Source of the DNA: a virus
Lineage: Duplodnaviria; Caudoviricetes
Virus record (IMG/VR): IMGVR_UViG_3300024331_000152
Location: 1 to 64,000 of that record
Direction: 5' to 3' (one strand)
Length of the DNA: 64,000 bases
Shown here one piece after another: positions 1-64,000 of the stretch (positions within the stretch are counted from its first letter, which is position 1; the number at the start of each line of letters is the position of its first letter). Made by a program: the position numbers and the translations under genes. The notes beneath the pieces are model-generated. The model saw nothing but the letters and a program-made list of their open reading frames with translations, had not been told where the DNA came from and made no database searches.

Positions 1-1360
1 CGGATGGAGTGGGGGAAGCTGCACGGGGACGGGAAGCTGCTCGTTTACGCTGTCGAGCAACTCTGTGGTAACGGCAAATTTCTCTCTGAACACCTACACA
101 TTCGGAGTGTCCACTGCTGGTACTGGATCGGGAACGACATCGGGAACAAACTGCACAAACGGAACCAAAAGCTTCGGCACGGCAATTAGCTGCTCGGCGT
201 CGGCGTCAACCGGCTCTACGTTCTCGGGATGGTCTGGCACTGGTAGCGCATCGTCATGCTCCGGCACTGGGGGTTGTGCGTTCACGCTCGCGGCCAACAC
301 AACAGCAACGGCAACGTTTGCAATTAACACGTTCGCTTTGACGCTCAATACGACCGGCGCTGGCAGCGGATCTATTTCGGGTACGAATTGCAGTGCTGGT
401 TCAAAGAACTTTGGAACTGCTGTTAACTGCACAGCAAGTCCAAGTACAGGATCGGTATTCACTGGGTGGAGTGGAACTGGCAGCGCTTCAACATGCTCGG
501 GTACAGGTGCATGTGCGTTTACGATGACATCGACCACATCAGTATCGGCAAATTTCATTACGGCCCATTCTCTGACGGCGGGTACCAGCGGAACAGGATC
601 TGGATCGCTCTCTGGAACGAACTGCGTGACGGGGACTTATAACGATTCGACTACGATCTCTTGCACCGCGTCGCCTGCCGCAGGATCGGCGTTTACAGGA
701 TGGACTGGAACGGGAAGTGCCTCCACATGCACAGGAACGGGTTCTTGTACGTTCAGCCTCACGGCGGATAGCACAATCATAGCAGGATTTAATGCTGTGA
801 CCTTCACGTTCGCGGTAAGTACGACCGGTACGGGCACAGGTACGGTCTCGGGGAGCAATTGCTCAAATGGGACCTACGCAACAGGAACATCGATATCCTG
901 CTCAGCAACACCGACTGGAGGATCGACGTTCTCTGGATGGACCGGAACCGGTAGCGCTTCTGGCTGCACAGGAGGTACGAGCAGTTGTCCGATAACGCTC
1001 GCCTCTAATTCAACATTGTCGGCGGCATTCATTATCCCCGCCGCAGCTCCAACGTACTCGCCCGTGGGAGGTCTCTATTCTTCAACCCAAACCATAACAA
1101 TATCGACGACGACTGGCGGATCGACTATCTGCTACACCATCGATGGTTCCACTCCAACAGCAACGTCGGGAACGTGCACACATGGTACGACCTATTCAAG
1201 CGCGGTAACAGTAAGCACGACACAAACGATTAAGGCCATTGCATCCCAGAGTGGATACCTTAATTCCACGGTGTCCAGCGCGACGTACACAATAGTCGGG
1301 CCGAATCCGCCGAGCGAGTTGTTTGGCGATATCACTCTGGTAAATTTGTCCATTCAATAA
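1..1360 (+). CDS. Tail/surface protein, 5'-truncated: tandem InlB-B-like (Flg_new-type) repeats plus C-terminal chitobiase/Fn3-associated domain
   Basis: Four ~80-aa repeats (GTGSG..SGTNC..S.F.GW.GTGSAS.C.GTG.C.F.L.A..T..A.F), then PTYSP.GG.Y...QTITIST...ICYTIDGSTPT; frame open to window edge. Confidence 0.7.
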   Translation, partial: GWSGGSCTGTGSCSFTLSSNSVVTANFSLNTYTFGVSTAGTGSGTTSGTNCTNGTKSFGTAISCSASASTGSTFSGWSGTGSASSCSGTGGCAFTLAANTTATATFAINTFALTLNTTGAGSGSISGTNCSAGSKNFGTAVNCTASPSTGSVFTGWSGTGSASTCSGTGACAFTMTSTTSVSANFITAHSLTAGTSGTGSGSLSGTNCVTGTYNDSTTISCTASPAAGSAFTGWTGTGSASTCTGTGSCTFSLTADSTIIAGFNAVTFTFAVSTTGTGTGTVSGSNCSNGTYATGTSISCSATPTGGSTFSGWTGTGSASGCTGGTSSCPITLASNSTLSAAFIIPAAAPTYSPVGGLYSSTQTITISTTTGGSTICYTIDGSTPTATSGTCTHGTTYSSAVTVSTTQTIKAIASQSGYLNSTVSSATYTIVGPNPPSELFGDITLVNLSIQ

Positions 1361-1371
1361 GGAGAAAGATA

Positions 1372-1881
1372 GTGAAAAAGCTTATCGTTGCGTTGCTTGG
1401 AATTGTAGTCGCTGGTGTTGGATGTCACGGTCAGGTTCCACCAACAAATCACGTTGTGAATTTGTCATGGAAAGCCGCGCAGGCGTCGGGATCTTGGACA
1501 GGATGTGTGTCTAGCGCGCCGTGCTCTTATATCGTCAGCCGCGCTACGCTAGCTGTAGGCACCACGTTTTGCCCGACTCCAAGCGTGACGGCTCCGAACT
1601 ATACGCCTCTCAATGACAAGACTCCCACCTCGGCGTTGACGTATTCTGATCCGTCAGTTTCTGGACTTACAGTGTGCTACGTAGTGCAGACCCAACAAGG
1701 CACCGCAATAAGCTCTCCGTCAGATCCAACGTCGGTTCTGGTCGTACCGCCCAATCCTCTTGCGCCTGTTATTCAGACTCCTCAGGTTGCTGAACATAAG
1801 ACGGTCGGATTTCCTGCTCCGACACCACAGTTAGCAAGCGCATCACCAACCGGGCTCAATGCTCGTATCGGAACTAGGTAA
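1372..1881 (+). CDS. Secreted/lipoprotein with Fn3-like Cys-containing domain
   Basis: SD AGGAG, hydrophobic signal ending GVGC, V.LSW and CYVVQT beta-sandwich pattern; paralog at 48337-48690. Confidence 0.65.
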   Translation: MKKLIVALLGIVVAGVGCHGQVPPTNHVVNLSWKAAQASGSWTGCVSSAPCSYIVSRATLAVGTTFCPTPSVTAPNYTPLNDKTPTSALTYSDPSVSGLTVCYVVQTQQGTAISSPSDPTSVLVVPPNPLAPVIQTPQVAEHKTVGFPAPTPQLASASPTGLNARIGTR

Positions 1882-1948
1882 GGCGCGCGTTTTGTACGAA
1901 TCCGGTTCTCCCCAACCGGTAAAAATCCTGCTGAGGAGACGGCCTTAG

Positions 1949-2458
1949 ATGACATCACAGAAGCGTATTGATGAAACGACAGTTAGGAGGTGGATCGTGG
2001 AAGAAGTCAGCAAGCAGCTAACTCCCACGAATAGACTGCTCGAATCCATCGATAAATGGAAACTATCCCTCTGGAGTAACGGATCTGGAGGTCCTCCGGG
2101 ATATTTGGAAACCGCCCGGAAAGAGGATGACGAGCGGTATGCACGGCTCTTTAAAAACGTTGAGGAACTTGGAGGCCACAAAGAAAGCGTGAACGAATTT
2201 CTCACGATCTATAAAGAGCGTGAACTTCAAAAAGCCAACAACCAGAAGATGTTACTGAAGATTGGAGGCGTACTTGGTACCGCTCTGGTGAGTTTCGTGT
2301 TGTGGCTCGCCCACGTCTGCGCTCCAGCGGTCAAAATTCTTTGGGATGACTATGTGCACGCACATCCTTCAGTCGAGCAACAACTGCGTAAGCAATCATC
2401 CGAAGTAAACCGTCCGGCCTACGCCGGAGACACCGCGATCATTCCGAAAGTGAGGTAA
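1949..2458 (+). CDS. Single-TM membrane protein (holin/spanin-like)
   Basis: SD GAGGAG, coiled region followed by one TM helix, lysis-region context. Confidence 0.5.
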   Translation: MTSQKRIDETTVRRWIVEEVSKQLTPTNRLLESIDKWKLSLWSNGSGGPPGYLETARKEDDERYARLFKNVEELGGHKESVNEFLTIYKERELQKANNQKMLLKIGGVLGTALVSFVLWLAHVCAPAVKILWDDYVHAHPSVEQQLRKQSSEVNRPAYAGDTAIIPKVR

Positions 2459-2462
2459 CAGT

Positions 2463-2828
2463 ATGTCGGATACACCAGTTAATCCACCGACCCAACCTGA
2501 TCCAAACAATCCGAGTCCGTTTAAGCCACCACCACCGCCAACTCCTGCGTTTCCCCAGCCCAAAGGAGACGATGGTCCGCTCCTTCCGTCAGTATTGGAT
2601 GGGCTAAAGAGCTTCTGGCTGTCGGTGCGTGGGAACCCGTTCTTAGTGGCCTTCGAAGGCGGAGTTATCGGCGCTGCGTTCAATTTCATCGACGAGGCTA
2701 TAAACTCCGGGGCCTTTGATTTGACGCGCCACGGATTTCATAAGCTACTGGTGGCCGCGTTAATCGGAGGATTCAGCGCAGTAAGGCTTCTGTATAGACC
2801 GGCACCGGGAACCAATCCGAAGCCGTAG
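2463..2828 (+). CDS. Putative holin (2 TM)
   Basis: Pro-rich N-terminus, two hydrophobic segments, SD GAGGT. Confidence 0.5.
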   Translation: MSDTPVNPPTQPDPNNPSPFKPPPPPTPAFPQPKGDDGPLLPSVLDGLKSFWLSVRGNPFLVAFEGGVIGAAFNFIDEAINSGAFDLTRHGFHKLLVAALIGGFSAVRLLYRPAPGTNPKP

Positions 2829-2837
2829 GAGACGATT

Positions 2838-3689
2838 ATGTCTGATGTTCTTCCTGTCAGTCCGGGCGGGCGTCGTTATGGACGCTTCCCGGACAACCCT
2901 TTTCATCCTGCGCGCAAGCTCCTCGCTATGCGCGTCTCGAAAGTCGAGCTGCCGCCGCGCGCCACAACGTCTCAGTGGATGGGTAGAATCCGCGATCAAG
3001 GCATGGAGGGTAGCTGCACTGGACAGATGGGAGCCGCGATTCGCGACCTCTTGTACCGTAAGCTTTTCGAATACGAGAAAGACAAGACAATCAGTCCGGA
3101 AGGCTTCGAGGCATCAGCCTCATTTGTCTACAAATGCAATCTGATTGCCGATGGAGATCTCGGTGAGGATGCCGGATCAAGCATTCATCAAACGATGATC
3201 ACGCTCAACCAGAAAGGCGCGTGTATCGAAGGCGTCGAGCCGTATTCGGATCGTGATTTTAGCGTTTCTCCGAATCAAGGCCAGTACGACAACGGGTTGC
3301 TCTATAAAGCTGGGGCATACCACTACCTTCCCGACCTCCAGACCATGAAGCAGTGCATCGCTTCAGGGTACTCGTTTGGATTCGGGATTAGCGTTTACTC
3401 ATCATTCGAAGGTGATTGGCATGGAACCGGATTTATGCCGATGCCACAAGCTAACGTTGAGCCGCTACTCGGTGGCCACGCGCAGCATGTGCTCGATTAC
3501 GACGACACAATCCAGTTTCCGGACGGCAATGTTGGCGGTTTGTTTGTGCAAAATAGCTGGTCTGAAGAATGGGGAATCTCGGCTTCGGGAAGAAGCGACA
3601 GAGGCTGCTACTGGATGCCACAGGCTTTCGTAACGAAAGGCTACACGAGCGACGCGTGGATCATCCATCTCGGTAAGGCATGGGGATAA
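2838..3689 (+). CDS. Papain-family (C1) cysteine peptidase
   Basis: RDQGMEGSCTG (Gln, catalytic Cys), GGHAQ (His), VQNSW..WG..G..WM (Asn). Confidence 0.9.
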   Translation: MSDVLPVSPGGRRYGRFPDNPFHPARKLLAMRVSKVELPPRATTSQWMGRIRDQGMEGSCTGQMGAAIRDLLYRKLFEYEKDKTISPEGFEASASFVYKCNLIADGDLGEDAGSSIHQTMITLNQKGACIEGVEPYSDRDFSVSPNQGQYDNGLLYKAGAYHYLPDLQTMKQCIASGYSFGFGISVYSSFEGDWHGTGFMPMPQANVEPLLGGHAQHVLDYDDTIQFPDGNVGGLFVQNSWSEEWGISASGRSDRGCYWMPQAFVTKGYTSDAWIIHLGKAWG

Positions 3690-3690
3690 A

Positions 3691-5574
3691 ATGAAAAAGC
3701 TAATCGCAGTTGCTGTGTTCTGTGCAGCGCAATTGGTAATAGCGCAGGGCAATCCTCCTCCATTCGGAGCCTATCTTTTTAGCGGCGGCGTTTGGTCTCC
3801 TGCTGCAACTACAGCTTCTGGAAGTCCAGCACCATCGCAACCGCCACCGGCTGCGCTGTACTGCTTTAATTCAGGAACCGGGCAATGGATTCCAGCAGAT
3901 TCTCTCTGTTTTGGAGGCAGCAGCGGATCAGGTACAGTCAACCCTGGCACGACAGGACAAGTTGCCTACTATCCATCAAGTGGATCAGCAGTTAGTGGCA
4001 GCATCCCGACGATCGATGTGAGTGGAAATATGTCCACAAGCGGCGTCTTCCCCCAGCCATCCTATGGATCGATCAATTGTTGGGGAGACTCTCTGACTTC
4101 CGGCAATCAGGATGGCGGAGGAAATTACTGCTCTCAGCTTGGAGTACTTTCAGGACTGACGGTGGTGAATCAAGGTGTGAGCGGAAACACTAGCGCCCAG
4201 ATTCTGGCCCGAATGCAGGCAGCTCCTCCAGCGGCGAACACTCTCAATGTGATCTGGGCCTGTACGAACGATTTCAACGCTGCTGGATGTCTAGCAAACA
4301 TCGCTACGATGGTGGCTCTCGTTCAATCTCAAGGCGCGCAATACCTCATACTCTCTCCCCTAAATAATGACACCTCCGCGAATTGGCACGGTCCGTACGG
4401 AACTCTCTATCTAACGCAGTTCCCTAGTGTGGCTCAGAAGATGCAGGCGCTCTACCCCGGAAACTTCATCGATATCCACGAGATGCTCGTTAATCAGTGG
4501 GATAGTACCTATCCGGGCGATTTTGGTTCTTGGGGTTGGGATTTGGCCCCAGAGAGCTATCGAACACATTACGCCAACACTCTTTCTGCGGACATCACCA
4601 CAACGTCCACGTGCTCAATTACATTCACCAGCAATATCCTCTCCGCTGGCCTGTCTTTTGTAGTCGATTCCGAAGTGATTCAGGCCACTACGATCAGCGG
4701 AAGCACTGTCCTGACCTGCATTCGCGGGTACATGGGAACGACTGCGGCTACACATACAGCCAAGGCTGTGACGTTTGTTGACCCGACTCATTTAAGCAGT
4801 TCCATTGGTTATCCCTTCGTCGCTAATCAGGCGTATGAGTGGATGTTGGCCAATCCCTCTAACTCGACTTCTGGGGTGCCAAATCTAACGCTTTTATCAA
4901 AGAGACTGAATGCTCTTGAAGCATCACTGGGTGGCTACGTTACTTCCGCTCCTACGAAATGCACAGGGGCTTATGGGGTAGGCGGAGTTTGTCAGCTTAC
5001 AATTTTTCAGAACACCGGGACAACATCTCCCCTTGTCACCCTTCAAAACACCGACGCAACCAACCGTCTTACGACCATGCATTTCAAGAACGCCTCAAAC
5101 GAGTGGGATTTAGGAGAGCAAGGCGCAAGTGCAGTCGCGTTCCAGTTAACGGATTTCTCAAATAGCGGGGCGGTTATCTGGTCAGTCGCTCGCACAACAG
5201 ATGCGTTTAGTTTCCCTGCCGCCGCTGGAGTGACTATTACAGGTCCAGTAAGCTCCAAGACCTACAGCACAGCTACTAATTGCGCAAGTTCAGCCTCCCC
5301 TGCAGTGTGCGGAAGCGCCGCAGCCGGAGCCTTCGTGATCGCTGCGGGAGCGACGACGGTTACGGTCAACACCACCGCAGTGACCGCGAACAGCGAAATC
5401 CAAATAAACAACGATGCATCGTTGGGCACAAGATTATCTGTAACATGCAACACCACGCTTCTCACCGCCCCTTGGCAGGTCACTGCTCGCACGGCAGGGA
5501 CTAGTTTTACGGTAGCCATCGCGGCAGGACCGATCACCAACCCGGAATGCTTCAGTTATTCGATTGTGAATTAG
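3691..5574 (+). CDS. Tail-spike-like protein with SGNH/GDSL esterase domain
   Basis: CWGDSLTSG block I, NQGVSG block II, CTND block III, DPTH block V; beta-rich C-terminus. Confidence 0.75.
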   Translation: MKKLIAVAVFCAAQLVIAQGNPPPFGAYLFSGGVWSPAATTASGSPAPSQPPPAALYCFNSGTGQWIPADSLCFGGSSGSGTVNPGTTGQVAYYPSSGSAVSGSIPTIDVSGNMSTSGVFPQPSYGSINCWGDSLTSGNQDGGGNYCSQLGVLSGLTVVNQGVSGNTSAQILARMQAAPPAANTLNVIWACTNDFNAAGCLANIATMVALVQSQGAQYLILSPLNNDTSANWHGPYGTLYLTQFPSVAQKMQALYPGNFIDIHEMLVNQWDSTYPGDFGSWGWDLAPESYRTHYANTLSADITTTSTCSITFTSNILSAGLSFVVDSEVIQATTISGSTVLTCIRGYMGTTAATHTAKAVTFVDPTHLSSSIGYPFVANQAYEWMLANPSNSTSGVPNLTLLSKRLNALEASLGGYVTSAPTKCTGAYGVGGVCQLTIFQNTGTTSPLVTLQNTDATNRLTTMHFKNASNEWDLGEQGASAVAFQLTDFSNSGAVIWSVARTTDAFSFPAAAGVTITGPVSSKTYSTATNCASSASPAVCGSAAAGAFVIAAGATTVTVNTTAVTANSEIQINNDASLGTRLSVTCNTTLLTAPWQVTARTAGTSFTVAIAAGPITNPECFSYSIVN

Positions 5575-5718
5575 ATGAAAATAGCCCTCATCGTTCTCGG
5601 AGTTCTCTGGCTTTTCCTCTCTGCGCTGGCTGGGATTTATGCGCCAGATGAAGATGTCTGAGAATTTGCTTCGCGTGCAGATTAAAAATCGTACAATTTC
5701 AAACCAGAGGAGAAAGAC

Positions 5719-6258
5719 ATGCAAAGACGGGAATTCTTAAGGAAGTCAGCGACGGTCGGCGCGGTCGTAGTGGTAGCGCCATCCGCCCTGATGCTGGAGG
5801 GGTGCAGTGTGAACGTCAAGGCCCTTCTGAACACAGTGCTGGATTCAGCAAATGCGATTATCAAGGTGGCAGCTCCAGATGCACCATGGCTCCAGTCGCT
5901 GGAAAATGCTGTGGCAGCGCTACAACAAGCCGAGCAACAGTGGTCGGCGGGCGGTGCAGTCCAGATCATCATCAGCGCGCTGAACACGGTGCAGGGAGTC
6001 CTATCTGTGATTCCAATTACGGCAGCGTACTCGCCGCTGATTGCCGTGCTGGTGGCTGGAATCGAGGCAGTGCTGGTGGCTCTGGTTCCGCAGCAAGCTC
6101 CAACCCCGGCGACCGTCAATGCAGCGCGCAATCCGTATTTAACAACACACCGCGTGCACCTGAAGAAGCCCCATATGCTCCAGACACACCAAGGCGCGTA
6201 CCGGAGCCAATGGAATGCAACAGCATCAGAACTTGGCCTCGTAAAGGCGAAGATCTAA
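5719..6258 (+). CDS. Tat-signal lipoprotein
   Basis: MQRREFL twin-arginine motif, lipobox LEGC, SD GAGGAG. Confidence 0.7.
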   Translation: MQRREFLRKSATVGAVVVVAPSALMLEGCSVNVKALLNTVLDSANAIIKVAAPDAPWLQSLENAVAALQQAEQQWSAGGAVQIIISALNTVQGVLSVIPITAAYSPLIAVLVAGIEAVLVALVPQQAPTPATVNAARNPYLTTHRVHLKKPHMLQTHQGAYRSQWNATASELGLVKAKI

Positions 6259-6277
6259 GCGGTAGGGCGGGTGGCAA

Positions 6278-6850
6278 ATGGGTGTATGGAGCACGGCGTT
6301 CGAATGGATGATGGACAACGAGGACCCCAAGCGCAAGTACGCCACGAAGCCTGACCCGCCCGATCAATATGGGAAAGACGATCACGGTAACGTCATTCGC
6401 ATAGGAGCATATGCGATCTCCGGTATCAATTCGGCTAATTTTCCAGCACAGTTCGAACGAATCAGTGATATCCCGCAGGCTCAACGGGCTCAGCCGGTCG
6501 AAGATTTTTATCACCTAATGTTCTGGAATAAATGGTACGCTCAGATCGTCTCTGATGAAGTCGCGAAACGAGCTTTTGATTGTGCAGTTTTGGATGGGCA
6601 GCGTACGGCAGTCTACATCCTGCAACGCGCAGTGAACGATCTCGGCGGAGTACAGCTTGACGACGACGGAGATTGGGGTCCGGTTACGGTTGAGGCTGTA
6701 AACAACCAAAACCCAGCCTCGTTGGTGAATTCGCTAAAGGCACAATGGCTTGAACACGCTAAAGCTGTTGTCATCAAAAACCCGGCTCGTGCCAAGTATC
6801 TCGGTACAGCCCAAAAACCCGGTCCATGGTGGACACGGATCATGAAGTAG
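6278..6850 (+). CDS. Endolysin, glycoside hydrolase family 108 with PG-binding domain
   Basis: N-terminal E..DP.D..G...GI, FY...FW, VA...FDCAV..G, LQRAVN....DG.WGP.T. Confidence 0.8.
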   Translation: MGVWSTAFEWMMDNEDPKRKYATKPDPPDQYGKDDHGNVIRIGAYAISGINSANFPAQFERISDIPQAQRAQPVEDFYHLMFWNKWYAQIVSDEVAKRAFDCAVLDGQRTAVYILQRAVNDLGGVQLDDDGDWGPVTVEAVNNQNPASLVNSLKAQWLEHAKAVVIKNPARAKYLGTAQKPGPWWTRIMK

Positions 6851-6861
6851 GAGAAACCGAG

Positions 6862-7005
6862 ATGGCAAAGAATTCAGCAAAGGCATTTATGACCAAGAAC
6901 GCGCTGACGGTTAGCGCCAGCAAAGAAGCAAAGCCAGCGCGCCGCAAGAAGGCCGCAACCAGAAAGATGACGAACTCCTTCACCAAGGGCGCGGGCGGCA
7001 AGTAA
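6862..7005 (+). CDS. Small Lys/Arg-rich protein (47 aa)
   Basis: SD AGGAG; MAKNSAKAFMTKNALTVSASKEAKPARRKKAATRKMTNSFTKGAGGK; below ORF-track cutoff. Confidence 0.65.
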   Translation: MAKNSAKAFMTKNALTVSASKEAKPARRKKAATRKMTNSFTKGAGGK

Positions 7006-7014
7006 AGGAGGACC

Positions 7015-7122
7015 ATGAAAACAGCAACGCCGAAGAAGATCACCTCGGGAAAGATGGCAAAAATCACCAGTGTCCCGAAGAGCAAGGTGGCGAAGCTCAC
7101 TTCCAGCAAGTGTATTCGCTAG
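7015..7122 (+). CDS. Small Lys-rich protein (35 aa)
   Basis: Strong SD AAGGAGG; MKTATPKKITSGKMAKITSVPKSKVAKLTSSKCIR. Confidence 0.65.
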   Translation: MKTATPKKITSGKMAKITSVPKSKVAKLTSSKCIR

Positions 7123-7133
7123 AGGGGGTTTTT

Positions 7134-7316
7134 ATGCCAACGGAGACGTTTCGAAGTCCTGAGGCGTATCGAAAATGGACGGCATATCGCCACATCCATG
7201 GCATCGCGGCTCCGGGCCTCAAAAAGGCGTGCATCAAGGGCCAAGGATGTCATACTGTAGTACACAGCAAATCGCGCGCTAGGAAGTCTTCCGGGAAAAA
7301 GACGGTCAGCAAATAG
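7134..7316 (+). CDS. Small basic protein
   Basis: ATG after GAGGGGG; basic C-terminal tail. Confidence 0.6.
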   Translation: MPTETFRSPEAYRKWTAYRHIHGIAAPGLKKACIKGQGCHTVVHSKSRARKSSGKKTVSK

Positions 7317-7348
7317 TCCAGATTTTGGATTGAGGCACCGCTCTTTAG

Positions 7349-8008
7349 ATGACTCTGGTTCCACATCTCGACGGCAAGAAGTGGCATTCAAAGCCGCTGG
7401 TTTGCAGAATCGAAGGCTGCTCAAACCCTGCAAATACTGCGGGGGCCGCTCGCGGTCTTTGTCGCGCGCACTATCGGCGCTGGCAGAATCATGGATCGGA
7501 ACTTGCCCCTGTCAAAAAAGCCTATTCATATAAAGGATTGTTGTGCGAGAAGGAAGGCTGCGAAAAGCCAGCGAGAACCCTAAAACTTTGCCATCGTCAC
7601 TACGTGGAACTTCGTCGGAAAACAGATGATGGCAAGATCCAAGAGAAAGCTGAGAAGGCTAAACGGCGTGTTTCTCTCTGGAAGCAACACCAAAAAGAGT
7701 CCTTCGCGGGTCGCGTAATGCCTGAAAAATGCGAAGTATGTAAGGAGTCTTCTGAAAGCGGTCATCGGCTAAATTTTGACCATTGCCACTCTAGTCATCT
7801 TTTTCGTGGATGGATCTGCGGTAGATGTAATCGCGTTCTTGGCGTAGCAAAAGACAGCCCGCAGCTACTCAGAAAACTTGCTGATTATCTCGATGCTTTT
7901 GAGCTTAAGAGAAATGGAAAGATGGGAAATCGGGAAGAAATCTTAGCTCTTTTTGATGGTCGCGGAAAGAGCGGGTGGGAGAGAAAAAGTGGCAAAGCTT
8001 ACAAGTAA
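7349..8008 (+). CDS. Endonuclease VII-like HNH homing endonuclease
   Basis: Two C..EGC..LC..HY zinc modules, CEVC...FDHCH....RGWIC.RCN..LG. Confidence 0.85.
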   Translation: MTLVPHLDGKKWHSKPLVCRIEGCSNPANTAGAARGLCRAHYRRWQNHGSELAPVKKAYSYKGLLCEKEGCEKPARTLKLCHRHYVELRRKTDDGKIQEKAEKAKRRVSLWKQHQKESFAGRVMPEKCEVCKESSESGHRLNFDHCHSSHLFRGWICGRCNRVLGVAKDSPQLLRKLADYLDAFELKRNGKMGNREEILALFDGRGKSGWERKSGKAYK

Positions 8009-8228
8009 AGAACGAAACAAGCTGCCCGCTAAAGATTTCGCTTTAGGCGGAAGACGCTACCCAATTGAGGACGAAAACCACGGCAGAGCTGCCCTTTCTC
8101 GTGTCGCGCAGCATGGCAGCGAGGCTGAAAAGAAGAAGGTCTCAGCCGCCGTCCATCGCAAGTACCCATCCATCGGACAAAAATCCAAAAAGAAGGCTCG
8201 CAGCAAGACTGTTGCGGGAAAGGCGTAG
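7989..8228 (+). CDS. Small basic phage protein
   Basis: GTG start; LT...RNKLP..DFAL..RRYPI.D..H.RAALSRV motif, which I recall from phage structural regions. Confidence 0.7.
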   Translation: MAKLTSKERNKLPAKDFALGGRRYPIEDENHGRAALSRVAQHGSEAEKKKVSAAVHRKYPSIGQKSKKKARSKTVAGKA

Positions 8229-8230
8229 CC

Positions 8231-8575
8231 ATGGCAGATCAGGACTCTCTAGGCGATCAGGTGAAACAGCAGATCAGTGACGGAATGAGGGATGGAATGA
8301 CTTTTCCTAACCAGCGCAAGGCTGTCTCCGACTGGTGGAACGACAAAGTCGGTCAGGCGAAGGGTATGTGGGACAAGTACGCCGGTTCGAGCGACGTGAA
8401 GGCTTCAGAGTCGCCATCCTCGAAAGCTGGTGTCGTAGTCGGCGGAGCAGCCGCAGCCGCGATGCCAAAGACGGTGAGCGCGTCAACCACAACTCCCAGT
8501 ATCAAGAGATCCGCTGCAAAGCGTAAAACTGCTGGCGGCGGAGGTATGGGCAAGACCTTCAGCGGAGGTAAATAG
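8231..8575 (+). CDS. Hypothetical protein with basic tail
   Basis: Tightly packed ORF ending KTFSGGK. Confidence 0.6.
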   Translation: MADQDSLGDQVKQQISDGMRDGMTFPNQRKAVSDWWNDKVGQAKGMWDKYAGSSDVKASESPSSKAGVVVGGAAAAAMPKTVSASTTTPSIKRSAAKRKTAGGGGMGKTFSGGK

Positions 8576-8577
8576 CC

Positions 8578-8775
8578 ATGGCGTACGACGAAATCTCTGC
8601 CAGCGAACAAGAAGAAACTCCGAAGGATGAAGTCAAGGAACACTCGTCGAAGTTTCTCAAAAAGGCCGTTGAACTCAAGAAAAAAGGGAAAACTGCCAGC
8701 GCCAAAAAAGGCGTGAATCCATTCGCAAAAAAGGCAGAAAAGAAGTCCGGTAAGAAGTTCGCCGCGAAGAAGTAA
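8578..8775 (+). CDS. Small Lys-rich protein
   Basis: SD GGAGGT; acidic N-terminus, highly basic C-terminus. Confidence 0.65.
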   Translation: MAYDEISASEQEETPKDEVKEHSSKFLKKAVELKKKGKTASAKKGVNPFAKKAEKKSGKKFAAKK

Positions 8776-8784
8776 AGGGTATGC

Positions 8785-10110
8785 ATGGCAAGCTACGCGT
8801 GGCTCCAGTATGCTGCTGCACGTCAACAGTTGGCTGCGCGTTTAGCCGACCCCGGGAAAGTTTTTTGGTCTGATGCGGAACTCGGCATCTACATGTGCCA
8901 AGCATTGAGGATGTTCAACGCCCTCACCTTCACGTGGAAGACAGAGTACGTCTTCTTTTCGTCCAGTCTCTGGAATTCCTTCGCCACTCTTGCAGGATCG
9001 CCGCGTCTCCGCACATTGACGGATACATACGCCTATACCGAGCTTGAGTACATGTTGTTGGAGCCTCCGACCGGCAACACGTGGACGGGGACAAGTCAGT
9101 TTGGAATAGCAGATCTTTCCCAAGCGCTGCAACGGCGTCGCGACGAGATTTTGCAGGTTACGAACTGCAATCAGTCGCTGATGCCGAATATCCCCCTCAC
9201 GCCCGGAACGCGACGTACGATCCTTCCAGACACCGTTATCGATGTGGCTCGCGTGCGGTACATTCCAACAGTAGCTCCTCCGGGAGTTGCGCCAGAACCG
9301 ACGACTCTGAATCGCGATGATACTGTTGCTCAAGAGTTCTACGAACCGCCGCTCTGGCAGCTCCAGCAGGCGACGCCAAACACGTTCTCGATGACCTCTG
9401 AGCCGCCTTTGTCTTGGGATACAGACTATCCGCCAAATCTTCCGGGGACATTCGAGGCGGTTGTTTTGCAATCTGGCGCGCCGTTTGATCCGATCAGTGG
9501 ATCTACCCTCGTCAACATTCCTGATGATTATCTCTGGGTTGCTGAGTGGGGCGCGCTGGCAGACCTTCTGGGCCGCGAGAGCGAGGCAACAGATATCGAG
9601 CGCGCTCAGTATGCTATGAGCCGCTACCAAGACGGCCTCAAGCTTCTTCTGAATTCTCCATGGATCATGCTGGGCAAGGTGAATGGTCAAGCCGTTTCAG
9701 TAGATTCCATCGAGGATACCGACAACTACATGCCGGGATGGGACACAACTCCATCCTCTTTCGGACCGTCACTCATTATTGGAGGTATAGACTTTTTCGC
9801 CGCGCCACTTGGTGCCGGTATTGGCGCAACTGTTCTTGGAAATGCTCCTATTCCAACAACCGACACGTCATTTGTTCAGGTATCGCGGAGCAATTGGGAT
9901 ACGGTTCTTGATCTCGCGCAGTCGCGTGCGATGTTCAAGCAGGGCGGCATGGAATTTCAACAGAGTCTTGAACTCGAAGCCCGAGCGATACATGCATGCG
10001 CAGCAGAAAACTCGCGGCTCATTAGTCTTGGAAGTTTCGCAGACATCCTTGTACAGAGAGGGCAGGCGCAGGACAGAAGTCAGGAACGGTACATGTCGAA
10101 ACAGGAGTAG
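8785..10110 (+). CDS. Putative head-tail adaptor / tail tubular protein
   Basis: Size, position before the nozzle-like gene, L.D....FWSDAEL..Y..QA N-terminal pattern. Confidence 0.55.
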   Translation: MASYAWLQYAAARQQLAARLADPGKVFWSDAELGIYMCQALRMFNALTFTWKTEYVFFSSSLWNSFATLAGSPRLRTLTDTYAYTELEYMLLEPPTGNTWTGTSQFGIADLSQALQRRRDEILQVTNCNQSLMPNIPLTPGTRRTILPDTVIDVARVRYIPTVAPPGVAPEPTTLNRDDTVAQEFYEPPLWQLQQATPNTFSMTSEPPLSWDTDYPPNLPGTFEAVVLQSGAPFDPISGSTLVNIPDDYLWVAEWGALADLLGRESEATDIERAQYAMSRYQDGLKLLLNSPWIMLGKVNGQAVSVDSIEDTDNYMPGWDTTPSSFGPSLIIGGIDFFAAPLGAGIGATVLGNAPIPTTDTSFVQVSRSNWDTVLDLAQSRAMFKQGGMEFQQSLELEARAIHACAAENSRLISLGSFADILVQRGQAQDRSQERYMSKQE

Positions 10111-10115
10111 TAGCC

Positions 10116-10370
10116 ATGGACTATGTGATCGTTGCGGAGTGCGCAAATGGCCACGAACAACAACTATTCGTGGATGGGATGTTGGGCAAAGACTGGGTAG
10201 AAGAGCAGGCTCATATTCTCGACGGAACGTCGTCGCTTTATCTGCAAAAACCTTCTGAAGATCCAGAAAGTGTTGTTGGGAAGTGTGGAGTTTGCAGAGC
10301 AAGTTTTTCTTGTAAGGTCACATCTTCACATCAAGGCCAACTCGACGTACAGCCAGACAAGACGGACTAG
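10116..10370 (+). CDS. Small Zn-binding hypothetical protein
   Basis: C..GH and C..C motifs, SD AGGAG. Confidence 0.5.
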   Translation: MDYVIVAECANGHEQQLFVDGMLGKDWVEEQAHILDGTSSLYLQKPSEDPESVVGKCGVCRASFSCKVTSSHQGQLDVQPDKTD

Positions 10371-10373
10371 ATA

Positions 10374-13300
10374 ATGGCACAGGCTCAAAATTACGGTCGC
10401 GAAAATAACGGCCAGCGCTTTACTCCGGGCGGGATCGATACGGTGCATCCGTACGATGCGCTGCCTCCGGGAAAATATGCATACCTGCAAAATGTGCGCG
10501 CCTACAAGCAGGATCAGATCATTGGTCGCTCGACAGTAGGAGATCCTGTCATCTCGGGATTGCCGACCCCGATTCATTCGATGGCGATCATCAATGACTC
10601 AACACCAGTTGGACCGGTAGCAGGGTATGTGCGCGTCATCGGCGCTGCCGGGTCAATGTATGTGGACTCAACGCTGGTAGCTTCCGGGTATAGCACAAAC
10701 CCCGTTTCTTTCTGCCCGTTTCGTCCTAATACATCAGTGCAACCGTGGATGTATATCGGCGACAGTTCAGAGGCCGTCATGCTGATCACGCAGTACCTGA
10801 TCGACAACGTAAATGTTTTCTTCCCGTGCTTTGGAGCAACCAAGGTTCGCAGCGATGGTCTGATCTATAAGACTGGTATCAAGGAACCGCAAACAGCTCC
10901 GATCATCTCGACCGAGAACATCACCACGACGGGATCTGATCAGCTTAATGCGAACACGATACCGTGGACGAATGTTAGCGGGACCAATCCCTCCTACAAC
11001 TACGGAATGGTGGACTCCCCGCCATCGATCACGAATCCCGTGATTATTGCTGGCGGAGGTCCTGAGCTTGTCCCGGGATCAACCATCGTTCTTACGGTTG
11101 CCAATACAGGAGGAGCAAGCGTAAACGGCGTTATCGGTGCTCCACCGACGCAATCAGGACCAACTTCGGCGAATTATCCGGGTAGCGCGTCTGGAATTTC
11201 TGGAACAGCAAACATTATCATCGGAGCGTTTACCGATGACTCTGGAAATGTGATCGAGCCGGGTGGATCTCTCCCGCTCGTGTTTTTTATAGGCGCTGGA
11301 ATCACCGTCACTGTTCCTGCTACGGCAAAACAACTTCAGATCGGCATCGATTCATCGTCGAATCATGTCGACGCAAACTGGTTTGGAAACAACACCGGGT
11401 TCTTTACTGTCACGTGGACCGTGACAACCAACGCCGTCTCGTCAAACATGTCCATCCTGAGCGATCTCACCGCCTTCTATTGGGGAGATTCTCCGACTTC
11501 GGGACCGGTATCGGCTTATATTTGGAAAAATCCTAGCGATCCCGGTGGCAGTGGTCCGGCGCGCACAGTAGACAGCGCGGTCGGCAGTACAGCAAATAAT
11601 TCATTCATCTTCGACGCAACCATCATTGCGGGAGTTCCGCAGCTCCCGGGCACAGGCATCCCAGCGAATCCGATGGAATGGTCAGTTCTTAATACGGATA
11701 GCACGATTGCAGGGACGATCCCCGTGTTCACTCCGGCGATCAAAGGTGTCGATGGAAACACCGCGTACCAAAATTTTAATTTCTGCCTGACAGGTCAGCT
11801 TTGGATTCCAGAAGCTGGAGACTATACCTTCGTAATTACAAACCACGATGACATGATCTGGGGAATCGGCGGCGAAGGCGTTAGCGTAGTCAGCGCAAGT
11901 GCCACGCATAACGGCGGTGGCATCAGTACAGCAAAATCGACTCTCGGCCAGACAATCTCGGTAGCTGAAGGTTACCCGCTTCTGCCGCGAGGCAATTATC
12001 CGAGTGGCTCTGGCGGCGACGTCACGGTCTCAACTGTTGTGGTGCGCTTTGCTAATTCTGGCGTCTATCCAATTGAAGTGGACTACGACTACTGGTACCA
12101 CAGCGGGCGTATTCTTTTGATTCAGGCGTCTCCGCAGCCGGGACAGCCGGTGGCAATCATTCCGCCTCTGCCTGCTGACGTACGCAGCAACGTATCGTAC
12201 CGCTATGTGTTTCGCAGCTCGGCAACCGGTGCCGTATCGAATCCTTCTCCTGCGTCAACACCGCAAACAACGCCAGTTCTCGCCGATACTGTAACACCTG
12301 AATATTCACCAGATCCTCAAGTTGATAAGGTGGACTACTTCCGGATCGACGCAGAGTCTGAGAACTATATTTACGTTGCGACAGGACCGAACACAAATCC
12401 GCCAACGCCGATCACAGATGAGTTGACCGATCTCGAAGTGTCGAATAATCCGCTTCTTGAATTCGACAACTACGAGCCGTTTCCGGTCACAGACCTTCCG
12501 CATAAGGGAGTCGTCGATGTGACTGGCGGTGTGATCACGTGGGTGTCTGGAGATCAGTTCAATACACGTTGGCTTCCGGGAACCGAGATCTTGATTGGAT
12601 ACCCAACCGCTCTTGCGTACACGTTCATTGCGCGGCCAACATCGTCAACGACAGTGACGATCCCGGGCGTACCTGACGGAACAAATCTTGAGTACGAAAT
12701 CCCGGAGCCGATCCTCGCCGCTCAGCCTCTTCCTTATCTTTGGGGACCAACCGATAACGCCGCCTACATGTTCGCGTGCGGCGACACGATGAATCCCGGA
12801 ACGCTCTACTTTACAAAAGGCAACAATCCGGACTCAGCTCCAGAGACAAACCAGATCCCTGTAACGAGTCCGTCAGAGCCTCTGCAAAATGGAGTGATCA
12901 CTGCCGGTGTCGGTATGGTATTTTCAACGGAAAGACGCTGGCTCATCTATCCGACATTTACGACTGCACTTGCTGACGTGGAAGGCGTCAGCGGCACGCC
13001 GTTCAATCTTGTTCTCGCGTCATCTGAACGCGGTTTGTATATTCCAACCTGTGTGTGCACCGATGGCGGTAATACCACTTTCTTTCGTGCCAAGGATGGA
13101 ATTTATGCATGCGAATTTGGCGGTCCAGATCAATATATCTGCAATGACATCTTCAACCTCTTTCCTCGTGAAGGATTCTTTCCGCAGCCGGTTACTGTTG
13201 CCGGAAATACAATCCATCCTCCCGACGATACGCGCTGGTTCTTCCAAAAACTTCGCTGGGGCCAGACTGTTCTGTACTACGATTATCAGGATGTTACCGG

Positions 13301-14444
13301 AAACTGGAGAACACTCGTCTACGACATCCTCGCTAAAGGCTGGGGAGTTGATGTGGGACAGCCTAATTTCAGCGCGCACACGTGGGAGACAGGTCCGAAC
13401 ACGGACACTGTTATGGTTGGGTGCGTTGATGGCACTGTGCGTCTCCTCGGCAACGGTAATCCTGAAGCGGTAGAATCCATCGTTATTCCTGTTTCCGTCA
13501 ATGCTGGCGAAGCGCGAGCTTTTAAACAGCTCGGCGATATTTTCATCAAAGCTATCGCTGTAGCCTCGAATCCGATCTTGGTTTCGGTTTATCAAAATCG
13601 CTACGCGACTCCAGTACCGAACATTTCACCAGCTTCTCTAACGGGTACCGGCGATCTAGAGCCTTACATCCTCAATCCAAATGATGGCGAAGTTCGTGAG
13701 TTGATCGACGTCGGAGTTTCGCTGACGTGGCCGACTCCCTCGCTAGATCTTATCGATCTATGGCAACCGTCCTTCCTGCCTCTGCCGGAGGATACGGAAG
13801 ACAGGCCAACCGACTGGGATAATGCCGGGATACAAGGAAACAAATTCATCCAAGGCATGCTGATCGAGGCCAACACATTTGGCCAGCCGAAGGCGATCAC
13901 TGTCCAGAGATCGGACGACGGCGCGATCTTCACACCAAACGAATCTCCGATCACCTTGAATCGCCAGCAGATTATTCCGCTGACCTTCACGCCGCCGTTC
14001 CTTGCTCACTCAGTGAAGTTGATCACGACCGATGGCGTGCCGTGGCGCTTGTGGGGTAATCCGCAGTGGGTCGCGAAGCCTTTCCCAGAAGGAACTGTGG
14101 AGTGGCAGACAGAGTTAAATTCTCTTGGTCAAAAAGGCTGGTTCCATATCCGGGAGATGAACATTCCACTACTCTCAAATAGCGACGTCACCTTGACGCT
14201 CGTGTTCGATCAATGGCCAGTCATCACGGTCACTATCCCGTCAACCGGAGGGTTGCAGATCAAGAATAAGTACACGATGCCACCAAACAAAACAAAGCTC
14301 GTGAGCTTCCGGCTGTCCTCGACGGTCCCCTTCTACGTATTTCAGGATGACGTAGAAGTGAAAATAAAATGGTGGGGAAGTACCGGTCCATACGAGATCA
14401 TCAAGCCGTATGGTGGCCCATCGCAGACAGGAGCTGAGCTGTGA
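10374..14444 (+). CDS. Large tail nozzle/stabilisation-type protein with inserted PA14-like domain
   Basis: 1356 aa, beta-rich; G.LWIPEAGDYTF....DD..GVYPIEVDY PA14-like pattern; precedes ejection genes. Confidence 0.55.
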   Translation: MAQAQNYGRENNGQRFTPGGIDTVHPYDALPPGKYAYLQNVRAYKQDQIIGRSTVGDPVISGLPTPIHSMAIINDSTPVGPVAGYVRVIGAAGSMYVDSTLVASGYSTNPVSFCPFRPNTSVQPWMYIGDSSEAVMLITQYLIDNVNVFFPCFGATKVRSDGLIYKTGIKEPQTAPIISTENITTTGSDQLNANTIPWTNVSGTNPSYNYGMVDSPPSITNPVIIAGGGPELVPGSTIVLTVANTGGASVNGVIGAPPTQSGPTSANYPGSASGISGTANIIIGAFTDDSGNVIEPGGSLPLVFFIGAGITVTVPATAKQLQIGIDSSSNHVDANWFGNNTGFFTVTWTVTTNAVSSNMSILSDLTAFYWGDSPTSGPVSAYIWKNPSDPGGSGPARTVDSAVGSTANNSFIFDATIIAGVPQLPGTGIPANPMEWSVLNTDSTIAGTIPVFTPAIKGVDGNTAYQNFNFCLTGQLWIPEAGDYTFVITNHDDMIWGIGGEGVSVVSASATHNGGGISTAKSTLGQTISVAEGYPLLPRGNYPSGSGGDVTVSTVVVRFANSGVYPIEVDYDYWYHSGRILLIQASPQPGQPVAIIPPLPADVRSNVSYRYVFRSSATGAVSNPSPASTPQTTPVLADTVTPEYSPDPQVDKVDYFRIDAESENYIYVATGPNTNPPTPITDELTDLEVSNNPLLEFDNYEPFPVTDLPHKGVVDVTGGVITWVSGDQFNTRWLPGTEILIGYPTALAYTFIARPTSSTTVTIPGVPDGTNLEYEIPEPILAAQPLPYLWGPTDNAAYMFACGDTMNPGTLYFTKGNNPDSAPETNQIPVTSPSEPLQNGVITAGVGMVFSTERRWLIYPTFTTALADVEGVSGTPFNLVLASSERGLYIPTCVCTDGGNTTFFRAKDGIYACEFGGPDQYICNDIFNLFPREGFFPQPVTVAGNTIHPPDDTRWFFQKLRWGQTVLYYDYQDVTGNWRTLVYDILAKGWGVDVGQPNFSAHTWETGPNTDTVMVGCVDGTVRLLGNGNPEAVESIVIPVSVNAGEARAFKQLGDIFIKAIAVASNPILVSVYQNRYATPVPNISPASLTGTGDLEPYILNPNDGEVRELIDVGVSLTWPTPSLDLIDLWQPSFLPLPEDTEDRPTDWDNAGIQGNKFIQGMLIEANTFGQPKAITVQRSDDGAIFTPNESPITLNRQQIIPLTFTPPFLAHSVKLITTDGVPWRLWGNPQWVAKPFPEGTVEWQTELNSLGQKGWFHIREMNIPLLSNSDVTLTLVFDQWPVITVTIPSTGGLQIKNKYTMPPNKTKLVSFRLSSTVPFYVFQDDVEVKIKWWGSTGPYEIIKPYGGPSQTGAEL

Positions 14445-14569
14445 CAGATAAAATCCGTGTCACAATTCATGAACGCAGATGCATTCGCTGTGGTGAAGTG
14501 CAGCACGTTGTGCCGCCAGACGGGTTATGTCCGGCGTGCACGAAACGAAAGATCAAATTGGATAAATGA
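14441..14569 (+). CDS. Small zinc-finger protein (42 aa)
   Basis: GTG start overlapping the previous stop; CIRC...CPAC; stop overlaps next ATG. Confidence 0.5.
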   Translation: MTDKIRVTIHERRCIRCGEVQHVVPPDGLCPACTKRKIKLDK

Positions 14570-15462
14570 CTACTCCGCAAAATCCGTATTTTCCACAGAT
14601 TGACCATAGCGTTGACCCAAAAATCACCGTTCATTTGCAGCGTATGTATCCTGCGCTCAATGATCATGACAGGGCAATACGGACGCTAAACAGTAAAGTC
14701 AAGGCGATCCAAAGTACCGTCACAACTGTCACGAAAACAGTGAACTCGACGTCCAGTTCCAGCTCGTCTGGTGGTGGAACAAGCACGACGAACTTCCCGG
14801 GGCTCGGATACGTCAACCCGCAGCTCGGTCTTACGACATACCTGCTCGTCCAAAGTGACAGCGGGATCATGCTTCAGATAGGAGACGCAGCACCGGTCGC
14901 TGTCTCGCTCGACACGAACCTAAATTCCCCGTTTATTTGCTTCATCACGAATCTCGGGCCGAGTCTGGCGACATTGACGCCAACTGCTGGGGCCACGATC
15001 AATGGCGCGGCCTCTTTCGATGTGCCTAAAAACAGCATGGCCGTGATTGTTCTCGCAAATTTGCTGTGGTATGCAAGCGCGATCCAGATTGTGCCGCAAA
15101 ACACGCCTGCCGTTTTGCACGAATGGCTCGACAGTTACGACGATACGACCGGGCTGTTCACTTCTAGCCAGCCAGATTTCGCTGATATTTCTGGAGAATT
15201 GCAGAACGGCCAGCTTTTAGAAGGCACGTCAGCGAGCCTTGGCGGCAGCGCCATGACGGCGGGCCAGACGATCACTGTGGCAGTCACGGTAACCGGCGCG
15301 GCGACCGGGATGGTGGCCTGTTGCAGCCCAGAGACGTATCCGGGCGATAGTTTCGTCTGGGATTGTTACGTAAGCGCCGCAAATACCGTCACGGTCCGAC
15401 TGACGGCAGTCCTCGCGGGAACCCCAGTTGCGAGTCTTTATGATGTGCGGTTGCTGCCATAG
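14566..15462 (+). CDS. Tail-associated structural protein
   Basis: Thr/Ser/Gly-rich, beta-rich C-terminus, structural context. Confidence 0.55.
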   Translation: MTTPQNPYFPQIDHSVDPKITVHLQRMYPALNDHDRAIRTLNSKVKAIQSTVTTVTKTVNSTSSSSSSGGGTSTTNFPGLGYVNPQLGLTTYLLVQSDSGIMLQIGDAAPVAVSLDTNLNSPFICFITNLGPSLATLTPTAGATINGAASFDVPKNSMAVIVLANLLWYASAIQIVPQNTPAVLHEWLDSYDDTTGLFTSSQPDFADISGELQNGQLLEGTSASLGGSAMTAGQTITVAVTVTGAATGMVACCSPETYPGDSFVWDCYVSAANTVTVRLTAVLAGTPVASLYDVRLLP

Positions 15463-16220
15463 AGGAGGAGATACGCTTGAGCTTTTGCGGTCCAGACCTT
15501 GTTTTCAAGAATTCCGAGTCGCGTGTTACAGACTGAACATAGCAGCCCTCGTCGGCATTTATCGCATGCCGTGCAAGACTTAGAGCAGCAAGAATGATCA
15601 TGATCTATATGAAAAGTATTTCCATTGCTTTTCGGGTCTGTCGAACTACAAATAGCGCAAGCAAAATTTTGAGTTTTTAGTTTTTGGTCGTACCAATCCT
15701 GCGTTGCGCCGTAGTTCCTAAAACGTTTTTCAATTGTCTTTTGGCGCTCGTATCCGGGATTGTTTGCTTTCCATGTCTTCATATATCCCCTCAGATACTC
15801 TTTATTTTGTTGCTGCCATTTCTGAATGTGAATTTTGCGGTTCGGATTTCGTCTCTTCGTCTCTCTTTCCTGATCCCGATTATTCTCAGACCATTTATGT
15901 CGTTGTTTTTTACGACATACCTTGCATGTCGTGTGACGGCCATCCTTACAGTAAGAGTTAGGCTCAAAAAGAGTGACATTCTTCGTGTCGCCGCAAACGC
16001 GGCACGTTTTGGTTCCTATTTGGCTGGAAACTCGTCCGCTATTATGAGTTTTCCATCGTCGAGTTGTGAGATTTTTGCAGCTTTTACAATGAGACGAACG
16101 CCCGCCGTCCATCTCTAGACGTACGTCGAACTCGGCAACAGGCTTGGGCACGCCGCATCGAGTACAGTATTTTTCTTTGCCGCCTTCAATTTTTGGATAC
16201 AATGGCGCAGGTGGGGCCAT
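15438..16220 (-). CDS. Endonuclease VII-like homing endonuclease (antisense insertion)
   Basis: Two C..C....K....F....C..C modules, QN..CAIC...HIDHDH...RGLLC..CN..LG; AT-richer; own promoter. Confidence 0.9.
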   Translation of the reverse strand: MAPPAPLYPKIEGGKEKYCTRCGVPKPVAEFDVRLEMDGGRSSHCKSCKNLTTRRWKTHNSGRVSSQIGTKTCRVCGDTKNVTLFEPNSYCKDGRHTTCKVCRKKQRHKWSENNRDQERETKRRNPNRKIHIQKWQQQNKEYLRGYMKTWKANNPGYERQKTIEKRFRNYGATQDWYDQKLKTQNFACAICSSTDPKSNGNTFHIDHDHSCCSKSCTACDKCRRGLLCSVCNTRLGILENKVWTAKAQAYLLLYGSNRTS

Positions 16221-16289
16221 CAGAACCGCTCCTTTTTAGCGGGTAGGCTTTGGCCGGGTGTTTACAGCACCCGATGGCCTCATTATACC
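16221..16289 (-). promoter_or_regulatory. -10 box plus structured 5' leader with SD-sequestering hairpin
   Basis: Minus strand: TATAAT..CGGGTG-CTGTAAA-CACCCG..AAGCC..CCGCT-AAAAAGG-AGCGG..ATG. Confidence 0.6.
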
Positions 16290-16358
16290 TGTGACATCTT
16301 AAAGAAATGACAGTATTATTGATGCGACGGGCGTCCGGGAGCGCACTGATGATGAGGT

Positions 16359-16925
16359 GTGCTTATGAGCGGCTTTTGGTCTTCGCTCTTCGGCGGCTCA
16401 AACGACTCGCTAAATAAAGATCTCAGCAGTACCGGACAAACCGGCGACTTCGCGTCTGGACTTGGCCAGTCGAGTACCGGAAAAGGGCTGAAGTGGTTTT
16501 CCGATATCATGTCTGGCGATCAGTCAAAGATCACTAAAGCCCTCGCGCCCGAATTTGCAGCCATTCAAGGTCAGACTCAGCAGCAGAAAAACACCACAGC
16601 TCAATTCGGAAATCGTAGCGGTGGCAACAACGCGGCGATGCAGCGACTTGGCGATAGGGCAAGAGCAGCCCAGACTGATCTAGTTGGCAAGCTTCAGAGC
16701 GGTGCAGCGAACACGCTTACGAGCGCGGGTATGGGACTTATCAACACCGGCCTCAATGCAAACATGGAAAACGCCGAGCTGTCACAGCAGCAGATGTCGA
16801 ACTGGCAGAATTCTTTATTTGGCGGCGCGCTCAGAGGTGGTATGCAGATTGGGCTTGGATTCCTTGGCAAAAGGCTCGGCCTTCCGAGTAATACCACTGG
16901 TCCGAGCGGCCCGGGTAACGGATAA
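16359..16925 (+). CDS. Putative DNA-transfer/pilot (ejection) protein
   Basis: Gly/Gln/Ala-rich helical composition, GFWSSLFGG N-terminus. Confidence 0.55.
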   Translation: MLMSGFWSSLFGGSNDSLNKDLSSTGQTGDFASGLGQSSTGKGLKWFSDIMSGDQSKITKALAPEFAAIQGQTQQQKNTTAQFGNRSGGNNAAMQRLGDRARAAQTDLVGKLQSGAANTLTSAGMGLINTGLNANMENAELSQQQMSNWQNSLFGGALRGGMQIGLGFLGKRLGLPSNTTGPSGPGNG

Positions 16926-16939
16926 GCGGGAGGAATTTT

Positions 16940-18589
16940 ATGGGATCGTATGGCGGCGCAGTTGGCGACGCGTTTTATGGCGGTTTCCTGCATGGCCAAC
17001 AGCTTGGCGAGCAGCGCAATCAGCAGCAATTTCTCTCGACTGCCGATCAGCTCTTTAAAAATCGTGATGCACTCCAAGGCAAACTGTCCACACTGAAGGA
17101 TGCGGACGGGAATCCTCTGCCCGGATACGACGACACGATGAAGGCGTTGACGGATAACGAGACAGCGATCCGCCAGCACTGGCACCCTGATAAGAACCCC
17201 GGCATGCTTCAGAAGTTCGGTCACATGATCACCGACCGCATGGGGATCACTGATCCGAACATGCGTACGATACAGGCCGACAATAAAGCTGTCACTCAAA
17301 TGCAGGGAGATAAAAACAGCGCGCAGGCGCTCGCCAACGCTGCTCCATTATCGCCCGCGCAAGTCGCGATGCAGAATGTGGCTACGCAAGGGAAGGTACA
17401 GGCTGCGCAGATGCAGCAGGTGATGACCAACTTCGATCAAATGAATCCTGACGCGACGCCATCTCAACGAGCCCAGTTCAAAAAAGAGTACATGGAGTCC
17501 GCGTTCCTCGGTCGTCGCTGGAGCCCGTTGATGGATCGCGGCAAGACGCAGCTTATGGTTGGAGAGGATGCAAAAGGTAATCCAGTGCAGTTCATGCACG
17601 ATATCTATTGGAACCGAAACACGGACGTTGCTGGCAACGACATTGATGAGGATGTCATTACCGGCCTGAAAAACGTGCGGCCAGTTCCAACTACTTCATC
17701 TAAACAGCCAAGTCTCGGCTCTGCATTTCAGATTGCATTGCGCGCATACGCGAAATCGCATGGTGTTGCTGACGTTAGCGAACTTCCGTTTTCGGCTGTC
17801 CAGTACGTGAATGGTGTGATGGCACAGTCGCGTTTGTATCCAACTTCCACAACGTCGCACACGATGAAGCTTGGACCAGATAACCTCTGGTATCCAGTCC
17901 AAGAAACAAACGTCAAGACTCCCGGTGGAAAACTTAAAGATCCTCTAGGCGGGGCGTCCAGTAACTGGATGAACGAAGCATCCACTGCTGCTCCTACGCC
18001 ACCACAAGATGGGTCTACAGCATCGCCAACTGTTCCAGCATCAGGTGCTTCGCCAACTTCAAACCCGCAGGATCTTCGCAGGGAAGCCGAAAAGCGTAAA
18101 CCAATAGCGCCCACTTCTTATTCCGCGCCCGCAGCGACGGGTAATCTTGGGGTCGTAGTTGGGCAACCTCTTCTGCAAGGCAAAAGCCCCGCATCTGATG
18201 CCGCGAATAAGAAACTCAATGAAGCGCAAGCGGCGTACGAAGAAGTAGTGCGGGCCGCGCATAATACCAATCCCGTCGATAGCCAAGGCATTATTTTGTC
18301 GTGGCTGCGCGGCAAGGTTAATCGCGTGACGGCGACAGAGATTGCGGCAGTGAGGAATCTTGGTGGAGTGTTCGATAAATTTGACGGCTCATTAAGCTCT
18401 ATCGAGCATGGAACCATGACTCCGAAACAGATATCGTGGTTCGTGAAAAACGCCAAAGATAATCTCGATATTGCGCGTCATGTCGTTTCTCAATATCGCA
18501 ACCCGGTTCAGGGAGCGCAGGGCGCGCCCGCGCCGGGAGCATCTGACAGCGGCGGCGGCGACTGGAGAAGCAGGGCGATCCCGCACTAA
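16940..18589 (+). CDS. Putative ejection/internal virion protein
   Basis: SD GGAGG; Gln-rich helical N-terminus; position. Confidence 0.55.
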   Translation: MGSYGGAVGDAFYGGFLHGQQLGEQRNQQQFLSTADQLFKNRDALQGKLSTLKDADGNPLPGYDDTMKALTDNETAIRQHWHPDKNPGMLQKFGHMITDRMGITDPNMRTIQADNKAVTQMQGDKNSAQALANAAPLSPAQVAMQNVATQGKVQAAQMQQVMTNFDQMNPDATPSQRAQFKKEYMESAFLGRRWSPLMDRGKTQLMVGEDAKGNPVQFMHDIYWNRNTDVAGNDIDEDVITGLKNVRPVPTTSSKQPSLGSAFQIALRAYAKSHGVADVSELPFSAVQYVNGVMAQSRLYPTSTTSHTMKLGPDNLWYPVQETNVKTPGGKLKDPLGGASSNWMNEASTAAPTPPQDGSTASPTVPASGASPTSNPQDLRREAEKRKPIAPTSYSAPAATGNLGVVVGQPLLQGKSPASDAANKKLNEAQAAYEEVVRAAHNTNPVDSQGIILSWLRGKVNRVTATEIAAVRNLGGVFDKFDGSLSSIEHGTMTPKQISWFVKNAKDNLDIARHVVSQYRNPVQGAQGAPAPGASDSGGGDWRSRAIPH

Positions 18590-18598
18590 GGACATCCG

Positions 18599-21526
18599 AT
18601 GCCTACACCAAAAAGAGCCACCGTCTTCGACACCAACGGCAAGCTTCTCGACGTAGATCCGAATGATCTTGAGAGCGTGCTTAACGACGGTGCCGAGCGC
18701 GCGGTTGACATGTACGATCCTACGCATCCGACCACGAAGCATTGGACGGTTCGGCAGAGCGATGTTCCGGATGCGCTTAAAGATGGCGCGTACATCCTGA
18801 ACCCAGAAGATTTTACGCGTAACGACCTGATGCCGACGCCTCAAGGCACGTACAAGATGCTCGGCCCGGGCGGCAAGAATCCTGTACCAGTTCCTTACAG
18901 CATGATTGGCAGCGCGGCCAAAAATGGCTACGTCATGGACGCAGTTGATCGCGAGCGTTATTTGAGAGATGCCGCCGCTGATCCTGCACTGAAAGATATA
19001 AAGCTGCGCCCGGGTGTTAAGGCCGCAGGCCGCAATACGGCTGGGCAAGTCATGGTTGCTCCAGATATGCCGGAGAAGCCCGGAGCTTGGGCAAGTCTCG
19101 GTAATACGCTCGCACAAGGTGCGATGGGAGTCGCTCACCTTATTGATCCAGCTCCAAATCAGGAAGAGCTACAACAAGCGGAGAAGTCTGGACCTATCGG
19201 AAAGTTATACGATGCTGCAACATGGCTTCCTCAGCGTTTAGTCCGACCGAATTTCACCGAATCTCAGCGTGCAGACGAAGAGAAGCAGGCGGGCAATAAC
19301 TACGAAGCCACGATGCATGCAGCCGCATCCGGAGTTCCTTTCCTTGGGCCGATGGCTGAAGGCATGCGCGAGGGGTTTGCGCAGGATGAATCAACCGGTA
19401 CCCCTTGGGAAGTAACGAAATCTCTTGCAGGATCAGGCGTCGGCAATGCTCTCCTTATCGAGGCACCGCACCTCGCAGCACCTCTCGGAGATGTCCTAAC
19501 AAGCGCCGCCAAGTCGGCAGGCTTCCGTGACGCCGTACATAATCTTCCCGGTATTGATCTTGCAAAGAAAACGCAGGGCTATATTGAGAATTTCGGCAAA
19601 GAGTCGGAGGATGTCAGAAAAAACAATCAAGCCGCAGAAGAGCAGACCTTGAATGCGCGTGGAGAGGTAGAGGACGCAAACCAAAAAGCGCAGCAACAAT
19701 ACAGCGACGACCTGAATGCACACAACCAAAAGGTCGCAAACCTCAAAAAGAAGCACGAAAACACCATCGCGCAAAATCAGCAGAAGCACGCTGATGCACT
19801 TCAGGCTCATCAAGACCTGACTAAACAGACGCAGGCTGAAAATATCAAAGCTCAACAGAATCACATCTCTACTGTTGAGCAGATTGCGCGCGATAAAGAA
19901 GCGGCGCAAGGCATCGATAGTCAGCGTCAGATGCTGCAAAATCGAGCCGCGATCAATGCTAATGAGCTTCAAAAGAGAATCGACACGGCGGAGAGTGATG
20001 CGAAGACTGCTAACGATCAGGCGTGGAACGCGTGGCGTGACAAGCTAAATAAGAGTGCCGCTGAATCCGGCCAACAACAGGCCGTCGCAGACATGTCTCC
20101 AGTAGTAAAGGAGATTAACGATCAATCAGTAAACATGACTCCGTCGCAGGTAACACAGTTCCGCGACATTTTAAAACAAGCTGCTCCAGAAGCTGGAGGA
20201 GTCACTGAGCTTCAGAAGCTCCGGAATGACATTGCCAAAAACAATTTTGGCGGGACAAGCTACGACGAACTCAGTCCTAAGAAAAAAGAAGCGGCAGACA
20301 AGATGGTTGAGCAAGTCAACCTAGACCTTGCTGCGCAGGCTAAACAAGGTGGAGGCGGACAGGTAGCGGGATTAGAGGTTCCGGCGAGCCGCCTGCATGG
20401 ATGGAAGTCAGAGCTTGAGCGTGCAGTACGGAATACGGAAGGCAACGTTCAGCACGCCGTTGGTCAGGTGCTCGACAGGGTTCGTGAACTCGAAGTAGAC
20501 GTTTCGAAGAAATACGGTGCCGATGCAGAACTTGCGGCAGCGCGTAAGCTTCATGGACCGTACGTGGAGAACTTCGTTAATTCTCCTAATCAGCCGTCAA
20601 CGAACGCCAACACCCTTGTTAAAGATGTGCATCCGGACTATGCAAGCACAAACAAACTCCTAGAAAAAGGAAAGAACCTTGGCGGATACGATCCAAAAAT
20701 TCCGGAGCTTGTTCAGTCAATCCAGAACGACCTAAGTACCATAAAGCAACTTCCGAGCGAGAGTAAAGTTCGCGAAATGATGTCGCAACAACCTCCGGAG
20801 CCGCCGAAGCCGAAATCTCTGCCGAAGCCTCCTATGCCGCCGTTGCCGCCGAACGAGCCGGTATATCCGCAACCTCCTAAGCCTCCTGATCTAAAAGAGT
20901 ACAAGCAGCCGAAACCGACAGAGCCACTTCCAGACGCTGCTGATATCGGCAAGAAGATGTACAACGAGATCCACTGGGGTCTCCGTAAATACGGCGGAAT
21001 CGGTCCGTGGGTACTTCGCAGCATCATTGGCGGCGAAGCAATCAACATGCTGTTCCATGGGCACTTGAGCACGTTCGGAACAACGATGCTCATTGGCCAG
21101 ACGGCAGTATCCCTCATTACTCACGCTCTTCGCAGAGAGAGCGTTTTGAAGTTCTTGGCGCAGCCAACCGCCGAAGAACTCAAGATGCTTGATTCTCTGT
21201 CTGGGCCAGATCAGGCACGCGTTCGCCAAGTGTTCGGCGCGCTCGCAGCAAAGGATGCGGAGCGGCTGGGCGGCAAGCCTATGCCCTCATTTAATCCGCG
21301 TATGGCGCAATTCTTGCTGGGCTCTGCGGTCGGACAGAAGCAGCCGACACTTGCAGATCTCAAGAAAGAGGCAGAGGAACGCAAGCCAGATCTTCCGGAG
21401 CCAGAACAGCAAGCTGCACCGAACGAACCGGAACCAGAAGAAGAGCCCGGACCCCAAAGTAACGGTGCCAAGCCAGTTTGGACGCATGTTTTTGATGAAA
21501 ACACAGGTAGAATCGTTCCCGTATAG
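18599..21526 (+). CDS. Putative ejection/internal virion protein (coiled-coil, Pro-rich)
   Basis: 975 aa; long coiled coil, poly-Pro tract. Confidence 0.55.
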   Translation: MPTPKRATVFDTNGKLLDVDPNDLESVLNDGAERAVDMYDPTHPTTKHWTVRQSDVPDALKDGAYILNPEDFTRNDLMPTPQGTYKMLGPGGKNPVPVPYSMIGSAAKNGYVMDAVDRERYLRDAAADPALKDIKLRPGVKAAGRNTAGQVMVAPDMPEKPGAWASLGNTLAQGAMGVAHLIDPAPNQEELQQAEKSGPIGKLYDAATWLPQRLVRPNFTESQRADEEKQAGNNYEATMHAAASGVPFLGPMAEGMREGFAQDESTGTPWEVTKSLAGSGVGNALLIEAPHLAAPLGDVLTSAAKSAGFRDAVHNLPGIDLAKKTQGYIENFGKESEDVRKNNQAAEEQTLNARGEVEDANQKAQQQYSDDLNAHNQKVANLKKKHENTIAQNQQKHADALQAHQDLTKQTQAENIKAQQNHISTVEQIARDKEAAQGIDSQRQMLQNRAAINANELQKRIDTAESDAKTANDQAWNAWRDKLNKSAAESGQQQAVADMSPVVKEINDQSVNMTPSQVTQFRDILKQAAPEAGGVTELQKLRNDIAKNNFGGTSYDELSPKKKEAADKMVEQVNLDLAAQAKQGGGGQVAGLEVPASRLHGWKSELERAVRNTEGNVQHAVGQVLDRVRELEVDVSKKYGADAELAAARKLHGPYVENFVNSPNQPSTNANTLVKDVHPDYASTNKLLEKGKNLGGYDPKIPELVQSIQNDLSTIKQLPSESKVREMMSQQPPEPPKPKSLPKPPMPPLPPNEPVYPQPPKPPDLKEYKQPKPTEPLPDAADIGKKMYNEIHWGLRKYGGIGPWVLRSIIGGEAINMLFHGHLSTFGTTMLIGQTAVSLITHALRRESVLKFLAQPTAEELKMLDSLSGPDQARVRQVFGALAAKDAERLGGKPMPSFNPRMAQFLLGSAVGQKQPTLADLKKEAEERKPDLPEPEQQAAPNEPEPEEEPGPQSNGAKPVWTHVFDENTGRIVPV

Positions 21527-21536
21527 GTGAGGATCA

Positions 21537-24500
21537 ATGGCAGCAGACGACCAGAAGGGTTGGCAGTGGCAGTACGCCAAGCCGGGTCCGTACGCGACAT
21601 CCCTAAATCCTCAAGATGAGCAGGGATTCCAGCAGTGGGTGTCGCAGAATAAGATACCGTGGCAAGATTCACCGAGCGCCGACTACGATATGCGTGGCTA
21701 CTACAAAGCCATGAAGTCAGGCGATCCGCTTGCTGCGCGCGCCGCTTCTAATCAGCATTTTCCGGACAAATGGAAGACTCCATATCACCAGTCATTCTCC
21801 AATGAATCGATGTACTCGCAACCGGGAGCACCGGCATGGAAAGAGAATCAGCTCATCGATCCTTCCGGCAAGGTTCTATTCGACGAAAATGCGCCGCAGC
21901 CGCAGAAAAAAGTAGTCAAGGTCGGCGATCATGTGGTCGCTTTCCCGGGACACTTTGACGATTCGCGAATCAACAATGCGATCAAGGCATTTCGAGCCCA
22001 ACAGCAACCCATTCAACCGACCGCAGCTCAAATTCACACGCGCGATACTAATCCGCACTTCGCGCCGATGCAAACTGATTCTAGCGAGGCTGTAAGGCAG
22101 AGCGGCGGCGCGACACCGCAACTACCACCACCATCGCGGGACAACTTGCGGCAGTATGTTCAGGAGAAGACAGAGCCTGTCGATACCACAAAAGTTTCGC
22201 GTGGCGCTCTGGGTATTGGCCTTACTAACGATTACGCGCTAAACACGATCAAGCGTGCAGGCCGCATGCTATTCGGAATGGCAGATTTCCCTGTGCAAAT
22301 GGCACAGACAATTCCGAACCTATTCTCAGATGACCCAAATGTATCCTCGGAAGCTGAAGGTCAGTTGCTCTCTGCTCACCCGGGAGCGATGGTATCGGAT
22401 CGCATTAAGGAACTACAGTCAGACTGGCAAAAATCGAAAGCTCTCGCTGGAACCAACCTCGCCGGTGACGCGCTAGGCTTTTATCTTGGCGGAAAAATAA
22501 ATCACGGCATTGAGTCGGTGCCTTTTGAGGAAACTCCGCCGCGCGCCAACACACGACCGGTCATCTCCAACTCAATTGGCGATCTTCGCATCGGTACAGA
22601 TGGCGTACCGACTGTGTGGCTTAGCCCTAAGGGATGGGATGCATGGATGAAAGTTTCCCATCCTGAAGAGAATCCTGCTCAAATCCACGGCATGAGCGTG
22701 AGAGCGGATGACGCTCTTCGCAATATGTTTTCCTCGCAAGCAAATCCCACACCAGAATGGCTTCAGGTTCAACATCTGGTGAATACTGCGCACGACATGG
22801 CGCAGAATTCGAATGCTTATGCGTTCTTAAAGAGAACGCCAGATGCTCACGTAAACGTATTGCCAGAAGAAAAATACCATACATACCAGCGCAATCTGGC
22901 AACCAACGGTCTTATTCGGACACATCTTCCAGAGCAGTCTTTCAATACAGTCGCCGCCGCGATACCGGAGCCTACGCGCGTAGCTTTGGCTCAGCAGGGA
23001 TACAACGTCAACGACCCGGCGTCGATGGTAGTGGAGACGGCAGCAAAATATCTCTCCAATGATCTAAACGGAGCTACGCCGGAGCAGGCAAATCAATTTC
23101 TGAGCACATATTTCGATGAAGTCAAGAAGGCTCACGGGCCGAACGCTCTCGATAGGCTCGAAAAGACACGCGTGGCACTCGCGCAGATGCAGGAGCAAAT
23201 CAATGGCGAACACAAGCTTTGGAGTCAGCGTGCCAACAGCCCCAATGCTCAGCCAAGCGTACCAAGCGTGGGAGCAGGGCCGACTCCTCAAGTATCTCCA
23301 GCAACAGCAACAACAGCAAACCCAATCCCCGAGCCAGTCTTTCAACGCTCAGCAGGCGTAGAGACGCCAACCGCCACGCCAACGCCTGAGAGCGTTCAGC
23401 GTGAGGCCAACTTCCGCGATCCGAACAACTGGATTGCTGCCGGTGCGCGTGAGTTCCTTGCACGTGAAGGCCGCACAATGAGCCCACACACGTACTCGCC
23501 TCTCGATTTCCGGAGCAAGGAGATTGCAGACGCGTACAACAACATGCAGCACAATCCCAACGATCCGAAGGTTAAGGCCGCGTACGATTCAATGAAGGCG
23601 GATATCGACAAGCAGTGGGATTATGCAACCCAGAACATGGGAATTAAGTTTGATCCATCGAAGGAGAATCCATACGCGAACTCACAGGAGATGGTGAACG
23701 ACGTCAAAAACAACCATCACCTTTCGTTCTACCAAGGCGGCGACATGCCATCCGATCACCCGCTCGCTCAGGTCGATCCTAAAACTGGACTCACATACAA
23801 CGACAAGCTACGCGCAATTCACGATCTCTTTGGGCACGCAATGGAGGGTTATCAGTTTGGACCTCGCGGTGAAGAGAATGCATGGATCTCGCACGCGCAG
23901 ATGTTCTCTCCTGAATCATTGCCTGCGGTCACAACCGAGACGAAAGGGCAGAACTCGTGGGTTAATGCTGGACCGCATCTTCGCGACGCGAACGGCAACA
24001 TTATCCAGCCCGGACAGCCCGGATACATTCCCCCACCGCAGCGCCCGTTCGCCGAACAGAAAGCCGGTCTCCTGCCAGATCGTTTCCACTACAGAAACGA
24101 CGCGCCGGTCTCGTTTATCAGCCCTAATACGATGGATCTGTCGCTTCCTGAGGCACAGCAGAGGATGAATTCAGTCATCCAGAAACGCTTTGCCGGAGCA
24201 TCCCGCGATCTCGCAAACCAGCTTGGTCTGCAACCATCTGTTCGTCCAGCTTTGGGATCTTGGGAAGGTGGCGCTGAGAACTCCGTAATTCACCAATTCC
24301 CGGTCGGAACCGATCCGGATATGGTTCGTTACTATAATTCAATTCTCGGCAAACTTGGTTACCAATACTCAACAGGATCGTTCTTCCCGGGTGAAGGAGC
24401 TGACCATGTCTATCTATTCTGGACAGATAAAGGCGACACTGCCGGAGTAGCTAAGACGTTACTTGATCATGGCATCCAAAATAGTACAATAGAGCCAGCC

Positions 24501-27164
24501 GATGGTGGTCATGTTATCTACCTCGTCGGCAGTGGTGATGACTTCCGTGGCAACGTGGATCAAGCAGCCAAAGTGCTTGGACACACAGGAGAGATCGAAG
24601 ACCATGCCGGAACCGCAGAATTCCCCGGGAACTCAAGCAGCCGGGACGCAGCAGCAAGAGACTTTAGTGCAGCGGCTGAAGCGCTTGAGTCAAAACACCC
24701 AGAGTGGAAACAGATTCGTGAAGGGTTCGAGTCTCGGCCCGATATCAATTCACTCCGCCAGCTCATCCAATCCACCCACGAAGTAACCGATCCAACGACC
24801 GGTGTTGTCCACTACTCGAACACGCCGGGGATCGACCAACTCGATCCGTCCTACTACGGCCAGAATAAGACGCACGACGTCAGCGGCTCGGTAATTGATC
24901 GTCCAGATCTAAGACGGAAACAGAGTTTCCCGACCTACTGGAACCCAGAGACCTACGTCGGCGAAGAAGCAAGCCCTGCATTCCACGACAAAGCGAACGA
25001 GCGCTTCAGTGCTCGGAACTACACCTACAAGGGCAAGGTCCCGACACAGGGGATCTACGATCTCGCTTCCGATCCGGACGGTATTCTCGATCTCTCGCGT
25101 AAAGAGTTAGAGAACAAGAACATTCGGAAGCTCGGTGTACGCCTCCAACCTAGTGACAATGAAGTCAAAGCGTATGCGATCAAGAAACTGAAGGATCTCG
25201 GCTATTCTGGCCGTCGCGACGTAAATGGGCTCATTGCGTCTTGGGACAAGATACCGGTACAAGATGCAAACGTGCCGCCAGCGGCGGACATCAGTCAGCA
25301 TCTTGCAAACCTTCGCGAGCAGGCAGAGCAGCGCGATCCAGACACCTTCAAGCGCACGTGGAAGCAGATCTCGAATTACCTCACTGACGATGAGCTTGGC
25401 CGATACGACACAAACGAGAAGCAGAAGAAAATCGTCGATGCAGTGAACGCCATGCCATCGCCTGAGGAGTGGGACGCGGCAGTCAAGGCTGGAATCTCCG
25501 GCAAGCTCTGGTACGAGCGCTCGTCACGTGCTTTCGATGCGTTGGTTGAGTCGCAGCCGGACATGTTCCGCAAAACCGACAAGGAGAAGTTCCTGAACTT
25601 CGTTGCTGCGCTCTCGCCGGTACAGCCGGTGCGCGCGAATCTTCTCATGGCAGTAAATCTGTGGGATAAGTGGAACAAGGCCGGTCGTCCGGTGGATGTT
25701 GTCTGGAAAGATCCGAAGAACTTCAGCGGCATTGCCAGCAAGAACTCATCGCTCTATCGCATTCTGAAGGGCGGACGCAACACCTACGGCGTCGATTTGC
25801 CTGCGCGCATGAGCAACGGTATCCGCGCGCTACAGGATCAGCCTCTGAGCGGTCCTAAGGTGTCGGCATTCGCCCCGAATCTTGGTACGGATGTGGCGAG
25901 GTCCACATTCAAGCGTGACCGCCGCACTAATGACGCCCTCCGCAAGCGCATCGACGAGATGTCGCCAGATGAGATGCGCCATCTACTGCTCCACAGCCAC
26001 GTCGTCGATCTACCGAACACTCGGTCGTTTGATGAAGCTGAAATGAAGAGCCCCGCGCCCGCAGTGGCGATGTCTGACGCAGACGGGCTCAAGGCGTTCA
26101 ATGACAAATTTGGATATGAGGCAGGTAATGCACTATTGAAGGCAAAAGCTGACGCGTTGAAGCAGGCTGGTCTCGACGCGTACCACGATAAGGGTGATGA
26201 ATTCCTCTATCGCGGCAACTCGCCCGATGAGCTGAAAGGCAAACTGGAGAAGGCCCGGGAGATTCTTCGCAACAAGGTGTTCGATGTAACGATGGATGAC
26301 GGATCTACCGTCCAGTTGAAGGGAGTTGATTTCAGCTATGGAGTCGGCAAAGACCTCGACGAAGCAGAGTCAGGGCAACATTCTCACAAAGCAGTACGCG
26401 AAGCTCGGGGTGAACGTGGACCACGTGGTGAGCTTGGACCAATTACTCAAATCCCCAAAGAAGATCAAGTCGATCAAGGTGCGCAAAATTCCACCTCTGT
26501 ATCAAAAGGACCCGCCGACCTCGCAGCCCTAAGGCAGGAAGCGGAAGCACGCAACCCAGACACCGCGTTCAAGCGCGAACCTCAGAAGTATCATCAGCTT
26601 GCTTATGTAAATCCTCGGTCTAGTTTAGGTTTACCTAATTCTGCTGCACTGGTAAGTTCTGATGGAACAGTAGTTCATGGAAAATGGCACGAAACCTTGG
26701 CAGACGATCTCGGGTACGATACGCGCCATCCATGGGAAAAGAAGTTTTTCTCGGATGGAGGAATTCGTATCCGTGCCAATAAAGGAGAAGTAAACATTGA
26801 GTTCGGTAAAGACGACCCGGAAACCCTAGATAGGGTCCGCAATACTATCAACTCGCTTCGTGGTAGTAAGTTTTTGCTTAATTTTAGTGGCAAAGATCTT
26901 GCTTATTGGAACGGTAATAAGGAATTGGTGCTGCAAAAACTAGATGATTTCGAAAACGGTCGAAATAAATTGACTCCGCAATACGGCAGTGCAGCATACT
27001 TCCGCTCGATCCCGGATACGGCGTTTAAAAAAGGAAAAAGTGGTAACAATATCCAGAAACTAGACGATGTGAAAGCCGAAGCCGTAAAACGCTCTCCAAC
27101 CGGCGCGGTCGCGGCGGCAGCGCTGTCAGGCCGTAACCAGCAGAACAACCAACCGTCAAAGTAA
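21537..27164 (+). CDS. Large polyvalent (internal virion) protein with GGDEF-like domain
   Basis: 1875 aa mosaic; RAIHDLFGH..F.PRGEENAW domain; WYE..AALSP..V.AN..GPKVSAF..NL domain; LPN.R.F..D.DGLKAFNDKFGYEAGNALL..KGDEF..FSYG. Confidence 0.75.
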   Translation: MAADDQKGWQWQYAKPGPYATSLNPQDEQGFQQWVSQNKIPWQDSPSADYDMRGYYKAMKSGDPLAARAASNQHFPDKWKTPYHQSFSNESMYSQPGAPAWKENQLIDPSGKVLFDENAPQPQKKVVKVGDHVVAFPGHFDDSRINNAIKAFRAQQQPIQPTAAQIHTRDTNPHFAPMQTDSSEAVRQSGGATPQLPPPSRDNLRQYVQEKTEPVDTTKVSRGALGIGLTNDYALNTIKRAGRMLFGMADFPVQMAQTIPNLFSDDPNVSSEAEGQLLSAHPGAMVSDRIKELQSDWQKSKALAGTNLAGDALGFYLGGKINHGIESVPFEETPPRANTRPVISNSIGDLRIGTDGVPTVWLSPKGWDAWMKVSHPEENPAQIHGMSVRADDALRNMFSSQANPTPEWLQVQHLVNTAHDMAQNSNAYAFLKRTPDAHVNVLPEEKYHTYQRNLATNGLIRTHLPEQSFNTVAAAIPEPTRVALAQQGYNVNDPASMVVETAAKYLSNDLNGATPEQANQFLSTYFDEVKKAHGPNALDRLEKTRVALAQMQEQINGEHKLWSQRANSPNAQPSVPSVGAGPTPQVSPATATTANPIPEPVFQRSAGVETPTATPTPESVQREANFRDPNNWIAAGAREFLAREGRTMSPHTYSPLDFRSKEIADAYNNMQHNPNDPKVKAAYDSMKADIDKQWDYATQNMGIKFDPSKENPYANSQEMVNDVKNNHHLSFYQGGDMPSDHPLAQVDPKTGLTYNDKLRAIHDLFGHAMEGYQFGPRGEENAWISHAQMFSPESLPAVTTETKGQNSWVNAGPHLRDANGNIIQPGQPGYIPPPQRPFAEQKAGLLPDRFHYRNDAPVSFISPNTMDLSLPEAQQRMNSVIQKRFAGASRDLANQLGLQPSVRPALGSWEGGAENSVIHQFPVGTDPDMVRYYNSILGKLGYQYSTGSFFPGEGADHVYLFWTDKGDTAGVAKTLLDHGIQNSTIEPADGGHVIYLVGSGDDFRGNVDQAAKVLGHTGEIEDHAGTAEFPGNSSSRDAAARDFSAAAEALESKHPEWKQIREGFESRPDINSLRQLIQSTHEVTDPTTGVVHYSNTPGIDQLDPSYYGQNKTHDVSGSVIDRPDLRRKQSFPTYWNPETYVGEEASPAFHDKANERFSARNYTYKGKVPTQGIYDLASDPDGILDLSRKELENKNIRKLGVRLQPSDNEVKAYAIKKLKDLGYSGRRDVNGLIASWDKIPVQDANVPPAADISQHLANLREQAEQRDPDTFKRTWKQISNYLTDDELGRYDTNEKQKKIVDAVNAMPSPEEWDAAVKAGISGKLWYERSSRAFDALVESQPDMFRKTDKEKFLNFVAALSPVQPVRANLLMAVNLWDKWNKAGRPVDVVWKDPKNFSGIASKNSSLYRILKGGRNTYGVDLPARMSNGIRALQDQPLSGPKVSAFAPNLGTDVARSTFKRDRRTNDALRKRIDEMSPDEMRHLLLHSHVVDLPNTRSFDEAEMKSPAPAVAMSDADGLKAFNDKFGYEAGNALLKAKADALKQAGLDAYHDKGDEFLYRGNSPDELKGKLEKAREILRNKVFDVTMDDGSTVQLKGVDFSYGVGKDLDEAESGQHSHKAVREARGERGPRGELGPITQIPKEDQVDQGAQNSTSVSKGPADLAALRQEAEARNPDTAFKREPQKYHQLAYVNPRSSLGLPNSAALVSSDGTVVHGKWHETLADDLGYDTRHPWEKKFFSDGGIRIRANKGEVNIEFGKDDPETLDRVRNTINSLRGSKFLLNFSGKDLAYWNGNKELVLQKLDDFENGRNKLTPQYGSAAYFRSIPDTAFKKGKSGNNIQKLDDVKAEAVKRSPTGAVAAAALSGRNQQNNQPSK

Positions 27165-27201
27165 TCTTGCCAAACTCTGCGCTTCGGATGACACTATATG
27201 C

Positions 27202-27462
27202 ATGATCCGGAGACGCTGTATCCTCGACCACTCGAAGAAATATTGCGAGCATGTCGGTTGTGATCTGCTCGCCGAATGGAAGCTCGATCTCCCCGAAGGC
27301 CGTACAGCCTACGCCTCCTATGAGCACATGATGACCGCTCTTGCGCGGAACCGCGAACTCAAAGAAGATCTCGCCCGCCGATCCCATAAACTGTCTCCTG
27401 AACGCTGGCAATACCTCGAACGACTATCCAAATGCCGATGGACCCCACTGCCAAGGTACTAG
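27202..27462 (+). CDS. Hypothetical protein
   Basis: ORF directly after a candidate promoter. Confidence 0.4.
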   Translation: MIRRRCILDHSKKYCEHVGCDLLAEWKLDLPEGRTAYASYEHMMTALARNRELKEDLARRSHKLSPERWQYLERLSKCRWTPLPRY

Positions 27463-28373
27463 AGATCTTCGAACGCTGCGCCCGGGCCGAGTTCTGGAAC
27501 CGGGATTACGAGAAGGCGTCTTGGGAAGACACCAAGCTCCTTCAGGAGGCCGTCCGCCGCGCGTTGCTTTCCACGCGTGCCGATTTTGGCGAGCAGGCTG
27601 GTGAAGAGCTGATGGGCCTCGTCCGCGACATCGAGATCGATACCAAATACCCCCAAACGATGTACGACCAAGCCATGAGTCTGGCCTGTTTGGCGGATAT
27701 CCTTTCCTGCGCACTCAGGAAGCCCACAGAAAACCCGTGGCGCGTCCCGGAGCCAGTGGAGGTAGGCAAGTACCTCTGGCGGTCCGGCGCGCTCCTCGCG
27801 CCCTCTAGGCAGGAATTACGCCGAATTGTTTTGGTCTCGAACTGGTCGGACGACCGGCACTACTCCGAATGCCGCTCTTGGCTGTCTTTTGGGGAGGTTT
27901 GTGCCTATAACCTGCCCATGAAGATCGCAGTCTGCGTGATCGGCCAGAAGCGTGACGGGTACCGGCACTCACACTGGACAAAAGCTCATGCCCATCCGTT
28001 CAACAAGAACGTCCGCTTTCGGAAGAAACACAAGGTCGCCGAAGGGTTCAAGGAGACATGGAGTGAGGTTTGGCGTGTAGACGACGACAAGTTTTCCACA
28101 ATGGAATGGCTGCAAGCTATGCATACGGATGGAGTTCTGGAGGATGTGTGTTTCTCTGTGGATCTCCCGGTGCCTGAGCCCGCGATCCGGGAGCGCATTC
28201 TCGATCTGGCCGTCCGGAAACTGGACTTGATCGAACGAACCAAAGAGCTTCCAGAAGAACAGCTAACGGGATGCTTTTGGCCGGTGAGGTGCCCGTTTAT
28301 TGGAGCTTGTATGAAGGGCGAAAAGCCAAACCGTAGACACGGAATTGTCACGCGGATACGCGACGCCGTCTAG
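27432..28373 (+). CDS. Cas4/PD-(D/E)XK-like hypothetical protein
   Basis: N-terminal FERCAR and C-terminal C....CPF...C resemble split Fe-S ligands of Cas4/AddB-like nucleases; catalytic motif unclear. Confidence 0.4.
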   Translation: MPMDPTAKVLEIFERCARAEFWNRDYEKASWEDTKLLQEAVRRALLSTRADFGEQAGEELMGLVRDIEIDTKYPQTMYDQAMSLACLADILSCALRKPTENPWRVPEPVEVGKYLWRSGALLAPSRQELRRIVLVSNWSDDRHYSECRSWLSFGEVCAYNLPMKIAVCVIGQKRDGYRHSHWTKAHAHPFNKNVRFRKKHKVAEGFKETWSEVWRVDDDKFSTMEWLQAMHTDGVLEDVCFSVDLPVPEPAIRERILDLAVRKLDLIERTKELPEEQLTGCFWPVRCPFIGACMKGEKPNRRHGIVTRIRDAV

Positions 28374-28857
28374 GGCGGCGGTTATTAGCTTGTTCTTTCG
28401 CCGTAGCCCATTTACAGTTTCCCGGTTCGTAATTGCCGTCGTTGTTCATCCGTTCGAGCGATAATCCAACCGGACGAGGACCCATGTCGGCAAGAAAATT
28501 CTCAAAATCCATCCACCGCTGGCACACCTTAATGCCGCGTCCGCCGTAATTTTGCCATTCCCTTCTGTTTGGATTCGTACACCGCGTAAACATAGCAAGC
28601 CAGCTATAGTATTCCGGAGTTTGCTGGTAGCCGCGAGTGTGCCCGTGTCGGAGGTTTATCGTATAGCGATTTTCGATTTCGCCGCATCCACAACTCGCGA
28701 CCTCTCCAGAAGTAAGGTTGCAGGATGTTGCGATTGTGGTCTTTCCACAGATGCAGCTACATTGCCAGCGCGAGTGTCTATGATTGTCGCTACCAGCGTA
28801 CGCAACCACAGTTAACCTGCCAAATTTCAAGCCGACTTTATTTCTGAAGATCCCCAT
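28348..28857 (-). CDS. HNH-type homing endonuclease-like protein
   Basis: G.KFGRLTV..W.C.C.CG..SCGC, W.AM..RC.NP....YGGRGIKVC.RW..FENFLADMG.RP...SLER.NNDGNYEPGNC.WAT..EQANN. Confidence 0.9.
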   Translation of the reverse strand: MGIFRNKVGLKFGRLTVVAYAGSDNHRHSRWQCSCICGKTTIATSCNLTSGEVASCGCGEIENRYTINLRHGHTRGYQQTPEYYSWLAMFTRCTNPNRREWQNYGGRGIKVCQRWMDFENFLADMGPRPVGLSLERMNNDGNYEPGNCKWATAKEQANNRRPRRRRVSA

Positions 28858-29110
28858 TATGTTCCTTTATGAAGACTTCGGGAAGAGTGGCGCGTAGCTT
28901 CCGCTCCAGCTTGGGACACCGCACGATGTAGATCGCAAGCTTTATCCGAGTTTCAACTCCCAGAACTTCACGTGCTATGAAGATTTGCTTGCTGACAGTT
29001 GTTGGATGAGATTTAGTGATCTTGGCGATCTCGTCGTTCTCCATGCCGACTGCAACCAGTGCACACACTTGTCGCTCACGCGGCGTGAGCCGCGTATAGA
29101 ACTCTTCAGG
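28838..29110 (-). CDS. LuxR-type HTH protein (start uncertain)
   Basis: In-frame LTPRERQV..LVAVGMEN.EIA......TV.......LGVETR; no ATG upstream of LTPRE in this frame. Confidence 0.7.
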   Translation of the reverse strand, partial: PEEFYTRLTPRERQVCALVAVGMENDEIAKITKSHPTTVSKQIFIAREVLGVETRIKLAIYIVRCPKLERKLRATLPEVFIKEHNGDLQK

Positions 29111-29117
29111 ACATAAT

Positions 29118-29804
29118 CTATTTCCATCCGCCGCCAGCAGCGTTCTTTAGATCTCGTTCGGCTTCGTCCAGAAACTGGTTTTCGTTCTCATCTTCAAGAG
29201 GTTTTCCGATTGCGCCACCTCCGCCTCGCGGCGGCAGCGGGGGACGTGGCATCTCGACCATAGACGGTGTCGGCGCGTGTGCTGGAATCGCTGGGGGAGG
29301 AGGCGGCATCACAAAGGTCATCGATGGCGGATTTGGGTATCCCGCATTTGTCGGCTGATCGGTCGGCAAAGGCTGATCCGACAGGATCGTATCGAGACTG
29401 TAGTCAGGAGGCAGCGGAGCCGGTCCTTGCGACGGTGCGTATCCTTGTGGATAGTAGTTGATCTGCGGGCCGCGATACTGTTCCTGTGTTTGTCCCTGAT
29501 GAGCTTGCAATGCATTCACCATGCGTTGCAGATTCGGAATCTCAGTTCTGAGCCGGTTGTATTCTTGCTGGTGGTATGCAAGCTGATTCACGGCTTCCGC
29601 GAGCTGATGTTGCGCTTCATAAAGTGCTTCGCCAAATGTGTTGCGTTGTGCACGTGGTGCTGATTTCCGAGCAGTTTTTGATTTCTGACGCACGTCTGTA
29701 TTCTCCCAGCGCGCTTTCGCGGCCTTTCGCGCGATAGCAGACCTCTTCTTTGGAGTAAGCGCATCGGCACGCGCCAACCCACCTTTGGATTGTATGGAAG
29801 TCAT
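29118..29804 (-). CDS. Protein with KGG-like basic motif, coiled coil and Pro-rich tail
   Basis: SKGGLARADALTPKKRSAIARKAAKARW; probable leaderless start. Confidence 0.6.
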   Translation of the reverse strand: MTSIQSKGGLARADALTPKKRSAIARKAAKARWENTDVRQKSKTARKSAPRAQRNTFGEALYEAQHQLAEAVNQLAYHQQEYNRLRTEIPNLQRMVNALQAHQGQTQEQYRGPQINYYPQGYAPSQGPAPLPPDYSLDTILSDQPLPTDQPTNAGYPNPPSMTFVMPPPPPAIPAHAPTPSMVEMPRPPLPPRGGGGAIGKPLEDENENQFLDEAERDLKNAAGGGWK

Positions 29805-29836
29805 GCAAGCAATATTCGTCTGATTGCTTGCTGAAG

Positions 29837-30046
29837 TCAAGCGCGGTCCCAGAACAAGCCCGCACGTCGTTCGCATGCCTGCCTGATATCTGGTGCAATG
29901 ATGTGGTACCAGTCATCGTGAATTGCATTAAGCAGTAGCATCACGCGCTCATGCGGAGCATACACAGCATACCGGGCATAGTTGCAGGCCAAAACCTTAC
30001 TCTCAGCCCATTCGGCGAGCTGTTCTGGTGTGTGGAAAGCAGGCAT
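29837..30046 (-). CDS. Hypothetical protein
   Basis: Abuts the GT2 gene. Confidence 0.45.
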   Translation of the reverse strand: MPAFHTPEQLAEWAESKVLACNYARYAVYAPHERVMLLLNAIHDDWYHIIAPDIRQACERRAGLFWDRA

Positions 30047-30739
30047 CTACGTGAATAATTCTCGGTATTTATCTTCCCATGGAAGACAGCCATATTTCGA
30101 GCGAAAAACTTCACGGTCGGCATCGGCCTGTAGACAGAGTTCACGCTGCAACCGTTTGTCGGCATTACGGATTGTCGAGCTGCGAAAGTGAAGGAAGGGA
30201 AGCTGAGCATTCATCAGCTTAATTCTCTTTCGATGAGCCTCGACGTGAAACGCGTTATCACTGGCATAATTTTTCATCTCGGCGTCAAACGGTCCTACAG
30301 CTCTCCAGCACTCTCTGGAAATACAGAACAGAGAAAAGTCCGGACCTTCAACAAGTGGATTATCGGGAGGCTCAGGCGGCACCTCTTCGGGGGTGCCTAC
30401 GCTCACGCCCGTGACGAACGGGAGATTAAAACTCGCGAGTTTGCGATACATCCACGGCGGCAGGATCACATCGGAATTAGCCACGAGAACACGATCAACG
30501 TCTTCGTTTTCAAACAGGTCATCGAGTCCGCAATTCCAGCCATAACTGACGCCCTTATTTTCCGGGTGCATCATTCCCATATCCACTACGCCTTTTTCAG
30601 ATAGCCAGTCAGCGGTTCCATCAGTAGAGCCGTTATCCCACACATACAAGTACGTTGGGATATTCTGCGCACGTACGCTTTCGATGCACCGCTTATTCAG
30701 CTCCAGATTATTGTAGGTAAGAACTAAAACTGGATTCAC
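30047..30739 (-). CDS. Glycosyltransferase family 2
   Basis: VLTYN...WDNGSTDGT...N.GVSYGWN.G...ANSDV. Confidence 0.9.
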   Translation of the reverse strand: MNPVLVLTYNNLELNKRCIESVRAQNIPTYLYVWDNGSTDGTADWLSEKGVVDMGMMHPENKGVSYGWNCGLDDLFENEDVDRVLVANSDVILPPWMYRKLASFNLPFVTGVSVGTPEEVPPEPPDNPLVEGPDFSLFCISRECWRAVGPFDAEMKNYASDNAFHVEAHRKRIKLMNAQLPFLHFRSSTIRNADKRLQRELCLQADADREVFRSKYGCLPWEDKYRELFT

Positions 30740-31425
30740 TAAAACCTCGCAAACTCGCCGTGCAGCTCGACTGCTTTTGCATTATAAGCAGCGCTAGCTT
30801 CCAATCGATTCGTAAACTCCCCGAGACGATATTTAACATTACGCCAGAAGATTACAGCGATCCACATCTTTCTGCGTTCACTCCAATAGACTCCACGACA
30901 ACCGCTCTTGCCGCGACGCTTCTCCCAGCTCTGATTAGCAGCATTTTGAAATCGATCTGCGACGCGAAGATTCTTACGACGGTTATCGAGCGTATTCCAG
31001 CAGTCTTTATGATCTCCTAATATTCCGTCGCCATAAGTCAGACCTAAAATCTGACGATGCATCGCAATGATTCTCGTATTCATCGTGTGAGTCTTCCTGC
31101 TTTCACCGCGTCGCGCATACCAGTTTCCATCTTTCGCTTTCCATGCATGCCATTTCCATTGCATAAGCCAAGCATAATCGTTTGCGTCAACAATCGTGAA
31201 TTGGCCTTGGCTGAGCGGAATCAAACGACAATAGACGCCTTCGATCTTAAATGGCATCGCCTCTTCTGGTGTCGGATGTTGCTGTCGCTGGTGTCCAGCT
31301 ATAAATCTGCGTGGTTTACCGCGAACTAATCCTCGGTTCGCGTCGCTTGCAATTGCAAGTGTAGTGGGCCTCCCACAGCCGCACTGACAAAGGCCATCTG
31401 GTATTGTTTGTTTTGGGGATGTCAT
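30739..31425 (-). CDS. HNH-AP2 homing endonuclease
   Basis: CQCGCG..RFIAGH, IPLSQG..IVD..D..WL..WKW, MHRQI...DH...NTLDNRR.NLR, AP2 GVYW..W.A.I...LG.F...EA..AYN..A.ELHGEFA. Confidence 0.9.
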   Translation of the reverse strand: MTSPKQTIPDGLCQCGCGRPTTLAIASDANRGLVRGKPRRFIAGHQRQQHPTPEEAMPFKIEGVYCRLIPLSQGQFTIVDANDYAWLMQWKWHAWKAKDGNWYARRGESRKTHTMNTRIIAMHRQILGLTYGDGILGDHKDCWNTLDNRRKNLRVADRFQNAANQSWEKRRGKSGCRGVYWSERRKMWIAVIFWRNVKYRLGEFTNRLEASAAYNAKAVELHGEFARF

Positions 31426-31486
31426 AGTCGCTCCAAACAGCGATGAGGCTTGCCCGGTGCTGATAACACCTGATATCCCCATTTTA
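31426..31486 (-). promoter_or_regulatory. -10 box plus structured leader with SD-sequestering hairpin
   Basis: Minus strand: TAAAAT..GGTG-TTATCAG-CACC..AAGCC..TCGCT-GTTTGG-AGCGA..ATG; same layout as 16221-16289. Confidence 0.6.
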
Positions 31487-32158
31487 CAGCGGTTTGCCGG
31501 TCTCCAAAAGCTCTCTAAATCCAGAATCTGGACACTTTCCCGAGAAATGAAAAAACTGCGGGAGAGTGTCGTACCGGCTATTGTAGGCGCGCGTCCCGAG
31601 GCGCTTCAATGAGCCATCTTCGAGCCACGCTGAGACCACATAGAAGATCGACGTCGTCTCGTCCAGCCAGACCAGATTTGAATCAATGGCGCGCCGGTTA
31701 AACCATGCTTGATCGAGGATCTCTTGATCAGGAGTAGCTTCGGCGAGCCCACACCAGCGGAGGAGCTGTTTCGGGTTACCGGCCAGCATGCCGTTATTGG
31801 CATAGCGCCACGGGCTCTCGCTGGTGAACTCTCTTGCCAGATAGGCTTCTGGGTAACAGTTGCGCTCTGCCGACACGATCATGTTCTCCGGCAGCTTCGA
31901 GAGAAGCTCATCCTTTGTGCCGTAGAACAACACGTCCCAAGCGTCTGTCATGACAATCTTGTCGTAGTCTTCGAAGCGCTCGCACATCTCGCGGATGTAG
32001 GCGATCCTGCGCGCCGCCGTGATGCTGTTTGCGCCGCAAGGTAACGATGGGATCTGGTGCCAGTAGAACGGAATTCCGGCCTCGGTTAGCTGCTTCTCGT
32101 ACTCATCGATCATTCCCTCGCGATGAGTGATCTGGGCGACGACGATAATGTCTTTCAC
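31484..32158 (-). CDS. PLOD-type glycosyltransferase domain protein
   Basis: MTDAWDV, SAERNCYP, RYANNG..AG, DQ.WF, HFSG. Confidence 0.8.
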   Translation of the reverse strand: MKDIIVVAQITHREGMIDEYEKQLTEAGIPFYWHQIPSLPCGANSITAARRIAYIREMCERFEDYDKIVMTDAWDVLFYGTKDELLSKLPENMIVSAERNCYPEAYLAREFTSESPWRYANNGMLAGNPKQLLRWCGLAEATPDQEILDQAWFNRRAIDSNLVWLDETTSIFYVVSAWLEDGSLKRLGTRAYNSRYDTLPQFFHFSGKCPDSGFRELLETGKPL

Positions 32159-32736
32159 TGGCAGAACCCCGAGCTTGGCATATTGATGATAGGGGGAACA
32201 GTCGGGAAGGACATCCACTGGTACTCCTCAACGAGTCTCTCAATGAAGATCCCGTCAGAGGTGTAGTCGAGAATGTCTGGCCACTGTCCGATTTCTCTTT
32301 TTACAACAAGATTCGCGGTGTCCACATGACACATTCGTGGTGTGCCCACAGGAAAAAAGAGACCGCCATGACGGAGAATTGGGAAGAAGGCAACTTGAGG
32401 TAAATCATTGTCAACCAGCGCAGAATGAATTGTGGAGAGCGATTCATTATGAGCGAGAAAATTGTCGTCGTCAACTCCGATTAAGTAATCGGCATCAGTT
32501 TCATACCATGCGTTGTGGCGACAGGTATTTCCGCCGTTGTGATGCTCAATAGGGCATTCAATAATCTTTCGCAGAGGGTGTTGGATTTTGTCGAGCAGTT
32601 CTGCGCGCAGCGGCTTACTGTCTACCATAACGACGTGTTGCCAATTGCTGTGAGTTTGAAGATCGACAGACTCGCAACATCTCAAAAGAGAGTCGCGCTG
32701 TATTGTAGGGGTCACAATTCCGAACTTAATTGACAC
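32155..32736 (-). CDS. Glycosyltransferase family 2
   Basis: IVTPT..R..L.RC.ESV..QT..NWQH...D, GVDDDN. Confidence 0.85.
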   Translation of the reverse strand: MSIKFGIVTPTIQRDSLLRCCESVDLQTHSNWQHVVMVDSKPLRAELLDKIQHPLRKIIECPIEHHNGGNTCRHNAWYETDADYLIGVDDDNFLAHNESLSTIHSALVDNDLPQVAFFPILRHGGLFFPVGTPRMCHVDTANLVVKREIGQWPDILDYTSDGIFIERLVEEYQWMSFPTVPPIINMPSSGFCQ

Positions 32737-33338
32737 GACTCCCTCCGTTTCGCCCAGTATGCAACTCTCTTTTCTCTCATTTTGCGCTTAGTTTCATCAG
32801 AGACCGAGTGGCCCATCTTTCCCGCGCTCAGACGTGCCCGCCATTGTTCGTCAAACACACGCTTTTTGCCAAACATAGGATTGCCCGAGCCGGTCATCTT
32901 TTTTGAGTGTTCCGTAGGGTCGTACCCTTGTATCGGATTAGCCTTGCGATATTGGCTCAAAATATCTTTGAAGGACTGACCTCTATTTTTTCCAAGCCAG
33001 TATCCCTGCTTTCCTTTGTTGGCTATACTGATTTTCCTTTTATGATCTTCACTCCTGATAGATCCGCATGCTCCCTCACCGCCGTCTGTAAAATTACGGA
33101 GACAACCAGTGCCAAGATCTTCACGCCCATAAAATGAGATCAGAAAACATTCAGCAAATAGCGCTTGATCTTCAGATTCGTGATCTTGAACAATCACATA
33201 TTCTTCTGGTGGAGATCCCTTACGGTACGCGCGGCCCCTTCTTCTGCTCGTGCGGAAGCCCTTGCCAGCGTAAAAGGGAGTACCGTCAGGCCGAAGCCAA
33301 AGGTATGTGTAGTATGTTCGTATTGTTGCTTCTTTCAT
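32712..33338 (-). CDS. GIY-YIG-like homing endonuclease with NUMOD3 repeats
   Basis: YYTY...DGTPFYAGKG, E..LI..YGR.D..G.L.NFTDGGEG, SEDHKRKIS / GNPMFGK / SDETKRKM. Confidence 0.85.
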   Translation of the reverse strand: MKEATIRTYYTYLWLRPDGTPFYAGKGFRTSRRRGRAYRKGSPPEEYVIVQDHESEDQALFAECFLISFYGREDLGTGCLRNFTDGGEGACGSIRSEDHKRKISIANKGKQGYWLGKNRGQSFKDILSQYRKANPIQGYDPTEHSKKMTGSGNPMFGKKRVFDEQWRARLSAGKMGHSVSDETKRKMREKRVAYWAKRRESCQLSSEL

Positions 33339-34762
33339 GACGCTCGCAGAATAGACGGCGGAAGATTCATGCCCATGCTGTGTTCAAAGTGTACTGCGGC
33401 GGCGGCGGCAGGAAACGGGATTTCAAGTTTCGACCGGACCTCGTTCTCTACTTCGTCTCTCAGCCTGACAATTTCTTGTGGGGACAGGTAGTCTGTCCAG
33501 ACATAGGACGTATACTCTCCGGGTTTGCCTTTATAGAACTGCATCTCGCGAGAAAAGTCTACATTTTTTGAATAAAGAACATCGCCATTAGTTTCGAACT
33601 TGTACGTGTCTCCTGCGACGTGGATCGCGGCGTCGTAATACTGCGTGCCCGGGTAGACTGTGATCACGGTACAGTCGAAGTCATCAGGCTTTTCCTGCAA
33701 CAACCAGTCGCGTGTTGCGAGGACTGTCTCTTCACTCTCTCCCGGGTGGCCAAAGCTCATTAGCGCCTTCACTTTTAGACCGTACTTGTGCGCTATCCGT
33801 AGCATGCGCGTGTTGTCGTCCACGGTCGCATTTTTGGCGATGTTTTTGAGGATCTTAGGATGAGCTGACTCGAATCCGCAGAGCAGCCAGCGGAATCCGG
33901 CTGCGTACATTACCTCAGCCTGTTCTTCCGTGAACAATTCGGCCTTAACAAATCCGCGTAGCCTCCAGTCGATCCCCATGCTGGCGATCTCGCGCATGAG
34001 CGGGACGATGTTACGGTTAACGTTAAGCTCATCATCGTACGCCATTATCGAGCTTAGTCCATATGTGTCATGGATGAAGCGCATCTCGGCAATGACATTT
34101 TCCGTATCTCGCGAGCGAATTCTACGGAGCATTGCAGAGTTTCTTCCGCCGCAAAAATTACAATGGAAAGGGCAACCGAGTTGAAAGATTGCTGATGTAG
34201 CGCGTTTTCCATCGACGTAATAATGATATGAATCCATGTCTATCAGGTGACGAGCGGGCCACGGCGCTTCCGTAAAATCCTTCGACGTATTCCAGAGTAC
34301 AGATTTTGGATCATCCGCATCCACGAGGCCCTTGGTAAATGGCGAGATCGCAGAGAAAATCGCTTTTTCTCCATCACCGGCAACTACCACATCGAAGTCT
34401 TTCAGGATCTCCACCAGAGCCGATTTAGCTCGTTCACTTGCTCGCTTCGCGGCGGCATGTACGAGTGTCGGATGCGGACCGCCAAGGACAGTTTTCGCAC
34501 TCGGATTGCTTGTCTGTAGTGCCTTGAGCACACGAAGGCAGGCGGGGTATTGAGGCGAGGTCGATGTGAAAGCGAATATGTTCGGGTTGCCGACATAATC
34601 AGTTGCTGCATCCTCATAGTTCTCAACTCCTGTGAGATCCAGATGCTCTACCTTATGTCCGGCCTGTTCAAGCACAGCCCCAACCTTCAGGATTCCGAGA
34701 CTGGCAAATACCCTCTCGTCAAGAAGAAATGGACTTGGCGGCGTCACGAGGCAAATATGCAT
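33335..34762 (-). CDS. Cobalamin-binding radical SAM enzyme (class B methylase-like)
   Basis: SLGI..V.AVL, GGPHPT, GDGE, GCPFHCNFC (CX3CX2C), DDELN, GFESA, PGT.YY. Confidence 0.9.
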   Translation of the reverse strand: MHICLVTPPSPFLLDERVFASLGILKVGAVLEQAGHKVEHLDLTGVENYEDAATDYVGNPNIFAFTSTSPQYPACLRVLKALQTSNPSAKTVLGGPHPTLVHAAAKRASERAKSALVEILKDFDVVVAGDGEKAIFSAISPFTKGLVDADDPKSVLWNTSKDFTEAPWPARHLIDMDSYHYYVDGKRATSAIFQLGCPFHCNFCGGRNSAMLRRIRSRDTENVIAEMRFIHDTYGLSSIMAYDDELNVNRNIVPLMREIASMGIDWRLRGFVKAELFTEEQAEVMYAAGFRWLLCGFESAHPKILKNIAKNATVDDNTRMLRIAHKYGLKVKALMSFGHPGESEETVLATRDWLLQEKPDDFDCTVITVYPGTQYYDAAIHVAGDTYKFETNGDVLYSKNVDFSREMQFYKGKPGEYTSYVWTDYLSPQEIVRLRDEVENEVRSKLEIPFPAAAAAVHFEHSMGMNLPPSILRAS

Positions 34763-34791
34763 GCCTCATACGGTAGCAGAAAATCGAGGAA

Positions 34792-35262
34792 TTATAATTC
34801 CTTCAGGCTGATCCTGCCACCATTTTTGTTGATAATTCCAGCCTTATTTAAGCGAGATATGACGTTGTAGACATGGGTTCTTGCACAGCGCAGGTGGATG
34901 CGGAGCTGTTCGGCATTCATCTCGCCGTGCAGCATGAGGACGTCGATAGCCTCTGCTGTTTGCCCACCGAGCTTCTGTTTCCACGAATCCCAGACGACCT
35001 TATTGCGTGGCTGTTCGCCGGTCTTTGCGCCCGCTCCGGTAACCGAATCCATCTGCTCGAAGAGATGAGTGAGACCACTATACAGTGGCTGCAAAAAAGT
35101 GCGGATCTGCGAGAGGGCCTGTTCTTCCTTGTCAATAAGGAGCTGGTTTTGTCGCAATTTTTCGCGAAGCTCGGCAACTTCAGCCCGAAGCTGGTCGTTT
35201 TCTTTTTTTATCTCGTAATCCCAGTTTCTAGGAGGAGGGATTGGACTATGCACTATGCTCAT
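34792..35262 (-). CDS. Coiled-coil plus winged-HTH protein
   Basis: N-terminal coiled coil, C-terminal VYNVISRLNKAGII HTH. Confidence 0.6.
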   Translation of the reverse strand: MSIVHSPIPPPRNWDYEIKKENDQLRAEVAELREKLRQNQLLIDKEEQALSQIRTFLQPLYSGLTHLFEQMDSVTGAGAKTGEQPRNKVVWDSWKQKLGGQTAEAIDVLMLHGEMNAEQLRIHLRCARTHVYNVISRLNKAGIINKNGGRISLKEL

Positions 35263-35863
35263 CAGAAGAGCCTCCTGTCAGCTTGGCGCGGAATGCGCCA
35301 AGAGTTTGTGTGAGGATGGCTGGCGCGCCGACGCGTTCAAGGCCGCGAATATACGAAAACGCTAGACGAAGCGCACACATATTCAGCCGGGGCTCGTTGT
35401 ATTGGTCGATGGCCATGACATATTCGTGGCGGTTGCTGTGCGTGCCGGTGATCCATGCCTTAGCCTGAATCCGGGCCTCGTTGAGCTTCTTGAAAAGCGC
35501 CGGATCGCCACCGCCAGCGGAGTCTGGATGGCATTTCCTTGCGCGGTCGCGAAAGACTTCATCGATCTCGGCCATCGTGGGTGCCGGATTGTCGAGGCCC
35601 AGCGTCTGTTGCCACGAGAAATCTTCTTTCTTGAGCGAGAACCACACGGCGACGCCGGGATCGAGACGTTCGTCAGGGCTTCGCGAAATCAGGATAGAGG
35701 TGGCATCCATTCGGGTCAGTTCATCGACGAGCGCTTTGAAATATTCAACCCGCGACTTCTTCCACGATGACTGAAGTTTACGTTCCTTGATGCGTGTTCG
35801 CTCTATACCGTCAGGCCATTTAAGCTTGTTCGCATCCTCCACTACGTCGAGTTTCTTCTTCAT
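35246..35863 (-). CDS. Phage J-domain protein
   Basis: WPDG.ERT, DPGVAVWF, RKCHPD..GG....F..LNEA, YVMAIDQY. Confidence 0.85.
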   Translation of the reverse strand: MKKKLDVVEDANKLKWPDGIERTRIKERKLQSSWKKSRVEYFKALVDELTRMDATSILISRSPDERLDPGVAVWFSLKKEDFSWQQTLGLDNPAPTMAEIDEVFRDRARKCHPDSAGGGDPALFKKLNEARIQAKAWITGTHSNRHEYVMAIDQYNEPRLNMCALRLAFSYIRGLERVGAPAILTQTLGAFRAKLTGGSSDEHSA

Positions 35864-35876
35864 TGTCTTCTCCCGG

Positions 35877-36602
35877 CTAGATCTTCTTGAAAGTCAGAGC
35901 CCATACCCACGGGTTTTCTTTGTGTGCGTGCACACCGTTGATGTCATCCCAAAGGTAAAAGTATGCCTGACGTCGCGGCGGCGCGAGATGGTTTTTTACG
36001 AGGTACGCATCGTCTATACCTTCGGCAAGAGCATCCTCTTCGCTGATGTCCTGCAAGCGCTCGACACGTACGTCTGTGATCTCCAGCAGTGTTCGCGAGC
36101 ACCAGCGGAACATGAAGCGCGCGTGCCGCCACTTGTCACCGTGCCGTCCATTGTCATGTGCGACGATCCACTTGTCGGCAGCTTCACGCGTGGGCTCGAT
36201 AGGCCGGAAAGAGTTGTCCGCTTTATATCGGACGCCGTCGATACCAGTCTTCGGATCTTCCCATGTGCGCCACGCCTCGCGGACCCAAAAACGGTCTCCG
36301 ACGATGCCGTGTGCTTTGGGACCATGTTTTTCGATGAATTGTTGGACACCCATACTATGGTAAGTCCCAACACTTTCACACTCTGTGATGACGTGCTTTA
36401 GAGGTCCCGGAGGAAGTTCGGTTGGAAACATGTCTGGGCAAATAAACAGGTCACCAATTTCTATTTTTGTAAATGACTGTGCGGGGCTAATAGTCCTGCA
36501 TGACCGAGGCTGAGGAGTAAGCACGCGCCGCGTTTGCCACTTCAGGCCGTCGCGAGACTTCTGAGCGTTCGCAGGTGTGAATAAGATACCGCGTTCTTTC
36601 AT
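35877..36602 (-). CDS. ASCH/PUA-like phage protein
   Basis: ILF.......GLKWQTRR, GDRFWVRE.W, MFRW.SR.LLEITDVRVERLQDISEEDA.AEG, NPWVW...F. Confidence 0.85.
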   Translation of the reverse strand: MKERGILFTPANAQKSRDGLKWQTRRVLTPQPRSCRTISPAQSFTKIEIGDLFICPDMFPTELPPGPLKHVITECESVGTYHSMGVQQFIEKHGPKAHGIVGDRFWVREAWRTWEDPKTGIDGVRYKADNSFRPIEPTREAADKWIVAHDNGRHGDKWRHARFMFRWCSRTLLEITDVRVERLQDISEEDALAEGIDDAYLVKNHLAPPRRQAYFYLWDDINGVHAHKENPWVWALTFKKI

Positions 36603-36940
36603 GGATTCACCTTCAGAAACTCCCGAAAGCTCCCGCCTGTTGCATCCGACCAGTCAAGGAATCGTTGATACCGCTGTTGGCTCTTCGTCAGCACAGGAGC
36701 CTTCGGCGACGCGCTGCGCATAGCCACAATACCGTTGCCTGTCACGCGATAACAGACGTCACCACCGGTCGCTGTATTTCCCGGAAACTTTTCCATAAAG
36801 CCCAACGTCACCAACTCATCAGCAACCGCACATTCACCGATGTAGTAGTCGCGGTAGTACCAGTCATGACCTTTCGGCCAGCGACCGTATTGATCCGACC
36901 CGAGAGCGTGTTGTAGGACTTCAAGCTGGCGCGGCGTCAT
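36599..36940 (-). CDS. Hypothetical phage protein
   Basis: Overlapping stop/start; LQHALG...YRDYY. Confidence 0.6.
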   Translation of the reverse strand: MTPRQLEVLQHALGSDQYGRWPKGHDWYYRDYYIGECAVADELVTLGFMEKFPGNTATGGDVCYRVTGNGIVAMRSASPKAPVLTKSQQRYQRFLDWSDATGGSFREFLKVNP

Positions 36941-37692
36941 TTGACCACCGGAAACTGATTTGCGATCAGATGTGCAGGGATCAGGTGTTTGCCTTCATCT
37001 GGGATGCGCGCCGACATCTGCTTCATAAAGAAGGCGACGCCATACTTTTCACACTCTTGTTTTATATCTTCTGCCCACTTCTGCTCCATTGGGCGAAAGC
37101 CAGCGCCGCTCTCACCACCGCAAATGATCCAGTCAGGAAGTCCTAACCCGCTATGACTGGCATCCATAGTTAATGGGCCGATAGCAGGCTCATAGCTTAT
37201 CCACGCAGGGAAGCCACGATCCTGACGGAGGACCGCGATTAAAGGCCAGCGGACGTCGTAGAATTCCTGATTCTCGCAAGTCGTTCCGATCCACACGTTG
37301 TCATGCACGAAATCATGCGGAAGGTAACGTTCGTACCGATGCGGTCTCTTCGTCAGGAGCTGCCAGATCAAGTACGGCGTGTGATCGATCAAAGACCAGA
37401 GCCGCTCGCGCGCACCTTCCGGCGCTTCGTCATCCATCACATCGCAGAGCGAGCCACAGAAGACTTTATGCTTCACGCCTGCCTTCTCAGCCTCACGGTT
37501 CCACTGAAGCGGCTTCTTCCAGTTTGAATCAGACGTCAGGCGGCGCGGCTTTCCTTTACCCCAGCTATCGTGTCCCCAGCGGTGGTCTTGTGATTCCGCA
37601 TAACAATGGTCACACCCGGGCGAGACCTTCGTGCAGCCAATCCAAGGATTCCAGCTACTGTCCGCCCATGCGATCTTAGTAACCTTTCCCAC
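36937..37692 (-). CDS. DUF5131 (phage Gp37/Gp68) radical-SAM-like protein
   Basis: IAWAD.SWNPW.GCTKVSPGCDHCYA, LLTKRP, WIS.EP, WII.GGESG, FFMKQ. Confidence 0.9.
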   Translation of the reverse strand: MGKVTKIAWADSSWNPWIGCTKVSPGCDHCYAESQDHRWGHDSWGKGKPRRLTSDSNWKKPLQWNREAEKAGVKHKVFCGSLCDVMDDEAPEGARERLWSLIDHTPYLIWQLLTKRPHRYERYLPHDFVHDNVWIGTTCENQEFYDVRWPLIAVLRQDRGFPAWISYEPAIGPLTMDASHSGLGLPDWIICGGESGAGFRPMEQKWAEDIKQECEKYGVAFFMKQMSARIPDEGKHLIPAHLIANQFPVVK

Positions 37693-38311
37693 GATGTACC
37701 TCCTTATGACACACATCGCAAAGCGTGATTCCATTAGCGAGCAAAAAGCGAACTAAAACGAAGGTCGCGAATGGAAGAATATGATGGGCGTGCAAGTTCC
37801 CTCCCGTTGCATCGCCACAGCGTTGGCAGGTAAATCGGTCCCGTGAGTAGACTTCGTACCGCCAGCGCTTATACTCGGCGCTGTAGCGTATACCCAGACG
37901 CTCAACGCCACGTCCATCAACATATCCATGGCATTGATTTCCACGCTTCGCTACAGCTCGAACAGACGCGCTTATTTTAGCTCGCTCTTGAAGGGTACGC
38001 GGCACACCGCGTTTTTCACTTACAAACCCCGGTTTCCGACCGCCATTAAAATTGGGTCCAAAATGTTTACCCTTCATCGGTGACGGTCGTCCTTTTGTAC
38101 ACTTGCGAACCTCGACACGTCGAACAGCTAGGCAGCGAGATGCCAGCCCGTCCGCGCGCCACGCATCGCGGCCAAAGTTTTCTACAGGTTCCATCTTTTT
38201 ACAATCAGAACACCAACGCAATCCAGACGCACAAAGACGCCGGTATTCGTCAATCGGAATACCGATTCGCTTCATGAACGTCTTCAACGCGCCGTCTCTC
38301 GTCTGTGCCAT
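37676..38311 (-). CDS. HNH endonuclease
   Basis: YKRWR..V..RDRFTCQRCG....LHAHHI.......NGITLC.VCH. Confidence 0.85.
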   Translation of the reverse strand: MAQTRDGALKTFMKRIGIPIDEYRRLCASGLRWCSDCKKMEPVENFGRDAWRADGLASRCLAVRRVEVRKCTKGRPSPMKGKHFGPNFNGGRKPGFVSEKRGVPRTLQERAKISASVRAVAKRGNQCHGYVDGRGVERLGIRYSAEYKRWRYEVYSRDRFTCQRCGDATGGNLHAHHILPFATFVLVRFLLANGITLCDVCHKEVHRGKGY

Positions 38312-38318
38312 TATTGCG

Positions 38319-38627
38319 TTATTTCTTCCTCGCTTCCAGCATCGCGTCGGCCATTTGATAATATCGTTCAGCCGCCTTATCGAAATATTTGATTTGGAGA
38401 GCACTGTCCCCGTAATCTTGAGCAGCCCAATCACCTGTCAGCGCCGCCATCGCGAACTGATCGCGGATAGATAGTTTGTCAGGAAACAGAGCTTCGATGA
38501 GCTGCCCGTCTGCAAGCTTTTCGGTCTGCTTGAGCTTCGCCTCAAGCTCTTGCCACTGTTCCTTGTCGTACCCGGGTGTGCCGACAGCCTTTGTCCAGAG
38601 CGTGTGGAGTAGTTGATGATTATTCAT
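38319..38627 (-). CDS. Hypothetical phage protein
   Basis: SIRDQFAMAAL...YQMADAMLEAR motif common in phage ORFs. Confidence 0.7.
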   Translation of the reverse strand: MNNHQLLHTLWTKAVGTPGYDKEQWQELEAKLKQTEKLADGQLIEALFPDKLSIRDQFAMAALTGDWAAQDYGDSALQIKYFDKAAERYYQMADAMLEARKK

Positions 38628-38643
38628 AGTCCCCCCCAGTGTT

Positions 38644-38850
38644 TCAGTATTTGTCATTCAGATCTCGAAGATAAAAAAGTTGCTTTGGACTCACGGAGCG
38701 CGCGTCGTCCATCTTGCCGATAAACTCCGCTTCTCTTTCGGTCATTTGGCTCACTGTGATGCGTTCCAGAAGTTGGCGCAGGATGCGATCCTTCTCTGCA
38801 ACGCGTTCATCTTCGGTCAGTGTTGATTGGCTTAGATCGTGGTATCCCAT
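38644..38850 (-). CDS. Hypothetical protein
   Basis: SD AGGAGG upstream. Confidence 0.6.
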   Translation of the reverse strand: MGYHDLSQSTLTEDERVAEKDRILRQLLERITVSQMTEREAEFIGKMDDARSVSPKQLFYLRDLNDKY

Positions 38851-38871
38851 ATGCCTCCTATTTCACCTGTT

Positions 38872-39060
38872 TCAGACTGGCTTTTCTGGCCAAGCATTTG
38901 CTTCATTCTTCGTGAGCGCAGTGGTTGCAACGACGACGACGTTCTTTAGTCCAAACTTGCCTATCCTGTCATCGAGAAGCTTATGAATAGCCTCGACTGG
39001 ACAGCCGGTCAGGTGCGCGTACTTGCGCTCGCATACAGGGCATTGTCTATCGAGCGGCAT
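38872..39060 (-). CDS. Small hypothetical protein (CxxC..H..C)
   Basis: ATG overlapping the end of the GT4 gene. Confidence 0.4.
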   Translation of the reverse strand: MPLDRQCPVCERKYAHLTGCPVEAIHKLLDDRIGKFGLKNVVVVATTALTKNEANAWPEKPV

Positions 39061-40276
39061 GGATACCGTCCTTAATCCACTTCTGCCAGCGCGGCCAGAG
39101 CTGTTTCCAATCGAGGTGATCAGGCAGCACAGTACGCGTCTTTGTCTTGATGATGTCATCTGCTGCTGCTGCCCAAATATGAGGATCGTAAACGGGCCGC
39201 TTGCACCCATACAGCCCTTCGTAACGATAGGTCTGCGTGCCGACAAAATGCCCACCACCGTTCTCTGGCGCGCCGCCATAGTTCGCGGCAACACAAGGCG
39301 TGCCGCAAGCGACCGATTCGAAGATCGGGAATCCGAAACCTTCACCTAACCCGATTCCAAACGTGAGGTCGCATGCGCTGTAGGCGATTGCCAAATTTAC
39401 TTCACTTAGCTCGCCGGAAAGCAGCGTGTCTTTGTCGAGACCGTAATCGATCAGTAGTGAAGGGATCGACCAATAGCGTTCCAACGCGTCGGTGTGTATC
39501 CAGAGTCTGATTTTGTGGCCGTTGCGCTTTAAGATCGATGCTGTCTCCAACGCTAATGCGTAGTCTTTCCGATGCTGGTTCGTTGCGACGATGCCGATCA
39601 GCACCTCATCCTGCGCGATACTCTTCTGCACGCCGTAGATCGAGGTTGAGCCCGTCTTAGCAAGGAACTGCTTGCGACAGAGAGATTGATTCGTCGGGAA
39701 GAAGACGCTCGTATCGATGCCATGCGGCAGGTAATCGAGATCCCTGACGTTGTTCTCCAGTGAATTAGCACAGATATTTTGTGCCCACGACGAGTAGGCG
39801 AGTAGGCGATCAAAACCTGCAAGAGACTTCCGCAGAGGGAACGTCAGTTTGTCGTTCGGACCTGTTGCATCGATTGGAAGGTAGGCCCAGCGTTTGAAGG
39901 GCTTTTGAAGAAGAAATTTCTGGAGCTGTGGAAACACAGCGAGCTGCGGGGCTCTGTCTGGGATCGCGAGCCACATCAGGCGCGACAGATCCCAGACAGA
40001 CATCAAGATTCCGTGTTCACCTTGCGCGAAATCGTCCCATACTACCGGCAATGATGGCAGTATAAATTCGGTTGAAACAGGCTCCTTCTCCATCGTGTAT
40101 TGCTCGAAGCCGAGATGACGAGAGTGTGGTGCGCCCCATCCATACGTGCCGACGCGGATAATGTCGGACATGTGCTCGTGAATCCCTTTGGCGATTTGTA
40201 GTGTGATTCGTGCAAGCCCGGTCGGCGCAGTGATTGCATCGGACACGAGCAACATGGGTACTGTTTTGACGGCCAT
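39047..40276 (-). CDS. Glycosyltransferase family 4 (GT-B)
   Basis: SDA...TGLAR, PHGIDT..F, NQHRK, GEGFGFPIFES.ACG.P. Confidence 0.9.
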   Translation of the reverse strand: MAVKTVPMLLVSDAITAPTGLARITLQIAKGIHEHMSDIIRVGTYGWGAPHSRHLGFEQYTMEKEPVSTEFILPSLPVVWDDFAQGEHGILMSVWDLSRLMWLAIPDRAPQLAVFPQLQKFLLQKPFKRWAYLPIDATGPNDKLTFPLRKSLAGFDRLLAYSSWAQNICANSLENNVRDLDYLPHGIDTSVFFPTNQSLCRKQFLAKTGSTSIYGVQKSIAQDEVLIGIVATNQHRKDYALALETASILKRNGHKIRLWIHTDALERYWSIPSLLIDYGLDKDTLLSGELSEVNLAIAYSACDLTFGIGLGEGFGFPIFESVACGTPCVAANYGGAPENGGGHFVGTQTYRYEGLYGCKRPVYDPHIWAAAADDIIKTKTRTVLPDHLDWKQLWPRWQKWIKDGIHAAR

Positions 40277-40315
40277 GTCGCCGAGAATATCAGGAAGCGC
40301 AGAGTTTGGCGAGTG

Positions 40316-40747
40316 TTATTCTTGGCACTCTTCCACAGTGATCAGAGCATGTGGCGTCTCGTGATAATCCTTCGAAACCTGTGCGCGTACCACCTGACAA
40401 TCATCTGTCCAGAGAATACCTTTCAATGCATCGAGACATGATCGCATCAGCTTGTCTTCATCGGGCTTGACAACGGGGTATAGCCGGTCCTTCGGAGCGA
40501 ACTTCGGTCGTGCAAAATAGAAGCGCAGAGTTATCGATACCGGAGCTTCTTTAGGAAAAGGAATCGTATTAAATCCAGCATCAACGCGCGCACGAAGCGC
40601 AGCCCATCCGACCTCTTGGCGGAATGGCATTGTGTTAGTGTTGTCGGATTTGACGAAGGCTTTGCCCGTACGATTCGAGATAATTGCGCGCATGCTCCCT
40701 TGCGGAGCTGGTGTGCCGAGCACGGTAAATGATATCCGTGGTCCCAT
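40316..40747 (-). CDS. rusA: Holliday junction resolvase RusA family
   Basis: F.V.G.PAPQGS, KPDEDKL.R..LDAL.GI.W.DDCQVV. Confidence 0.9.
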   Translation of the reverse strand: MGPRISFTVLGTPAPQGSMRAIISNRTGKAFVKSDNTNTMPFRQEVGWAALRARVDAGFNTIPFPKEAPVSITLRFYFARPKFAPKDRLYPVVKPDEDKLMRSCLDALKGILWTDDCQVVRAQVSKDYHETPHALITVEECQE

Positions 40748-40883
40748 TGTCCAGAATCTGGATTATTTCACAAGAGAGGCTCCGACATCCCTGCGCTCCG
40801 GCTTCCCCAACCCAAGCGGGAGCCCCTCTTGCATGAGCGACAATATCAAATTGCATTCGTGAAATCTATATCAAAAAACATGC

Positions 40884-40912
40884 TTGACACTCTGCCGGAA
40901 TCATGGAATGAT
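40884..40912 (+). promoter_or_regulatory. Sigma70-type promoter of tRNA array A
   Basis: TTGACA-17 nt-(TG)nAATGAT; predicted start site at the GTG/ATG (40920/40923) of the leader ORF. Confidence 0.7.
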
Positions 40913-40922
40913 TCATTCCGTG

Positions 40923-40994
40923 ATGAAGTTCTTAGCTCTCAGTTCGCTCTCTCTGTATTGCCTGTCATCGGCAGGCATGGGGGCGTCTATGTAA
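40923..40994 (+). CDS. Attenuator leader peptide A (MKFLALSSLSLYCLSSAGMGASM)
   Basis: 12 of codons 4-16 are Leu/Ser/Tyr/Cys, the amino acids of the downstream tRNAs. Confidence 0.85.
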   Translation: MKFLALSSLSLYCLSSAGMGASM

Positions 40995-41022
40995 GCGCGA
41001 GCTTCAGTAGACTTGGCAACTG

Positions 41023-41048
41023 CCCCCGGCTAACCGCTGGGGGTTTTT
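41023..41048 (+). terminator. Intrinsic terminator (attenuator A)
   Basis: CCCCCGGC-TAACC-GCTGGGGG-TTTTT; 5' arm can instead pair with GGGGGC at 40979-40984. Confidence 0.85.
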
Positions 41049-41052
41049 ATTT

Positions 41053-41129
41053 GCGCGCGTACGCCAACGGAAGAGCGAATCGCCTTAAAAGCGATTGGTT
41101 GATGGGTTCGAATCCCTCGGCGCGCACCA
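41053..41129 (+). tRNA. tRNA-Leu(TAA), short variable arm
   Basis: AATCGC-CTTAAAA-GCGATT, TTCGAAT, ACCA. Confidence 0.8.
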
Positions 41130-41131
41130 AT

Positions 41132-41207
41132 GTACCGGAAGGTAAAGGCTGGAACCAGCGGTCCGCAAAACCGCTTTTAGCGAGTTGAACTCTCGCCCGG
41201 TACTCCA
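41132..41207 (+). tRNA. tRNA-Cys(GCA)
   Basis: GCGGT-CCGCAAA-ACCGC, acceptor GTACCGG/CCGGTAC, U73-CCA. Confidence 0.75.
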
Positions 41208-41217
41208 ATTTTGAAGT

Positions 41218-41294
41218 GCTCCGGTAGCCCAAAGGCAGGAGGCGCACGGTTCAGGTTCGTGACAGTGTGGGTTCGAATCCCACCCGGAGTACCA
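41218..41294 (+). tRNA. tRNA-Leu(CAG)
   Basis: Cloverleaf, loop TTCAGGT, CCA. Confidence 0.85.
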
Positions 41295-41297
41295 AGT

Positions 41298-41376
41298 GCA
41301 CGAGTAGCCCAACTAGGTAGGAGGCACACGCTTGAGGGGCGTGGCAGTATGGGTTCGAATCCCATCTCGTGTACCA
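41298..41376 (+). tRNA. tRNA-Leu(GAG)
   Basis: CACGC-TTGAGGG-GCGTG, CCA. Confidence 0.9.
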
Positions 41377-41387
41377 AATTTAAATGT

Positions 41388-41466
41388 GCCTGCGTAGCCC
41401 AATTAGGTAGGAGGCGTCTGGCTTAGAACCAGAACAGTATGGGTTCGAATCCCTTCGCAGGTACCA
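41388..41466 (+). tRNA. tRNA-Leu(TAG)
   Basis: TCTGG-CTTAGAA-CCAGA, CCA. Confidence 0.9.
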
Positions 41467-41467
41467 T

Positions 41468-41546
41468 GCCCTCGTAGCCCAACTAGGCAGGAGGCACTTC
41501 ATTCAAAACGAAGTCAGTGTCGGTTCGAATCCGACCGAGGGCACCA
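41468..41546 (+). tRNA. tRNA-Leu(CAA)
   Basis: Loop TTCAAAA, acceptor GCCCTCG/CGAGGGC, CCA. Confidence 0.9.
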
Positions 41547-41555
41547 AGTTTTAAC

Positions 41556-41648
41556 GGAGCGTTGGCTGAGTCTGGTTTAAGGCACCTCACTGCTAACGAG
41601 GCGTGACTGTAAAAGGCACCGTGCGTTCGAATCGCACACGCTCCGCCA
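41556..41648 (+). tRNA. tRNA-Ser(GCT)
   Basis: Loop CTGCTAA, long variable arm, G73-CCA. Confidence 0.9.
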
Positions 41649-41655
41649 TTTGAAC

Positions 41656-41743
41656 GGATGAGTGAGCGGAATGGTATCGCCCTGCGTTGGAAGCGCAGCT
41701 CACGTGAAAGCGTGTGCAGGTTCGAGTCCTGTCTCATCCGCCA
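41656..41743 (+). tRNA. tRNA-Ser(GGA)
   Basis: CTGCG-TTGGAAG-CGCAG, long variable arm, GCCA. Confidence 0.9.
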
Positions 41744-41744
41744 T

Positions 41745-41832
41745 GGAAGCACTGGGCATGTGGAGAGCCCACCCGCCTCGAAAGCGGACGTACCGCAAGG
41801 TACTGAGTGTTCGACTCACTCTGCTTCCGCCA
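41745..41832 (+). tRNA. tRNA-Ser(CGA)
   Basis: Loop CTCGAAA, long variable arm, GCCA. Confidence 0.85.
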
Positions 41833-41836
41833 GTTT

Positions 41837-41924
41837 GGGTGTGTGGGCGAGCGCTTTAAGCCTCTGGCCTTGAAAGCCAGCGTACCGAAAGGTACCGTGG
41901 GTTGGAATCCCACCGCACCCGCCA
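41837..41924 (+). tRNA. tRNA-Ser(TGA)
   Basis: CTGGC-CTTGAAA-GCCAG, long variable arm, GCCA. Confidence 0.9.
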
Positions 41925-41930
41925 TGTTGT

Positions 41931-42019
41931 GCAGGCGTCGTGTCTACTGGAAGACCAAGCGGGCTGTAAACTCGCTGCTCCTTCGAGCTATGGGGGTTCG
42001 ATTCCCTCCGCCTGCACCA
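41931..42019 (+). tRNA. tRNA-Tyr(GTA)
   Basis: Loop CTGTAAA, variable arm, ACCA. Confidence 0.85.
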
Positions 42020-42020
42020 T

Positions 42021-42440
42021 TTACTTCACGTCTGAGTTGTACCAGCGGATCAGTTTCTTGAACAGGCTAAGCCTGAGAACGAGCAGGCAGTCGGCGCGTT
42101 GTTTCCATGGTCTCAGAACCACGGTGTAAGGCATCTTTCTGTAGACTGTTTTTCCGCCTTTTATTGAGCCGCAATGCCCAACAACTTCGACTGTCCACGT
42201 GCCTAGCCTAGCGCCCGAAGACTGTTTTGGATCTAGCGTGGATACGTCAAACGAATCGACGAACGTCACCGCTTTCCGAAAATCTTTGATCGGTATTGTG
42301 ATGTCGGCACGAGAGAGACCGGTAGACACCATAAATCCGATATTAGTTCCGCTGAACCATATTCTCGCCTCAAGCTCTGGCACTTCGAAGACGGCCACGT
42401 TTACATCCCAATTACCTTCATTTAAATCGCGAGGTTTCAT
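42021..42440 (-). CDS. Hypothetical protein (leaderless start)
   Basis: TATACT-6 nt-ATG on the minus strand. Confidence 0.55.
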   Translation of the reverse strand: MKPRDLNEGNWDVNVAVFEVPELEARIWFSGTNIGFMVSTGLSRADITIPIKDFRKAVTFVDSFDVSTLDPKQSSGARLGTWTVEVVGHCGSIKGGKTVYRKMPYTVVLRPWKQRADCLLVLRLSLFKKLIRWYNSDVK

Positions 42441-42467
42441 GACGAGAGTATATGCTAAACTGCGCGC

Positions 42468-42731
42468 ATGCCGATCCAGCGCAAGCATGCTGTGTTCTAC
42501 ATCCCTCACACCGGGCTCTACTATACCGGAGCTGGGGAGTTCCTCGACGGCAAAGGCGAAAAAATCAAGTGGGATCGTTCGATCACGGTCTACAATACTC
42601 ATGCCAGAGCCGAGCGAGCCAGAAATAGAATCCTGCAACATAATCCGTTACAGTACGCTCGCGGCGAACTGGTGGTGATCAACGTCGAGATCATCGAAAA
42701 AGAGGATGAGGTAGGAGATGGCTTTCGATAA
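42468..42731 (+). CDS. Hypothetical protein (leaderless start)
   Basis: TGcTAAACT-GCGCGC-ATG. Confidence 0.6.
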   Translation: MPIQRKHAVFYIPHTGLYYTGAGEFLDGKGEKIKWDRSITVYNTHARAERARNRILQHNPLQYARGELVVINVEIIEKEDEVGDGFR

Positions 42732-42933
42732 CGGCTGGCCGAAGCATGTAGTGAATGGCGTCAGATATTCTGTCCATAACGAAGGTGAGTTCAACGGCAC
42801 GACGACGTGGATGGTAAAGCGCTACAACAACCCGAACGATGACGGCAATTACGTTGAGTGTCTGTTCTCTAGCGTCACGAAGGATGAGCTGATAGCGATC
42901 CAGCAGGCGATCAATACCGGATCGTGGGGATGA
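42718..42933 (+). CDS. Hypothetical protein
   Basis: SD GAGGTAGGAG. Confidence 0.55.
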   Translation: MAFDNGWPKHVVNGVRYSVHNEGEFNGTTTWMVKRYNNPNDDGNYVECLFSSVTKDELIAIQQAINTGSWG

Positions 42934-43139
42934 CCGCAGAAGAACTGCGGGACTTTAGAACCCGCGCACTTGTGATGCAGGAGCAGCAATATCTCGCGCT
43001 GGCATTTGAGGCGGCAAAGGCGGGGCATTTGCGGCTTTGCGATGAACTCTATCGCTGGGCTGCTGACCGTCATCAGAATCTACAACTTTATCTCGGATTG
43101 GTTCCCGACCAAACAGAAGCGCCTGCGCATCGGCAATAG
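42930..43139 (+). CDS. Hypothetical protein
   Basis: ATGA overlap with previous gene; also overlaps the AAA 3' end on the opposite strand. Confidence 0.4.
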   Translation: MTAEELRDFRTRALVMQEQQYLALAFEAAKAGHLRLCDELYRWAADRHQNLQLYLGLVPDQTEAPAHRQ

Positions 43140-44310
43140 TCGCCTTTTCGGGAAGCTGGCTGCGAAAATCGTCGTAATTCGAAATAGAGAAAACTTCTTT
43201 TGCTCGCTGGTGAAACCGGCGCAACTCTTCCTCGCGCGCCCAAGTAATATGAAACTCGCGGTCGATTCTTCCCTTGCGCACAAGAGCTGAATCGAGTCTC
43301 TCGCGATGATTCGTAGTGATAATCAGCAATCGTCCCTCGGTTGCAACTACGCCGTCGATCACATTCAGCAGATCCGAAGCGACGATTCCTTTGGTTACCT
43401 CGTCGCCGTCTTTGTCGAATTTGCGCTCCCGGGCGGCAGGCACGCAGTCCACATCCTCGATGAGCAGGATCGACCGATTACAAACGGTATTGATGAGCCT
43501 CTGTAGATCTTCAGAACGTTCAACGCCAGCGACGTTGAGGTAATAAAGTGGAAGCTCTAAATGCGTGGCAAGCGCTTGCACTAAGGATGATTTTCCTGTT
43601 CCCGGAGGACCATAGAAGCAGAAGCCGCGCCGCCATGGGATACCGAGCATTCGGTACTTGTCTTTGATCGACAAAAATTGCTCAATGTCGGTGACAATGG
43701 ATTCTATTTCACCGGCAGGCAGATAGATCGTATCGAGAGAGCGCGGCGACAACTCGCGGCTATCCCACCAGCTCCCTTCGTTGCGGTAGATGAAGAGTTT
43801 CTTTTCGAGTTGGGCATAGAACTCGGCCCGGGCCTCGTCAAGTAAATCAGTGATGATTTGGCGATCCAGCGTTCCCCAGATCGACACTTGGATCGTGCGG
43901 CGCGGACGGAATAGAGACGTCGCACCTTCAGCTATCGCCCCCGGCGTTCCCGGGGCAGAGGCTTCCTTATCGGATGTAAAAATTAGGAGATACCGCTGCT
44001 TGAAGCGCAGATAATAGGTTCCGTAGCGCGGGATCGTTTGATAGTCCATGCCGTCGATGGTGCGCTTGCGCCGGAGCATGAGATCTGTGATGCGCTTCTC
44101 GCGAATACGCTTTTCGGCCCATAGAGCAATCCACATGTAGGCTTCTTCGGTCTCATGCTCTTCGACCGCAACGGCGACATGCAGCTTTCGGAGGAAGTAG
44201 CCAATCGAATAGTTGTAGACGAGAGACCAGAAGTTTCGGAGCCAGCCCAGAGCTACTCCGCCCACCACGAGCAGCCATGGCGAGTCTTTCATCAGTTTTT
44301 GCCAATCCAT
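42955..44310 (-). CDS. BCS1-like membrane AAA+ ATPase
   Basis: N-terminal TM, R.LDTIYL, Y..LGIPWRRG..FYGPPGTGKSS, LLIEDVD, LLNVIDG, TTNH.E.LD.ALVR.GRID. Confidence 0.9.
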   Translation of the reverse strand: MDWQKLMKDSPWLLVVGGVALGWLRNFWSLVYNYSIGYFLRKLHVAVAVEEHETEEAYMWIALWAEKRIREKRITDLMLRRKRTIDGMDYQTIPRYGTYYLRFKQRYLLIFTSDKEASAPGTPGAIAEGATSLFRPRRTIQVSIWGTLDRQIITDLLDEARAEFYAQLEKKLFIYRNEGSWWDSRELSPRSLDTIYLPAGEIESIVTDIEQFLSIKDKYRMLGIPWRRGFCFYGPPGTGKSSLVQALATHLELPLYYLNVAGVERSEDLQRLINTVCNRSILLIEDVDCVPAARERKFDKDGDEVTKGIVASDLLNVIDGVVATEGRLLIITTNHRERLDSALVRKGRIDREFHITWAREEELRRFHQRAKEVFSISNYDDFRSQLPEKATIADAQALLFGREPIRDKVVDSDDGQQPSDRVHRKAANAPPLPPQMPARDIAAPASQVRGF

Positions 44311-44420
44311 TCCGAAATAATAGCGCAGATTTTCCAGAATCTGGAAACGATGCTAAAGTGGTGAGCATTCCGTGGTTCCGGCAACACGTTAAGCAACCGG
44401 AAAATCTGAAAGGTAATCTG

Positions 44421-44858
44421 ATGAATACAAAAGCTACGGCTGGTGTAGATATTTCCGCGTCATCTCCCTCTACAACATTCAGCACGAATGGCCCGGTATC
44501 GAGTTCGGCATCGTCTTTCGATGTTGCTGAAGACTTTCCAATGATCCCACTGCTTGCAAGACCAGAATATGTGCCAGTAGTAACGCACATCGTGAATGCA
44601 AATGTGATACCTAATCTGCGCGTCCTTCTCGCATCAGCGCTGGGTGCTATCGATGCAGCAATCCCAAACAAGGACCAAAATCGTGCGGTGCGGCATATTG
44701 TTCGTACTCAATTCGACGCCGCCTATGCTGATATCTTGCAACGCGCATACCCGACGTGCCAGTTCGGATGGGAAAGCTGTTATGCGGTCGAGCCGGAATT
44801 ATCTCGGTCGAAAGCTTTCAGCGGTCTGACAGTGAGTGCCGGGTCTCCTTCAAAATAA
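44421..44858 (+). CDS. Hypothetical protein
   Basis: ATG after AAGGT; upstream TGcTAAAGT -10 box. Confidence 0.55.
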   Translation: MNTKATAGVDISASSPSTTFSTNGPVSSSASSFDVAEDFPMIPLLARPEYVPVVTHIVNANVIPNLRVLLASALGAIDAAIPNKDQNRAVRHIVRTQFDAAYADILQRAYPTCQFGWESCYAVEPELSRSKAFSGLTVSAGSPSK

Positions 44859-44895
44859 TTTGCGAGCTTAGTGAAACCTGTGGTATTTTAGAGTT

Positions 44896-44970
44896 CGCGG
44901 TCGAGTGGATGGGTCCCACGATGCCCTCATAAGGCATAGATTGCAGGTTCGAACCCTGTGACCGCAACCA
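44896..44970 (+). tRNA. tRNA-fMet-like (CAT)
   Basis: C1:A72 mismatch, ATGCC-CTCATAA-GGCAT, ACCA. Confidence 0.75.
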
Positions 44971-44980
44971 ATTGACTGGA

Positions 44981-45208
44981 ATCCTCGGGGCAGCGTTGAA
45001 GCGTTACTAGTACGTGGAGCTTGGTAGAGATTCGCCTTGCAGTATCGTCCCCGATAGGGCAAGGATGTGAGGCCGTCACAACTGGAGAGAGAACCGCCGA
45101 TCTCTGACAACGGCTCAGCGGTGACGCTCAGGAGAGACTGAGGATCTTCAAGGAGGACCCGGCATGACGCTTGATTACCGAGATTGCGAATCGCGAGAGT
45201 CGGTCCTC
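44981..45208 (+). ncRNA. Candidate structured ncRNA between tRNAs
   Basis: ATCCTCGG/CTGAGGAT closing helix, CCTTGC/GCAAGG, TGTGA/TCACA, AGCG-GTGA-CGCT, GAGGACC/GGTCCTC; no ORF. Confidence 0.5.
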
Positions 45209-45216
45209 GAATCTTT

Positions 45217-45291
45217 GGCTGTGTAGCTCAACCAGAGCACCCGTCTTCAAAACGGTAGGTTGCAGGTATACAACCCCTGTCACAGCCACCA
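45217..45291 (+). tRNA. tRNA-like with UCA (opal) anticodon, atypical D/T loops
   Basis: CCGT-CTTCAAA-ACGG, acceptor GGCTGTG/CACAGCC, ACCA; T-loop TATACAACC non-canonical. Confidence 0.6.
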
Positions 45292-45314
45292 ATTCTCTCG
45301 ACAAAATTTCAAAC

Positions 45315-45390
45315 GGGGTAGTAGCATAGCGGCTAATGCACTTGATTGTCGATCAAGCCATCGCGGGTTCGAGTCCCGTCTGCCCCGCCA
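45315..45390 (+). tRNA. tRNA-Asp(GTC)
   Basis: CTTGA-TTGTCGA-TCAAG, GCCA. Confidence 0.9.
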
Positions 45391-45408
45391 TAATTTTCAG
45401 GAGATTCT

Positions 45409-45621
45409 GTGAGCAAGTGGAGCCCAGTAGGTGAAAACGAAACCGGCTTCACTGAAGGTGGAGACCACGGAGAATTCAACTGTGGAAACTGTGTTCACAT
45501 GAAGGATGGCTGCACGCATCCGATCATGAAGGCGATCTCGCAGCGGCCTCGCAAAAAGAACGGAAACGTTGAGGTAGACGAAGATGACTGCTGCACGTTC
45601 GTACGCAGACCGGGAGACTAG
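45409..45621 (+). CDS. Small Cys-rich (Fe-S/HiPIP-like) protein
   Basis: SD AGGAG, C..C.H....C...CC. Confidence 0.5.
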   Translation: MSKWSPVGENETGFTEGGDHGEFNCGNCVHMKDGCTHPIMKAISQRPRKKNGNVEVDEDDCCTFVRRPGD

Positions 45622-46140
45622 ATGATCTGTCCTGATTGCGACAAAGCGGAGATGGTCGAGACTGAAGTGACGCGCGACTTTAAAGTCGGTCGCAAGGAAC
45701 CTGTCACGTTGTCGGCTACGGCGGTAGTTGAGATCTGCCCAGCGTGTAAGTGTGAACTGCACGGCTGGCAGATGGAGAGAGCGAAGTCGCTCGCGATGTC
45801 TAAATGGATGAAGGAAAACCACAGGGTTGACATTAACCCGCCAGAAGATTTGCGGATCGCTCACGCGGCGTCATCGTTTCACCTCAAACAGCTTGAGCAT
45901 GAAGGTAAGGCAGCATGTTTCTATTGCCTACGTTTCTTCAACATCGAGGAGATTGAGGACTGGATCGACAATGAGCAGACGGCGCTCTGTCCGAAGTGTG
46001 GTATTGACTCCGTGATTCCAGAGACGGACAATGTAACACCAGAGTTCCTAAAGCGCATGCAGCAATATTGGTTTGATGCAGGCGCAGACCTTGCAAAGAA
46101 AGATTGTCAGGAGCCTGCTCCTGCAATGCCGGGAACGTAA
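45622..46140 (+). CDS. Double zinc-ribbon protein
   Basis: MqsA-like CPDC..CPAC N-terminus fused to CFYCL..F...EI..WID...TALCPKCGIDSVI domain. Confidence 0.7.
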   Translation: MICPDCDKAEMVETEVTRDFKVGRKEPVTLSATAVVEICPACKCELHGWQMERAKSLAMSKWMKENHRVDINPPEDLRIAHAASSFHLKQLEHEGKAACFYCLRFFNIEEIEDWIDNEQTALCPKCGIDSVIPETDNVTPEFLKRMQQYWFDAGADLAKKDCQEPAPAMPGT

Positions 46141-46199
46141 TGATGGATAGCGTTCAGGACTGACCTTGCCATCCAACTAACCTTTGGAGATAAAACCCA

Positions 46200-46365
46200 A
46201 TGGAAGTCAAACGGAAAGAAATTGAAACGCTGATCGAAAAGTCAGCTAAAAGCACACGATTCTGGAGACGCTATGCGTTTTTCTCAGGCGGCATGTAATT
46301 GTGCAAATGCCATACGCTGCTTGCTCGACGCAGAACTCGAACAAGCTTGTTCCGGCCCGAAGTAG
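46200..46365 (+). pseudogene. Small phage gene with apparent frameshift at GCTAAAAGC
   Basis: MEVKRKEIETLIEKSAK continues as AHDSGDAMRFSQAACNCANA.. only if one A is skipped. Confidence 0.5.
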
Positions 46366-46368
46366 ACC

Positions 46369-46708
46369 GGTGGTTGCACCCCGCCTCGCCGCGAGGCTAA
46401 GTCGCGGCAGAGATTTAAGCATGTAGAAGGCAACTAATCAGATTTCGGACGTGGGTTCGAATCCCACCGAGTCCACCAATCAGCTAACGCGCCGGGGCGA
46501 AACGCCTTGGTTCAACGAAAGTTCAGCTAAGAGTTAAAGCTGGTCCGTTGGCTGATTTGTGGGCTCGCCAAGGTTTCGACGGGATCAGAAGACGTTGTGC
46601 AGTTCATGCCGAGTGCTGTGGCCTGCGTTAAGGGACACGGAAAAAACAAATGCAGATGCTTCGGCACTGCCGATGGCAGCCTAAAAACTGACGTCTGAGG
46701 GTGGCCGC
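46369..46708 (+). ncRNA. ssrA: Circularly permuted (two-piece) tmRNA
   Basis: T-arm plus CGAGTCC-ACCA ends 46478; hairpin-closed spacer; GGGCTCG..TTCGAC starts 46561 (G3:U70); tag ORF 46652-46684 ADASALPMAA-stop. Confidence 0.9.
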
Positions 46709-46745
46709 AATACTCATCAAAGAACCATGCGGCACAAATACGCTA

Positions 46746-47150
46746 ATGCCTTACAAAGACAAAATTAAGCGTGCAGAGTATTGGAGGAATTATGTAATTG
46801 CCAACCCTCACGTCAAAACCAGAACTAAGACCGACAGGAAGCGCGAGAACGGCGAGGGCTGGGAGATTAAGAACCGCATCCCCTTCAAGATCTCGTGCTG
46901 CGATTGTGGTCTCGTCCATAATCTGGTTATCGTAGCTCCGAATACGAGAAAGGGCGCAGTCCTTGGCATCGCTGCGGAACGAAACGAGCGCGCAACCGGA
47001 CAGAAGCGCAGACATTTAGTGACGAACAAGCCAGAGACGCCTGAGGAGGCGGCGCGCAGACTAGGCGTGTCGAAGAAACGTCTCGAATCAATTCGCGAAA
47101 TTATGTCGCGCCCTGTGTTACGCTCAAAGCGAAAACACTTGAATCCCTAA
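46746..47150 (+). CDS. Hypothetical protein (CCDCGLVH motif)
   Basis: MPYKD start, ISCCDCGLVH. Confidence 0.6.
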   Translation: MPYKDKIKRAEYWRNYVIANPHVKTRTKTDRKRENGEGWEIKNRIPFKISCCDCGLVHNLVIVAPNTRKGAVLGIAAERNERATGQKRRHLVTNKPETPEEAARRLGVSKKRLESIREIMSRPVLRSKRKHLNP

Positions 47151-47187
47151 GGCGTTCAGACCGCGAATCTGAGCGTCTCTTTTTTTC

Positions 47188-47216
47188 TTGACAACAGGCG
47201 CAGAGTTTCGTACCTT
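47188..47216 (+). promoter_or_regulatory. Sigma70 promoter, leaderless transcript
   Basis: TTGACA-17 nt-TACCTT, 6 nt before ATG at 47223. Confidence 0.75.
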
Positions 47217-47222
47217 CTGTTC

Positions 47223-47711
47223 ATGCATTGAATCGCCAACACGCATTCATACGTTTTCGTCCGGTACGATCTCTCCCTCGCACAATCTGTAATCCAGTCG
47301 AGCCATGCTACCCATTCGATGGCTAATGGGCTCTCCCAGAGCCCTGAAGTTCCGCATATCGTTCTGATCGGCGTTCCAGACGTCAAGGCCCTTGAACGGG
47401 TCATTCAAAAACTCCGCGACAATCACATTGAATTTGCTGCCTTCGATGAGCCTGACGATAATCTCGGCTTGACGGCGGTCGCTACTGTTCCTCTCAACGA
47501 AGAGCAGAGACTTGTGTTCCAGAACTACAAGATCTGGACTGAAGAAGAATACTTTTACACGCGCGTAGCTCAGTGGTCAGAGCACTCCGGGAGGTTGACG
47601 GAGAGGTCGGCTGTTCGAATCGGTCCGCGCGTACCATGGGCGGTTCATTCGGTGATGTATCCGGTTCGAATCCGGTATCGCCCACCATGCGCGGTTAGCT
47701 CGACTATGTAG
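47223..47711 (+). CDS. Pth2-like peptidyl-tRNA hydrolase with in-frame UGA at codon 3
   Basis: ATG CAT TGA, then in frame YVFVRYDLSLAQSVIQSSHA...IVLIGV....L.......F.EPD...GLTAVA. Confidence 0.75.
47559..47636 (+). tRNA. tRNA-like element with 9-nt anticodon loop (GGAGGTTGA)
   Basis: Canonical D and T arms, ACGCGCG/CGCGCGT-ACCA; no readable anticodon. Confidence 0.7.
47638..47687 (+). ncRNA. Mini tRNA-like element (acceptor plus T arm only)
   Basis: GGGCGGT/ATCGCCC-ACCA, CCGG-TTCGAAT-CCGG. Confidence 0.65.
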
Positions 47712-47737
47712 AGGGGAAGATCCTCGCCCGCGCTCCA
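47689..47737 (+). ncRNA. Mini tRNA-like element
   Basis: GCGCGG/CCGCGC-TCCA, GAGG-GGAAGAT-CCTC. Confidence 0.5.
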
Positions 47738-47743
47738 ATTCGA

Positions 47744-47819
47744 GCGCTCGTGGCTCAGCGGCAGAGCGCCGGTCTTCAAAACCGGGTCAGCGTGGGTTCG
47801 AACCTCACCGAGCGCTCCA
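47744..47819 (+). tRNA. Opal suppressor tRNA (UCA), Gly-like acceptor identity
   Basis: CCGGT-CTTCAAA-ACCGG, canonical cloverleaf, G1:C72 C2:G71 G3:C70 U73. Confidence 0.85.
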
Positions 47820-47926
47820 CTGAAATTTGAGGTAATATATTTCTGCGCGCCGAGCGCGAGACCTGATCAGATCCGTCTCAACGGGCTGGCACGATGTCCA
47901 GCGCATCTAGCAAAAGGAGAATCAAG

Positions 47927-48277
47927 ATGCGTACTCGTTGCAAGTTCCGTGTTGTTGGAATTGAAGATGTTGATCACCAGATCCAGAAAAGGATCTACAA
48001 AGATCAGGTAAGCGCTGAGGAATATGCGGCAATCGAGAGTTCGGAATGGCCAGACCGTAATGGATTTGGGGATATCAGAATGTACAAACTCGTTGGCCTC
48101 GGCCATGCCCAGAACATCCGGCTCGCCGCTCAGTATGATCCATCAATCCCCGAAGATCAGCGCTTTATGGAAGCAACGCCGACTGGAGAGTTGAAGTTTT
48201 ACGTCAGCAACCCAGCAGTGATCGGCGGCTTTCAGATCGGCAAAAATTACTACATTGATCTGATACCATGTGGCTAG
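47927..48277 (+). CDS. Hypothetical phage protein
   Basis: SD AAGGAG; RCKF.V ... E...F..ATP.G.L...V.NP.....F..GK.YYID. Confidence 0.75.
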   Translation: MRTRCKFRVVGIEDVDHQIQKRIYKDQVSAEEYAAIESSEWPDRNGFGDIRMYKLVGLGHAQNIRLAAQYDPSIPEDQRFMEATPTGELKFYVSNPAVIGGFQIGKNYYIDLIPCG

Positions 48278-48305
48278 CAGACCAGTGCCCGACCCTACAC
48301 AGGTC

Positions 48306-48338
48306 AAAAGGCCCATCCAGTTTCTGGACGGGCCTTTT
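48306..48338. terminator. Bidirectional terminator
   Basis: AAAAGGCCC-ATCCAG-TTT-CTGGAC-GGGCCTTTT between convergent genes. Confidence 0.7.
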
Positions 48339-48690
48339 ACTTTACTCGTATCTTCGCTAGCGGTCCGGACGCAATACTCGTGTTCATTTGTCCAGCGATC
48401 ATCTGCTTGGTCTGCACGATGTAGCAGGCCGAGGAATTCTTCGGAATCGCATCAACGTATGCCAGTAGCGTGGTAGGAGATTGCGCGTTGAGCGGGGCGT
48501 AGTTTTTTGCGCTCGTAGCCGGACAGGTTGTTCCTGAGATCATCACACGGCTTACGATGTAGCTGCAAGCTGGCCACCCCGTACCGCAAGTGACAGGCAG
48601 TTGCCATGAGATCGTAACCTTGACGTTGGGCGGCGCGGCTGACGCGTACGTAAAGACGAAAACACCGATGAGAATGATCTTTCGCAGCAT
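48337..48690 (-). CDS. Secreted Fn3-like protein, paralog of 1372-1881
   Basis: Signal peptide; CSYIVSR, GTT.CP, NY.PLN...PT..L.Y.D, CY.VQT.Q shared. Confidence 0.75.
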   Translation of the reverse strand: MLRKIILIGVFVFTYASAAPPNVKVTISWQLPVTCGTGWPACSYIVSRVMISGTTCPATSAKNYAPLNAQSPTTLLAYVDAIPKNSSACYIVQTKQMIAGQMNTSIASGPLAKIRVK

Positions 48691-48843
48691 CGGGAACCCT
48701 CAGAAAATCGTCCAGATTCTGGACCGTGAGCGCAGTATAATACGAAAAGCCAACGGGGCGTCTCTCTAAAGTGGAGACGAATAGTATCAGGTCTTGCCGT
48801 CCGTGACCTGTTTCAAGGCAAATCAAATTGAGACAGGTGAAAA

Positions 48844-49320
48844 ATGGCAGGATACGTGTACCTTATCGGTACGCCAACGTTTCGTTGGTATAAAATCGGC
48901 AAATCCCGCGTTCCTGAGATCAGGATTCAAGATCTCGGAATTCTTCTCCCTTTTAAAATTGAAATTGTTGGTATCTGGAAAGCGCACGACCATACCGCTC
49001 TTGAGTCTCTACTACACGAGCGATACGCCGAAAGAAGAATAAACGGTGAGTGGTTTCACTTCTATCGCGCTGAGGTTATGGGGATATTCGCGTCCCTTCC
49101 TGAAGAAGCGAGGATATTTCCGTCTGGAAATTCCGATTCGTTTTTCGCTAAATTTTCGAACATCGAGCGAGATTGCCCGGAAGGCAAGAGACTTCATTTG
49201 TCTACTAGGAGGGTGCGTGGAAACTTTACAGATGAGCAGAGAGCCTACTTGCGACAAAAAGCGATAGAGGAGCATAAAAAGAAAAAAGCGCTACGGGATG
49301 CAAATAAGAGTATGCTTTAA
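48844..49320 (+). CDS. T5orf172/GIY-YIG domain protein
   Basis: GYVYLI.....YKIG.S..PE.R...L, LE..LH..Y...R.NGEWF. Confidence 0.85.
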   Translation: MAGYVYLIGTPTFRWYKIGKSRVPEIRIQDLGILLPFKIEIVGIWKAHDHTALESLLHERYAERRINGEWFHFYRAEVMGIFASLPEEARIFPSGNSDSFFAKFSNIERDCPEGKRLHLSTRRVRGNFTDEQRAYLRQKAIEEHKKKKALRDANKSML

Positions 49321-49402
49321 GCGTCGGGAAACCGACTATCCAGCAGGCTTGCAACGCGATTGTATGGGGCTTTAGTCTGCGGCCCGTTTCAAGGAGAACC
49401 AA

Positions 49403-50266
49403 ATGATGTATATCAAGCATTTCGTCCTCGCCGTGCGCGTCAACGGTAAAATCCTCAAAGAACATGACCAAGTTGTCCACCTCCCTTTCGGAGCTGAGTA
49501 TGAGCTGTTGCTCAAGAACCTCAACTCGCGCCGCGCGATGGTCGGTGTCTCCATTGACGGCAAGCGTACCAGTGATTGTCGTTTCGTAATTCCAGCTAAC
49601 TCGGAGAGCGTTCTTGAGCGCTACGTCAAAAACGGCAACATGGACTCCGGGAACCGCTTCAAGTTCATCGAACGCACCTCGGCAGTTGAAGAACATCGCG
49701 GAGTGGGATCGGACGACGGTATCGTGCGCGCCGAGTTTTGGGCAGAGCGAGAAGTTGTCACGCTTCCTCGCACAATCATCAATGATTCATGGCTTCCTTC
49801 ATCTCCGTATGATCGCAGGCGTCGCACGCTTGGAAATTCTGGAGGCTTTAGAAGTTTCAGCGGCATCACAGGACAAAGTGTTCCATCTGATGATGTGTCG
49901 TGCATGTACGGTAGTGTTCAAGGTGGAGCTGAGGCCCCGGGATCGAGCTTTAACGTAGGCTCGCTCAATGCGCAGGTGACATACACGTCATCGTTGGGCG
50001 CGGACATGTCGAAGATCGCAGATAACGACGCGGGCATCACCGTCCCGGGCAGCGAGTCGTCGCAGCGCTTCCACTGGACAAACGGCTTCGAGCTGGAGAG
50101 CACAAGCACCGTAATCATACTTCAGCTTCGTGGCGAGATCGGCGGACAGGCTGTTGCTGCGCCGGTCACGGTGGAGTATAAGCCTGTCTGCATCACCTGT
50201 GGCAAGACCAACAAGGGTACCAGCCGTTTCTGTGACCAGTGCGGAACGGCATTGCAAATTCTTTAA
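49403..50266 (+). CDS. Conserved phage protein with C-terminal double zinc ribbon
   Basis: SD AAGGAG; LPFG.EY.LLLKNL..RRA...SIDG; C..CG.......FC.QCG. Confidence 0.75.
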   Translation: MMYIKHFVLAVRVNGKILKEHDQVVHLPFGAEYELLLKNLNSRRAMVGVSIDGKRTSDCRFVIPANSESVLERYVKNGNMDSGNRFKFIERTSAVEEHRGVGSDDGIVRAEFWAEREVVTLPRTIINDSWLPSSPYDRRRRTLGNSGGFRSFSGITGQSVPSDDVSCMYGSVQGGAEAPGSSFNVGSLNAQVTYTSSLGADMSKIADNDAGITVPGSESSQRFHWTNGFELESTSTVIILQLRGEIGGQAVAAPVTVEYKPVCITCGKTNKGTSRFCDQCGTALQIL

Positions 50267-50274
50267 ATAACCTC

Positions 50275-50304
50275 TTGCAATTTGCGCGCATCATAGGTTA
50301 AGGT
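50275..50304 (+). promoter_or_regulatory. Promoter of tRNA array B
   Basis: TTGCAA-18 nt-TAAGGT; shares CTTGCAATTTGCGCGCATC with the array C promoter. Confidence 0.7.
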
Positions 50305-50314
50305 AGGAAGCGTT

Positions 50315-50401
50315 ATGAAACTCAACCGAGCCAATTCGAACCATTCGTTTAATCCAGCGGCACAACCGCAGGGTACAACGCGTGTGCGTGGCTCGGCCTG
50401 A
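50315..50401 (+). CDS. Attenuator leader peptide B (MKLNRANSNHSFNPAAQPQGTTRVRGSA)
   Basis: Codons 13-23 (AAT CCA GCG GCA CAA CCG CAG GGT ACA ACG CGT) are all read by downstream tRNAs. Confidence 0.85.
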   Translation: MKLNRANSNHSFNPAAQPQGTTRVRGSA

Positions 50402-50433
50402 ACAGCATCCTTTAGCAATGCGATGCAGTACAG

Positions 50434-50467
50434 ACCCCCGAGCCTAGATAATAGACTCGGGGGTTTT
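50434..50467 (+). terminator. Intrinsic terminator (attenuator B)
   Basis: ACCCCCGAG...CTCGGGGGT-TTT; CCGAGCC can instead pair with GGCTCGG at 50390-50396. Confidence 0.85.
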
Positions 50468-50999
50468 GATTGGCATGGGAAAGTGGCTGCATCGTGTTTC
50501 GAATATCGATTTTGATTCTCTCACTGGTGATTGCTCTACTTGTGGGCGCGTGAGATTGAAAGTAAAGAAAGGCGGCAGGAGATTTGCATGCGCTGTATCT
50601 GAGCAACGCTGGTGCGATGGACAAAGCGTATCAAAGAGAAGGGCTGCTCGCCGTAGACAAACTAGAAAGTTGCTCGCAAAGCTTCTATCTAGTGGATGTC
50701 GGATATGTCGAGTAGCCAAGAAAGGAATTCATTGTCATCATCTCGATAGTTCCACAAAGAGTTTCAATATTTCGCAAGGGTATACAGACTGTTCCAGAGA
50801 GCTGTTAATTGCCGAGCTGAAAAAATGTATTGCCGTGTGTCAGCAATGCCATACAAAGATTCACTTCAGGCAGTTTGTAGTATCTGAGGATTTGATTTCT
50901 GAGTGGAATAGAGATGTAGATGTTTTATTCACGCGTAGCTCAATGGTAGAGCCCTGCACTGTTAATGCAGTCATTGGGGGTTCGATTCCCTCCGCGTGA
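50466..50999 (+). CDS. HNH endonuclease (reads into tRNA-Asn)
   Basis: C..C...HCHH.D...K.F.IS...ELKKC...CQQCH. Confidence 0.75.
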   Translation: MIGMGKWLHRVSNIDFDSLTGDCSTCGRVRLKVKKGGRRFACAVSEQRWCDGQSVSKRRAARRRQTRKLLAKLLSSGCRICRVAKKGIHCHHLDSSTKSFNISQGYTDCSRELLIAELKKCIAVCQQCHTKIHFRQFVVSEDLISEWNRDVDVLFTRSSMVEPCTVNAVIGGSIPSA

Positions 51000-51003
51000 G
51001 CCA
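50929..51003 (+). tRNA. tRNA-Asn(GTT)
   Basis: CTGCA-CTGTTAA-TGCAG, GCCA. Confidence 0.9.
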
Positions 51004-51010
51004 AATTAGT

Positions 51011-51084
51011 TGCGTCTTCGTTCAGTGGCAGGACGGTTGACTCTGAATCAACACACGGGAGTTCGATTCTCTCAGACGCAGCCA
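51011..51084 (+). tRNA. tRNA-Gln(CTG)
   Basis: GTTGA-CTCTGAA-TCAAC, GCCA. Confidence 0.9.
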
Positions 51085-51092
51085 AATTTTGT

Positions 51093-51168
51093 TGGGAGAT
51101 GGCCGAGCGGCGTAGGCACGAGCCTTTGGATCTCGTACAGGCTGGTTCAACTCCAGCTCTCCCAGCCA
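51093..51168 (+). tRNA. tRNA-Gln(TTG)
   Basis: Loop CTTTGGA, TGGGAGA/TCTCCCA-GCCA. Confidence 0.85.
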
Positions 51169-51169
51169 T

Positions 51170-51245
51170 GCGGATGTAGTTCAATTGGCAGAACGTTGGA
51201 GTGCCACTCCAAAGGTTGCCGGATCGTTGCCGGTCATCCGCTCCA
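51170..51245 (+). tRNA. tRNA-Gly(GCC)
   Basis: TTGGA-GTGCCAC-TCCAA, TCCA. Confidence 0.85.
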
Positions 51246-51282
51246 GTTTGAGGTGAGAGGAATGCATTGAATTGATGATGAC

Positions 51283-51358
51283 GCTGCCGTAGCTCAAGTG
51301 GTAGAGCACCTGTCTCGTAAACAGGAGGTTGGGACTTCGAGTGTCCCCGGTAGCTCCA
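51283..51358 (+). tRNA. tRNA-Thr(CGT)
   Basis: CCTGT-CTCGTAA-ACAGG. Confidence 0.9.
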
Positions 51359-51378
51359 GTTTTCCCTGAGGTGATCTT

Positions 51379-51915
51379 ATGATCCGTAGAACAGTTTTGA
51401 TGCTGAACGCGAGCTACGAACCGCTGCGGATCATCAGCGCAAAGAAGTCCCTGACACTCTTAACCAAGGGTGTTGCCGTGGTGGAGGTACCAACCAAGAT
51501 CCAAGTCCACGCGGGGATCTACTTGCCGAGTGTTATTCGGTTGCGTCATTTCCGCAACGTGCCGCACAAGAGGCCAGTGCCGTCGAGAAAGAACATCTTC
51601 ACCAGAGACGGTTTTCGCTGCTTGTATTGCGGTGCCAAGGCTCCGAAAGTAGTGCTCGAACTTGAGCACATCGTTCCGAGATCGAGAGGCGGAGCAAACG
51701 CTTGGGACAACCTTTGTGCATCTTGTCACGATTGCAACCAGAAGAAGCGTGACAGGACTCCGGAGGAAGCAGGCATGAAGTTGATTCACAGACCTCTGCC
51801 CGCGACCGTACACACCGGCAGGTTCGTCTTGAAGACGATGGGTAACGAAATTGCAGAGTGGGGTCCGTTTCTATGGAAGGACTCTAAGGGCGAACAGAAG
51901 TTGCAGTTCGCATAA
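51379..51915 (+). CDS. HNH endonuclease (McrA-like)
   Basis: [24 protein letters not shown]...[11 protein letters not shown]...[19 protein letters not shown]. Confidence 0.9.
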
Positions 51916-51975
51916 CAAGAAATAGCGCCGGGTTATGGATTGACAATTAAGCTCCGTGTGAAATAAAACGGTCTA

Positions 51976-52368
51976 ATGCCATACAGTGACCCGGCGAAAC
52001 AAAAAGAAGCTCTTCGGCGATGGTATCGCAGAGTTGTTCGTAAAAGACGCACAGATTGGTTTAAAGGAAAGCAATGTGCGACTTGTGGAAGTACGCGAAG
52101 ACTTGAATTGGATCATGTTGATCCAGCGCTGAAGGTGGATCATAAAATTTGGTCATGGAGCGAGAAAAGACGCACTGAAGAGCTTAATAAATGTGTTCCA
52201 CGGTGTAGAACTTGTCACATCGAGAGATCGGCAGAGCAACAACGAAAGCCATTGGTTCACGGAACGCGCGATGGATATATGTGGCATCGTTGTCGCTGTA
52301 GGGAATGCGTTAAAGCTGCGTCGCTCTACCGTAATGAGCAGCGACGTTTGAAGGGACGAAAGAATTAA
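51976..52368 (+). CDS. HNH endonuclease
   Basis: C..CGS...LELDHVDP..K...ELNKC..RC..CH, HGT..GY...CRC..C. Confidence 0.85.
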   Translation: MPYSDPAKQKEALRRWYRRVVRKRRTDWFKGKQCATCGSTRRLELDHVDPALKVDHKIWSWSEKRRTEELNKCVPRCRTCHIERSAEQQRKPLVHGTRDGYMWHRCRCRECVKAASLYRNEQRRLKGRKN

Positions 52369-52369
52369 A

Positions 52370-52444
52370 GCACTCGAAGCATAGTCGGAGATGCCCTCGG
52401 CTTGTATCCGAGAGAACAGAGTTCGAATCTCTGCGAGTGCTCCA
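52370..52444 (+). tRNA. tRNA-Thr(TGT)
   Basis: CTCGG-CTTGTAT-CCGAG. Confidence 0.85.
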
Positions 52445-52510
52445 AAGATGTCGGATGTGGCCCCGAGTTCGAGGAGGAATAGGCGAGAGCTTATCGGGGC
52501 TCAGGTTTAT

Positions 52511-52586
52511 GGAGCTATTGGCCGAGCGGTTTAGGCGCGGGACTGTGACCCCCGACACGAGTGTTCAACTCACTCATAGCTCCCCA
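52511..52586 (+). tRNA. tRNA-His(GTG)
   Basis: Loop CTGTGAC, G-1:C73. Confidence 0.85.
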
Positions 52587-52590
52587 ATTT

Positions 52591-52665
52591 GGGGCTGTAG
52601 TGCTAATGGGAACACACTGGTTTTGCACTCCAGAGTTGAGAGTTCGATTCTCTCCAGCTCCACCA
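52591..52665 (+). tRNA. tRNA-Ala(TGC)
   Basis: G3:U70, loop TTTGCAC. Confidence 0.9.
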
Positions 52666-52714
52666 AATTTACGCAGGCGCTGAGCCCTCTCTGTTCTATA
52701 CGTGACACGCTCAG

Positions 52715-52863
52715 GGAAGAAGATCAAAGGTGTCGCGTATATGCTCGCTTTTGGTTACAACCTTGAAAGAATTAAGGCAGAAATCGCAAAATGCGTCGTA
52801 CGCTGCGCGAACTGTCACCGCCGCCGAACGGCGAAGGTTTTAGGAAATTGGAAGTTGCACCAT
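52715..52863 (+). pseudogene. C-terminal remnant of an HNH endonuclease
   Basis: GKKIKGVAYM...IKAEIAKCVVRCANCHRRRT with no N-terminus or start. Confidence 0.65.
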
Positions 52864-52940
52864 CAGGGCGTAGCCTAGCGGCTTCAGGCACTCGCTTCGG
52901 GAGCGAGATGACGTGAGTTCGAATCTCACCGCCCCGACCA
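52864..52940 (+). tRNA. tRNA-Pro(CGG)
   Basis: CTCGC-TTCGGGA-GCGAG. Confidence 0.9.
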
Positions 52941-52986
52941 TTTTAACGAGCCGGTTTTCATTAAAGAAATCGGCTGAAAATTTTAA

Positions 52987-53064
52987 CCGGGTTTAGCCTA
53001 GTCTGGCTCAGGCACCTGCTTTGGGAGCAGGACGACGGGGGTTCAAATCCCTCAGCCCGGACCA
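52987..53064 (+). tRNA. tRNA-Pro(TGG)
   Basis: CCTGC-TTTGGGA-GCAGG. Confidence 0.9.
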
Positions 53065-53065
53065 T

Positions 53066-53154
53066 GCACCCGTAGCCTAGCGGATTCAGGTAACGGTCTA
53101 CGAAACCGTCGAGGGAAACCTCTTACGCAGGTTCGATTCCTGCCGGGTGCTCCA
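53066..53154 (+). tRNA. tRNA-Arg(ACG) with long variable arm
   Basis: ACGGT-CTACGAA-ACCGT, extra GAGG-GAAA-CCTC arm. Confidence 0.85.
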
Positions 53155-53168
53155 TAATTGTAAGTGTT

Positions 53169-53223
53169 CGGCGCGGTGAGGCTGGGCGTGGCACGGTGAG
53201 GTTTGGTTCGGTATGGTTTGGCA
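53169..53223 (+). repeat. 5-nt periodic (NGGNN)x11 tract
   Basis: cggcg cggtg aggct gggcg tggca cggtg aggtt tggtt cggta tggtt tggca. Confidence 0.8.
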
Positions 53224-53250
53224 TTCTTGCCATGAGGAGGGTTATGCGAA

Positions 53251-53655
53251 TTGAAAAGGACATTTGGTCAGCGAGCTGCTGACTGGGTTACTGAAGCAAG
53301 TGGTAGCTGGCCGTTCATTCTGTGGTCAGTTGTTCTTGGCGTACTCTGGGTCTTGTCGAATGTGAGCAAGGTCCTTGTCTTCGATCCGTATCCTTTCCTG
53401 TTTTTGAACTGGGTGCTGACTGTGATCAGCACGTTGCAATCCCCGCTCATCATGCTGTCGCAGAATCGGCAGAATGAAACTGATCGCGAGCGCGTAGATA
53501 TGATCGTCCAGAAGCTGGACGATCATATCCGGGAAATTAAATTGCGCGCATGGCGAAGTTGTGGTAGGGTAGTCAAGTTGGGCTCAGGCCCGAGATTGAT
53601 CTTTGAAATCAAGTTTCCGTGGGTTGTAAACATGGATGGCCTTAAAAGATCCTGA
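53251..53655 (+). CDS. DUF1003 membrane protein
   Basis: FGQRAAD.....GSWPFI, FDPYPFLFLN..L......Q.P.IMLSQNRQ...DR. Confidence 0.9.
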   Translation: MKRTFGQRAADWVTEASGSWPFILWSVVLGVLWVLSNVSKVLVFDPYPFLFLNWVLTVISTLQSPLIMLSQNRQNETDRERVDMIVQKLDDHIREIKLRAWRSCGRVVKLGSGPRLIFEIKFPWVVNMDGLKRS

Positions 53656-53696
53656 CGTTAGGTTAGGCTCCGAAGCGTCCGGTCCACGGGATCAAG

Positions 53697-53808
53697 TTTC
53701 CGCTGACAGTGTTGCTTACATGGCAGGGTAACCTGCATTTCACTACGAATGAAAAACCGGGGCAACCCGGGTGTACCCGAAAGGGTTGCAGCACGACACC
53801 AGCGGAGA
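53697..53808 (+). ncRNA. Candidate structured RNA (multi-way junction, three GNRA loops)
   Basis: TTTCCGCTG/CAGCGGAGA, GTGTTGC/GCAGCAC, GCAGG-GTAA-CCTGC, CCGGG-GCAA-CCCGG, ACCC-GAAA-GGGT. Confidence 0.65.
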
Positions 53809-53831
53809 AAGTTTGGGTTGACTTGTTTGCA

Positions 53832-53903
53832 TACATGGTAGCTCATTTGGTAGAGCATTCGCCTCTTAAGCGAAGGGTAGTCGGTTCAATTCCGAGTCGC
53901 AGA
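53832..53903 (+). pseudogene. tRNA-Lys(CTT)-like element without paired acceptor stem
   Basis: Intact D arm, TTCGC-CTCTTAA-GCGAA, TCGG-TTCAATT-CCGA; flanks do not pair, no CCA. Confidence 0.6.
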
Positions 53904-54118
53904 ACGTCTCTGTACCTGAGTACGTTGATGACAATCTTCGCGCCATCAAGCGTGAGATCGAGAGCCGTCAGGCTGACCGTCGTGCGGCTCGTGTACGCGA
54001 GTTGAAGTCGCAGCGCGCCGGTCTTGCAACCGCTCAGGAGAAGCGGGAGGCCATCGAGAAGGAGCTTGCCTCACTCGGCGAGCCTGTCTAGCCATCGTCC
54101 AGAAACTGGAAAGGCCCG

Positions 54119-54340
54119 CTATGTGCGGGCCTTCTTTTTGTTTGCCTGCTCCAGCTTCTTGCGGGCACGTTCCTTGCTGATAGCGAGGTTCAGTGCGCTG
54201 GTGTACGAGAGGCAGTAGATAGCACGCGTGCCCTTGGCGCGCAGTTCCATCCAGTCAGCCTTGAACTCGACTACGATGGAGCGGGTCTTACCCCGCTCCC
54301 ATACGCAGTTCTCAGTCTCGACGACATCTTGAGGGGGCAC
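54119..54340 (-). CDS. Hypothetical protein
   Basis: R.IVVE......LR.KGTR..Y.L pattern. Confidence 0.55.
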   Translation of the reverse strand: MPPQDVVETENCVWERGKTRSIVVEFKADWMELRAKGTRAIYCLSYTSALNLAISKERARKKLEQANKKKART

Positions 54341-54468
54341 ACGCGGTACTCAACCGAACCCATCACAAACGTACAGCAAGCGCTTGAGAGATACGGCATC
54401 AAGAACGTGCACGCGGGTCATCTGGAGAAGCTTGCCGAGGTATTTGGGATTGCGGCGAAAAAAGAAGC

Positions 54469-54498
54469 TTGCAATTTGCGCGCATCCTGAGTTAAGCT
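54469..54498 (+). promoter_or_regulatory. Promoter of tRNA array C
   Basis: TTGCAA-18 nt-TAAGCT; 19-bp identity with the array B promoter. Confidence 0.7.
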
Positions 54499-54508
54499 CT
54501 ATTTCGTT

Positions 54509-54577
54509 ATGCAGAGAACTATAGCCATGTCGATCACCAAAGGGACCAAGAGGGTCATTTGGGGAGGCGTGTCTTAG
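54509..54577 (+). CDS. Attenuator leader peptide C (MQRTIAMSITKGTKRVIWGGVS)
   Basis: Contains AGA, AGG, ATA, ATC/ATT, ATG, AAA, AAG, ACC/ACT, GGA/GGG, TGG, GTG, matching downstream anticodons. Confidence 0.85.
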   Translation: MQRTIAMSITKGTKRVIWGGVS

Positions 54578-54603
54578 GGGTCTGCACGAGTAGGTTTCAT
54601 CAG

Positions 54604-54628
54604 ACCCCGACTCAGGTCGGGGTTTTTT
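54604..54628 (+). terminator. Intrinsic terminator (attenuator C)
   Basis: ACCCCGAC-TCAG-GTCGGGGT-TTTTT; CAGACCCC can instead pair with GGGGTCTG at 54577-54584. Confidence 0.9.
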
Positions 54629-54646
54629 GTTGTTTGACAAGTTTAT

Positions 54647-54716
54647 AGGGGATGATCTGGGATCGACGAGGTCTCCAAAACCTCACAGCGGAGTTCAATT
54701 CTCCGATCCCCTGCCA
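54647..54716 (+). tRNA. tRNA-Trp(CCA), minimal D arm
   Basis: GAGGT-CTCCAAA-ACCTC, GCCA. Confidence 0.8.
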
Positions 54717-54719
54717 TTT

Positions 54720-54796
54720 GCCAGCGAAGCAGAAGTGGATATTGCGCGCGTCTCATAAGCGCGTTGTAGTGGGTTCGAGTCCCACCGTTGGCACCA
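54720..54796 (+). tRNA. tRNA-Met/Ile2(CAT)
   Basis: CGCGT-CTCATAA-GCGCG, ACCA. Confidence 0.85.
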
Positions 54797-54798
54797 AG

Positions 54799-54854
54799 TT
54801 CACAGCGGTGTTCGCCTTACTCTGACGGCGCAATACCGTCCCGCTGTGAATCCA
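54799..54854 (+). ncRNA. Mini tRNA-like element
   Basis: TTCACAGCGG/CCGCTGTGAA-TCCA with 5-bp/7-nt arm GACGG-CGCAATA-CCGTC. Confidence 0.5.
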
Positions 54855-54864
54855 GTTTCTGGAC

Positions 54865-54944
54865 GCACGTGTAGCTGCTAGTCGGTATGTAGCAGTCCCC
54901 TTATAAGGGACCGGTTGTGGGTTCGACACCCGCCACGTGCACCA
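54865..54944 (+). tRNA. tRNA-Ile(TAT)
   Basis: GTCCC-CTTATAA-GGGAC, ACCA. Confidence 0.85.
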
Positions 54945-54995
54945 AAATTAGCATCAAACCTGTTACGTCACCGGGAGACTGACAGGAGGAGAGCT

Positions 54996-55202
54996 ATGCT
55001 CATTACCCTGTTTTGGATCATTGCAGTTCTCGTTGTGGCTGGTCTTCTGTTGTACCTGATCAACACGATCCCGGGAATCGATCCAACGATCCACGCACTG
55101 ATCAGGGCTGTTGTGATCATCGTCTGCGTGGTCTTTGTGCTGTACTTTGTGTTCTCGTTGTTTAGCGGAGTGGCAATTCCAAGTCCGCACTTTACGAGGT
55201 AG
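54996..55202 (+). CDS. Small 2-TM membrane protein
   Basis: SD AGGAGG; L.YLIN.IP.ID......IR.VVII. Confidence 0.75.
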   Translation: MLITLFWIIAVLVVAGLLLYLINTIPGIDPTIHALIRAVVIIVCVVFVLYFVFSLFSGVAIPSPHFTR

Positions 55203-55207
55203 TTTTT

Positions 55208-55282
55208 GGGCTGTAAGCTTTGTCGGCGAAGCAATCGACTCTTAATCGATAGAGCAGGGTTCGATTCCCTGACGGCCCACCA
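55208..55282 (+). tRNA. tRNA-Lys(CTT)
   Basis: ATCGA-CTCTTAA-TCGAT. Confidence 0.9.
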
Positions 55283-55340
55283 AATTTTGCGAAGGAGAAG
55301 TGAGATGCGAAAACAGAAAGATGACCCAGATAAACGAATT

Positions 55341-55416
55341 GGGGTCGTCGCATAGAGGCAACTGCAACGGACTTTTAATCCGAATGACGTGAGTTCGAAT
55401 CTCACCGGCCCCACCA
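55341..55416 (+). tRNA. tRNA-Lys(TTT)
   Basis: CGGA-CTTTTAA-TCCG. Confidence 0.9.
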
Positions 55417-55425
55417 TAGTTTTTT

Positions 55426-55502
55426 GCTGGCGTAACTCAGACGGACAGAGTGCCTGTCTTCTAAACAGGAAGCCGCTGGTTCGACTCCAGCCGTCAGCAC
55501 CA
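55426..55502 (+). tRNA. tRNA-Arg(TCT)
   Basis: CCTGT-CTTCTAA-ACAGG. Confidence 0.9.
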
Positions 55503-55503
55503 T

Positions 55504-55579
55504 GGCCCCTTAGCTCAGTCGGAAGAGCGGATCGGTCCTAACGATAAGGTCGGGAGTTCGAATCTCTCAGGGGTCACCA
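55504..55579 (+). tRNA. tRNA-Arg(CCT)
   Basis: ATCG-GTCCTAA-CGAT. Confidence 0.85.
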
Positions 55580-55585
55580 AGTTTT

Positions 55586-55662
55586 GCTGCCGTATCGGCC
55601 TCGCCTCCGAAGCGAGATCCCGTAGGTGGATAAGGCTGGTTCGAATCCAGTCGGCAGCTCCA
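55586..55662 (+). tRNA. D-armless tRNA-Arg(CCG)-like element
   Basis: GCTGCCG/CGGCAGC-TCCA, CTCGC-CTCCGAA-GCGAG, canonical T arm, no D stem. Confidence 0.7.
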
Positions 55663-55667
55663 GTTTT

Positions 55668-55742
55668 GCGGATGTAGATCAACGGTAGATCGGGTGTCTT
55701 ACAAGCACTTCGTCGTGGGTTCAACTCCTACCATCCGCACCA
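55668..55742 (+). tRNA. tRNA-Val(TAC)
   Basis: GGTGT-CTTACAA-GCACT, ACCA. Confidence 0.85.
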
Positions 55743-56220
55743 ACTTGTCGTGATCGAGTTCCCAATGGTGATTACGGCACAAGCCGACAAGATTATTAGG
55801 GCGATTAACGATTCCTAATGTCGTAGATTCGGCGAACTCACAAACGGGAGTGAGATGACAACAATCAACGTAGAGGTTGTAGCCGCAGATGGCGCATTTC
55901 TTCAAGAGTCCCGCTCTTAAAGCAACGCTCCTTGCATGAGATCGCACTACAGTATCGTAGGCGTTTCGAGATCCGGACTTTTTAAGATCTGCTAGGGTGA
56001 CAGATTCAAAATCTCGGCGACGGCAATCGCGACAACTTTTAACCCGATAGCGGTCTAGTATTTTGCCGCATTTTGGGCATGAATATATCTTTCGCGCATA
56101 CCCTTTCCAAGGGGTTCTAATTCTTTCTTTATTGTTGTAGATGGCCGCACATGACGAATTACAAAAACGTGGATTATTTGTTGGAACGTCGCAGTTGGCG
56201 CAGGTACGACGAAAGTTCAT
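55699..56220 (-). CDS. HNH endonuclease (antisense insertion in array C)
   Basis: FCNSSCAA..NN, CAICGY...VDCCH......N...NLV.LC.NHHWE.D; leaderless TACCAT-6 nt-ATG. Confidence 0.85.
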   Translation of the reverse strand: MNFRRTCANCDVPTNNPRFCNSSCAAIYNNKERIRTPWKGYARKIYSCPKCGKILDRYRVKSCRDCRRRDFESVTLADLKKSGSRNAYDTVVRSHARSVALRAGLLKKCAICGYNLYVDCCHLTPVCEFAESTTLGIVNRPNNLVGLCRNHHWELDHDKLVRMVGVEPTTKCL

Positions 56221-56347
56221 AGAAAGATGGTACCGGAGCTGTAGACAACGGCACCACCTTTTTAAAGAAGTAGCACAGGTTATCGTGCGAAAGAGTCATT
56301 CCTTATTCTGGACAAGACAAGGACTGGCTGTATGTTCAAAATTGAAC

Positions 56348-56424
56348 GCTGCCGTAGCTCAGTTGGCCAGAGCACACCCTTGGTAAGGGTGAGGTCGTCA
56401 GTTCGAAACTGACCGGTAGCTCCA
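56348..56424 (+). tRNA. tRNA-Thr(GGT)
   Basis: CACCC-TTGGTAA-GGGTG. Confidence 0.95.
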
Positions 56425-56430
56425 TATTGT

Positions 56431-56506
56431 TGGCGGATAGCTCAGGTGGTCAGAGCACGCGACCGATAATCGCGAGGCCGGAGTTCAACTCTCCGTCCGC
56501 CAACCA
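56431..56506 (+). tRNA. tRNA-Ile(GAT)
   Basis: CGCGA-CCGATAA-TCGCG. Confidence 0.85.
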
Positions 56507-56512
56507 AAGTTA

Positions 56513-56596
56513 GCGGGGGTCGCTCAGTGGTAGAGCCGCTGCCTTCCAAGCAGCCGACCTTGTGTCATGCGGGTTCGAATCCCGTCCCCCGCTCCA
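56513..56596 (+). tRNA. tRNA-Gly(TCC) with extended variable arm
   Basis: GCTGC-CTTCCAA-GCAGC, TCCA. Confidence 0.9.
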
Positions 56597-57335
56597 AAGC
56601 TTTCAAGATCGCTTGGGCGTCACTATTATAGAAGCCACTCGAATTGAGACAGTTGAATTCGAGGACGTAAATATCCTCTCCAACTAAACAGAGATCCATC
56701 ACTACGGTCGGGTGCGGAAGCCAATCTTTCGCGCAGTCTGCGGCGGCTTCGAATACCCACTCGTACACAGTCTCCCGGATGCGACGGACTCCGTTGTGCC
56801 GGTATTGCGATCCAGCTACTACAACACCATCGACAACAAAGAAACGCCACTCCTGAGTAATCTCCCTTACTGGGCTAATCAGCATCTCGTCTTCGCCGTT
56901 CGGCTCTGTCTGTTCAATAAGCCACCAGTTGCGGTCTGCGGGTTCAAGAACCATTCCCGTATGGAGCTTATCTTTTACCGACTTCACGAAGACTGGTTCG
57001 GCTATCCACTCACTGCGCAGCTCAGCAGCCGTAATGGTCTTGATTTCCTTGTTTAGCATGCGCGGGTGCTTCCATGTGCGGGGATCGAACATACCGGGCC
57101 TGTAGAAGGCTCCCGGGCTCATCAGAGACGGCGCAAGGGAAGCCAACAGCGTAGAACCATAGACAAGCGTCGGCTGCAAGAGATCGAAGCCAGCAGGGAT
57201 TATCAGCTCATGCGAAAAGGGTACTACCTTCACTGTCTCGTAAGACATGCCGAGCGCTTGTAGCGCATCGGTCATCTGTTGAGTATTCGTATCGAGGATG
57301 CCGAATCCTTCTGAGTGCTCGACTAGCCATTGCAT
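56565..57335 (-). CDS. ATP-grasp domain protein (DUF4343/R2K-like)
   Basis: VVPFS, YGS, VFVK....K..TG.V, EWRFFVVDG.VV.GS.Y, VMD......LEFN.LNSSGFY. Confidence 0.85.
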   Translation of the reverse strand: MQWLVEHSEGFGILDTNTQQMTDALQALGMSYETVKVVPFSHELIIPAGFDLLQPTLVYGSTLLASLAPSLMSPGAFYRPGMFDPRTWKHPRMLNKEIKTITAAELRSEWIAEPVFVKSVKDKLHTGMVLEPADRNWWLIEQTEPNGEDEMLISPVREITQEWRFFVVDGVVVAGSQYRHNGVRRIRETVYEWVFEAAADCAKDWLPHPTVVMDLCLVGEDIYVLEFNCLNSSGFYNSDAQAILKALERGTGFEPA

Positions 57336-57358
57336 ACAACTAATGGTAAACTGCGCGC

Positions 57359-57613
57359 ATGGCCCTCCGTATAAACAATGAAAGCAAAGAAGAGCGCGAC
57401 GCCGAGCGTGCGCTATGGCGCAAACAGCAAATCGAAGATCGTGAGTTCGAGAAGACGCAGACGATGGAATATCAGCGTCGGGAAGACCTCATATCCGAAC
57501 GAGATCTCTGGGCCGGGACAGTACAAGGGTTGATGGATAACGGACGGACTCTCGATCAGGCAATCGGACTTGCAGATAAGCTACTCGTAGAGTACAAGGT
57601 TCGATTTTCATGA
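57359..57613 (+). CDS. Hypothetical protein (leaderless)
   Basis: TGgTAAACT-GCGCGC-ATG. Confidence 0.65.
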   Translation: MALRINNESKEERDAERALWRKQQIEDREFEKTQTMEYQRREDLISERDLWAGTVQGLMDNGRTLDQAIGLADKLLVEYKVRFS

Positions 57614-57804
57614 TCTTCATCGCTTATTTGACTATTGGAATTCTCTACGCTATCGCCCGGTATGGCAAAATACGCCGTGTTGCGAAAGTGGTGGTTGCTG
57701 AGCGCTGCTGGCGTTTCCTGAGCCCCGCTATGATCGAGATGGTTGGAGCCTCAAGCGTGTGTCTTCTCTGGCCAATTTTTGTCTACATCGACATCACCTC
57801 GTGA
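57610..57804 (+). CDS. Small membrane protein
   Basis: Two hydrophobic segments, LLWP motif. Confidence 0.55.
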   Translation: MIFIAYLTIGILYAIARYGKIRRVAKVVVAERCWRFLSPAMIEMVGASSVCLLWPIFVYIDITS

Positions 57805-57816
57805 TAAACTGCGCGC

Positions 57817-58149
57817 ATGCCGCTATATGCGAAACCCGGCGAACGTCAGTACGATGGAACACTTCCCTTTCCCGGAATCGTCTATTGCTCTGACTGCGGT
57901 GCGCCGATCATTGACACGCCAACACATCACTATACTCACCGCATTCGAGTTCATTCTGTAAAGATCCAACTTGAGCGTTTGCCGACAACAAAACCAGCGA
58001 TTCTTCCACATGAATATAAGCCTCGGATCAGTGAAGAGGATAGCTGTCTGTGTGGCGCGTGCTTAGAGGGCAATTGTCTAGCCTGTGACGGCGGAGAGTG
58101 TAGATGTGTGTGTGCGCTCGAAATGGACGAAATCAGAGTTCGCCGGTAG
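57817..58149 (+). CDS. Cys-rich hypothetical protein (leaderless)
   Basis: TGaTAAACT-GCGCGC-ATG; many Cys. Confidence 0.6.
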   Translation: MPLYAKPGERQYDGTLPFPGIVYCSDCGAPIIDTPTHHYTHRIRVHSVKIQLERLPTTKPAILPHEYKPRISEEDSCLCGACLEGNCLACDGGECRCVCALEMDEIRVRR

Positions 58150-58165
58150 ATGAGCAGGTGTGGTG

Positions 58166-58519
58166 ATGCCGATCCTCTGCTTCGATAAACCGAAGAAGCT
58201 CCGCTCAACTGAGGAACATAATGAGACCTACCAGTCCGATACGAATATCGCCGGTACCTACGTGCCGAACATGTCAGAAGAAGACAAGCTGAAGTGGAAG
58301 GCGAAGCTGATCAAGGGAGACGATCCGCGCGTCGAGATTCGCAAGACAGTAAGTGGCCACGAGCCTTACATCCGCTGGCCACACTCCGCGCAGATCCTGA
58401 TCATCGTTAGGCCTTCTTTGGTCGTGATGTCGGCAAACAGCCGGATGATCTTTGACAGCCAAACATGGATAGAGCTGGCGCAGGCGGTGGCCGAGGCACA
58501 GGAAAAATTGCGCGCTTGA
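58166..58519 (+). CDS. Hypothetical phage protein
   Basis: AGTYVPNMS.ED..KWKAK.......RVEIRK. Confidence 0.7.
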   Translation: MPILCFDKPKKLRSTEEHNETYQSDTNIAGTYVPNMSEEDKLKWKAKLIKGDDPRVEIRKTVSGHEPYIRWPHSAQILIIVRPSLVVMSANSRMIFDSQTWIELAQAVAEAQEKLRA

Positions 58520-58686
58520 CAAGATAAGCAGGTAAGGTCCAGAATTAGGACAATTTGCCAGCCCACCTTTGGATATGTTCGCAGTAAAAACCTCGCCGTA
58601 AGACCACTTCCTGATCTACTCAAAAAATCTTCCAATTTCTGGCAAAACAAAGTCGGAGGAATCCGACTTTTTGCTATAGTCTCCCC

Positions 58687-59301
58687 ATGGCCGCAAATTT
58701 AATTCCAATCCAGACGGTTATTACGCCTTCTCGGCGCGAGAAACTGTGGATAAAGGAAGGTAAGAAATGTCACTGGTGCGGCCAGCCGACTCGCCTTGGC
58801 AGTTACAAGCCGGACGGCACACTCGCGTGGAACAGCGCAACGACAGATCATGTTCTTCCGCGCTGGAGGGGCGGCAGCGACGACGAATCAAATCTTGTGT
58901 CCGCCTGTCATCTCTGCAACAACCGTCGTTCTCATGAAGATGCGTGCGGCATTCCTGATGGATCAATGCTTGGCAAATACGACCCAGATAAGGGGATGGT
59001 TTACAAAGGAAAGAAGGGTCCTATGGTTCGCGTAGCACTGACTGGCGACGAAAAGAAAGCCATCATGAACGGCAAGTCTGTAGCACCGATGGTATCGGTC
59101 GTGACGTTACAAGATCTTGAGGAAGTAAAGAAACAGCGCGACCATGCGTTTAAGGAGGTGGCGCAGGCTAAATTCACCTGCGAGAGCCACCGGCTCGCTC
59201 TTGAGGAAGTAAAGGCTGAGCTACAGGTATGGAAGTCGATGACGGTATGGATGCTGATCCGGCTCCGGATCGCGGAATGGATTGTGCCGAAAATTAAGTG
59301 A
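58687..59301 (+). CDS. HNH domain plus coiled-coil protein
   Basis: CHWCG...ATTDHVLPR.RGG.....NLV.AC..CN..R; leaderless TGcTATAGT-6 nt-ATG. Confidence 0.85.
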   Translation: MAANLIPIQTVITPSRREKLWIKEGKKCHWCGQPTRLGSYKPDGTLAWNSATTDHVLPRWRGGSDDESNLVSACHLCNNRRSHEDACGIPDGSMLGKYDPDKGMVYKGKKGPMVRVALTGDEKKAIMNGKSVAPMVSVVTLQDLEEVKKQRDHAFKEVAQAKFTCESHRLALEEVKAELQVWKSMTVWMLIRLRIAEWIVPKIK

Positions 59302-59334
59302 TCATGATCTGCGCTGTGTGCAATAATTGCGAGC

Positions 59335-59607
59335 ATGAGTCCGGGAGGACATATGCCAGAAGTTGTTGTGAAAGAAAGCAACGGACACGAGTCCACGTTT
59401 AAGGGGATCGACAAAATCCTTGTTGAGTCCGACCACAGCCTGATCTTGAAGCGCTGCGGAGCAGAACAAAAGCGCGTTGTTCCTGTGAAGATCTTCTGGG
59501 GATTGCTGGAATTCGAACGCGTCGTAGACGAGACCGTTGATGTTCCAGTCGCGCGCTTTATGTCATGGCACGCCTACTGGGTCGATGGCGTCAAACACAC
59601 TGCATGA
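59335..59607 (+). CDS. Hypothetical protein
   Basis: Promoter-proximal ORF, SD GGAGG before internal ATG. Confidence 0.55.
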   Translation: MSPGGHMPEVVVKESNGHESTFKGIDKILVESDHSLILKRCGAEQKRVVPVKIFWGLLEFERVVDETVDVPVARFMSWHAYWVDGVKHTA

Positions 59608-59915
59608 TCTGGTCGTTTCATACGTCGATGGATCTCGTACCGAAGCGCGGAGATATTGTTCAGACTTTTGTAGGCGACCGGCGTGAGCGCACGTGGATGG
59701 TCATCAAGGCGCGTCGGATAAACCGGTCGCAATCTCCATTTCCTCGCTATGAGCTTTGGACGGTGCGCTGGTGGGAAATAGAGCCAGAGCTAAGAGTCAG
59801 ACTATGGCGTAGCGCTGAGCGTAACGGCGGTCAGAACGTTCTCCGCTACAAAGTGGAACCTCTCAAACAGAAACCACAAAAGAAGCGATCCTTTGAGGAG
59901 TACATGCAACGATGA
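59604..59915 (+). CDS. Hypothetical protein
   Basis: ATGA overlaps on both sides. Confidence 0.55.
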   Translation: MIWSFHTSMDLVPKRGDIVQTFVGDRRERTWMVIKARRINRSQSPFPRYELWTVRWWEIEPELRVRLWRSAERNGGQNVLRYKVEPLKQKPQKKRSFEEYMQR

Positions 59916-60664
59916 TCGAACACGAGATTGCCACGAAGACAGTAAGTCCGAACGCATTCTTTTGGATGGTGATAGATGCGTTGTCTAACAGCAGGAGGTT
60001 GTCCTGTGTTCGTATGGCCGATGGCGAGAAGGCAATTTGGAATCAGGCGATCAGGCAGAAGCGATCCGATCCACTACAGACGCCGTTCAAAGATATTCCA
60101 GACTGGGCCAAGACCTACGGCGTAGACAGCATCACGGCTGAAGAGATCATGCACCGGCTGAGCTATGCGGCCACCTTCTGCACGCACTTTGCACCATCTG
60201 TCAGCGGCCTGCGACATGAAGCGTACAACCTGTACGACATTTGGAAGTCTCGGACCTTCTATATCGACAACTTCTTTGTGGATCAATGGAGCGACGATCA
60301 GAAAACCGAGCTATTCAAGACTGCCGGTCATGTTCTCTTCATCCATCGCAACGCGAACACCGCCGACTCGATGCAGATCCGCGTGCAGGCCAACCTTGGC
60401 GTCAAAGTTCATTTTATTAAGCTCGACAACTGGCGGGAGTGCTCTGAGGTAGCAGAGAAAGCGCTCGTCAACACAGCACCGCTGGTTCTTTTTAGTGGCG
60501 GTCCGGCAGGCAAGTACCTTGCACCGGACATTATGCGACGATCAGCGCTGCCTAAAGTTGTGATCGATCTCGGGCATGGTGCCGACAAATTCACTTTCTC
60601 GCACCTGCCGATGGACCGGAAGGCTGCGGAAGCATTTCATGCGGAATGGAGCAAGAGACAATGA
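59912..60664 (+). CDS. GT-D fold-like glycosyltransferase domain protein
   Basis: LSCVRMADGE, LVLFSGG..GK.....I.......VIDLGH..D. Confidence 0.7.
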   Translation: MIEHEIATKTVSPNAFFWMVIDALSNSRRLSCVRMADGEKAIWNQAIRQKRSDPLQTPFKDIPDWAKTYGVDSITAEEIMHRLSYAATFCTHFAPSVSGLRHEAYNLYDIWKSRTFYIDNFFVDQWSDDQKTELFKTAGHVLFIHRNANTADSMQIRVQANLGVKVHFIKLDNWRECSEVAEKALVNTAPLVLFSGGPAGKYLAPDIMRRSALPKVVIDLGHGADKFTFSHLPMDRKAAEAFHAEWSKRQ

Positions 60665-60987
60665 CTGGTATTCAGATGATCGAAGCCGAGCGCGTTCGGC
60701 AGATACAGGTTGAAGGCTGGTCGCCAGAACACGATGACCTTCATGACAGCGGCGAGCTGGCGGCAGCGGCTGAGTGCTACGTGGGGCTGGCAGCAGATCA
60801 GGAAGCTGGCCTACCTCAGGTGACAGTGGTGCCGTTGCAATGGCCCTTTGAAGAGAAGTGGTGGAAGCCACGGGACCAGCTCAGGAATCTTGCCCGGGCG
60901 GGGGCCTTGATCGCGGCAGAGATTGACCGCATCATACGAGTGGAGGAGAAAACCCATGGAGATCGCTCGCAGCCAAGTGAACGATGA
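60661..60987 (+). CDS. Conserved phage protein
   Basis: AER.RQI..EGWSPEHDD.H..GELA.AA.CY...WP....WWKP....RNL.RAGALIAAEIDR. Confidence 0.85.
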   Translation: MTGIQMIEAERVRQIQVEGWSPEHDDLHDSGELAAAAECYVGLAADQEAGLPQVTVVPLQWPFEEKWWKPRDQLRNLARAGALIAAEIDRIIRVEEKTHGDRSQPSER

Positions 60988-61138
60988 GATCTGTCGGTTA
61001 ACCTGTGCGGCCTATGACAACCTTCATAGCTCTGACTGTCCCTACACACAAGAGAGGTGGAAGCAGCAGGGATGGGCTCGTAATGACCAATTTAGGGTAG
61101 CAACGCCAAAGGAAATTCGGGAGTCGAAGGCGGCATAA
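60956..61138 (+). CDS. Hypothetical protein
   Basis: SD GGAGG. Confidence 0.45.
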   Translation: MEIARSQVNDEICRLTCAAYDNLHSSDCPYTQERWKQQGWARNDQFRVATPKEIRESKAA

Positions 61139-61401
61139 TGGTTGGCGGCAAAGTCATCAACATCGTGAAAGTCGAAGACGGCGTCTGGGTCCAGTGTCTG
61201 GACAGAACCTACTCAGAGCAGACGTGCGCGATCCGCGTGAAGGATGCTAAAGAGATGAAGGTCGGCGACTCGCTCTGGTGGCAAGGTCGGCATGCCTACT
61301 GGACGCCGAAGCCGGATGATGGTCGTGAGGATGTCAGGTTGGAGAGGATCGGCTACAGCCATTCATCGATCCCGGAAGATGCGATTAAGGCTTCTTTTTA
61401 G
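61138..61401 (+). CDS. Hypothetical phage protein
   Basis: MVGG.V..., GDSLWWQG..AYWTP, L.RIGYS. Confidence 0.7.
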   Translation: MVGGKVINIVKVEDGVWVQCLDRTYSEQTCAIRVKDAKEMKVGDSLWWQGRHAYWTPKPDDGREDVRLERIGYSHSSIPEDAIKASF

Positions 61402-61606
61402 AGGCGTCTTTCTTCGGCCTGCCACCGTTGTAATGTTCACGAGGGTGTGATTTTTTGGCCAGCTCGGAGAAGTATTTCTTCCCTCTCTTCTTCTTGAGCT
61501 TTTGCGCTGCTTTCCGGGCAATGATCGAATAGAAATCTGGATTATCCTTTGTTAGTTTTTCTTCTGGTTCTTTCTTCTTTTTAGATGTGGAATTTGCGCG
61601 CGTCAT
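61385..61606 (-). CDS. Small basic protein with KGG/stress-repeat-like motif
   Basis: PDFYSIIARK......RGKKYFSELAKKS; leaderless TATACT-6 nt-ATG. Confidence 0.6.
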   Translation of the reverse strand: MTRANSTSKKKKEPEEKLTKDNPDFYSIIARKAAQKLKKKRGKKYFSELAKKSHPREHYNGGRPKKDASKKKP

Positions 61607-61661
61607 GGGCGTAGTATAGGCGAAGATCGATTGCGAGTCTATCGGTTTCCGGGAGAGAGAA

Positions 61662-62690
61662 GTGAATAACCCCATCGTCCCATCTCTGGACAAGATCCTG
61701 CCGAAACGTCGTAAGCAACTTCACCAATCTGGCATCGAGATGTTGTCGAAATGCGGCATCCAGTTTGAGTTTCGCTACCTCCAAGGGTTGAAGCGTAAAC
61801 CAAACGCCTTCCTGATCTGCGGCACCGCGACCGACAAAGCTGTTGGTACGGATCTCGATCACAAGATCGACACTGGGGAGCTGGAAAACGAGAATGTCCT
61901 CCTCGATGTGGCTCGCGACACCGTCGAAAACTACCCCGACAAAGATATCGAGCTTGACGAAGACGAAAAAGGCAAGTCGGTAAACGACGTTCTCGGAGAG
62001 ACAAAAGATAAAGCTGTCCGTCTTGTAAGAGCCCATCATGCCGAACTTGCCCCGACGATACGGCCTGTGGCCACCGCAAAACGATTCGCAATTGATCTCG
62101 ATCCTTTTCTTAGGATGAGGGCCAAAAAGCTGCGAGAAAGAGCTGAACAAGTTTCAAAGCCACTTGCGCGCGTGCTGAACCAGCAGGCGCGGTACCTCAA
62201 TATCGCCGCGCGCAACGGGCTCGATTTTGTTGGCGAGTTCGATATTGTCGAGAAGTGGAATGAGGGGCCTGATGGGACCGAAACCGTAGTCAGTGTTATT
62301 AGAGATACTAAGACTTCAAGGAAATCCCCTAATCAGGATACGGCGGATTCCAGTCATCAGTTGTCGGCCTATGCCGCTGCTCACAATGTTCTATATGGAA
62401 ATAATCCTGATGCGGTGAAGCTGGACTACCTTGTCGATCTTAAAACAGGAACAAAAACAATGACGTTGGTTAGTCAGCGCGACGATACTGATGTACAGAG
62501 ATATTTAAACCGCATCGTTGCCGGAGTGATCCAGATGGAAAGCGGAAATTTTGTTCCTGCTCCAGACGTTGCTTGGTACTGCGATTCCAAGTGGTGTTCG
62601 TATTATCACATGTGTGAGTTTGTAAAACATAAGGACATTTCAACTCCTCAGCTCGTGACAATCAAGGGGACGACCGGCGATGCAGCCTAA
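61662..62690 (+). CDS. PD-(D/E)XK exonuclease (RecB/Cas4-like)
   Basis: S.I.M..KCG.QF..RY, G.FD......IRDTKT, HQL..Y, C..KWC.YY..C. Confidence 0.85.
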   Translation: MNNPIVPSLDKILPKRRKQLHQSGIEMLSKCGIQFEFRYLQGLKRKPNAFLICGTATDKAVGTDLDHKIDTGELENENVLLDVARDTVENYPDKDIELDEDEKGKSVNDVLGETKDKAVRLVRAHHAELAPTIRPVATAKRFAIDLDPFLRMRAKKLRERAEQVSKPLARVLNQQARYLNIAARNGLDFVGEFDIVEKWNEGPDGTETVVSVIRDTKTSRKSPNQDTADSSHQLSAYAAAHNVLYGNNPDAVKLDYLVDLKTGTKTMTLVSQRDDTDVQRYLNRIVAGVIQMESGNFVPAPDVAWYCDSKWCSYYHMCEFVKHKDISTPQLVTIKGTTGDAA

Positions 62691-63417
62691 GTGCGATAAT
62701 CCGTCAGACTACGAGATGGAAGAATATAAAGCATGGCGTCGGCGCGTGTTTTGGACGCGTGTCAGTAAGGAACCCGGACTTGGTCCGCAAGGTGATTGCT
62801 GGGAATGGATTGCTGGAGGCACGCGGGCTGGCTACGGAACGATGTATTTTGCAGGCAGGAACCACTACGTTCATAGAATTTCGTGGTTTATATTTCATGG
62901 TTTATGGCCGACTTTGCACGTGTGTCACCGTTGTGATAATCCACCTTGCGTGAATCCAGATCATCTCTTTGAAGGCGACGATTCCGTCAATATAGCCGAT
63001 GCTATAGCGAAAGGACGAGCACGCCAAATGATAGATGGTCCCGGGCTTCGTGGTGAGACTCACGGAATGGTCAAGCTGACCAGCCAAGAAGTAATGGAGA
63101 TTCGTCGCCGGTACGCGATGCGTGAAAAAGTGCAGGTCCTCATGCAGAAGTATCATGTTACAGAGAGCTGTATTCGTATGATAGTGTGTGGCGAATCTTG
63201 GGCTCATCTTCCACTGATAAAGCGACCAAATAGCATAATGAAACTTCTGCCAGAACAAGTGCTCGCAATTCGTGCAAGTTCTCTATCTGCTCCTGAGCTT
63301 GCAAAACAATACGGCGTCCACCGCCAGACGATCTATAAAGTTAAATCCGGTCGGCCTTACGGAGACGAAGCCACTCAAATCTTGGAGGGAAAATGCCTGA
63401 ATCAAATCTCGCAGTAA
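62680..63417 (+). CDS. HNH homing endonuclease
   Basis: CWEW......GYG......VHR.SW, VCHRCDNPPCVNPDHLF.G....N..D...KGR, GE.H...KLT. Confidence 0.9.
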   Translation: MQPKCDNPSDYEMEEYKAWRRRVFWTRVSKEPGLGPQGDCWEWIAGGTRAGYGTMYFAGRNHYVHRISWFIFHGLWPTLHVCHRCDNPPCVNPDHLFEGDDSVNIADAIAKGRARQMIDGPGLRGETHGMVKLTSQEVMEIRRRYAMREKVQVLMQKYHVTESCIRMIVCGESWAHLPLIKRPNSIMKLLPEQVLAIRASSLSAPELAKQYGVHRQTIYKVKSGRPYGDEATQILEGKCLNQISQ

Positions 63418-64000
63418 TGTCGGCTGGCTCATCTGCAATGCAGGTAAGCCGTGAGTGGGAAAACCAAAAAGAGCTGATTATGCGGACGGTCGCCATAGGA
63501 CTCGACGAGGATCAGTTCCGCCTCTTCCTGTACGTTGCCCATGTACGTGGTCTCGATCCGCTCCAACGTCAGATCCACGCTGTCGTACGTAATACAAAGG
63601 AAGGCGACAAGTGGGTTCCAAAGATGACGATCCAGACCGGCATCGATGGCTATCGCGCCATCGCGAACCGGACCGGAACGTACATGCCGTCCGACAAGGA
63701 GCCGCGCGTCGAAGGTGCTGGAGGGGCAGACCTTCGTATCACGGTCTATGTGAAGAAGTTTCACGAAAAGTCTGGACAGTGGATGGAGTTCAACGCGACC
63801 GCTTACTACCGCGAGTACGTGCAGACCTATAAAGATCAGAGCGGCAAACAGGTACCCAACTCGATGTGGGCCAAAATGCCCATAAACCAACTCACGAAAT
63901 GCGCCGAGGCTCTAGCGCTCCGCAAGGGCTGGCCTGAAGAGCTTGGTCAGATCTACACCGACGAGGAAATGGGACAGGCAGACAGCTTTGCGCCGCCAGC
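63393..64000 (+). CDS. bet: Phage recombinase Bet/RecT family, 3'-truncated
   Basis: SD GGAGG; F..FL......GLDPLQRQIH.V...MTIQTGIDGYRAIANRTG.Y...W.KMP..QL.KCAEALALRK.WP. Confidence 0.9.
   Translation, partial: MPESNLAVMSAGSSAMQVSREWENQKELIMRTVAIGLDEDQFRLFLYVAHVRGLDPLQRQIHAVVRNTKEGDKWVPKMTIQTGIDGYRAIANRTGTYMPSDKEPRVEGAGGADLRITVYVKKFHEKSGQWMEFNATAYYREYVQTYKDQSGKQVPNSMWAKMPINQLTKCAEALALRKGWPEELGQIYTDEEMGQADSFAPP

Follow-up and report, generated by a model that had tools for sequence, protein, structure and literature searches.

The window analysed here, a 64,000-nucleotide stretch of a 143-kb phage genome, carries three blocks of tRNA genes, each placed behind a short-ORF cassette of its own. 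The cassettes begin at about 40884, 50275 and 54469, and each runs on the forward strand from a sigma-70-like promoter, through a leader ORF (23, 28 and 22 codons in cassettes A, B and C, respectively), to a strong intrinsic terminator and then to tRNA genes. Promoter A (40884–40912) consists of TTGACA, a 17-nt spacer and AATGAT, with an upstream TG; 10 nt separate the end of its –10 hexamer from the ATG of leader ORF A (40923–40994; 23 codons plus stop), in which Leu, Ser, Tyr and Cys codons are abundant. An in-frame GTG lies at 40920, upstream of this ATG. Leader A superficially resembles a hydrophobic signal-type peptide. Terminator A (41022–41052), a 9-bp GC-rich stem (hairpin 41022–41044) with a T-tract, stands 1 nt from the first tRNA of array A (41053–42019), which encodes five Leu tRNAs, four Ser, one Tyr and one non-canonical Cys.

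Promoters B (50275–50304; TTGCAA, 18-nt spacer, TAAGGT) and C (54469–54498; TTGCAA, 18-nt spacer, TAAGCT) are identical over their first 18 nt. Leader ORF B (50315–50401; 28 codons plus stop) is followed by terminator B (50434–50468; hairpin 50434–50464), whose T-tract is short (four T), by an HNH endonuclease ORF (50466–50999), and by array B (50929–53154; Asn, two Gln, Gly-GCC, two Thr, His, Ala, two Pro and Arg-ACG), inside which lies a second HNH gene (51379–51915). Leader ORF C (54509–54577; 22 codons plus stop) contains ATA, AGA, AGG, AAA, AAG, TGG, GGA and GGG, and precedes terminator C (54602–54632; hairpin 54602–54625, a 10-bp stem with a T-tract) and array C (54647–56596; Trp, Met, Ile-TAT, two Lys, Arg-TCT, Arg-CCT, a CCG element, Val, Thr-GGT, Ile-GAT and Gly-TCC). 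A preliminary description of this DNA gave the order as promoter, ORF, terminator, tRNAs; this is so in all three cassettes, except that the first HNH ORF splits terminator B from its tRNAs. In a relative, L001, no HNH gene occupies that position. Terminators B and C are followed by a conserved motif containing TTGACA, which was considered as a second promoter and rejected: its –10 hexamer would sit inside a tRNA, and no match is present there. No leader of this kind was found at the tRNA/tmRNA group in the middle of the region (44896–47819).

ARAGORN and Rfam recover the three arrays at these positions. The totals of 11, 11 and 12 tRNAs given earlier are reached only by including three non-canonical elements, seen at relaxed thresholds or by folding: Cys-GCA of array A (41132–41207), with C at position 33; Trp-CCA of array C (54647–54712), whose D arm is short; and, also in array C, an element (55586–55662) that has a CCG anticodon and lacks the D arm.

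Each leader is written largely in the codons that its own array decodes. Under wobble rules, leader A samples 10 of 11 tRNAs, leader B all 11 and leader C 11 of 12, compared with 2–4 of 11 for the other arrays. The earlier counts are the same for B and C; the 9 of 11 once given for A is obtained if Leu-UAG is not credited with reading CUG. Set against random ORFs with the codon usage of the genome, a comparison that the preliminary description had proposed and that comes out in its favor, the match of the individual leaders has P values ranging from about 1e-3 to less than 1e-5, and for own-array match each leader ranks first among the 1,748 short ORFs of the genome. Over and above what amino-acid composition accounts for, synonymous shuffles show a modest match, clearest in leader C (P 0.005–0.05) and modest in A and B. 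Some amino acids are sorted by isoacceptor. Arg is read through AGA and AGG in leader C and through CGA and CGT in leader B, and the splits of Thr and Arg codons between B and C had been correctly described; that of Gly is not clean, GGC occurring also in leader C, and GGC and GGG in leader A.

These figures bear on the alternative that each ORF is a free-standing gene for a small protein, with its own promoter and terminator, or is no gene at all, and that the codon match is a product of chance or composition. The signal-peptide-like appearance of leader A speaks for it. The genome-wide rank of all three leaders speaks against it, as does the recurrence of the match in unrelated leaders ahead of differently composed arrays. 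So, too, does spacing: because terminator A is 1 nt from a tRNA, and terminator B of L001 abuts tRNA-Asn, there is no room for separate array promoters. We strongly disfavor this explanation, and consider it very improbable.

Six metagenomic relatives (L001, L002, L003, L084, L085 and L086), found exclusively through a zinc-ribbon protein adjoining leader B that is 50–75% identical to the window's, extend the comparison. Loss of frame in homologous leaders had been named in advance as evidence against the proposed attenuation; all three leaders are in frame in all six relatives, at 22–29 codons and with the same codon sets, and they sample 9–13 of the 11–14 tRNAs behind them. Three more distant phages, L031, L065 (which has three leaders) and L008, possess arrays of other compositions (e.g. 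Thr/His/Ala/Pro) and correspondingly different leaders. Among 40,320 pairings of leaders with arrays, only 2 score at least as high as the true pairing, which is itself one of the 2. The co-variation of leader and tRNA content anticipated for other phages is seen at the level of whole arrays, although fine-scale tracking, taken up below, is weak. In the low-GC distant relatives L013, L015, L028 and L081 the tRNAs are scattered and no leader-plus-terminator cassettes are recognizable, so the system is not present in all phages with the marker protein. Reference collections yielded no close relative: searches with array A (blastn) returned matches to tRNAs only, and those with leader B (blastn) and a tail-fibre-like protein (tblastn) returned none. 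Scanning viral contigs for exact motifs or for single proteins likewise gave no match.

Of the 15 leaders in the close group, 14 have a terminator 15–41 nt beyond the stop codon, and in all 14 a segment situated between –20 and +13 of the stop codon (region 2, the antiterminator strand) is predicted to pair with the 5′ arm of the terminator, at –13.5 to –23.9 kcal/mol. This complementarity, which the preliminary description had placed at the 3′ end of the ORF, is better overall than in dinucleotide shuffles (Fisher-combined P 8.5e-10, an optimistic figure given that the sequences are related). Region 2 of A lies at 40974–40986 (–17.3 kcal/mol). That of B (50389–50401; –15.5 kcal/mol) overlaps the stop codon, and its predicted partners are either the terminator 5′ arm or region 1 (50326–50332), to which it would pair in untranslated RNA. 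That of C (54570–54585) spans the stop codon and is predicted to pair with the terminator 5′ arm or, in naked RNA, with the 5′ end of the ORF. In every case a ribosome positioned on the stop codon would cover this segment. Antiterminator and terminator partner sequences differ among relatives and change together, and the terminator stems contain compensatory changes. Matched codons, moreover, cluster in the stretch in which stalling would leave region 2 exposed (169 of 233 codons there versus 59 of 110 outside; Fisher P 5e-4).

Folded as naked RNA, the three window leaders adopt 1:2 plus 3:4 pairing (z-scores –3.8 to –6.1), the layout of a classical attenuator. With a ribosome masked at mid-ORF, equilibrium folding does not change to the antiterminator, and the terminator is still predicted; the switch would therefore have to be kinetic, as in trp. 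Attenuation being kinetic, we dropped equilibrium folding as a test and used the pairing of region 2 with the terminator 5′ arm instead. In most leaders the –10 hexamer ends 6–10 nt upstream of the start codon, and no Shine–Dalgarno sequences are evident at the leaders, so that translation would rely on leaderless initiation, from GTG in some relatives.

Two other readings accept the codon match and depart at this point. In one, no ribosome takes part: as in a T-box, tRNAs would be bound directly by codon-like triplets of the leader RNA. This, too, would give codon–anticodon correspondence ahead of a terminator. Rfam, however, finds neither a T-box nor any other leader family, even when the threshold is relaxed; conservation extends to start codon, frame and stop codon, the last of which lies within the switch; and up to 20 sequential ‘specifiers’ are without structural precedent. 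We regard direct binding as highly unlikely. In the other, the leaders are translated and codon-matched, and the output is not intrinsic termination but, for example, Rho access, RNase processing or precursor stability. The third leader of L065, with no terminator hairpin between it and a Leu/Tyr/Ser/Cys array, would fit such an output, as would leader B of L085, which has only a weak terminator. Against these stand the 14 of 15 close-group leaders with a strong GC hairpin and T-tract, and a co-changing partner at the stop codon, and we consider the idea improbable.

We conclude, with a probability of roughly 0.75, that each tRNA array is controlled by its cassette, acting as a transcription attenuator of the ribosome-mediated (leader-peptide) kind, and that a tRNA block is probably made only when ribosomes read its codons slowly. 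ORFs, codon match, terminators, predicted alternative pairings and their conservation can be shown from the sequence, and every testable sequence-level prediction of the trp/his-type geometry proposed at the outset held. The mechanism would operate as follows. Transcription would start at most a few bases from the leader start codon, and a ribosome would translate the leader while RNA polymerase heads for the terminator. If the sampled codons are read fast, the ribosome would reach the stop codon and cover region 2, the terminator would form, and the tRNAs would be off. If they are read slowly—possibly because tRNAs of the kinds encoded downstream are scarce, cleaved or uncharged—the ribosome would lag inside the ORF, region 2 would be free to pair with the terminator 5′ arm, and polymerase would read through into the array. 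The new tRNAs would then restore decoding speed and close the switch, a negative feedback. With no ribosome, region 1 would hold region 2 and the terminator would form, making ‘off’ the default state.

Multivalent attenuators are familiar from enterobacteria: the ilvGMEDA leader responds to Ile, Leu and Val, and the thr leader to Thr and Ile. Like the phage cassettes, ilvGMEDA and thr have a short leader ORF whose regulatory codons stand for two or more amino acids, alternative RNA pairings (1:2, 2:3 and 3:4), an intrinsic terminator and stall-driven read-through, the last of which we infer for the phage. They differ in repeating the codons of two or three amino acids in tandem, whereas the phage leaders sample 9–12 tRNA species once or twice each; in the phage these species are split by isoacceptor between leaders, and L065 samples 18 of 20. 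They also control biosynthetic enzymes, whereas the proposed product here, the tRNAs themselves, would feed back directly on the sensor. Escherichia coli pheST, with its pheM leader, is closer in that leader-peptide attenuation governs a translation component serving the sensed codon, although the system is cellular, senses one amino acid (Phe), and makes a synthetase rather than tRNAs. T-box riboswitches likewise sense the state of tRNA and place a terminator/antiterminator switch ahead of translation-related genes; each recognizes a single tRNA by direct binding, with one specifier codon and no ribosome, in contrast to the ribosome-read leader proposed here, and neither the Stem I specifier loop nor the T-box antiterminator has an Rfam match in the cassettes at gathering or permissive threshold. 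A permuted tmRNA suggests Alphaproteobacteria as the host group of the phage. Ribosome-mediated attenuation operates in that group at trpL of Sinorhizobium meliloti (PMC6614838), which is reported to sense a single amino acid for a biosynthetic operon, unlike the phage cassettes. Since the genes downstream of the phage leaders are tRNAs and inserted HNH genes, rather than amino-acid biosynthesis or synthetase genes, we file the cassettes as a variant, and not as members, of the classical leader-peptide class. In the literature that we searched, with incomplete coverage, there is no published report of leader-peptide control of tRNA genes.

What the attenuators sense is a separate question. Tentatively, and at less than even odds, the leaders may be modular tRNA-pool surveillance, each array being a separate regulon that is switched on when its own class of host tRNA is destroyed; with similar reserve, the destroyers could be host anticodon-nuclease defenses (the preliminary description named PrrC, VapC and PARIS) or the phage’s own host shut-off. 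A rival, likewise at less than even odds, is that they respond in nature to the supply of amino acids or to translation capacity in general (the charging of many tRNAs at once, or summed transit time) rather than loss of single tRNAs, and that the cassettes time or throttle tRNA synthesis during infection. Classical attenuators do respond to charging, and sampling each tRNA once or twice, among 15–20 different codons in the sensing segment, fits an integrator more readily than a trigger set off by one codon. Yet extra tRNA does not relieve amino-acid starvation, so the feedback would be futile, and the isoacceptor sorting of Arg codons (AGA/AGG in C, CGA/CGT in B) suggests that tRNA species, and not amino acids, are what is sensed. 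The low repeat number—only one or two sampling codons per tRNA—may mean that sensitivity to a single tRNA is low, and for the same reason the switch, rather than answering to any one stalled codon as first proposed, may register the speed of decoding as a whole, or may need severe depletion before it responds.

Phage tRNA genes are usually viewed either as constitutively expressed aids to codon usage or as substitutes for tRNAs that host defenses remove. If attenuation of these arrays is true, the oldest known RNA switch, that of trp and his, extends to an RNA product; one sensor covers a dozen tRNA species with direct product feedback; and there is a reason for the sorting of tRNAs into fixed blocks in these phages. 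If the surveillance reading is also true, it would be an inducible counter-defense encoded wholly in RNA and codon choice, and would be widespread among large tRNA-rich phages. The cassette is a searchable sequence signature for metagenomes, and a compact, portable switch that could be tried as a tRNA-depletion reporter; the link between tRNA-targeting defenses and phage counter-measures would become testable at the bench.

Correspondence between leader and array is looser at the level of single tRNAs, whose gains and losses the leaders track only weakly. Window leader B retains a Phe codon, though array B has no Phe tRNA; window leader C has no CGG, despite the CCG element of array C; and the Pro-GGG tRNAs of three relatives are not sampled by the leader. 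In L002, two Gln codons have exchanged positions within a leader, and both are kept.

The three tRNA arrays of the window (A, 41053–42019; B, 50929–53154; C, 54647–56596) lie, according to ARAGORN, exactly where the preliminary description had placed them, and each is preceded by a cassette of promoter, short leader ORF and terminator. We estimate a probability of roughly three in four that these cassettes act as leader-peptide attenuators that gate the arrays; this is a prediction from sequence, and at that level every feature of the attenuator class is present. Cassette A comprises a promoter (40884–40912), an ORF of 23 codons (40923–40994) and a terminator, a 9-bp GC-rich hairpin with a T-tract (41022–41052), that ends one base ahead of tRNA-Leu. 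The corresponding parts of cassette B are at 50275–50304, 50315–50401 (28 codons) and 50434–50468, and those of cassette C at 54469–54498, 54509–54577 (22 codons) and 54602–54632. The uniform order originally described, with tRNAs after the terminator, is interrupted in B, where an HNH homing endonuclease ORF (50466–50999) lies between the terminator and tRNA-Asn, into which it runs. This gene is an insertion, since terminator B directly abuts tRNA-Asn in the related metagenomic locus L001. A second HNH homing endonuclease gene occurs in the array region (51379–51915), and an intein-containing version of the array-associated HNH gene is found in another relative (L085, 11695–13344). Promoters B and C begin with the same 18 bases, found nowhere else in the genome; despite this shared start, ORFs B and C are unrelated in sequence, as had been claimed. 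A conserved motif starting TTGACAAG occupies the space between the terminator T-tract and the first tRNA of array C (54632–54646), and occurs also after terminators B or C in L001, L002, L003 and L086. It does not fit a promoter, and was rejected as one; a role in processing or pausing is conceivable.

The arrays are present much as first counted, except that three of the tRNAs included depart from the canonical form. A Cys-GCA (41132–41207) has C33 and, as its discriminator, U73; in a Trp-CCA (54647–54712) the D arm is small; and a tRNA-like element (55586–55662) that lacks the D arm combines a CCG anticodon loop with a long variable arm and ends in CCA. The last is conserved in L084 (∼7590–7665), and in L086 the corresponding place in the array is taken by a canonical Arg-CCG tRNA. 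Each leader had been described as built from the codons that its own array decodes. Under standard wobble rules this is so: leaders A, B and C contain codons for 10 of 11, 11 of 11 and 11 of 12 of their own tRNAs, respectively (2–4 of 11 for the other arrays), and 13/22, 18/27 and 15/21 of their codons are read by the array that follows. Random ORFs drawn against genome codon usage match with P values of 1e-3 to <1e-5 per leader. To allow for freedom in the choice of ORF, all 1,748 ORFs of 18–35 codons in the six frames of the genome, with any ATG or GTG taken as a start, were ranked against each array, and in all three cases the ORF directly upstream came first. Amino-acid composition accounts for most of the signal. 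With the peptide held fixed and synonymous codons redrawn, leaders A and B show a modest isoacceptor-level excess, and leader C the clearest one (P 0.005–0.05). The division of isoacceptors between leaders B and C, drawn earlier for Thr, Arg and Gly, stands for Thr and Arg and fails for Gly, GGC being present in C too.

Related loci were found through a zinc-ribbon protein (49403–50266), encoded just upstream of leader B in this phage group, which has >2,000 metagenomic homologues. The closest of these (50–75% protein identity) are on contigs L001, L002, L003, L084, L085 and L086, and all of these share the three-array layout. Wherever the region is present, the homologous leaders keep their frame (22–29 codons; A, n = 4; B, n = 7; C, n = 4), and those of the relatives sample 9–13 of 11–14 tRNAs. 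In L003, leader A stands before five Leu isoacceptors and contains every one of the six Leu codons; leaders B and C of L084 each sample 12 of 12 tRNAs; and in L002 two Gln codons are swapped in place, with both retained. Tracking of single tRNA gains and losses is weak. Leader B of the window retains a Phe codon, whereas array B has no Phe tRNA (the relatives do); Pro-GGG goes unsampled in three relatives; and at the site where relatives carry CGG, window leader C reads AGG despite the presence of the CCG element.

The strongest independent test of the match between leader and array comes from more distant phages with arrays of different composition, and in these too, leader content follows tRNA content. 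In L031, an array of four tRNAs (Thr, His, Ala and Pro) stands behind a 20-codon leader in which 12 of the 19 codons after the start encode these same amino acids. In L065, one leader samples all five tRNAs of a Pro/Ala/Trp/Pro/Arg array, and another, of 28 codons, samples 18 of the 20 tRNAs in its array and lacks Leu, Ser, Tyr and Cys codons. A third, of 32 codons and rich in Leu, Ser, Tyr and Cys, precedes exactly those tRNAs (minus strand, ∼10113–10265); it has a good promoter, and no terminator before the array. When the eight leader–array pairs are permuted, only 2 of 40,320 pairings score as high as the true one, which is itself one of the two, and competitors can only be swaps between arrays of like type. 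The cassette is absent from the AT-rich distant relatives examined. In many distant phages (L021, L024, L030, L032–L038 and numerous further IMG/VR loci), the homologous zinc-ribbon gene is preceded, at a distance of a few hundred bases to ∼3 kb, by a single tRNA whose anticodon is CTA (amber-suppressor type; ‘Pyl’ to ARAGORN).

The predicted folds have the classical 1:2, 2:3, 3:4 layout, in which region 1 is the 5′ part of the leader ORF, region 2 the segment at the stop codon, 2:3 the antiterminator and 3:4 the terminator. A strong hairpin with a T-tract follows the stop codon by 15–41 nt in 14 of 15 leaders (window and relatives). Complementarity between the 3′ end of the ORF and the 5′ arm of the terminator, reported earlier for the window, is predicted in all 14 leaders with a terminator (−13.5 to −23.9 kcal/mol); the pairing segment falls within positions −20 to +13 relative to the stop codon, where a ribosome on that codon would cover it. 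This 2:3 pairing usually beats dinucleotide shuffles, with a Fisher-combined P of 8.5e-10 that is optimistic because the 14 leaders are related; for the three window leaders alone, it is 0.027. The terminator sequence varies among relatives, with compensatory pairs in the stems, and the partner segment varies along with it. In the ribosome-free fold of each window leader, region 2 is paired with the 5′ part of the ORF, and the terminator forms as well (z −3.9, −6.1 and −3.8). Codons read by the array cluster where a stalled ribosome would free region 2 (169/233 versus 59/110 elsewhere; Fisher P 5e-4), and unmatched codons fall mostly at positions 2–3 and in the tail, where region 2 is formed. 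The −10 hexamer of most leaders ends 6–10 nt upstream of the start codon, and so the transcripts are probably leaderless, or nearly so.

The cassettes are predicted to work as do the ilv and thr operon attenuators, which are multivalent leader-peptide devices, and the attenuator of pheST. Unlike in those systems, the genes under control here would be tRNA genes, with roughly a dozen species sampled together. With no more than one or two codons to test each tRNA, the switch may add up the total transit time, or may react only when a tRNA is severely depleted. A T-box identity was rejected, there being no Rfam T-box match. Full-text searches gave no report of leader-peptide control of tRNA genes, in line with the preliminary description, which knew of none for phage tRNA arrays.

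The phage contig is 142.8 kb long (GC 0.53), of which the window covers the first 64 kb, and no close relative was found in the reference phage collection. The window encodes 35 tRNAs (ARAGORN) and, among them, a permuted, two-piece tmRNA (46386–46775) that is kept in L001 and L003. The known distribution of permuted tmRNAs suggests an alphaproteobacterial host. Upstream of promoter C lies a fragment of a tRNA (53838–53898) that has a Lys-CTT anticodon arm but lacks an acceptor stem. A YrlA-like (Y RNA) match inside array C (56369–56490) is weak and below threshold, and a Ro60/TROVE protein is encoded between arrays B and C in relatives (L084, 4755–6434). Two tRNA genes (45217–45288 and 47744–47819), one seen by Rfam only and the other called ‘SeC’ by ARAGORN, have UCA anticodons and could read UGA stop codons. 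TGA is the stop of leader B, and a UCA-anticodon tRNA occurs at the same place in L001 and L003.

Follow-up and report, generated by a model that had tools for sequence, protein, structure and literature searches.

Our analysis indicates that a block of tRNA genes in a phage genome is probably under the control of a ribosome-mediated (leader-peptide) transcription attenuator, a reading to which, from the sequence and the modeled RNA folds, we give a probability of about three in four. The window (the whole stretch of DNA analyzed, 64,000 nt, positions 1-64,000 of the Caudoviricetes record IMGVR_UViG_3300024331_000152) carries on its plus strand a promoter-like site (40884-40912), a short ORF (40923-40994), a predicted intrinsic terminator (41022-41052) and 11 tRNA genes that start at 41053, in this order. 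We will refer to this arrangement as cassette A. A preliminary description of the region had proposed a leader of this kind in front of a Leu, Ser, Tyr and Cys tRNA array, and its sequence statements were confirmed with minor coordinate shifts only. The attenuator reading itself found support in silico from the anatomy of the cassette, the match between codons and tRNAs, the conservation and the folding. Its function would most likely be a demand-driven and self-limiting transcription of the array, and the phage would probably make these tRNAs only when the matching codons are being read slowly.

The promoter consists of a -35 box TTGACA (40884-40889), a 17-nt spacer with the TG of an extended -10 at 40904-40905, and a -10 hexamer AATGAT (40907-40912). 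With 10 of 12 matches to the consensus it was the top sigma-70-like site in a scan of 18 kb (40000-58000). The top terminator-like site of the same scan was in turn the hairpin at 41022-41044 plus the T-run after it, which leaves the leader ORF bracketed by the best promoter-like and the best terminator-like sites. The ORF (23 codons plus stop, MKFLALSSLSLYCLSSAGMGASM) starts with an ATG at 40923, 10 nt past the -10 hexamer, and ends with a TAA at 40992-40994. By promoter geometry transcription is predicted to start at ~40919-40920, and a leaderless mRNA would open with the GTG that lies in frame at 40920. Hence the messenger of cassette A is predicted to be leaderless or nearly so. The terminator, a 9-bp GC-rich stem with a 5-nt loop (41022-41044, -17.8 kcal/mol) followed by TTTTTATTT, had been placed at 41023-41048. 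It is present, and would be excluded by the antiterminator pairing as claimed, but its coordinates had to be corrected to 41022-41052. It ends 1 nt ahead of the first tRNA gene, so that there is no space for another promoter and the tRNAs have none of their own. The clear genes located 5' of the cassette (36599-40747), a Pfam-confirmed RusA gene among them, are all on the minus strand and therefore the terminator serves no other plus strand gene. No protein gene is found 3' of the array on the plus strand.

The array (41053-42019, plus strand) is composed of Leu(TAA), Cys(GCA), Leu(CAG), Leu(GAG), Leu(TAG), Leu(CAA), Ser(GCT), Ser(GGA), Ser(CGA), Ser(TGA) and Tyr(GTA). The Cys gene announced in the preliminary description (41132-41208) was called neither by ARAGORN nor by Rfam, even at E<=1, but the segment aligns over its full length to tRNA-Cys(GCA) genes called at the equivalent position in relatives, and we assign it by homology only. 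The control block of the leader, codons 4-16 (40932-40970), reads, as described before, TTA GCT CTC AGT TCG CTC TCT CTG TAT TGC CTG TCA TCG, with 12 of the 13 codons being Leu, Ser, Tyr or Cys. Under strict cognate reading, the four Ser isoacceptor classes, Tyr, Cys and three of the five Leu classes (TTA, CTC and CTG) are sampled. The leader lacks CTA and TTG, as had been claimed, although the array holds both matching tRNAs. Overall, 13 of 22 sense codons are read by its own array against a background of 21% (binomial P = 1e-4), 10 of the 11 tRNAs are sampled, and only 0.13% (1.3e-3) of the stop-free 22-codon windows genome-wide do as well in their count of matching codons.

Finding relatives was not straightforward. 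Megablast of 20 kb against deposited phage genomes gave no close relatives, and distant blastn retrieved scattered tRNA similarity only. Viral contigs scanned for an exact copy of the promoter motif common to two sister cassettes described below (B and C) gave no match, and no loci were found when the neighboring AAA ATPase was used as the single query protein. The relatives were reached via the 139-aa protein adjoining tRNA-Tyr, which is 46-61% identical in the leader-bearing contigs. Nine other phage contigs keep cassette A ahead of the same array, with a homologous ORF of 18-27 codons at the same position. Including those of the window, the set comprises ten distinct leaders of type A, nine of type B and two of type C. 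The relatives do not count as independent in phylogenetic terms, and therefore the counts out of ten given here overstate the evidence. In all ten A-type leaders the -35 TTGACA is invariant and the start codon lies 30-34 nt past the -35 box (in L022 the start is a GTG). The ORF, the terminator and the antiterminator are conserved in the nine relatives in spite of their divergence; the codons are reshuffled and the helices co-vary. The order of the codons changes between A leaders while the codon set is kept. TTA makes up 5% of the Leu codons of the genome, yet it is found exactly once in each A leader (10/10), at a position that varies. In five of the 10, five Leu codons are enough to reach every one of the five Leu isoacceptor classes (P = 0.007 each), and of the 110 combinations of isoacceptor and leader, 104 are sampled.

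Two sister cassettes are found downstream in the window, both on the plus strand. Cassette B (50275-50467) has a -35 TTGCAA at 50275, an ORF at 50315-50401 (MKLNRANSNHSFNPAAQPQGTTRVRGSA) and a terminator at 50435-50467. It precedes an HNH ORF followed by an Asn-Gln-Gln-Gly-Thr...Thr-His-Ala-Pro-Pro-Arg array (50929-53154), and eight relatives have B-type leaders. Cassette C (54469-54637) again has a -35 TTGCAA (54469), an ORF at 54509-54577 (MQRTIAMSITKGTKRVIWGGVS) and a terminator at 54602-54625 plus a T-run, ahead of a Trp-Met-Ile-Lys-Lys-Arg-Arg-Val-Thr-Ile-Gly array (54647-56596). A C-type leader is also found in the contig G001, there with a 5' UTR containing GGAAGGA. Leader B matches its own array at 18 of 27 codons (background 31%, binomial P = 1.3e-4) and leader C at 15 of 21 (background 25%, P = 9e-6). 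Stop-free windows doing as well genome-wide amount to 6e-4 and 2.3e-4, and the own tRNAs sampled are 11/11 and 11/12, respectively. Leader B retains a TTT, although the genome is without tRNA-Phe, and a decayed tRNA-Phe gene that could account for it, sought in the gap at 52666-52863, was not found. Pooling all the genomes, codons of the own class were 134/226 for A, 154/221 for B and 33/44 for C. In all 21 leaders the count of cognate codons in frame 0 tops that of the other frames, and counting one base out of frame gave no enrichment.

The fit between leader and tRNAs is not strictly one to one. We considered an exact correspondence, genome by genome, of leader codons and tRNA complement and rejected it, since the leaders sample nearly all the codons of the array amino acids regardless of the isoacceptor genes. 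The A leader of G001, for example, has CTC and CTG without any called gene for Leu(GAG) or Leu(CAG). This sampling of codons even where the array has no matching tRNA is what would be expected if the same machinery responded to amino acid supply, that is, to charging under host starvation for Leu, Ser, Tyr or Cys, rather than to the amounts of the tRNA species. The ribosome senses aminoacyl-tRNA, and low tRNA and low charging are indistinguishable to it. Besides, the classical trp, his, leu, thr and ilv leaders respond to amino acid supply. However, a sensor of amino acids would need only runs of a single codon, whereas these leaders carry about one codon per isoacceptor and always the rare TTA. 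Extra tRNA does not relieve amino acid starvation either, so the output would mismatch the input, and we consider this version of the signal unlikely.

The peptides themselves could also be thought to be the product under selection. The A-type peptides are homologous and hydrophobic, look membrane-active, conserve a central Ser/Leu-Tyr-Cys motif and are Leu/Ser-rich like small membrane peptides, and a functional micropeptide placed ahead of the tRNAs by accident would explain these features. We give this explanation very little credit. The peptides of types B and C, which are hydrophilic and unrelated, share the cassette design all the same, and each fits its own array. What is conserved is the codon set and not the order of the residues, synonymous choice is itself constrained (one TTA per A leader, Leu classes covered), and pairing with the terminator arm shapes the ORF at its 3' end.

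In the unconstrained minimum free energy (MFE) fold, which represents the untranslated transcript, region 1 (CGCTCTC, 40945-40951) pairs with the first part of region 2 (40979-40985) and the terminator is formed. Between them, directly 3' of the Tyr-Cys codons, the MFE fold contains an 8-bp hairpin with loop ATC inside the ORF (40959-40977), a candidate pause hairpin for the RNA polymerase; a hairpin of different sequence appears at the equivalent position in the folds of relatives. Region 2 (GGGGGC-GTCTA, 40979-40989) is located inside the last five sense codons and is the predicted 5' strand of the antiterminator. Region 3 (41008-41030) comprises TAGAC (41008-41012) and GCCCCCGGC (41022-41030), the second part doubling as 5' arm of the terminator. 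The cognate 2:3 duplex has -17.6 kcal/mol. The pairing of region 2 with TAGAC and with GCCCCC (41022-41027), proposed in the preliminary description, is the structure that ViennaRNA returns with a ribosome on codons 10-12. In some relatives, Leu-Ser-Leu-Ser codons overlap a palindromic hairpin (CTCAG-T-CTGAG), so that structure may account for part of the codon content. An Rfam search gave no match at gathering score across the window and only weak terminator-like hits at E<=1 in 40850-41230, and Rfam has no family for the leader.

We simulated the ribosome as a mask over the RNA, with the transcript cut ahead of the 3' arm of the terminator and the pairing of the 5' arm with upstream sequence as the score; the terminator arms were set by hand. 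Folding with and without the ribosome, as had been suggested, gave a stall-dependent antiterminator in the ten A leaders. The mean antiterminator gain was -9.0 kcal/mol with the ribosome at Leu, Ser, Tyr or Cys codons, -3.7 kcal/mol with the ribosome at the last four codons, and -4.7 kcal/mol with no ribosome. The ordering was the same in all ten leaders (10/10). In leader A of the window the gain peaked (-9 to -15 kcal/mol) for stalls on codons 5-15, was weak at the stop, and amounted to only -4.6 kcal/mol with no ribosome. Of the dinucleotide-preserving shuffles, 0 of 120 made for the window and 1 of 270 made for the relatives matched all three measures. An alignment of the ten leaders with MAFFT was too rough for column-wise covariation, and we used instead the energies of cognate and non-cognate duplexes. 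The 2:3 duplexes averaged -17.6 kcal/mol when cognate vs. -13.0 kcal/mol when non-cognate, despite the differing terminator stems between genomes. For leader B, masking by one ribosome favored the antiterminator at codons 2-11 only. The 1:2 pairing, or sequestration without ribosome, was weaker in two relatives, L003 and L011.

At equilibrium, the MFE fold of leader A retains the terminator at every stall position. The attenuation model consequently rests on co-transcriptional kinetics, as for trp. A terminator that always wins is also what a constitutive leaky terminator, or an RNA processing or stability element, would show, setting the level of tRNA next to a short ORF that is untranslated or irrelevant; the hairpin of L011, a B-type relative, even lacks a U-tract. 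Such an element leaves too much unexplained to be a probable answer: the frame-specific codon match in 21/21 leaders, the conserved length of the ORF and its fixed distance to the promoter, the fit of each of the three leaders to its own array, and the stall-dependent antiterminator profile above that of shuffles. The logic could also be reversed, with efficient translation of the leader suppressing the terminator, stalling leading to termination, and the tRNAs made only under healthy translation. Suppression of terminators by nearby ribosomes has been described (PMC4824070). Here the stop codon is located 23-28 nt 5' of the terminator 5' arm in 10/10 A-type leaders, which puts the terminator beyond the reach of a terminating ribosome, and the computed antiterminator forms with the ribosome held in the block and not at the end of the ORF. 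The chances of a reversed logic appear to us very slim.

We infer that attenuation would work as follows. Transcription would begin at ~40919-40920 and a ribosome would load on the 5'-proximal GUG/AUG. If the block at 40932-40970 is decoded fast, the ribosome would enter region 2 and continue to the stop, and region 2 would be either covered or melted. The terminator hairpin at 41022-41044, its 5' arm left free, would form and the polymerase would halt at the U-tract before tRNA-Leu(TAA). When even one of the aminoacyl-tRNAs that the block samples runs short, the ribosome would stall in the block, covering region 1. Region 2 would then pair with region 3 (41008-41012 plus 41022-41030), no terminator would form and the eleven tRNA genes would be transcribed. 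In the absence of a ribosome, the 1:2 pairing would let the terminator form. The operon products are the molecules sensed, so the circuit would limit itself. Cassettes B and C would do likewise for other tRNA blocks, with the result that the three leaders would split most of the codon table.

A further and more tentative possibility is that the leader cassettes (three or more) jointly act as surveillance of the host tRNA pool, each leader being a test strip with one codon per isoacceptor. The loss of a single tRNA, by a host anticodon nuclease, by host shut-off or because its codon is rare in the host, would turn on the matching replacement block in seconds. If true, this would be a counter-defense sensor without a protein regulator, and it would be off again once the tRNA pool is restored.

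To our knowledge, the regulation of phage tRNA genes is almost unknown. Their purpose has long been debated, and it has been proposed, among other things, that they compensate for codon usage, make up for a degraded host pool or allow the phage to escape anticodon nucleases (e.g., PMC10264068). If the attenuator reading is true, with each isoacceptor tested by the leader and the matching tRNA block gated by it, phage tRNA expression would be shown to be demand-driven. The leader would also reveal which decoding events matter to the phage, providing an experimental handle. The oldest known RNA-based control mechanism would be extended to a class of targets whose product is the sensed molecule, and synthetic biology would gain a compact sensor, working without protein, for the speed at which given codons are decoded. 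The principle may hold widely among large phages.

There are well known systems with similar architecture. The thr leader contains Thr and Ile codons, and the ilvGMEDA and ilvBN leaders contain Ile, Leu and Val codons. As in these multivalent leaders, cassette A has a promoter-proximal ORF (~20-30 codons) rich in several kinds of regulatory codons, then an intrinsic terminator, and predicted, mutually exclusive 1:2, 2:3 and 3:4 helices among which a stalled ribosome would select the antiterminator. In contrast to them, the control codons of four amino acids come at about one per isoacceptor instead of in runs, the mRNA is predicted to be leaderless or nearly so, and the system is phage-borne with three parallel copies dividing most of the codon table. 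The targets also differ. Biosynthesis or aminoacylation enzymes are a feature of the attenuator class, and what is found downstream here are eleven tRNA genes, so that the output would be the sensed molecule. In leuL and hisL of E. coli and Salmonella, read-through likewise reports the decoding speed of particular codons, with rare synonymous codons sharpening the response, and hisL has served as a decoding-speed reporter in at least one study (PMC4046918). However, these leaders sense one amino acid by tandem codon repeats, do not sample all the isoacceptors and have no tRNA genes downstream. The pheM leader of the pheST (phenylalanyl-tRNA synthetase) operon works by leader-peptide attenuation via the cognate tRNA. 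It is similar in that it controls part of the translation machinery, but the product is a synthetase and not a tRNA, a single amino acid is involved and the gene is in the host chromosome.

A parallel for the predicted leaderless design is the mycobacterial "Cys ribulon", with leaderless polycysteine short ORFs starting with 5'-AUG or GUG (bioRxiv 10.1101/834739). As predicted for cassette A, the sensory ORF there is at or near the 5' end of the transcript, stalling on the sensed codons remodels the downstream RNA and several independent units respond to one kind of signal. The stalling in that case frees a sequestered ribosome-binding site (control of translation) and the ORFs have runs of one codon type, whereas here the target would be an intrinsic terminator ahead of non-coding genes and the leader has a panel of codons. 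T-box riboswitches also sense tRNA status and choose between terminator and antiterminator, but no ribosome takes part in their binding of uncharged tRNA, and they have their own specifier loop and T-box motif. We rejected a T-box identity for cassette A after Rfam gave no match to a specifier loop, T-box or stem I element (at gathering score in the window, and at E<=1 in 40850-41230). In the searchable literature we came across no account of tRNA genes controlled by leader-peptide attenuation and, as far as searched, its application to tRNA genes with a panel of one codon per isoacceptor is new. The class of mechanism is the textbook one, and the novelty concerns the target that is regulated.

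The virus record has a length of 142,794 bp and the window, its first 64 kb, contains 36 tRNA genes called by ARAGORN plus one permuted tmRNA. Ahead of the first tRNA block is cassette A, which we read directly from the sequence of 40700-42300. On the plus strand it has a promoter (TTGACA at 40884-40889 and AATGAT at 40907-40912, separated by a 17-nt spacer with TG), the start codons GTG 40920 and ATG 40923 of a 23-codon ORF (leader A) with its stop TAA at 40992-40994, and a predicted terminator, a 9-bp GC-rich hairpin (41022-41044) followed by TTTTTATTT. Both promoter and terminator rank first of their kind in a consensus scan of 40000-58000. The ATG lies exactly 10 nt past the -10 hexamer here and in the sister cassettes B and C alike. 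All the clear genes on the 5' side (36599-40747), including a RusA gene identified by Pfam, are on the minus strand, so that the terminator ends no other plus strand gene. The array starts at 41053, also on the plus strand, and its order is Leu(TAA), Cys, Leu(CAG), Leu(GAG), Leu(TAG), Leu(CAA), four Ser and Tyr. Only 0-4 nt separate the U-tract from the first tRNA, too little for the array to have its own promoter, and these tRNAs can be made solely by transcription that passes the terminator. Apart from small shifts in coordinates, promoter, ORF codons, terminator and array are thus as the preliminary description had them; in the array composition (five Leu, Cys, four Ser, Tyr) the Cys gene rests on alignment to the tRNA-Cys(GCA) of relatives.

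Some of these tRNA genes are unusual. The tRNA-Cys(GCA)-like gene at 41132-41208 was not called by ARAGORN, nor by Rfam even at E<=1, and aligns over its full length with genes called as tRNA-Cys(GCA) at this position in seven relatives. It carries C33, as does the copy of the relative L001, and both its D arm and its T loop are unusual. All five tRNA-Leu genes (41053-41546) are just 77-79 nt long, hence without the long variable arm that bacterial tRNA-Leu has; those of L001 measure 83-85 nt. Two ARAGORN calls close to array A of another relative, L003 (10434-10507 and 11322-11398, minus strand), are a tRNA whose anticodon is CUA (labelled Pyl) and one whose anticodon has four bases (gcaa).

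Counting ATG 40923 as codon 1, codons 4-16 of leader A are those quoted previously, 12 of the 13 being Leu, Ser, Tyr or Cys. Under strict cognate reading the leader samples all four Ser classes, three Leu classes, Tyr and Cys, and CTA and TTG are missing, also as claimed, so the match between codons and tRNA genes is not strict. U:G wobble raises the coverage to 10 of the 11 tRNAs. The counterpart of leader A in the related virus G001 keeps CTC and CTG, and that genome has neither Leu(GAG) nor Leu(CAG) among its called tRNA genes. With codon usage estimated from 193 long ORFs, 20.7% of the genome codons are read by array A tRNAs, versus 13 of 22 in the leader (binomial P = 1e-4), a count matched by 0.13% of the stop-free 22-codon windows in all six frames of the genome.

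The sister cassettes make this test much stronger than leader A alone. In leader B (50315-50401, plus strand), ahead of an array for Asn, Gln (two), Gly, Thr (two), His, Ala, Pro (two) and Arg, 18 of 27 codons are read by its own array and 11/11 tRNAs are sampled (genome-wide window frequency 6e-4). Leader C (54509-54577, plus strand) precedes tRNAs for Trp, Met, Ile, Lys, Arg, Val, Thr and Gly, with 15 of 21 codons and 11/12 tRNAs (2e-4). Each of the three leaders matches its own array and neither of the other two. Pooling window and relatives, own-class codons were 134/226 for A, 154/221 for B and 33/44 for C. Own-class codons were most numerous in the proposed reading frame in each of the 21 leaders, which makes a purely nucleotide-level cause unlikely.

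Nothing close was found among deposited phage genomes. The 139-aa protein adjoining tRNA-Tyr has 12 homologues (46-61% identity), and the tRNA blocks recur in unchanged order on their contigs and on a further region of G001. These sequences provided nine more distinct A-type leaders, 5' of tRNA-Leu(TAA), with an invariant TTGACA, a start codon 30-34 nt beyond (GTG in L022), 18-26 sense codons, and a GC-rich hairpin with U-tract immediately followed by the tRNA. Eight relatives have B-type leaders, and G001 has a C-type one. The A-type peptides are recognisably related, with a central Ser/Leu-Tyr-Cys and Leu and Ser codons shuffled in order; what is conserved is the codon set. TTA makes up 5% of Leu codons genome-wide, yet it is found exactly once per A-type leader, at codon positions 4 to 14. 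In five of them the five Leu codons span all five isoacceptor classes (P = 0.007 each, under the codon usage of the window's genome). Overall, 104 of the 110 leader-by-isoacceptor cells are filled, and the L020 leader covers all 11 classes with 12 codons. The relatives have a common ancestry, so the ten leaders are not independent trials. For a sensor of amino acid supply, runs of one codon would suffice; a panel of one codon per isoacceptor is how a sensor of tRNA species should look.

Cassettes B (50275-50292) and C (54469-54486) share an identical 18-nt promoter segment, TTGCAATTTGCGCGCATC, which the rest of the 143-kb genome lacks; the corresponding site in relatives reads TTGACA. Leader B retains the Phe codon TTT. 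Neither a tRNA-Phe gene nor a remnant of one was found in array B of the window, in which the gap at 52666-52863 was inspected, and tRNA-Phe(GAA) is present in the corresponding array of L001, G001, L021 and L023. The C-type leader of G001 has CGG and its array a normal tRNA-Arg(CCG); leader C of the window lacks CGG. A 5' UTR about 50 nt long precedes that G001 leader (L019:11480-11700), and GGAAGGA stands 7 nt upstream of the ATG; hence leaderless initiation is not essential to the design. Between terminator B and tRNA-Asn, an ORF with an HNH-like Cys/His motif (50475-50999) gave no match in a Pfam search, and G001 has a similar one at the same place (L019 about 5450-5900). If attenuator B works, this ORF would be controlled together with the tRNAs. 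In the B-type cassette of L011 (255-450, minus strand), region 2 and the hairpin 3' arm are identical 8-mers, GGGGCCTC, and the hairpin has no U-tract. The permuted, two-piece tmRNA is at 46419-46684 (Rfam RF04321, 78 bits) and encodes the tag ADASALPMAA; in relatives it occupies the equivalent site and its tag differs.

Folded without constraints, 40920-41055 takes an unusually stable structure (z = -4.0). Region 1 (40945-40951) pairs with 40979-40985, inside region 2 (40979-40989), and the in-ORF hairpin 40959-40977 and the terminator also form. The same picture appeared in 10 of the 12 leaders folded, the exceptions being the L003 A leader, with a long-range fold, and the L011 B leader, without 1:2 pairing. 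To represent a stalled ribosome we made positions A-15 to A+12 unpairable and cut the transcript before the terminator 3' arm, taking as antiterminator gain the free energy won when the terminator 5' arm may pair with upstream sequence. For leader A it was -9 to -15 kcal/mol with stalls at codons 5-15, -2 to -6 for codon 16 through the stop codon, and -4.6 without ribosome. The fold so constrained returns the pairing proposed earlier, GGGGGC-GTCTA of region 2 with TAGAC (41008-41012) and GCCCCC within 41022-41030, which form region 3. The ten A-type leaders behave alike, averaging a gain of -9.0 for stalls on Leu/Ser/Tyr/Cys codons, -3.7 on the last four and -4.7 with the ribosome absent. Dinucleotide-preserving shuffles of the region from start codon to terminator arm matched the block value and both contrasts in 0/120 cases for the window and 1/270 for nine relatives. 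Terminator stems vary among genomes (GCCCCCGGC, GAGCCCTCAG, AGCCGCCC, GAGCCTCCA, AGCCTCTGAA, CCCTCAGA, ACCGCCTCC, CCTCGGC) and region 2 covaries with them, the 2:3 duplex averaging -17.6 kcal/mol for cognate versus -13.0 for non-cognate pairs; the cognate was the best partner in 5 of 10 rows. In several relatives the Leu-Ser-Leu-Ser codons overlap a palindromic hairpin, placing two constraints on the same bases. At equilibrium the terminator stays in the best fold of leader A at all stall positions, so the attenuation model is a kinetic one, as for trp. For leader B the single-ribosome mask accounts for stalls at codons 2-11 only; queued ribosomes could conceivably cover region 1 in later ones.

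The simplest reading of cassette A would be classical attenuation, and codon statistics, conservation and ribosome-mask folds support in silico this interpretation, already advanced in the preliminary description. With quick decoding, the ribosome would run over region 2, the terminator would form and the tRNA genes would stay silent. Slow decoding of any sampled codon would keep it on region 1, allowing 2:3 pairing and the entry of RNA polymerase into the array. An untranslated leader would give 1:2 pairing plus terminator. Because the unit senses the very molecules it produces, accumulating tRNAs should switch it off. The natural trigger may be rare-codon demand, host shut-off or anticodon-nuclease cleavage.

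A T-box identity for cassette A was rejected, Rfam showing no such element in the window at gathering thresholds and none in 40850-41230 at E<=1. In silico, the cassette has all the defining features of leader-peptide attenuators (promoter-proximal short ORF, enrichment in regulatory codons, intrinsic terminator, overlapping antiterminator and protector pairing); what sets it apart is the kind of gene regulated. In logic it comes closest to the multivalent thr and ilv leaders and to pheM, the leader of pheST. In its predicted leaderless start it most resembles the mycobacterial polycysteine short ORFs, although these act on translation and not on termination. No account of leader-peptide attenuation of tRNA genes appeared in the full-text literature searched, whose scope left out most subscription journals, so that this absence is not proof. 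Within that literature, attenuation is a known kind of regulation, and its use on tRNA genes is what is new.

What the first reader, a model, noticed from the sequence alone, without database searches (positions are those of the whole stretch)
45217..47819. Two UCA-anticodon tRNAs in a genome that still uses UGA as stop
47744-47819 is a clean cloverleaf with G1:C72, C2:G71, G3:C70 and U73, the bacterial tRNA-Gly acceptor identity (UGA=Gly tRNAs are established in SR1/Gracilibacteria). 45217-45291 has the same anticodon loop but aberrant D and T loops. Neither has Sec-tRNA features. Many genes here end in TGA with ATGA overlaps, so this points to conditional suppression or ribosome rescue, not recoding.
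Basis: partly seen in the sequence, partly recalled or inferred. Interest (0 to 1): 0.7.

Follow-up and report, generated by a model that had tools for sequence, protein, structure and literature searches.

The report
Opal-suppressor tRNAs unlocking a stop-gated Pth2 gene
This normal-code 143-kb phage carries two tRNAs that read the stop codon UGA, and their likely target is the neighbouring tRNA-hydrolase-like (Pth2) gene, which opens ATG-CAT-TGA; many other phages keep the same lock-and-key pair with UAG, which gives the puzzling "orphan" suppressor tRNAs of large phages a concrete target.

Summary
Both UCA-anticodon tRNAs exist (47744-47819, Rfam 59.4 bits; 45217-45291, 49.1 bits, odd D and T loops). 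The 143-kb phage genome uses the standard code: TGA ends 65 of 178 long ORFs, and I found no convincing internal TGA in any other gene.

The likely target lies 515 nt upstream of the second tRNA. A Pth2-fold gene begins ATG-CAT-TGA (47223-47231). Homologues show that its conserved N-terminus starts right after the TGA, with no other start codon available.

Across about 140 related loci (53 protein clusters, including cultured jumbo phages), the gene keeps an in-frame stop, usually at codon 3. The stop type matches the neighbouring suppressor tRNA:
- TAG with CUA in at least 28 clusters;
- TGA with UCA in 4 independent cases (this window, L075, L131, Agrobacterium phage Atu_ph07);
- no mismatched pair.

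So these tRNAs are the rarer opal version of a conserved module in which a suppressor tRNA gates a Pth2 gene.

The glycine identity and ribosome rescue are not.

I found no publication describing this link. This scan's own notes report the same module many times on other DNA. Charging, the inserted amino acid and the purpose of the gate remain untested.

The parts
45217..45291 (+). tRNA(UCA) copy 1: opal-suppressor candidate with a short D loop and an enlarged T loop, A73, encoded CCA. It lies in the upstream tRNA-Met / tRNA-Asp / tmRNA operon.
   Evidence: Rfam tRNA 49.1 bits. Found by an acceptor-stem plus CCA scan. Cloverleaf minimum-energy fold, z = -2.7. Up to 76% identical to CUA suppressors of relatives (L082, L096).
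47744..47819 (+). tRNA(UCA) copy 2: canonical cloverleaf, U73, encoded CCA. Opal-suppressor candidate downstream of the gated gene on the same strand.
   Evidence: ARAGORN. Rfam 59.4 bits. 77-81% identical to CUA suppressors L028, L081, L031 and L099. 20 of 21 helix pairs show compensatory changes in the alignment (22 suppressor tRNAs plus three of the phage's own Gly/Thr tRNAs).
47150..47178 (+). Terminator-like hairpin with a T run that closes the upstream operon.
   Evidence: Consensus scan.
47189..47217 (+). Promoter-like TTGACA, 17-nt spacer, TACCTT, ending 5 nt before the ATG. This suggests a leaderless or near-leaderless mRNA (inferred).
   Evidence: Read from the sequence. The -10 hexamer is too weak for the consensus scan. 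A similar TTGACA..GGCGCAGAGT.. element stands before the homologue in L001.
47223..47231 (+). ATG-CAT-TGA: start codon, His codon and the in-frame opal codon (47229-47231) that gates the gene. The next codon is ATC.
   Evidence: Homologues carry M-X-stop at the same place.
47232..47558 (+). Body of the Pth2-fold hydrolase-like gene. The frame stays open through the tRNA-like elements to the TAG at 47712-47714.
   Evidence: PHROG 3668 'hydrolase' matches residues 7-95. AF2 pLDDT 85.4. The ten best Foldseek matches are Pth2-family chains or unnamed structural-genomics proteins, TM 0.72-0.76. Profile against PDB Pth2 24bt_A, E = 0.004. Full-length homologues P0002-P0007 cover the region upstream of Met33.
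47559..47636 (+). tRNA-like element called tRNA-Thr(GGU) with a 9-nt anticodon loop GGAGGUUGA. The open frame of the Pth2-like gene runs into it.
   Evidence: ARAGORN. Rfam 51.1 bits with a 9-nt loop. Homologous ORFs in relatives also run into a tRNA-like element.
47638..47687 (+). CCA-ending minihelix of about 50 nt: acceptor stem plus T arm, no anticodon arm.
   Evidence: Sequence, fold. Similar elements follow the gene in L001-L003.
47689..47738 (+). Second CCA-ending minihelix, carrying the conserved GCTYGACNATGTAG motif.
   Evidence: Sequence. The motif recurs behind the homologous gene in L001-L003.

Best explanation
The two UCA tRNAs are opal-suppressor tRNAs. At least one dedicated target is the in-frame UGA at codon 3 of the adjacent Pth2-fold hydrolase-like gene (ATG-CAT-TGA-ATC..., 47223 onward). 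That gene is probably co-transcribed with the second tRNA.

Proposed mechanism: ribosomes start at the ATG and meet UGA after two codons. Without a UGA-reading tRNA, release factor 2 ends translation or the dipeptidyl-tRNA drops off. The full Pth2-like protein is made only when the phage's own charged tRNA(UCA) wins that competition. The enzyme's output is thereby tied to suppressor activity, as a gate or feedback sensor comparable to the in-frame UGA of prfB.

The rest of the phage keeps UGA as a normal stop, so suppression must be weak or depend on context.

Shown here:
- the tRNAs are real;
- the genome uses the standard code;
- the early stop is conserved, in frame, and has no alternative start;
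- the protein has the Pth2 fold;
- stop type and anticodon change together across many lineages.

Inferred: the tRNAs are expressed and charged, readthrough occurs, the gene and tRNA share a transcript, and the gate has the purpose proposed.
For: 1. Conserved N-terminus. The N-terminus of the protein family lies upstream of the first internal Met and starts directly after the TGA. PHROG 3668 aligns from residue 7. Homologues P0002-P0007 and P0009 have ordinary starts covering that stretch. There is no ATG, GTG or TTG between the TGA and Met33.

2. Conservation of the early stop. In 53 protein clusters (80% identity) from IMG/VR, JGI and Logan contigs and cultured phages, 41 keep an early in-frame stop after an ATG, at codon 3 in 24 of them.

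3. Covariation of stop and anticodon.
- Early TAG with a CUA tRNA within 4-5 kb: 28 clusters.
- Early TAG with no suppressor seen in the flank: 11 clusters.
- Early TGA with UCA: this window and L075.
- L131: MES-TGA with two UCA tRNAs, while its sister loci L119, L122 and L133 have TAG with CUA.
- Cultured Atu_ph07: a canonical PF01981 gene (73.7 bits) reading MIGEHF-TGA, with the GenBank CDS truncated. Its only suppressor is UCA (PMC6102473).
- No mismatched pair was found. With 28 and 3 matched pairs, the exact chance of this perfect sorting is about 2e-4 (my own arithmetic, not a tool result).
- Clusters that clearly lack an early stop (L010-13, L022) have no suppressor nearby. Six further clusters were scored 'no early stop' although a CUA or UUA tRNA lies nearby; these are fused, ATG-after-stop or unclear forms (see the Against line).

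4. Orthology of the tRNAs. tRNA 47744 is 77-81% identical to CUA suppressors of relatives. 20 of 21 helix pairs show compensatory change. So the anticodon switched while the tRNA body was kept.

5. Context of the stop. The base after the early stop is a purine in 35 of 41 clusters, against 56% at ordinary gene ends, and U occurs once. This fits selection for readthrough (context rules from my own knowledge of E. coli work).

6. Fold. pLDDT 85.4. The best Foldseek hits are Pth2-family chains, including MJ0051, Bit1, AF2095, PH1539 and S. solfataricus Pth2.

7. No rival target in this genome. No other gene shows a convincing early or internal TGA.
Against: - Nothing is experimental: expression, processing, charging and readthrough are all untested.
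- TGA ends 37% of the phage's own long ORFs, so an efficient suppressor should be costly.
- Copy 1 (45217) has aberrant D and T loops and may be impaired.
- The codon after the stop is usually ATT, ATC or GTN. Reinitiation at a near-cognate codon after a 2-codon mini-ORF is therefore not excluded.
- 11 TAG clusters show no suppressor within the sequence fetched.
- Six clusters were scored 'no early stop' although a CUA or UUA tRNA lies nearby: L025 and L094 (an ATG follows the TAG), L101 and L108 (fused N-terminal domain), L123 (unclear) and L102 (UUA tRNA). I did not resolve these.
- Pfam PF01981 does not match this protein. In the one PDB alignment, Gln residues stand where the solved Pth2 has a Gly-Lys-Lys motif that I take to hold its catalytic Lys, so the enzymatic activity may differ.
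- The gene has no stop codon before the downstream tRNA-like elements, which complicates any simple expression model.
Confidence: 0.7

Rival explanations
1. ATG-CAT-TGA is a separate two-codon mini-ORF, like a lambda bar minigene. The Pth2-like protein would then be made by reinitiation at a near-cognate codon (ATC here), and the suppressor tRNAs would serve some other purpose.
For: The codon after the stop is ATT, ATC or GTN in most lineages. Two-codon minigenes are known to cause peptidyl-tRNA drop-off that Pth relieves (own knowledge), which would make functional sense next to a Pth-like gene.
Against: Reinitiation would not need the stop type to match the tRNA anticodon, yet 28 TAG/CUA and 4 TGA/UCA pairs occur with no mismatch. 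The stop is always in frame with the Pth2 ORF, including forms with 8-12 codons before it. GTA, GTC and GTT are not known bacterial start codons (own knowledge).
Confidence: 0.12
2. The tRNAs act mainly elsewhere, for example by extending some TGA-terminated phage or host proteins, or by countering a tRNA-directed host defence. The early stop in the Pth2 gene would then be only a secondary sensor or passenger.
For: Two suppressor copies are kept. TGA ends 65 ORFs that could in principle be extended. Published work on XacN1 and Atu_ph07 assumed such targets.
Against: I found no downstream in-frame extension with coding signal in this genome. The XacN1 authors found no similarity after amber stops. 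The only feature that follows the anticodon across lineages is the Pth2 early stop. This reading is compatible with the best explanation rather than opposed to it.
Confidence: 0.1
3. Partial or stage-specific recoding: UGA read as Trp or Gly (code 4 or 25) in part of the genome, as in recoded gut phages.
For: Phage-encoded suppressor tRNAs are the hallmark of recoded phages (bioRxiv 10.1101/2021.08.26.457843, listed). Reading TGA as sense raises ORF coverage at 110-120 kb from 0.66 to 0.91.
Against: Any two-stop code lengthens random ORFs in the same way: TAG-sense and TAA-sense give similar gains. The candidate TGA junctions are ordinary gene boundaries with a start and Shine-Dalgarno sequence, or non-coding frames. 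64 ORFs of 250 codons or more are intact under code 11. TGA is the commonest stop. The genome has no release-factor gene.
Confidence: 0.04
4. Decayed or non-decoding tRNA-like genes (pseudo-tRNAs or decoys), next to a Pth2 gene inactivated by a nonsense mutation.
For: Copy 1 has aberrant loops. The locus is full of aberrant tRNA-like elements: a 9-nt anticodon loop and minihelices.
Against: The early stop is conserved in more than 40 clusters while the downstream ORF stays intact and conserved. The tRNA stems keep their pairing through compensatory changes. Copy 2 is a canonical cloverleaf (59.4 bits).
Confidence: 0.04

Closest known systems
Orphan suppressor tRNAs of standard-code jumbo phages (XacN1: two CUA tRNAs; Atu_ph07: one UCA tRNA)
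   Same: Large phages with big tRNA sets, the standard code, one or two suppressor tRNAs and a PTH2-type gene. In both I found the same lock. XacN1 ORF364 is preceded in frame by ATG-AAG-TAG. An Atu_ph07 PF01981 gene has TGA at codon 7.
   Different: The papers report no target. The XacN1 authors searched only downstream of gene-terminal ambers and found nothing (PMC5852040). The Atu_ph07 authors assumed many targets (PMC6102473). The window phage is smaller (143 kb) and uncultured, has two UCA copies, and its Pth2-like gene is too divergent for Pfam.
Stop-codon-recoded phages with suppressor tRNAs (code 15 TAG=Gln, code 4 TGA=Trp: crAss-like, Lak and others)
   Same: A phage-encoded suppressor tRNA reads a stop codon inside phage genes. 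Expression of those genes then depends on the phage tRNA.
   Different: There, many (mostly late) genes carry in-frame stops and the code is effectively changed. Here one gene carries one early stop, and TGA remains the commonest terminator.
prfB (release factor 2) autoregulation through an early in-frame UGA
   Same: An early in-frame stop acts as a sensor, and competition at the A site sets the output of a translation factor. This is a likeness in how it works.
   Different: prfB escapes by +1 frameshifting and senses its own product. Here escape would be by a dedicated tRNA. Whether the Pth2-like protein feeds back on that tRNA is unknown. No homology.
PTH2 of jumbo phages and the archaeal/eukaryotic Pth2 family (PF01981; MJ0051 2zv3, Bit1 1q7s, AF2095 3erj)
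   Same: Same fold, TM 0.72-0.76. [quoted passage not shown]
   Different: Those papers do not mention stop codons or suppressor tRNAs (0 occurrences). The window protein misses the Pfam cut-off. In the one PDB alignment, Gln residues stand where the solved Pth2 has its Gly-Lys-Lys motif.
Lambda bar minigenes (AUG-AUA-stop) and peptidyl-tRNA drop-off relieved by Pth (own knowledge)
   Same: A two-codon ORF ending in a stop, functionally linked to peptidyl-tRNA hydrolase activity.
   Different: bar minigenes are not fused in frame to a Pth gene and involve no suppressor tRNA.
tRNA-Gly(UCA) of SR1/Gracilibacteria (code 25)
   Same: UCA anticodon on a type-I tRNA with G1:C72, C2:G71, G3:C70 and U73.
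   Different: In those bacteria UGA is sense genome-wide, which is not so here. The acceptor features are not conserved in this tRNA's orthologues.

Membership tests
Suppressor-tRNA-gated Pth2 module (recurrent in this scan's notes; no publication found) | Pth2-fold gene | tested here: met
   AF2 pLDDT 85.4. The best Foldseek hits are Pth2-family chains, TM 0.72-0.76. Profile against PDB Pth2, E = 0.004.
Suppressor-tRNA-gated Pth2 module (recurrent in this scan's notes; no publication found) | In-frame stop within the first few codons after an ATG, with no alternative start before the conserved N-terminus | tested here: met
   ATG-CAT-TGA at 47223-47231. The conserved N-terminus follows directly. 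The next start codon is Met33.
Suppressor-tRNA-gated Pth2 module (recurrent in this scan's notes; no publication found) | Suppressor tRNA nearby whose anticodon matches that stop | tested here: met
   tRNA(UCA) 515 nt downstream and a second 2 kb upstream. Across lineages the pairs are TAG/CUA or TGA/UCA with no mismatch.
Suppressor-tRNA-gated Pth2 module (recurrent in this scan's notes; no publication found) | Rest of the genome uses that stop codon as a terminator | tested here: met
   65 of 178 long ORFs end in TGA. No other convincing in-frame TGA.
Suppressor-tRNA-gated Pth2 module (recurrent in this scan's notes; no publication found) | Actual readthrough of the stop by the tRNA | not testable with these tools
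A reporter assay or proteomics is needed.
Pth2 / PTH2 (Pfam PF01981) | Match to the family HMM above its cut-off | tested here: not met
   No hit at E up to 10 for the protein or in the six-frame search of the genome.
Pth2 / PTH2 (Pfam PF01981) | Pth2 alpha/beta fold | tested here: met
Pth2 / PTH2 (Pfam PF01981) | Catalytic residues (Lys of the Gly-Lys motif and the Asp/Thr of the D-x-G-x-T motif, per S. solfataricus work; own knowledge) | tested here: inconclusive
   In the alignment, Gln residues stand opposite the Gly-Lys-Lys of the solved Pth2. Invariant E73, D75 and T85 may correspond to the acidic/Thr motif. I made no structural superposition of side chains.
tRNA-Gly(UCA), code 25 | UGA used as a sense codon genome-wide | tested here: not met
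tRNA-Gly(UCA), code 25 | Bacterial Gly identity set (G1:C72, C2:G71, G3:C70, U73, C35, C36) | tested here: inconclusive
   The acceptor set and C35 are present in 47744. C36 is A. The set is not conserved in orthologues. The second copy (45217) has G1:C72, G2:C71, C3:G70 and A73.
tRNA-Sec | 8/5 (or 9/4) acceptor/T stems, long variable arm, extended D stem; selA/selB/SECIS context | tested here: not met
   7/5 stems and a 5-6 nt variable region. Rfam tRNA-Sec does not match either gene. selA, selB and SECIS were not searched.
Stop-codon-recoded phage (code 4) | Many genes with in-frame TGA that are whole only under the alternative code | tested here: not met

The most novel reading that the evidence does not exclude
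The suppressor tRNA and the stop-locked Pth2 gene form a self-contained sensor of termination against suppression capacity, working like prfB. Pth2 output would rise with suppressor activity or with release-factor shortage. The Pth2-like enzyme would in turn act on the ester of the suppressor's (or dropped-off) peptidyl- or aminoacyl-tRNA. That would let a standard-code phage hold readthrough at a set low level. The amber-to-opal switches, in which gene and both tRNAs change together, would show that the pair co-evolves as a unit. This would explain the long-puzzling orphan suppressor tRNAs of large phages.
Probability: 0.25. Interest if true: 0.85.

Novelty: new variant of a known kind. Interest (0 to 1): 0.74.

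Why it matters
Suppressor tRNAs in phages that keep the standard code have had no known target. The XacN1 authors say so explicitly.

A conserved one-gene target that follows the tRNA's anticodon gives a testable function. It also explains why gene callers miss or truncate this Pth2 gene in GenBank records of cultured phages. It points to a translation-control device built from a tRNA and a stop codon.

Several cultured phage-host pairs carry the module (Atu_ph07 for UGA; ME3, Arash, GAP32, RsoM2USA and XacN1 for UAG), so the idea can be tested directly.

The opal version seen here is the rarer form. It supplies part of the covariation evidence.

Tried and rejected
- Genome-wide recoding. ORF coverage under TGA-, TAG- or TAA-sense codes rises about equally, so the gain is uninformative.
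- Codon-usage scoring of sequence on both sides of every internal TGA gave only ordinary gene junctions or non-coding frames. The score separates coding from non-coding weakly (mean 0.20, sd 0.15 per codon).
- A dedicated scan for other ATG-(1-6 codons)-TGA openings found nothing convincing.
- Pfam on the neighbouring ORFs gave no useful hit.
- DNA similarity to known phages found only a tRNA-Asp match to Streptomyces phages.
- Nearest-neighbour comparison to assign an amino-acid identity to the tRNAs gave only a weak lead: Lys(UUU) at 78%, with Gly not among the nearest. No isotype models were available.
- The profile of this protein family found nothing in Atu_ph07; the Pfam PTH2 model did.
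- DNA for homologue P0002 could not be fetched.
- No release-factor gene in the genome.
- I sent no complex-prediction job: a tRNA-protein question does not fit that tool.


Full report
**1. The observation**

The window is the first 64 kb of a 142,794-bp IMG/VR virus record with CheckV completeness 100%. All of the phage's tRNA genes lie between 41 and 56.6 kb.
- ARAGORN finds 35 tRNAs and a permuted tmRNA.
- A scan for 7-bp acceptor stems followed by N-CCA adds aberrant ones that ARAGORN misses: Cys(GCA) 41132-41207, Trp(CCA) 54647-54716, an Arg(CCG)-like gene 55586-55662, and the first UCA tRNA.

Both UCA tRNAs are real.
- 47744-47819 scores 59.4 bits with Rfam's tRNA model. It is a normal type-I cloverleaf with the loop CUUCAAA, U73 and an encoded CCA.
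- 45217-45291 scores 49.1 bits. It has the same loop, a 5-nt D loop without GG and an enlarged T loop.
- Neither has tRNA-Sec architecture. ARAGORN's 'SeC' label reflects only the anticodon.

The phage also carries ordinary Trp(CCA) and Cys(GCA) tRNAs, so the UCA genes are extra and are not replacements.

**2. The genetic code**

Under code 11, ORFs of 80 aa or more cover 86% of the genome. Of 178 non-overlapping long ORFs, 65 end in TGA, 61 in TAA and 52 in TAG. Eleven of the TGAs overlap the next start.

Reading TGA as sense lengthens ORFs no more than reading TAG or TAA as sense does. The TGAs with the best coding signal on both sides are ordinary gene junctions or non-coding frames.

**3. 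The target**

A note from another first-stage reading of this same stretch pointed to an in-frame UGA at codon 3 of the gene just upstream of the second tRNA. I tested that.
- The frame opens ATG-CAT-TGA-ATC at 47223.
- PHROG 3668 ('hydrolase') aligns from residue 7 of the read-through product, 26 residues upstream of the first internal Met.
- Full-length homologues from metagenomes (P0002-P0007, P0009) have ordinary starts and cover that stretch. Many others were called by gene finders only from the internal Met.
- No ATG, GTG or TTG lies between the TGA and Met33.

The conserved N-terminus can therefore be made only by reading through the TGA or by an unorthodox start.

**4. The protein**

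An AlphaFold model built from 24 homologues has mean pLDDT 85.4. The best Foldseek PDB hits are Pth2-family chains (MJ0051, Bit1, AF2095, PH1539, TA0108, S. solfataricus Pth2) at TM 0.72-0.76. A profile search of PDB sequences gives a Pth2 at E = 0.004.

Pfam PF01981 does not match. In the alignment, Gln residues stand where the solved Pth2 has its Gly-Lys-Lys motif. I therefore call it a Pth2-fold, hydrolase-like protein. It is not a proven peptidyl-tRNA hydrolase.

**5. Relatives**

Two scans of IMG/VR, one of JGI metagenomes, look-ups of exact proteins and a tblastn of cultured phages gave about 140 loci.

Nearly all show the same opening: ATG, one to a few codons, then an in-frame stop, then the conserved N-terminus. 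Examples are MR-TAG, MT-TAG, MH-TAG, ML-TAG and MRKAIGDL-TAG.

Cultured phages have it too:
- Yersinia fHe-Yen9-03: MSH-TAG.
- Cronobacter GAP32: MAQ-TAG.
- Acinetobacter ME3: MT-TAG, with an annotated CTA tRNA 500 bp away.
- Ralstonia RsoM2USA: ML-TAG.
- Salmonella Arash: ML-TAG. A neighbouring tRNA annotated as Phe has the anticodon CTA.
- XacN1: ORF364 is a longer fusion, but ATG-AAG-TAG stands in frame four codons before its annotated start.

GenBank records leave these genes out or truncate them.

**6. Covariation**

I clustered the proteins at 80% identity into 53 clusters.

| Early stop in the gene | Suppressor tRNA within the flank | Clusters |
|---|---|---|
| TAG | CUA (two clusters also have a UUA) | 28 |
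| TAG | none seen | 11 |
| TGA | UCA | 2 (this window, L075) |
| none clear | none | 6 |
| none clear | CUA or UUA | 6 |

The last row covers fused forms, forms with an ATG after the stop, and unclear forms. I did not resolve these.

Loci that my first pattern missed add two more cases:
- L131: MES-TGA with two UCA tRNAs, while its close relatives L119, L122 and L133 have TAG with CUA.
- Atu_ph07: one of three PF01981 genes reads MIGEHF-TGA-I... and its GenBank CDS is truncated. The paper reports a single suppressor, UCA.

That makes four independent TGA/UCA pairs and no mismatch.

In the window both suppressor genes carry UCA. The second is 77-81% identical to CUA suppressors of relatives. 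In an alignment of 22 suppressor tRNAs plus three of the phage's own Gly/Thr tRNAs, 20 of 21 helix pairs show compensatory changes. The anticodons and the codon therefore changed together on a conserved scaffold.

**7. Context of the stop**

- The base after the early stop is a purine in 35 of 41 clusters and U once. At ordinary gene ends of this genome, purines make up 56%.
- The next codon is Ile or Val in 27 of 41.
- The stop is codon 3 in 24 of 41.
- The window's ATG-CAT-TGA-ATC is the modal form.

A purine at +4 favours suppression over termination in E. coli (own knowledge).

**8. How it probably works**

A terminator-like hairpin (47150-47178) closes the upstream operon. TTGACA, 17 nt and TACCTT then stand 5 nt before the ATG. 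No terminator was found between the gene and tRNA 47744. Together this suggests one transcript carrying the gene, a tRNA-like element, two minihelices and the suppressor. This is inferred.

Ribosomes meet UGA after two codons. RF2, drop-off and tRNA(UCA) then compete. Only the tRNA gives full-length protein.

Why a phage would build this is open. It could be:
- a gate that ties the enzyme to working phage tRNAs;
- a sensor of termination capacity, like prfB;
- a feedback loop in which the enzyme restrains the suppressor.

Global suppression must stay low, because TGA ends a third of the phage's own genes.

**9. Amino-acid identity**

The discriminator is mostly A, and pair 3:70 varies. Those features also occur in this phage's Thr tRNAs. 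C36 is missing. The nearest non-suppressor tRNA is a Lys(UUU) of a related phage. The identity cannot be settled here.

**10. Prior knowledge**

PTH2 genes in jumbo phages are known (PMC7824862, PMC3622015), as are suppressor tRNAs in standard-code phages (PMC5852040, PMC6102473). The papers I could search do not link them.

This scan's own notes describe the same module on many other genomes, with the same covariation. I re-derived the evidence independently here. The window adds a clear opal case with both tRNA copies switched.

**11. What is unexplained**

- The Pth2-like frame has no stop before the tRNA-like element at 47559 and stays open to 47711. Homologous ORFs of the soil clade also run into a tRNA-like sequence.
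- That element has a 9-nt anticodon loop.
- Two CCA-ending minihelices follow it. Similar ones occur in L001-L003.

Whether processing of these elements leaves a non-stop mRNA for the phage's own tmRNA is speculation.

Noticed in passing
window 47232-47714: The Pth2-like reading frame has no stop codon before the downstream tRNA-like gene. It stays open through that gene and two minihelices to the TAG at 47712-47714. Homologous ORFs in relatives also end with residues translated from a tRNA-like sequence. If the tRNA-like elements are processed out, the message would lack a stop codon.
   Followed up: partly
window 47559-47636: A tRNA called Thr(GGU) has a 9-nt anticodon loop GGAGGUUGA with a Shine-Dalgarno-like core. 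The matching element in L001 has an even larger loop. It is unlikely to be a normal decoder.
   Followed up: partly
window 47638-47687 and 47689-47738: Two CCA-ending minihelices of about 50 nt: acceptor stem, T arm and a D-like stretch, no anticodon arm. The motif GCTYGACNATGTAG recurs behind the homologous gene in L001-L003.
   Followed up: partly
window 41132-41207, 54647-54716, 55586-55662: Aberrant tRNAs that ARAGORN misses: Cys(GCA) with U73; Trp(CCA) with A1:U72 and G73; and an Arg(CCG)-like gene with a long extra arm. Rfam's tRNA model matches none of them at the thresholds used; 54646-54713 gives only a weak tRNA-Sec hit (23.9 bits). With these added, only Glu and Phe tRNAs are missing from the set.
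   Followed up: partly
window 46419-46684 (ARAGORN 46386-46775): Phage-encoded circularly permuted (two-piece) tmRNA, Rfam tmRNA_permuted 78.4 bits, tag ADASALPMAA. It lies in the operon that holds the first UCA tRNA.
   Followed up: no
window 44896-44970: tRNA-Met with a C1/A72 mismatch at the top of the acceptor stem, the mark of a bacterial initiator tRNA (alignment; interpretation from own knowledge).
   Followed up: no
L051 (Xanthomonas phage XacN1, AP018399.1, about 243744-243755): ATG-AAG-TAG stands in frame four codons before the annotated start of ORF364, whose C-terminal part is the Pth2-like domain. This may be the target that the XacN1 paper could not find for its two CUA suppressor tRNAs.
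   Followed up: partly
L139/L141 (Agrobacterium phage Atu_ph07, MF403008.1, 198552-198990, minus strand): A canonical PF01981 gene (73.7 bits) is preceded in frame by ATG-ATT-GGC-GAA-CAC-TTT-TGA. The GenBank CDS AUZ95035.1 starts at an internal Met inside the domain. The phage's only suppressor tRNA is UCA (PMC6102473).
   Followed up: yes
L052-L056 (fHe-Yen9-03, GAP32, ME3, RsoM2USA, Arash): GenBank annotation misses or truncates the stop-gated Pth2-like gene in these cultured phages. In Arash a tRNA annotated as Phe has the anticodon CTA according to ARAGORN.
   Followed up: partly
L020/L045/L088, L074, L102: Some relatives carry a UUA (ochre) tRNA beside CUA copies, or alone (L102, where I saw no early stop). 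This could be an intermediate on the path between the amber and opal versions.
   Followed up: no
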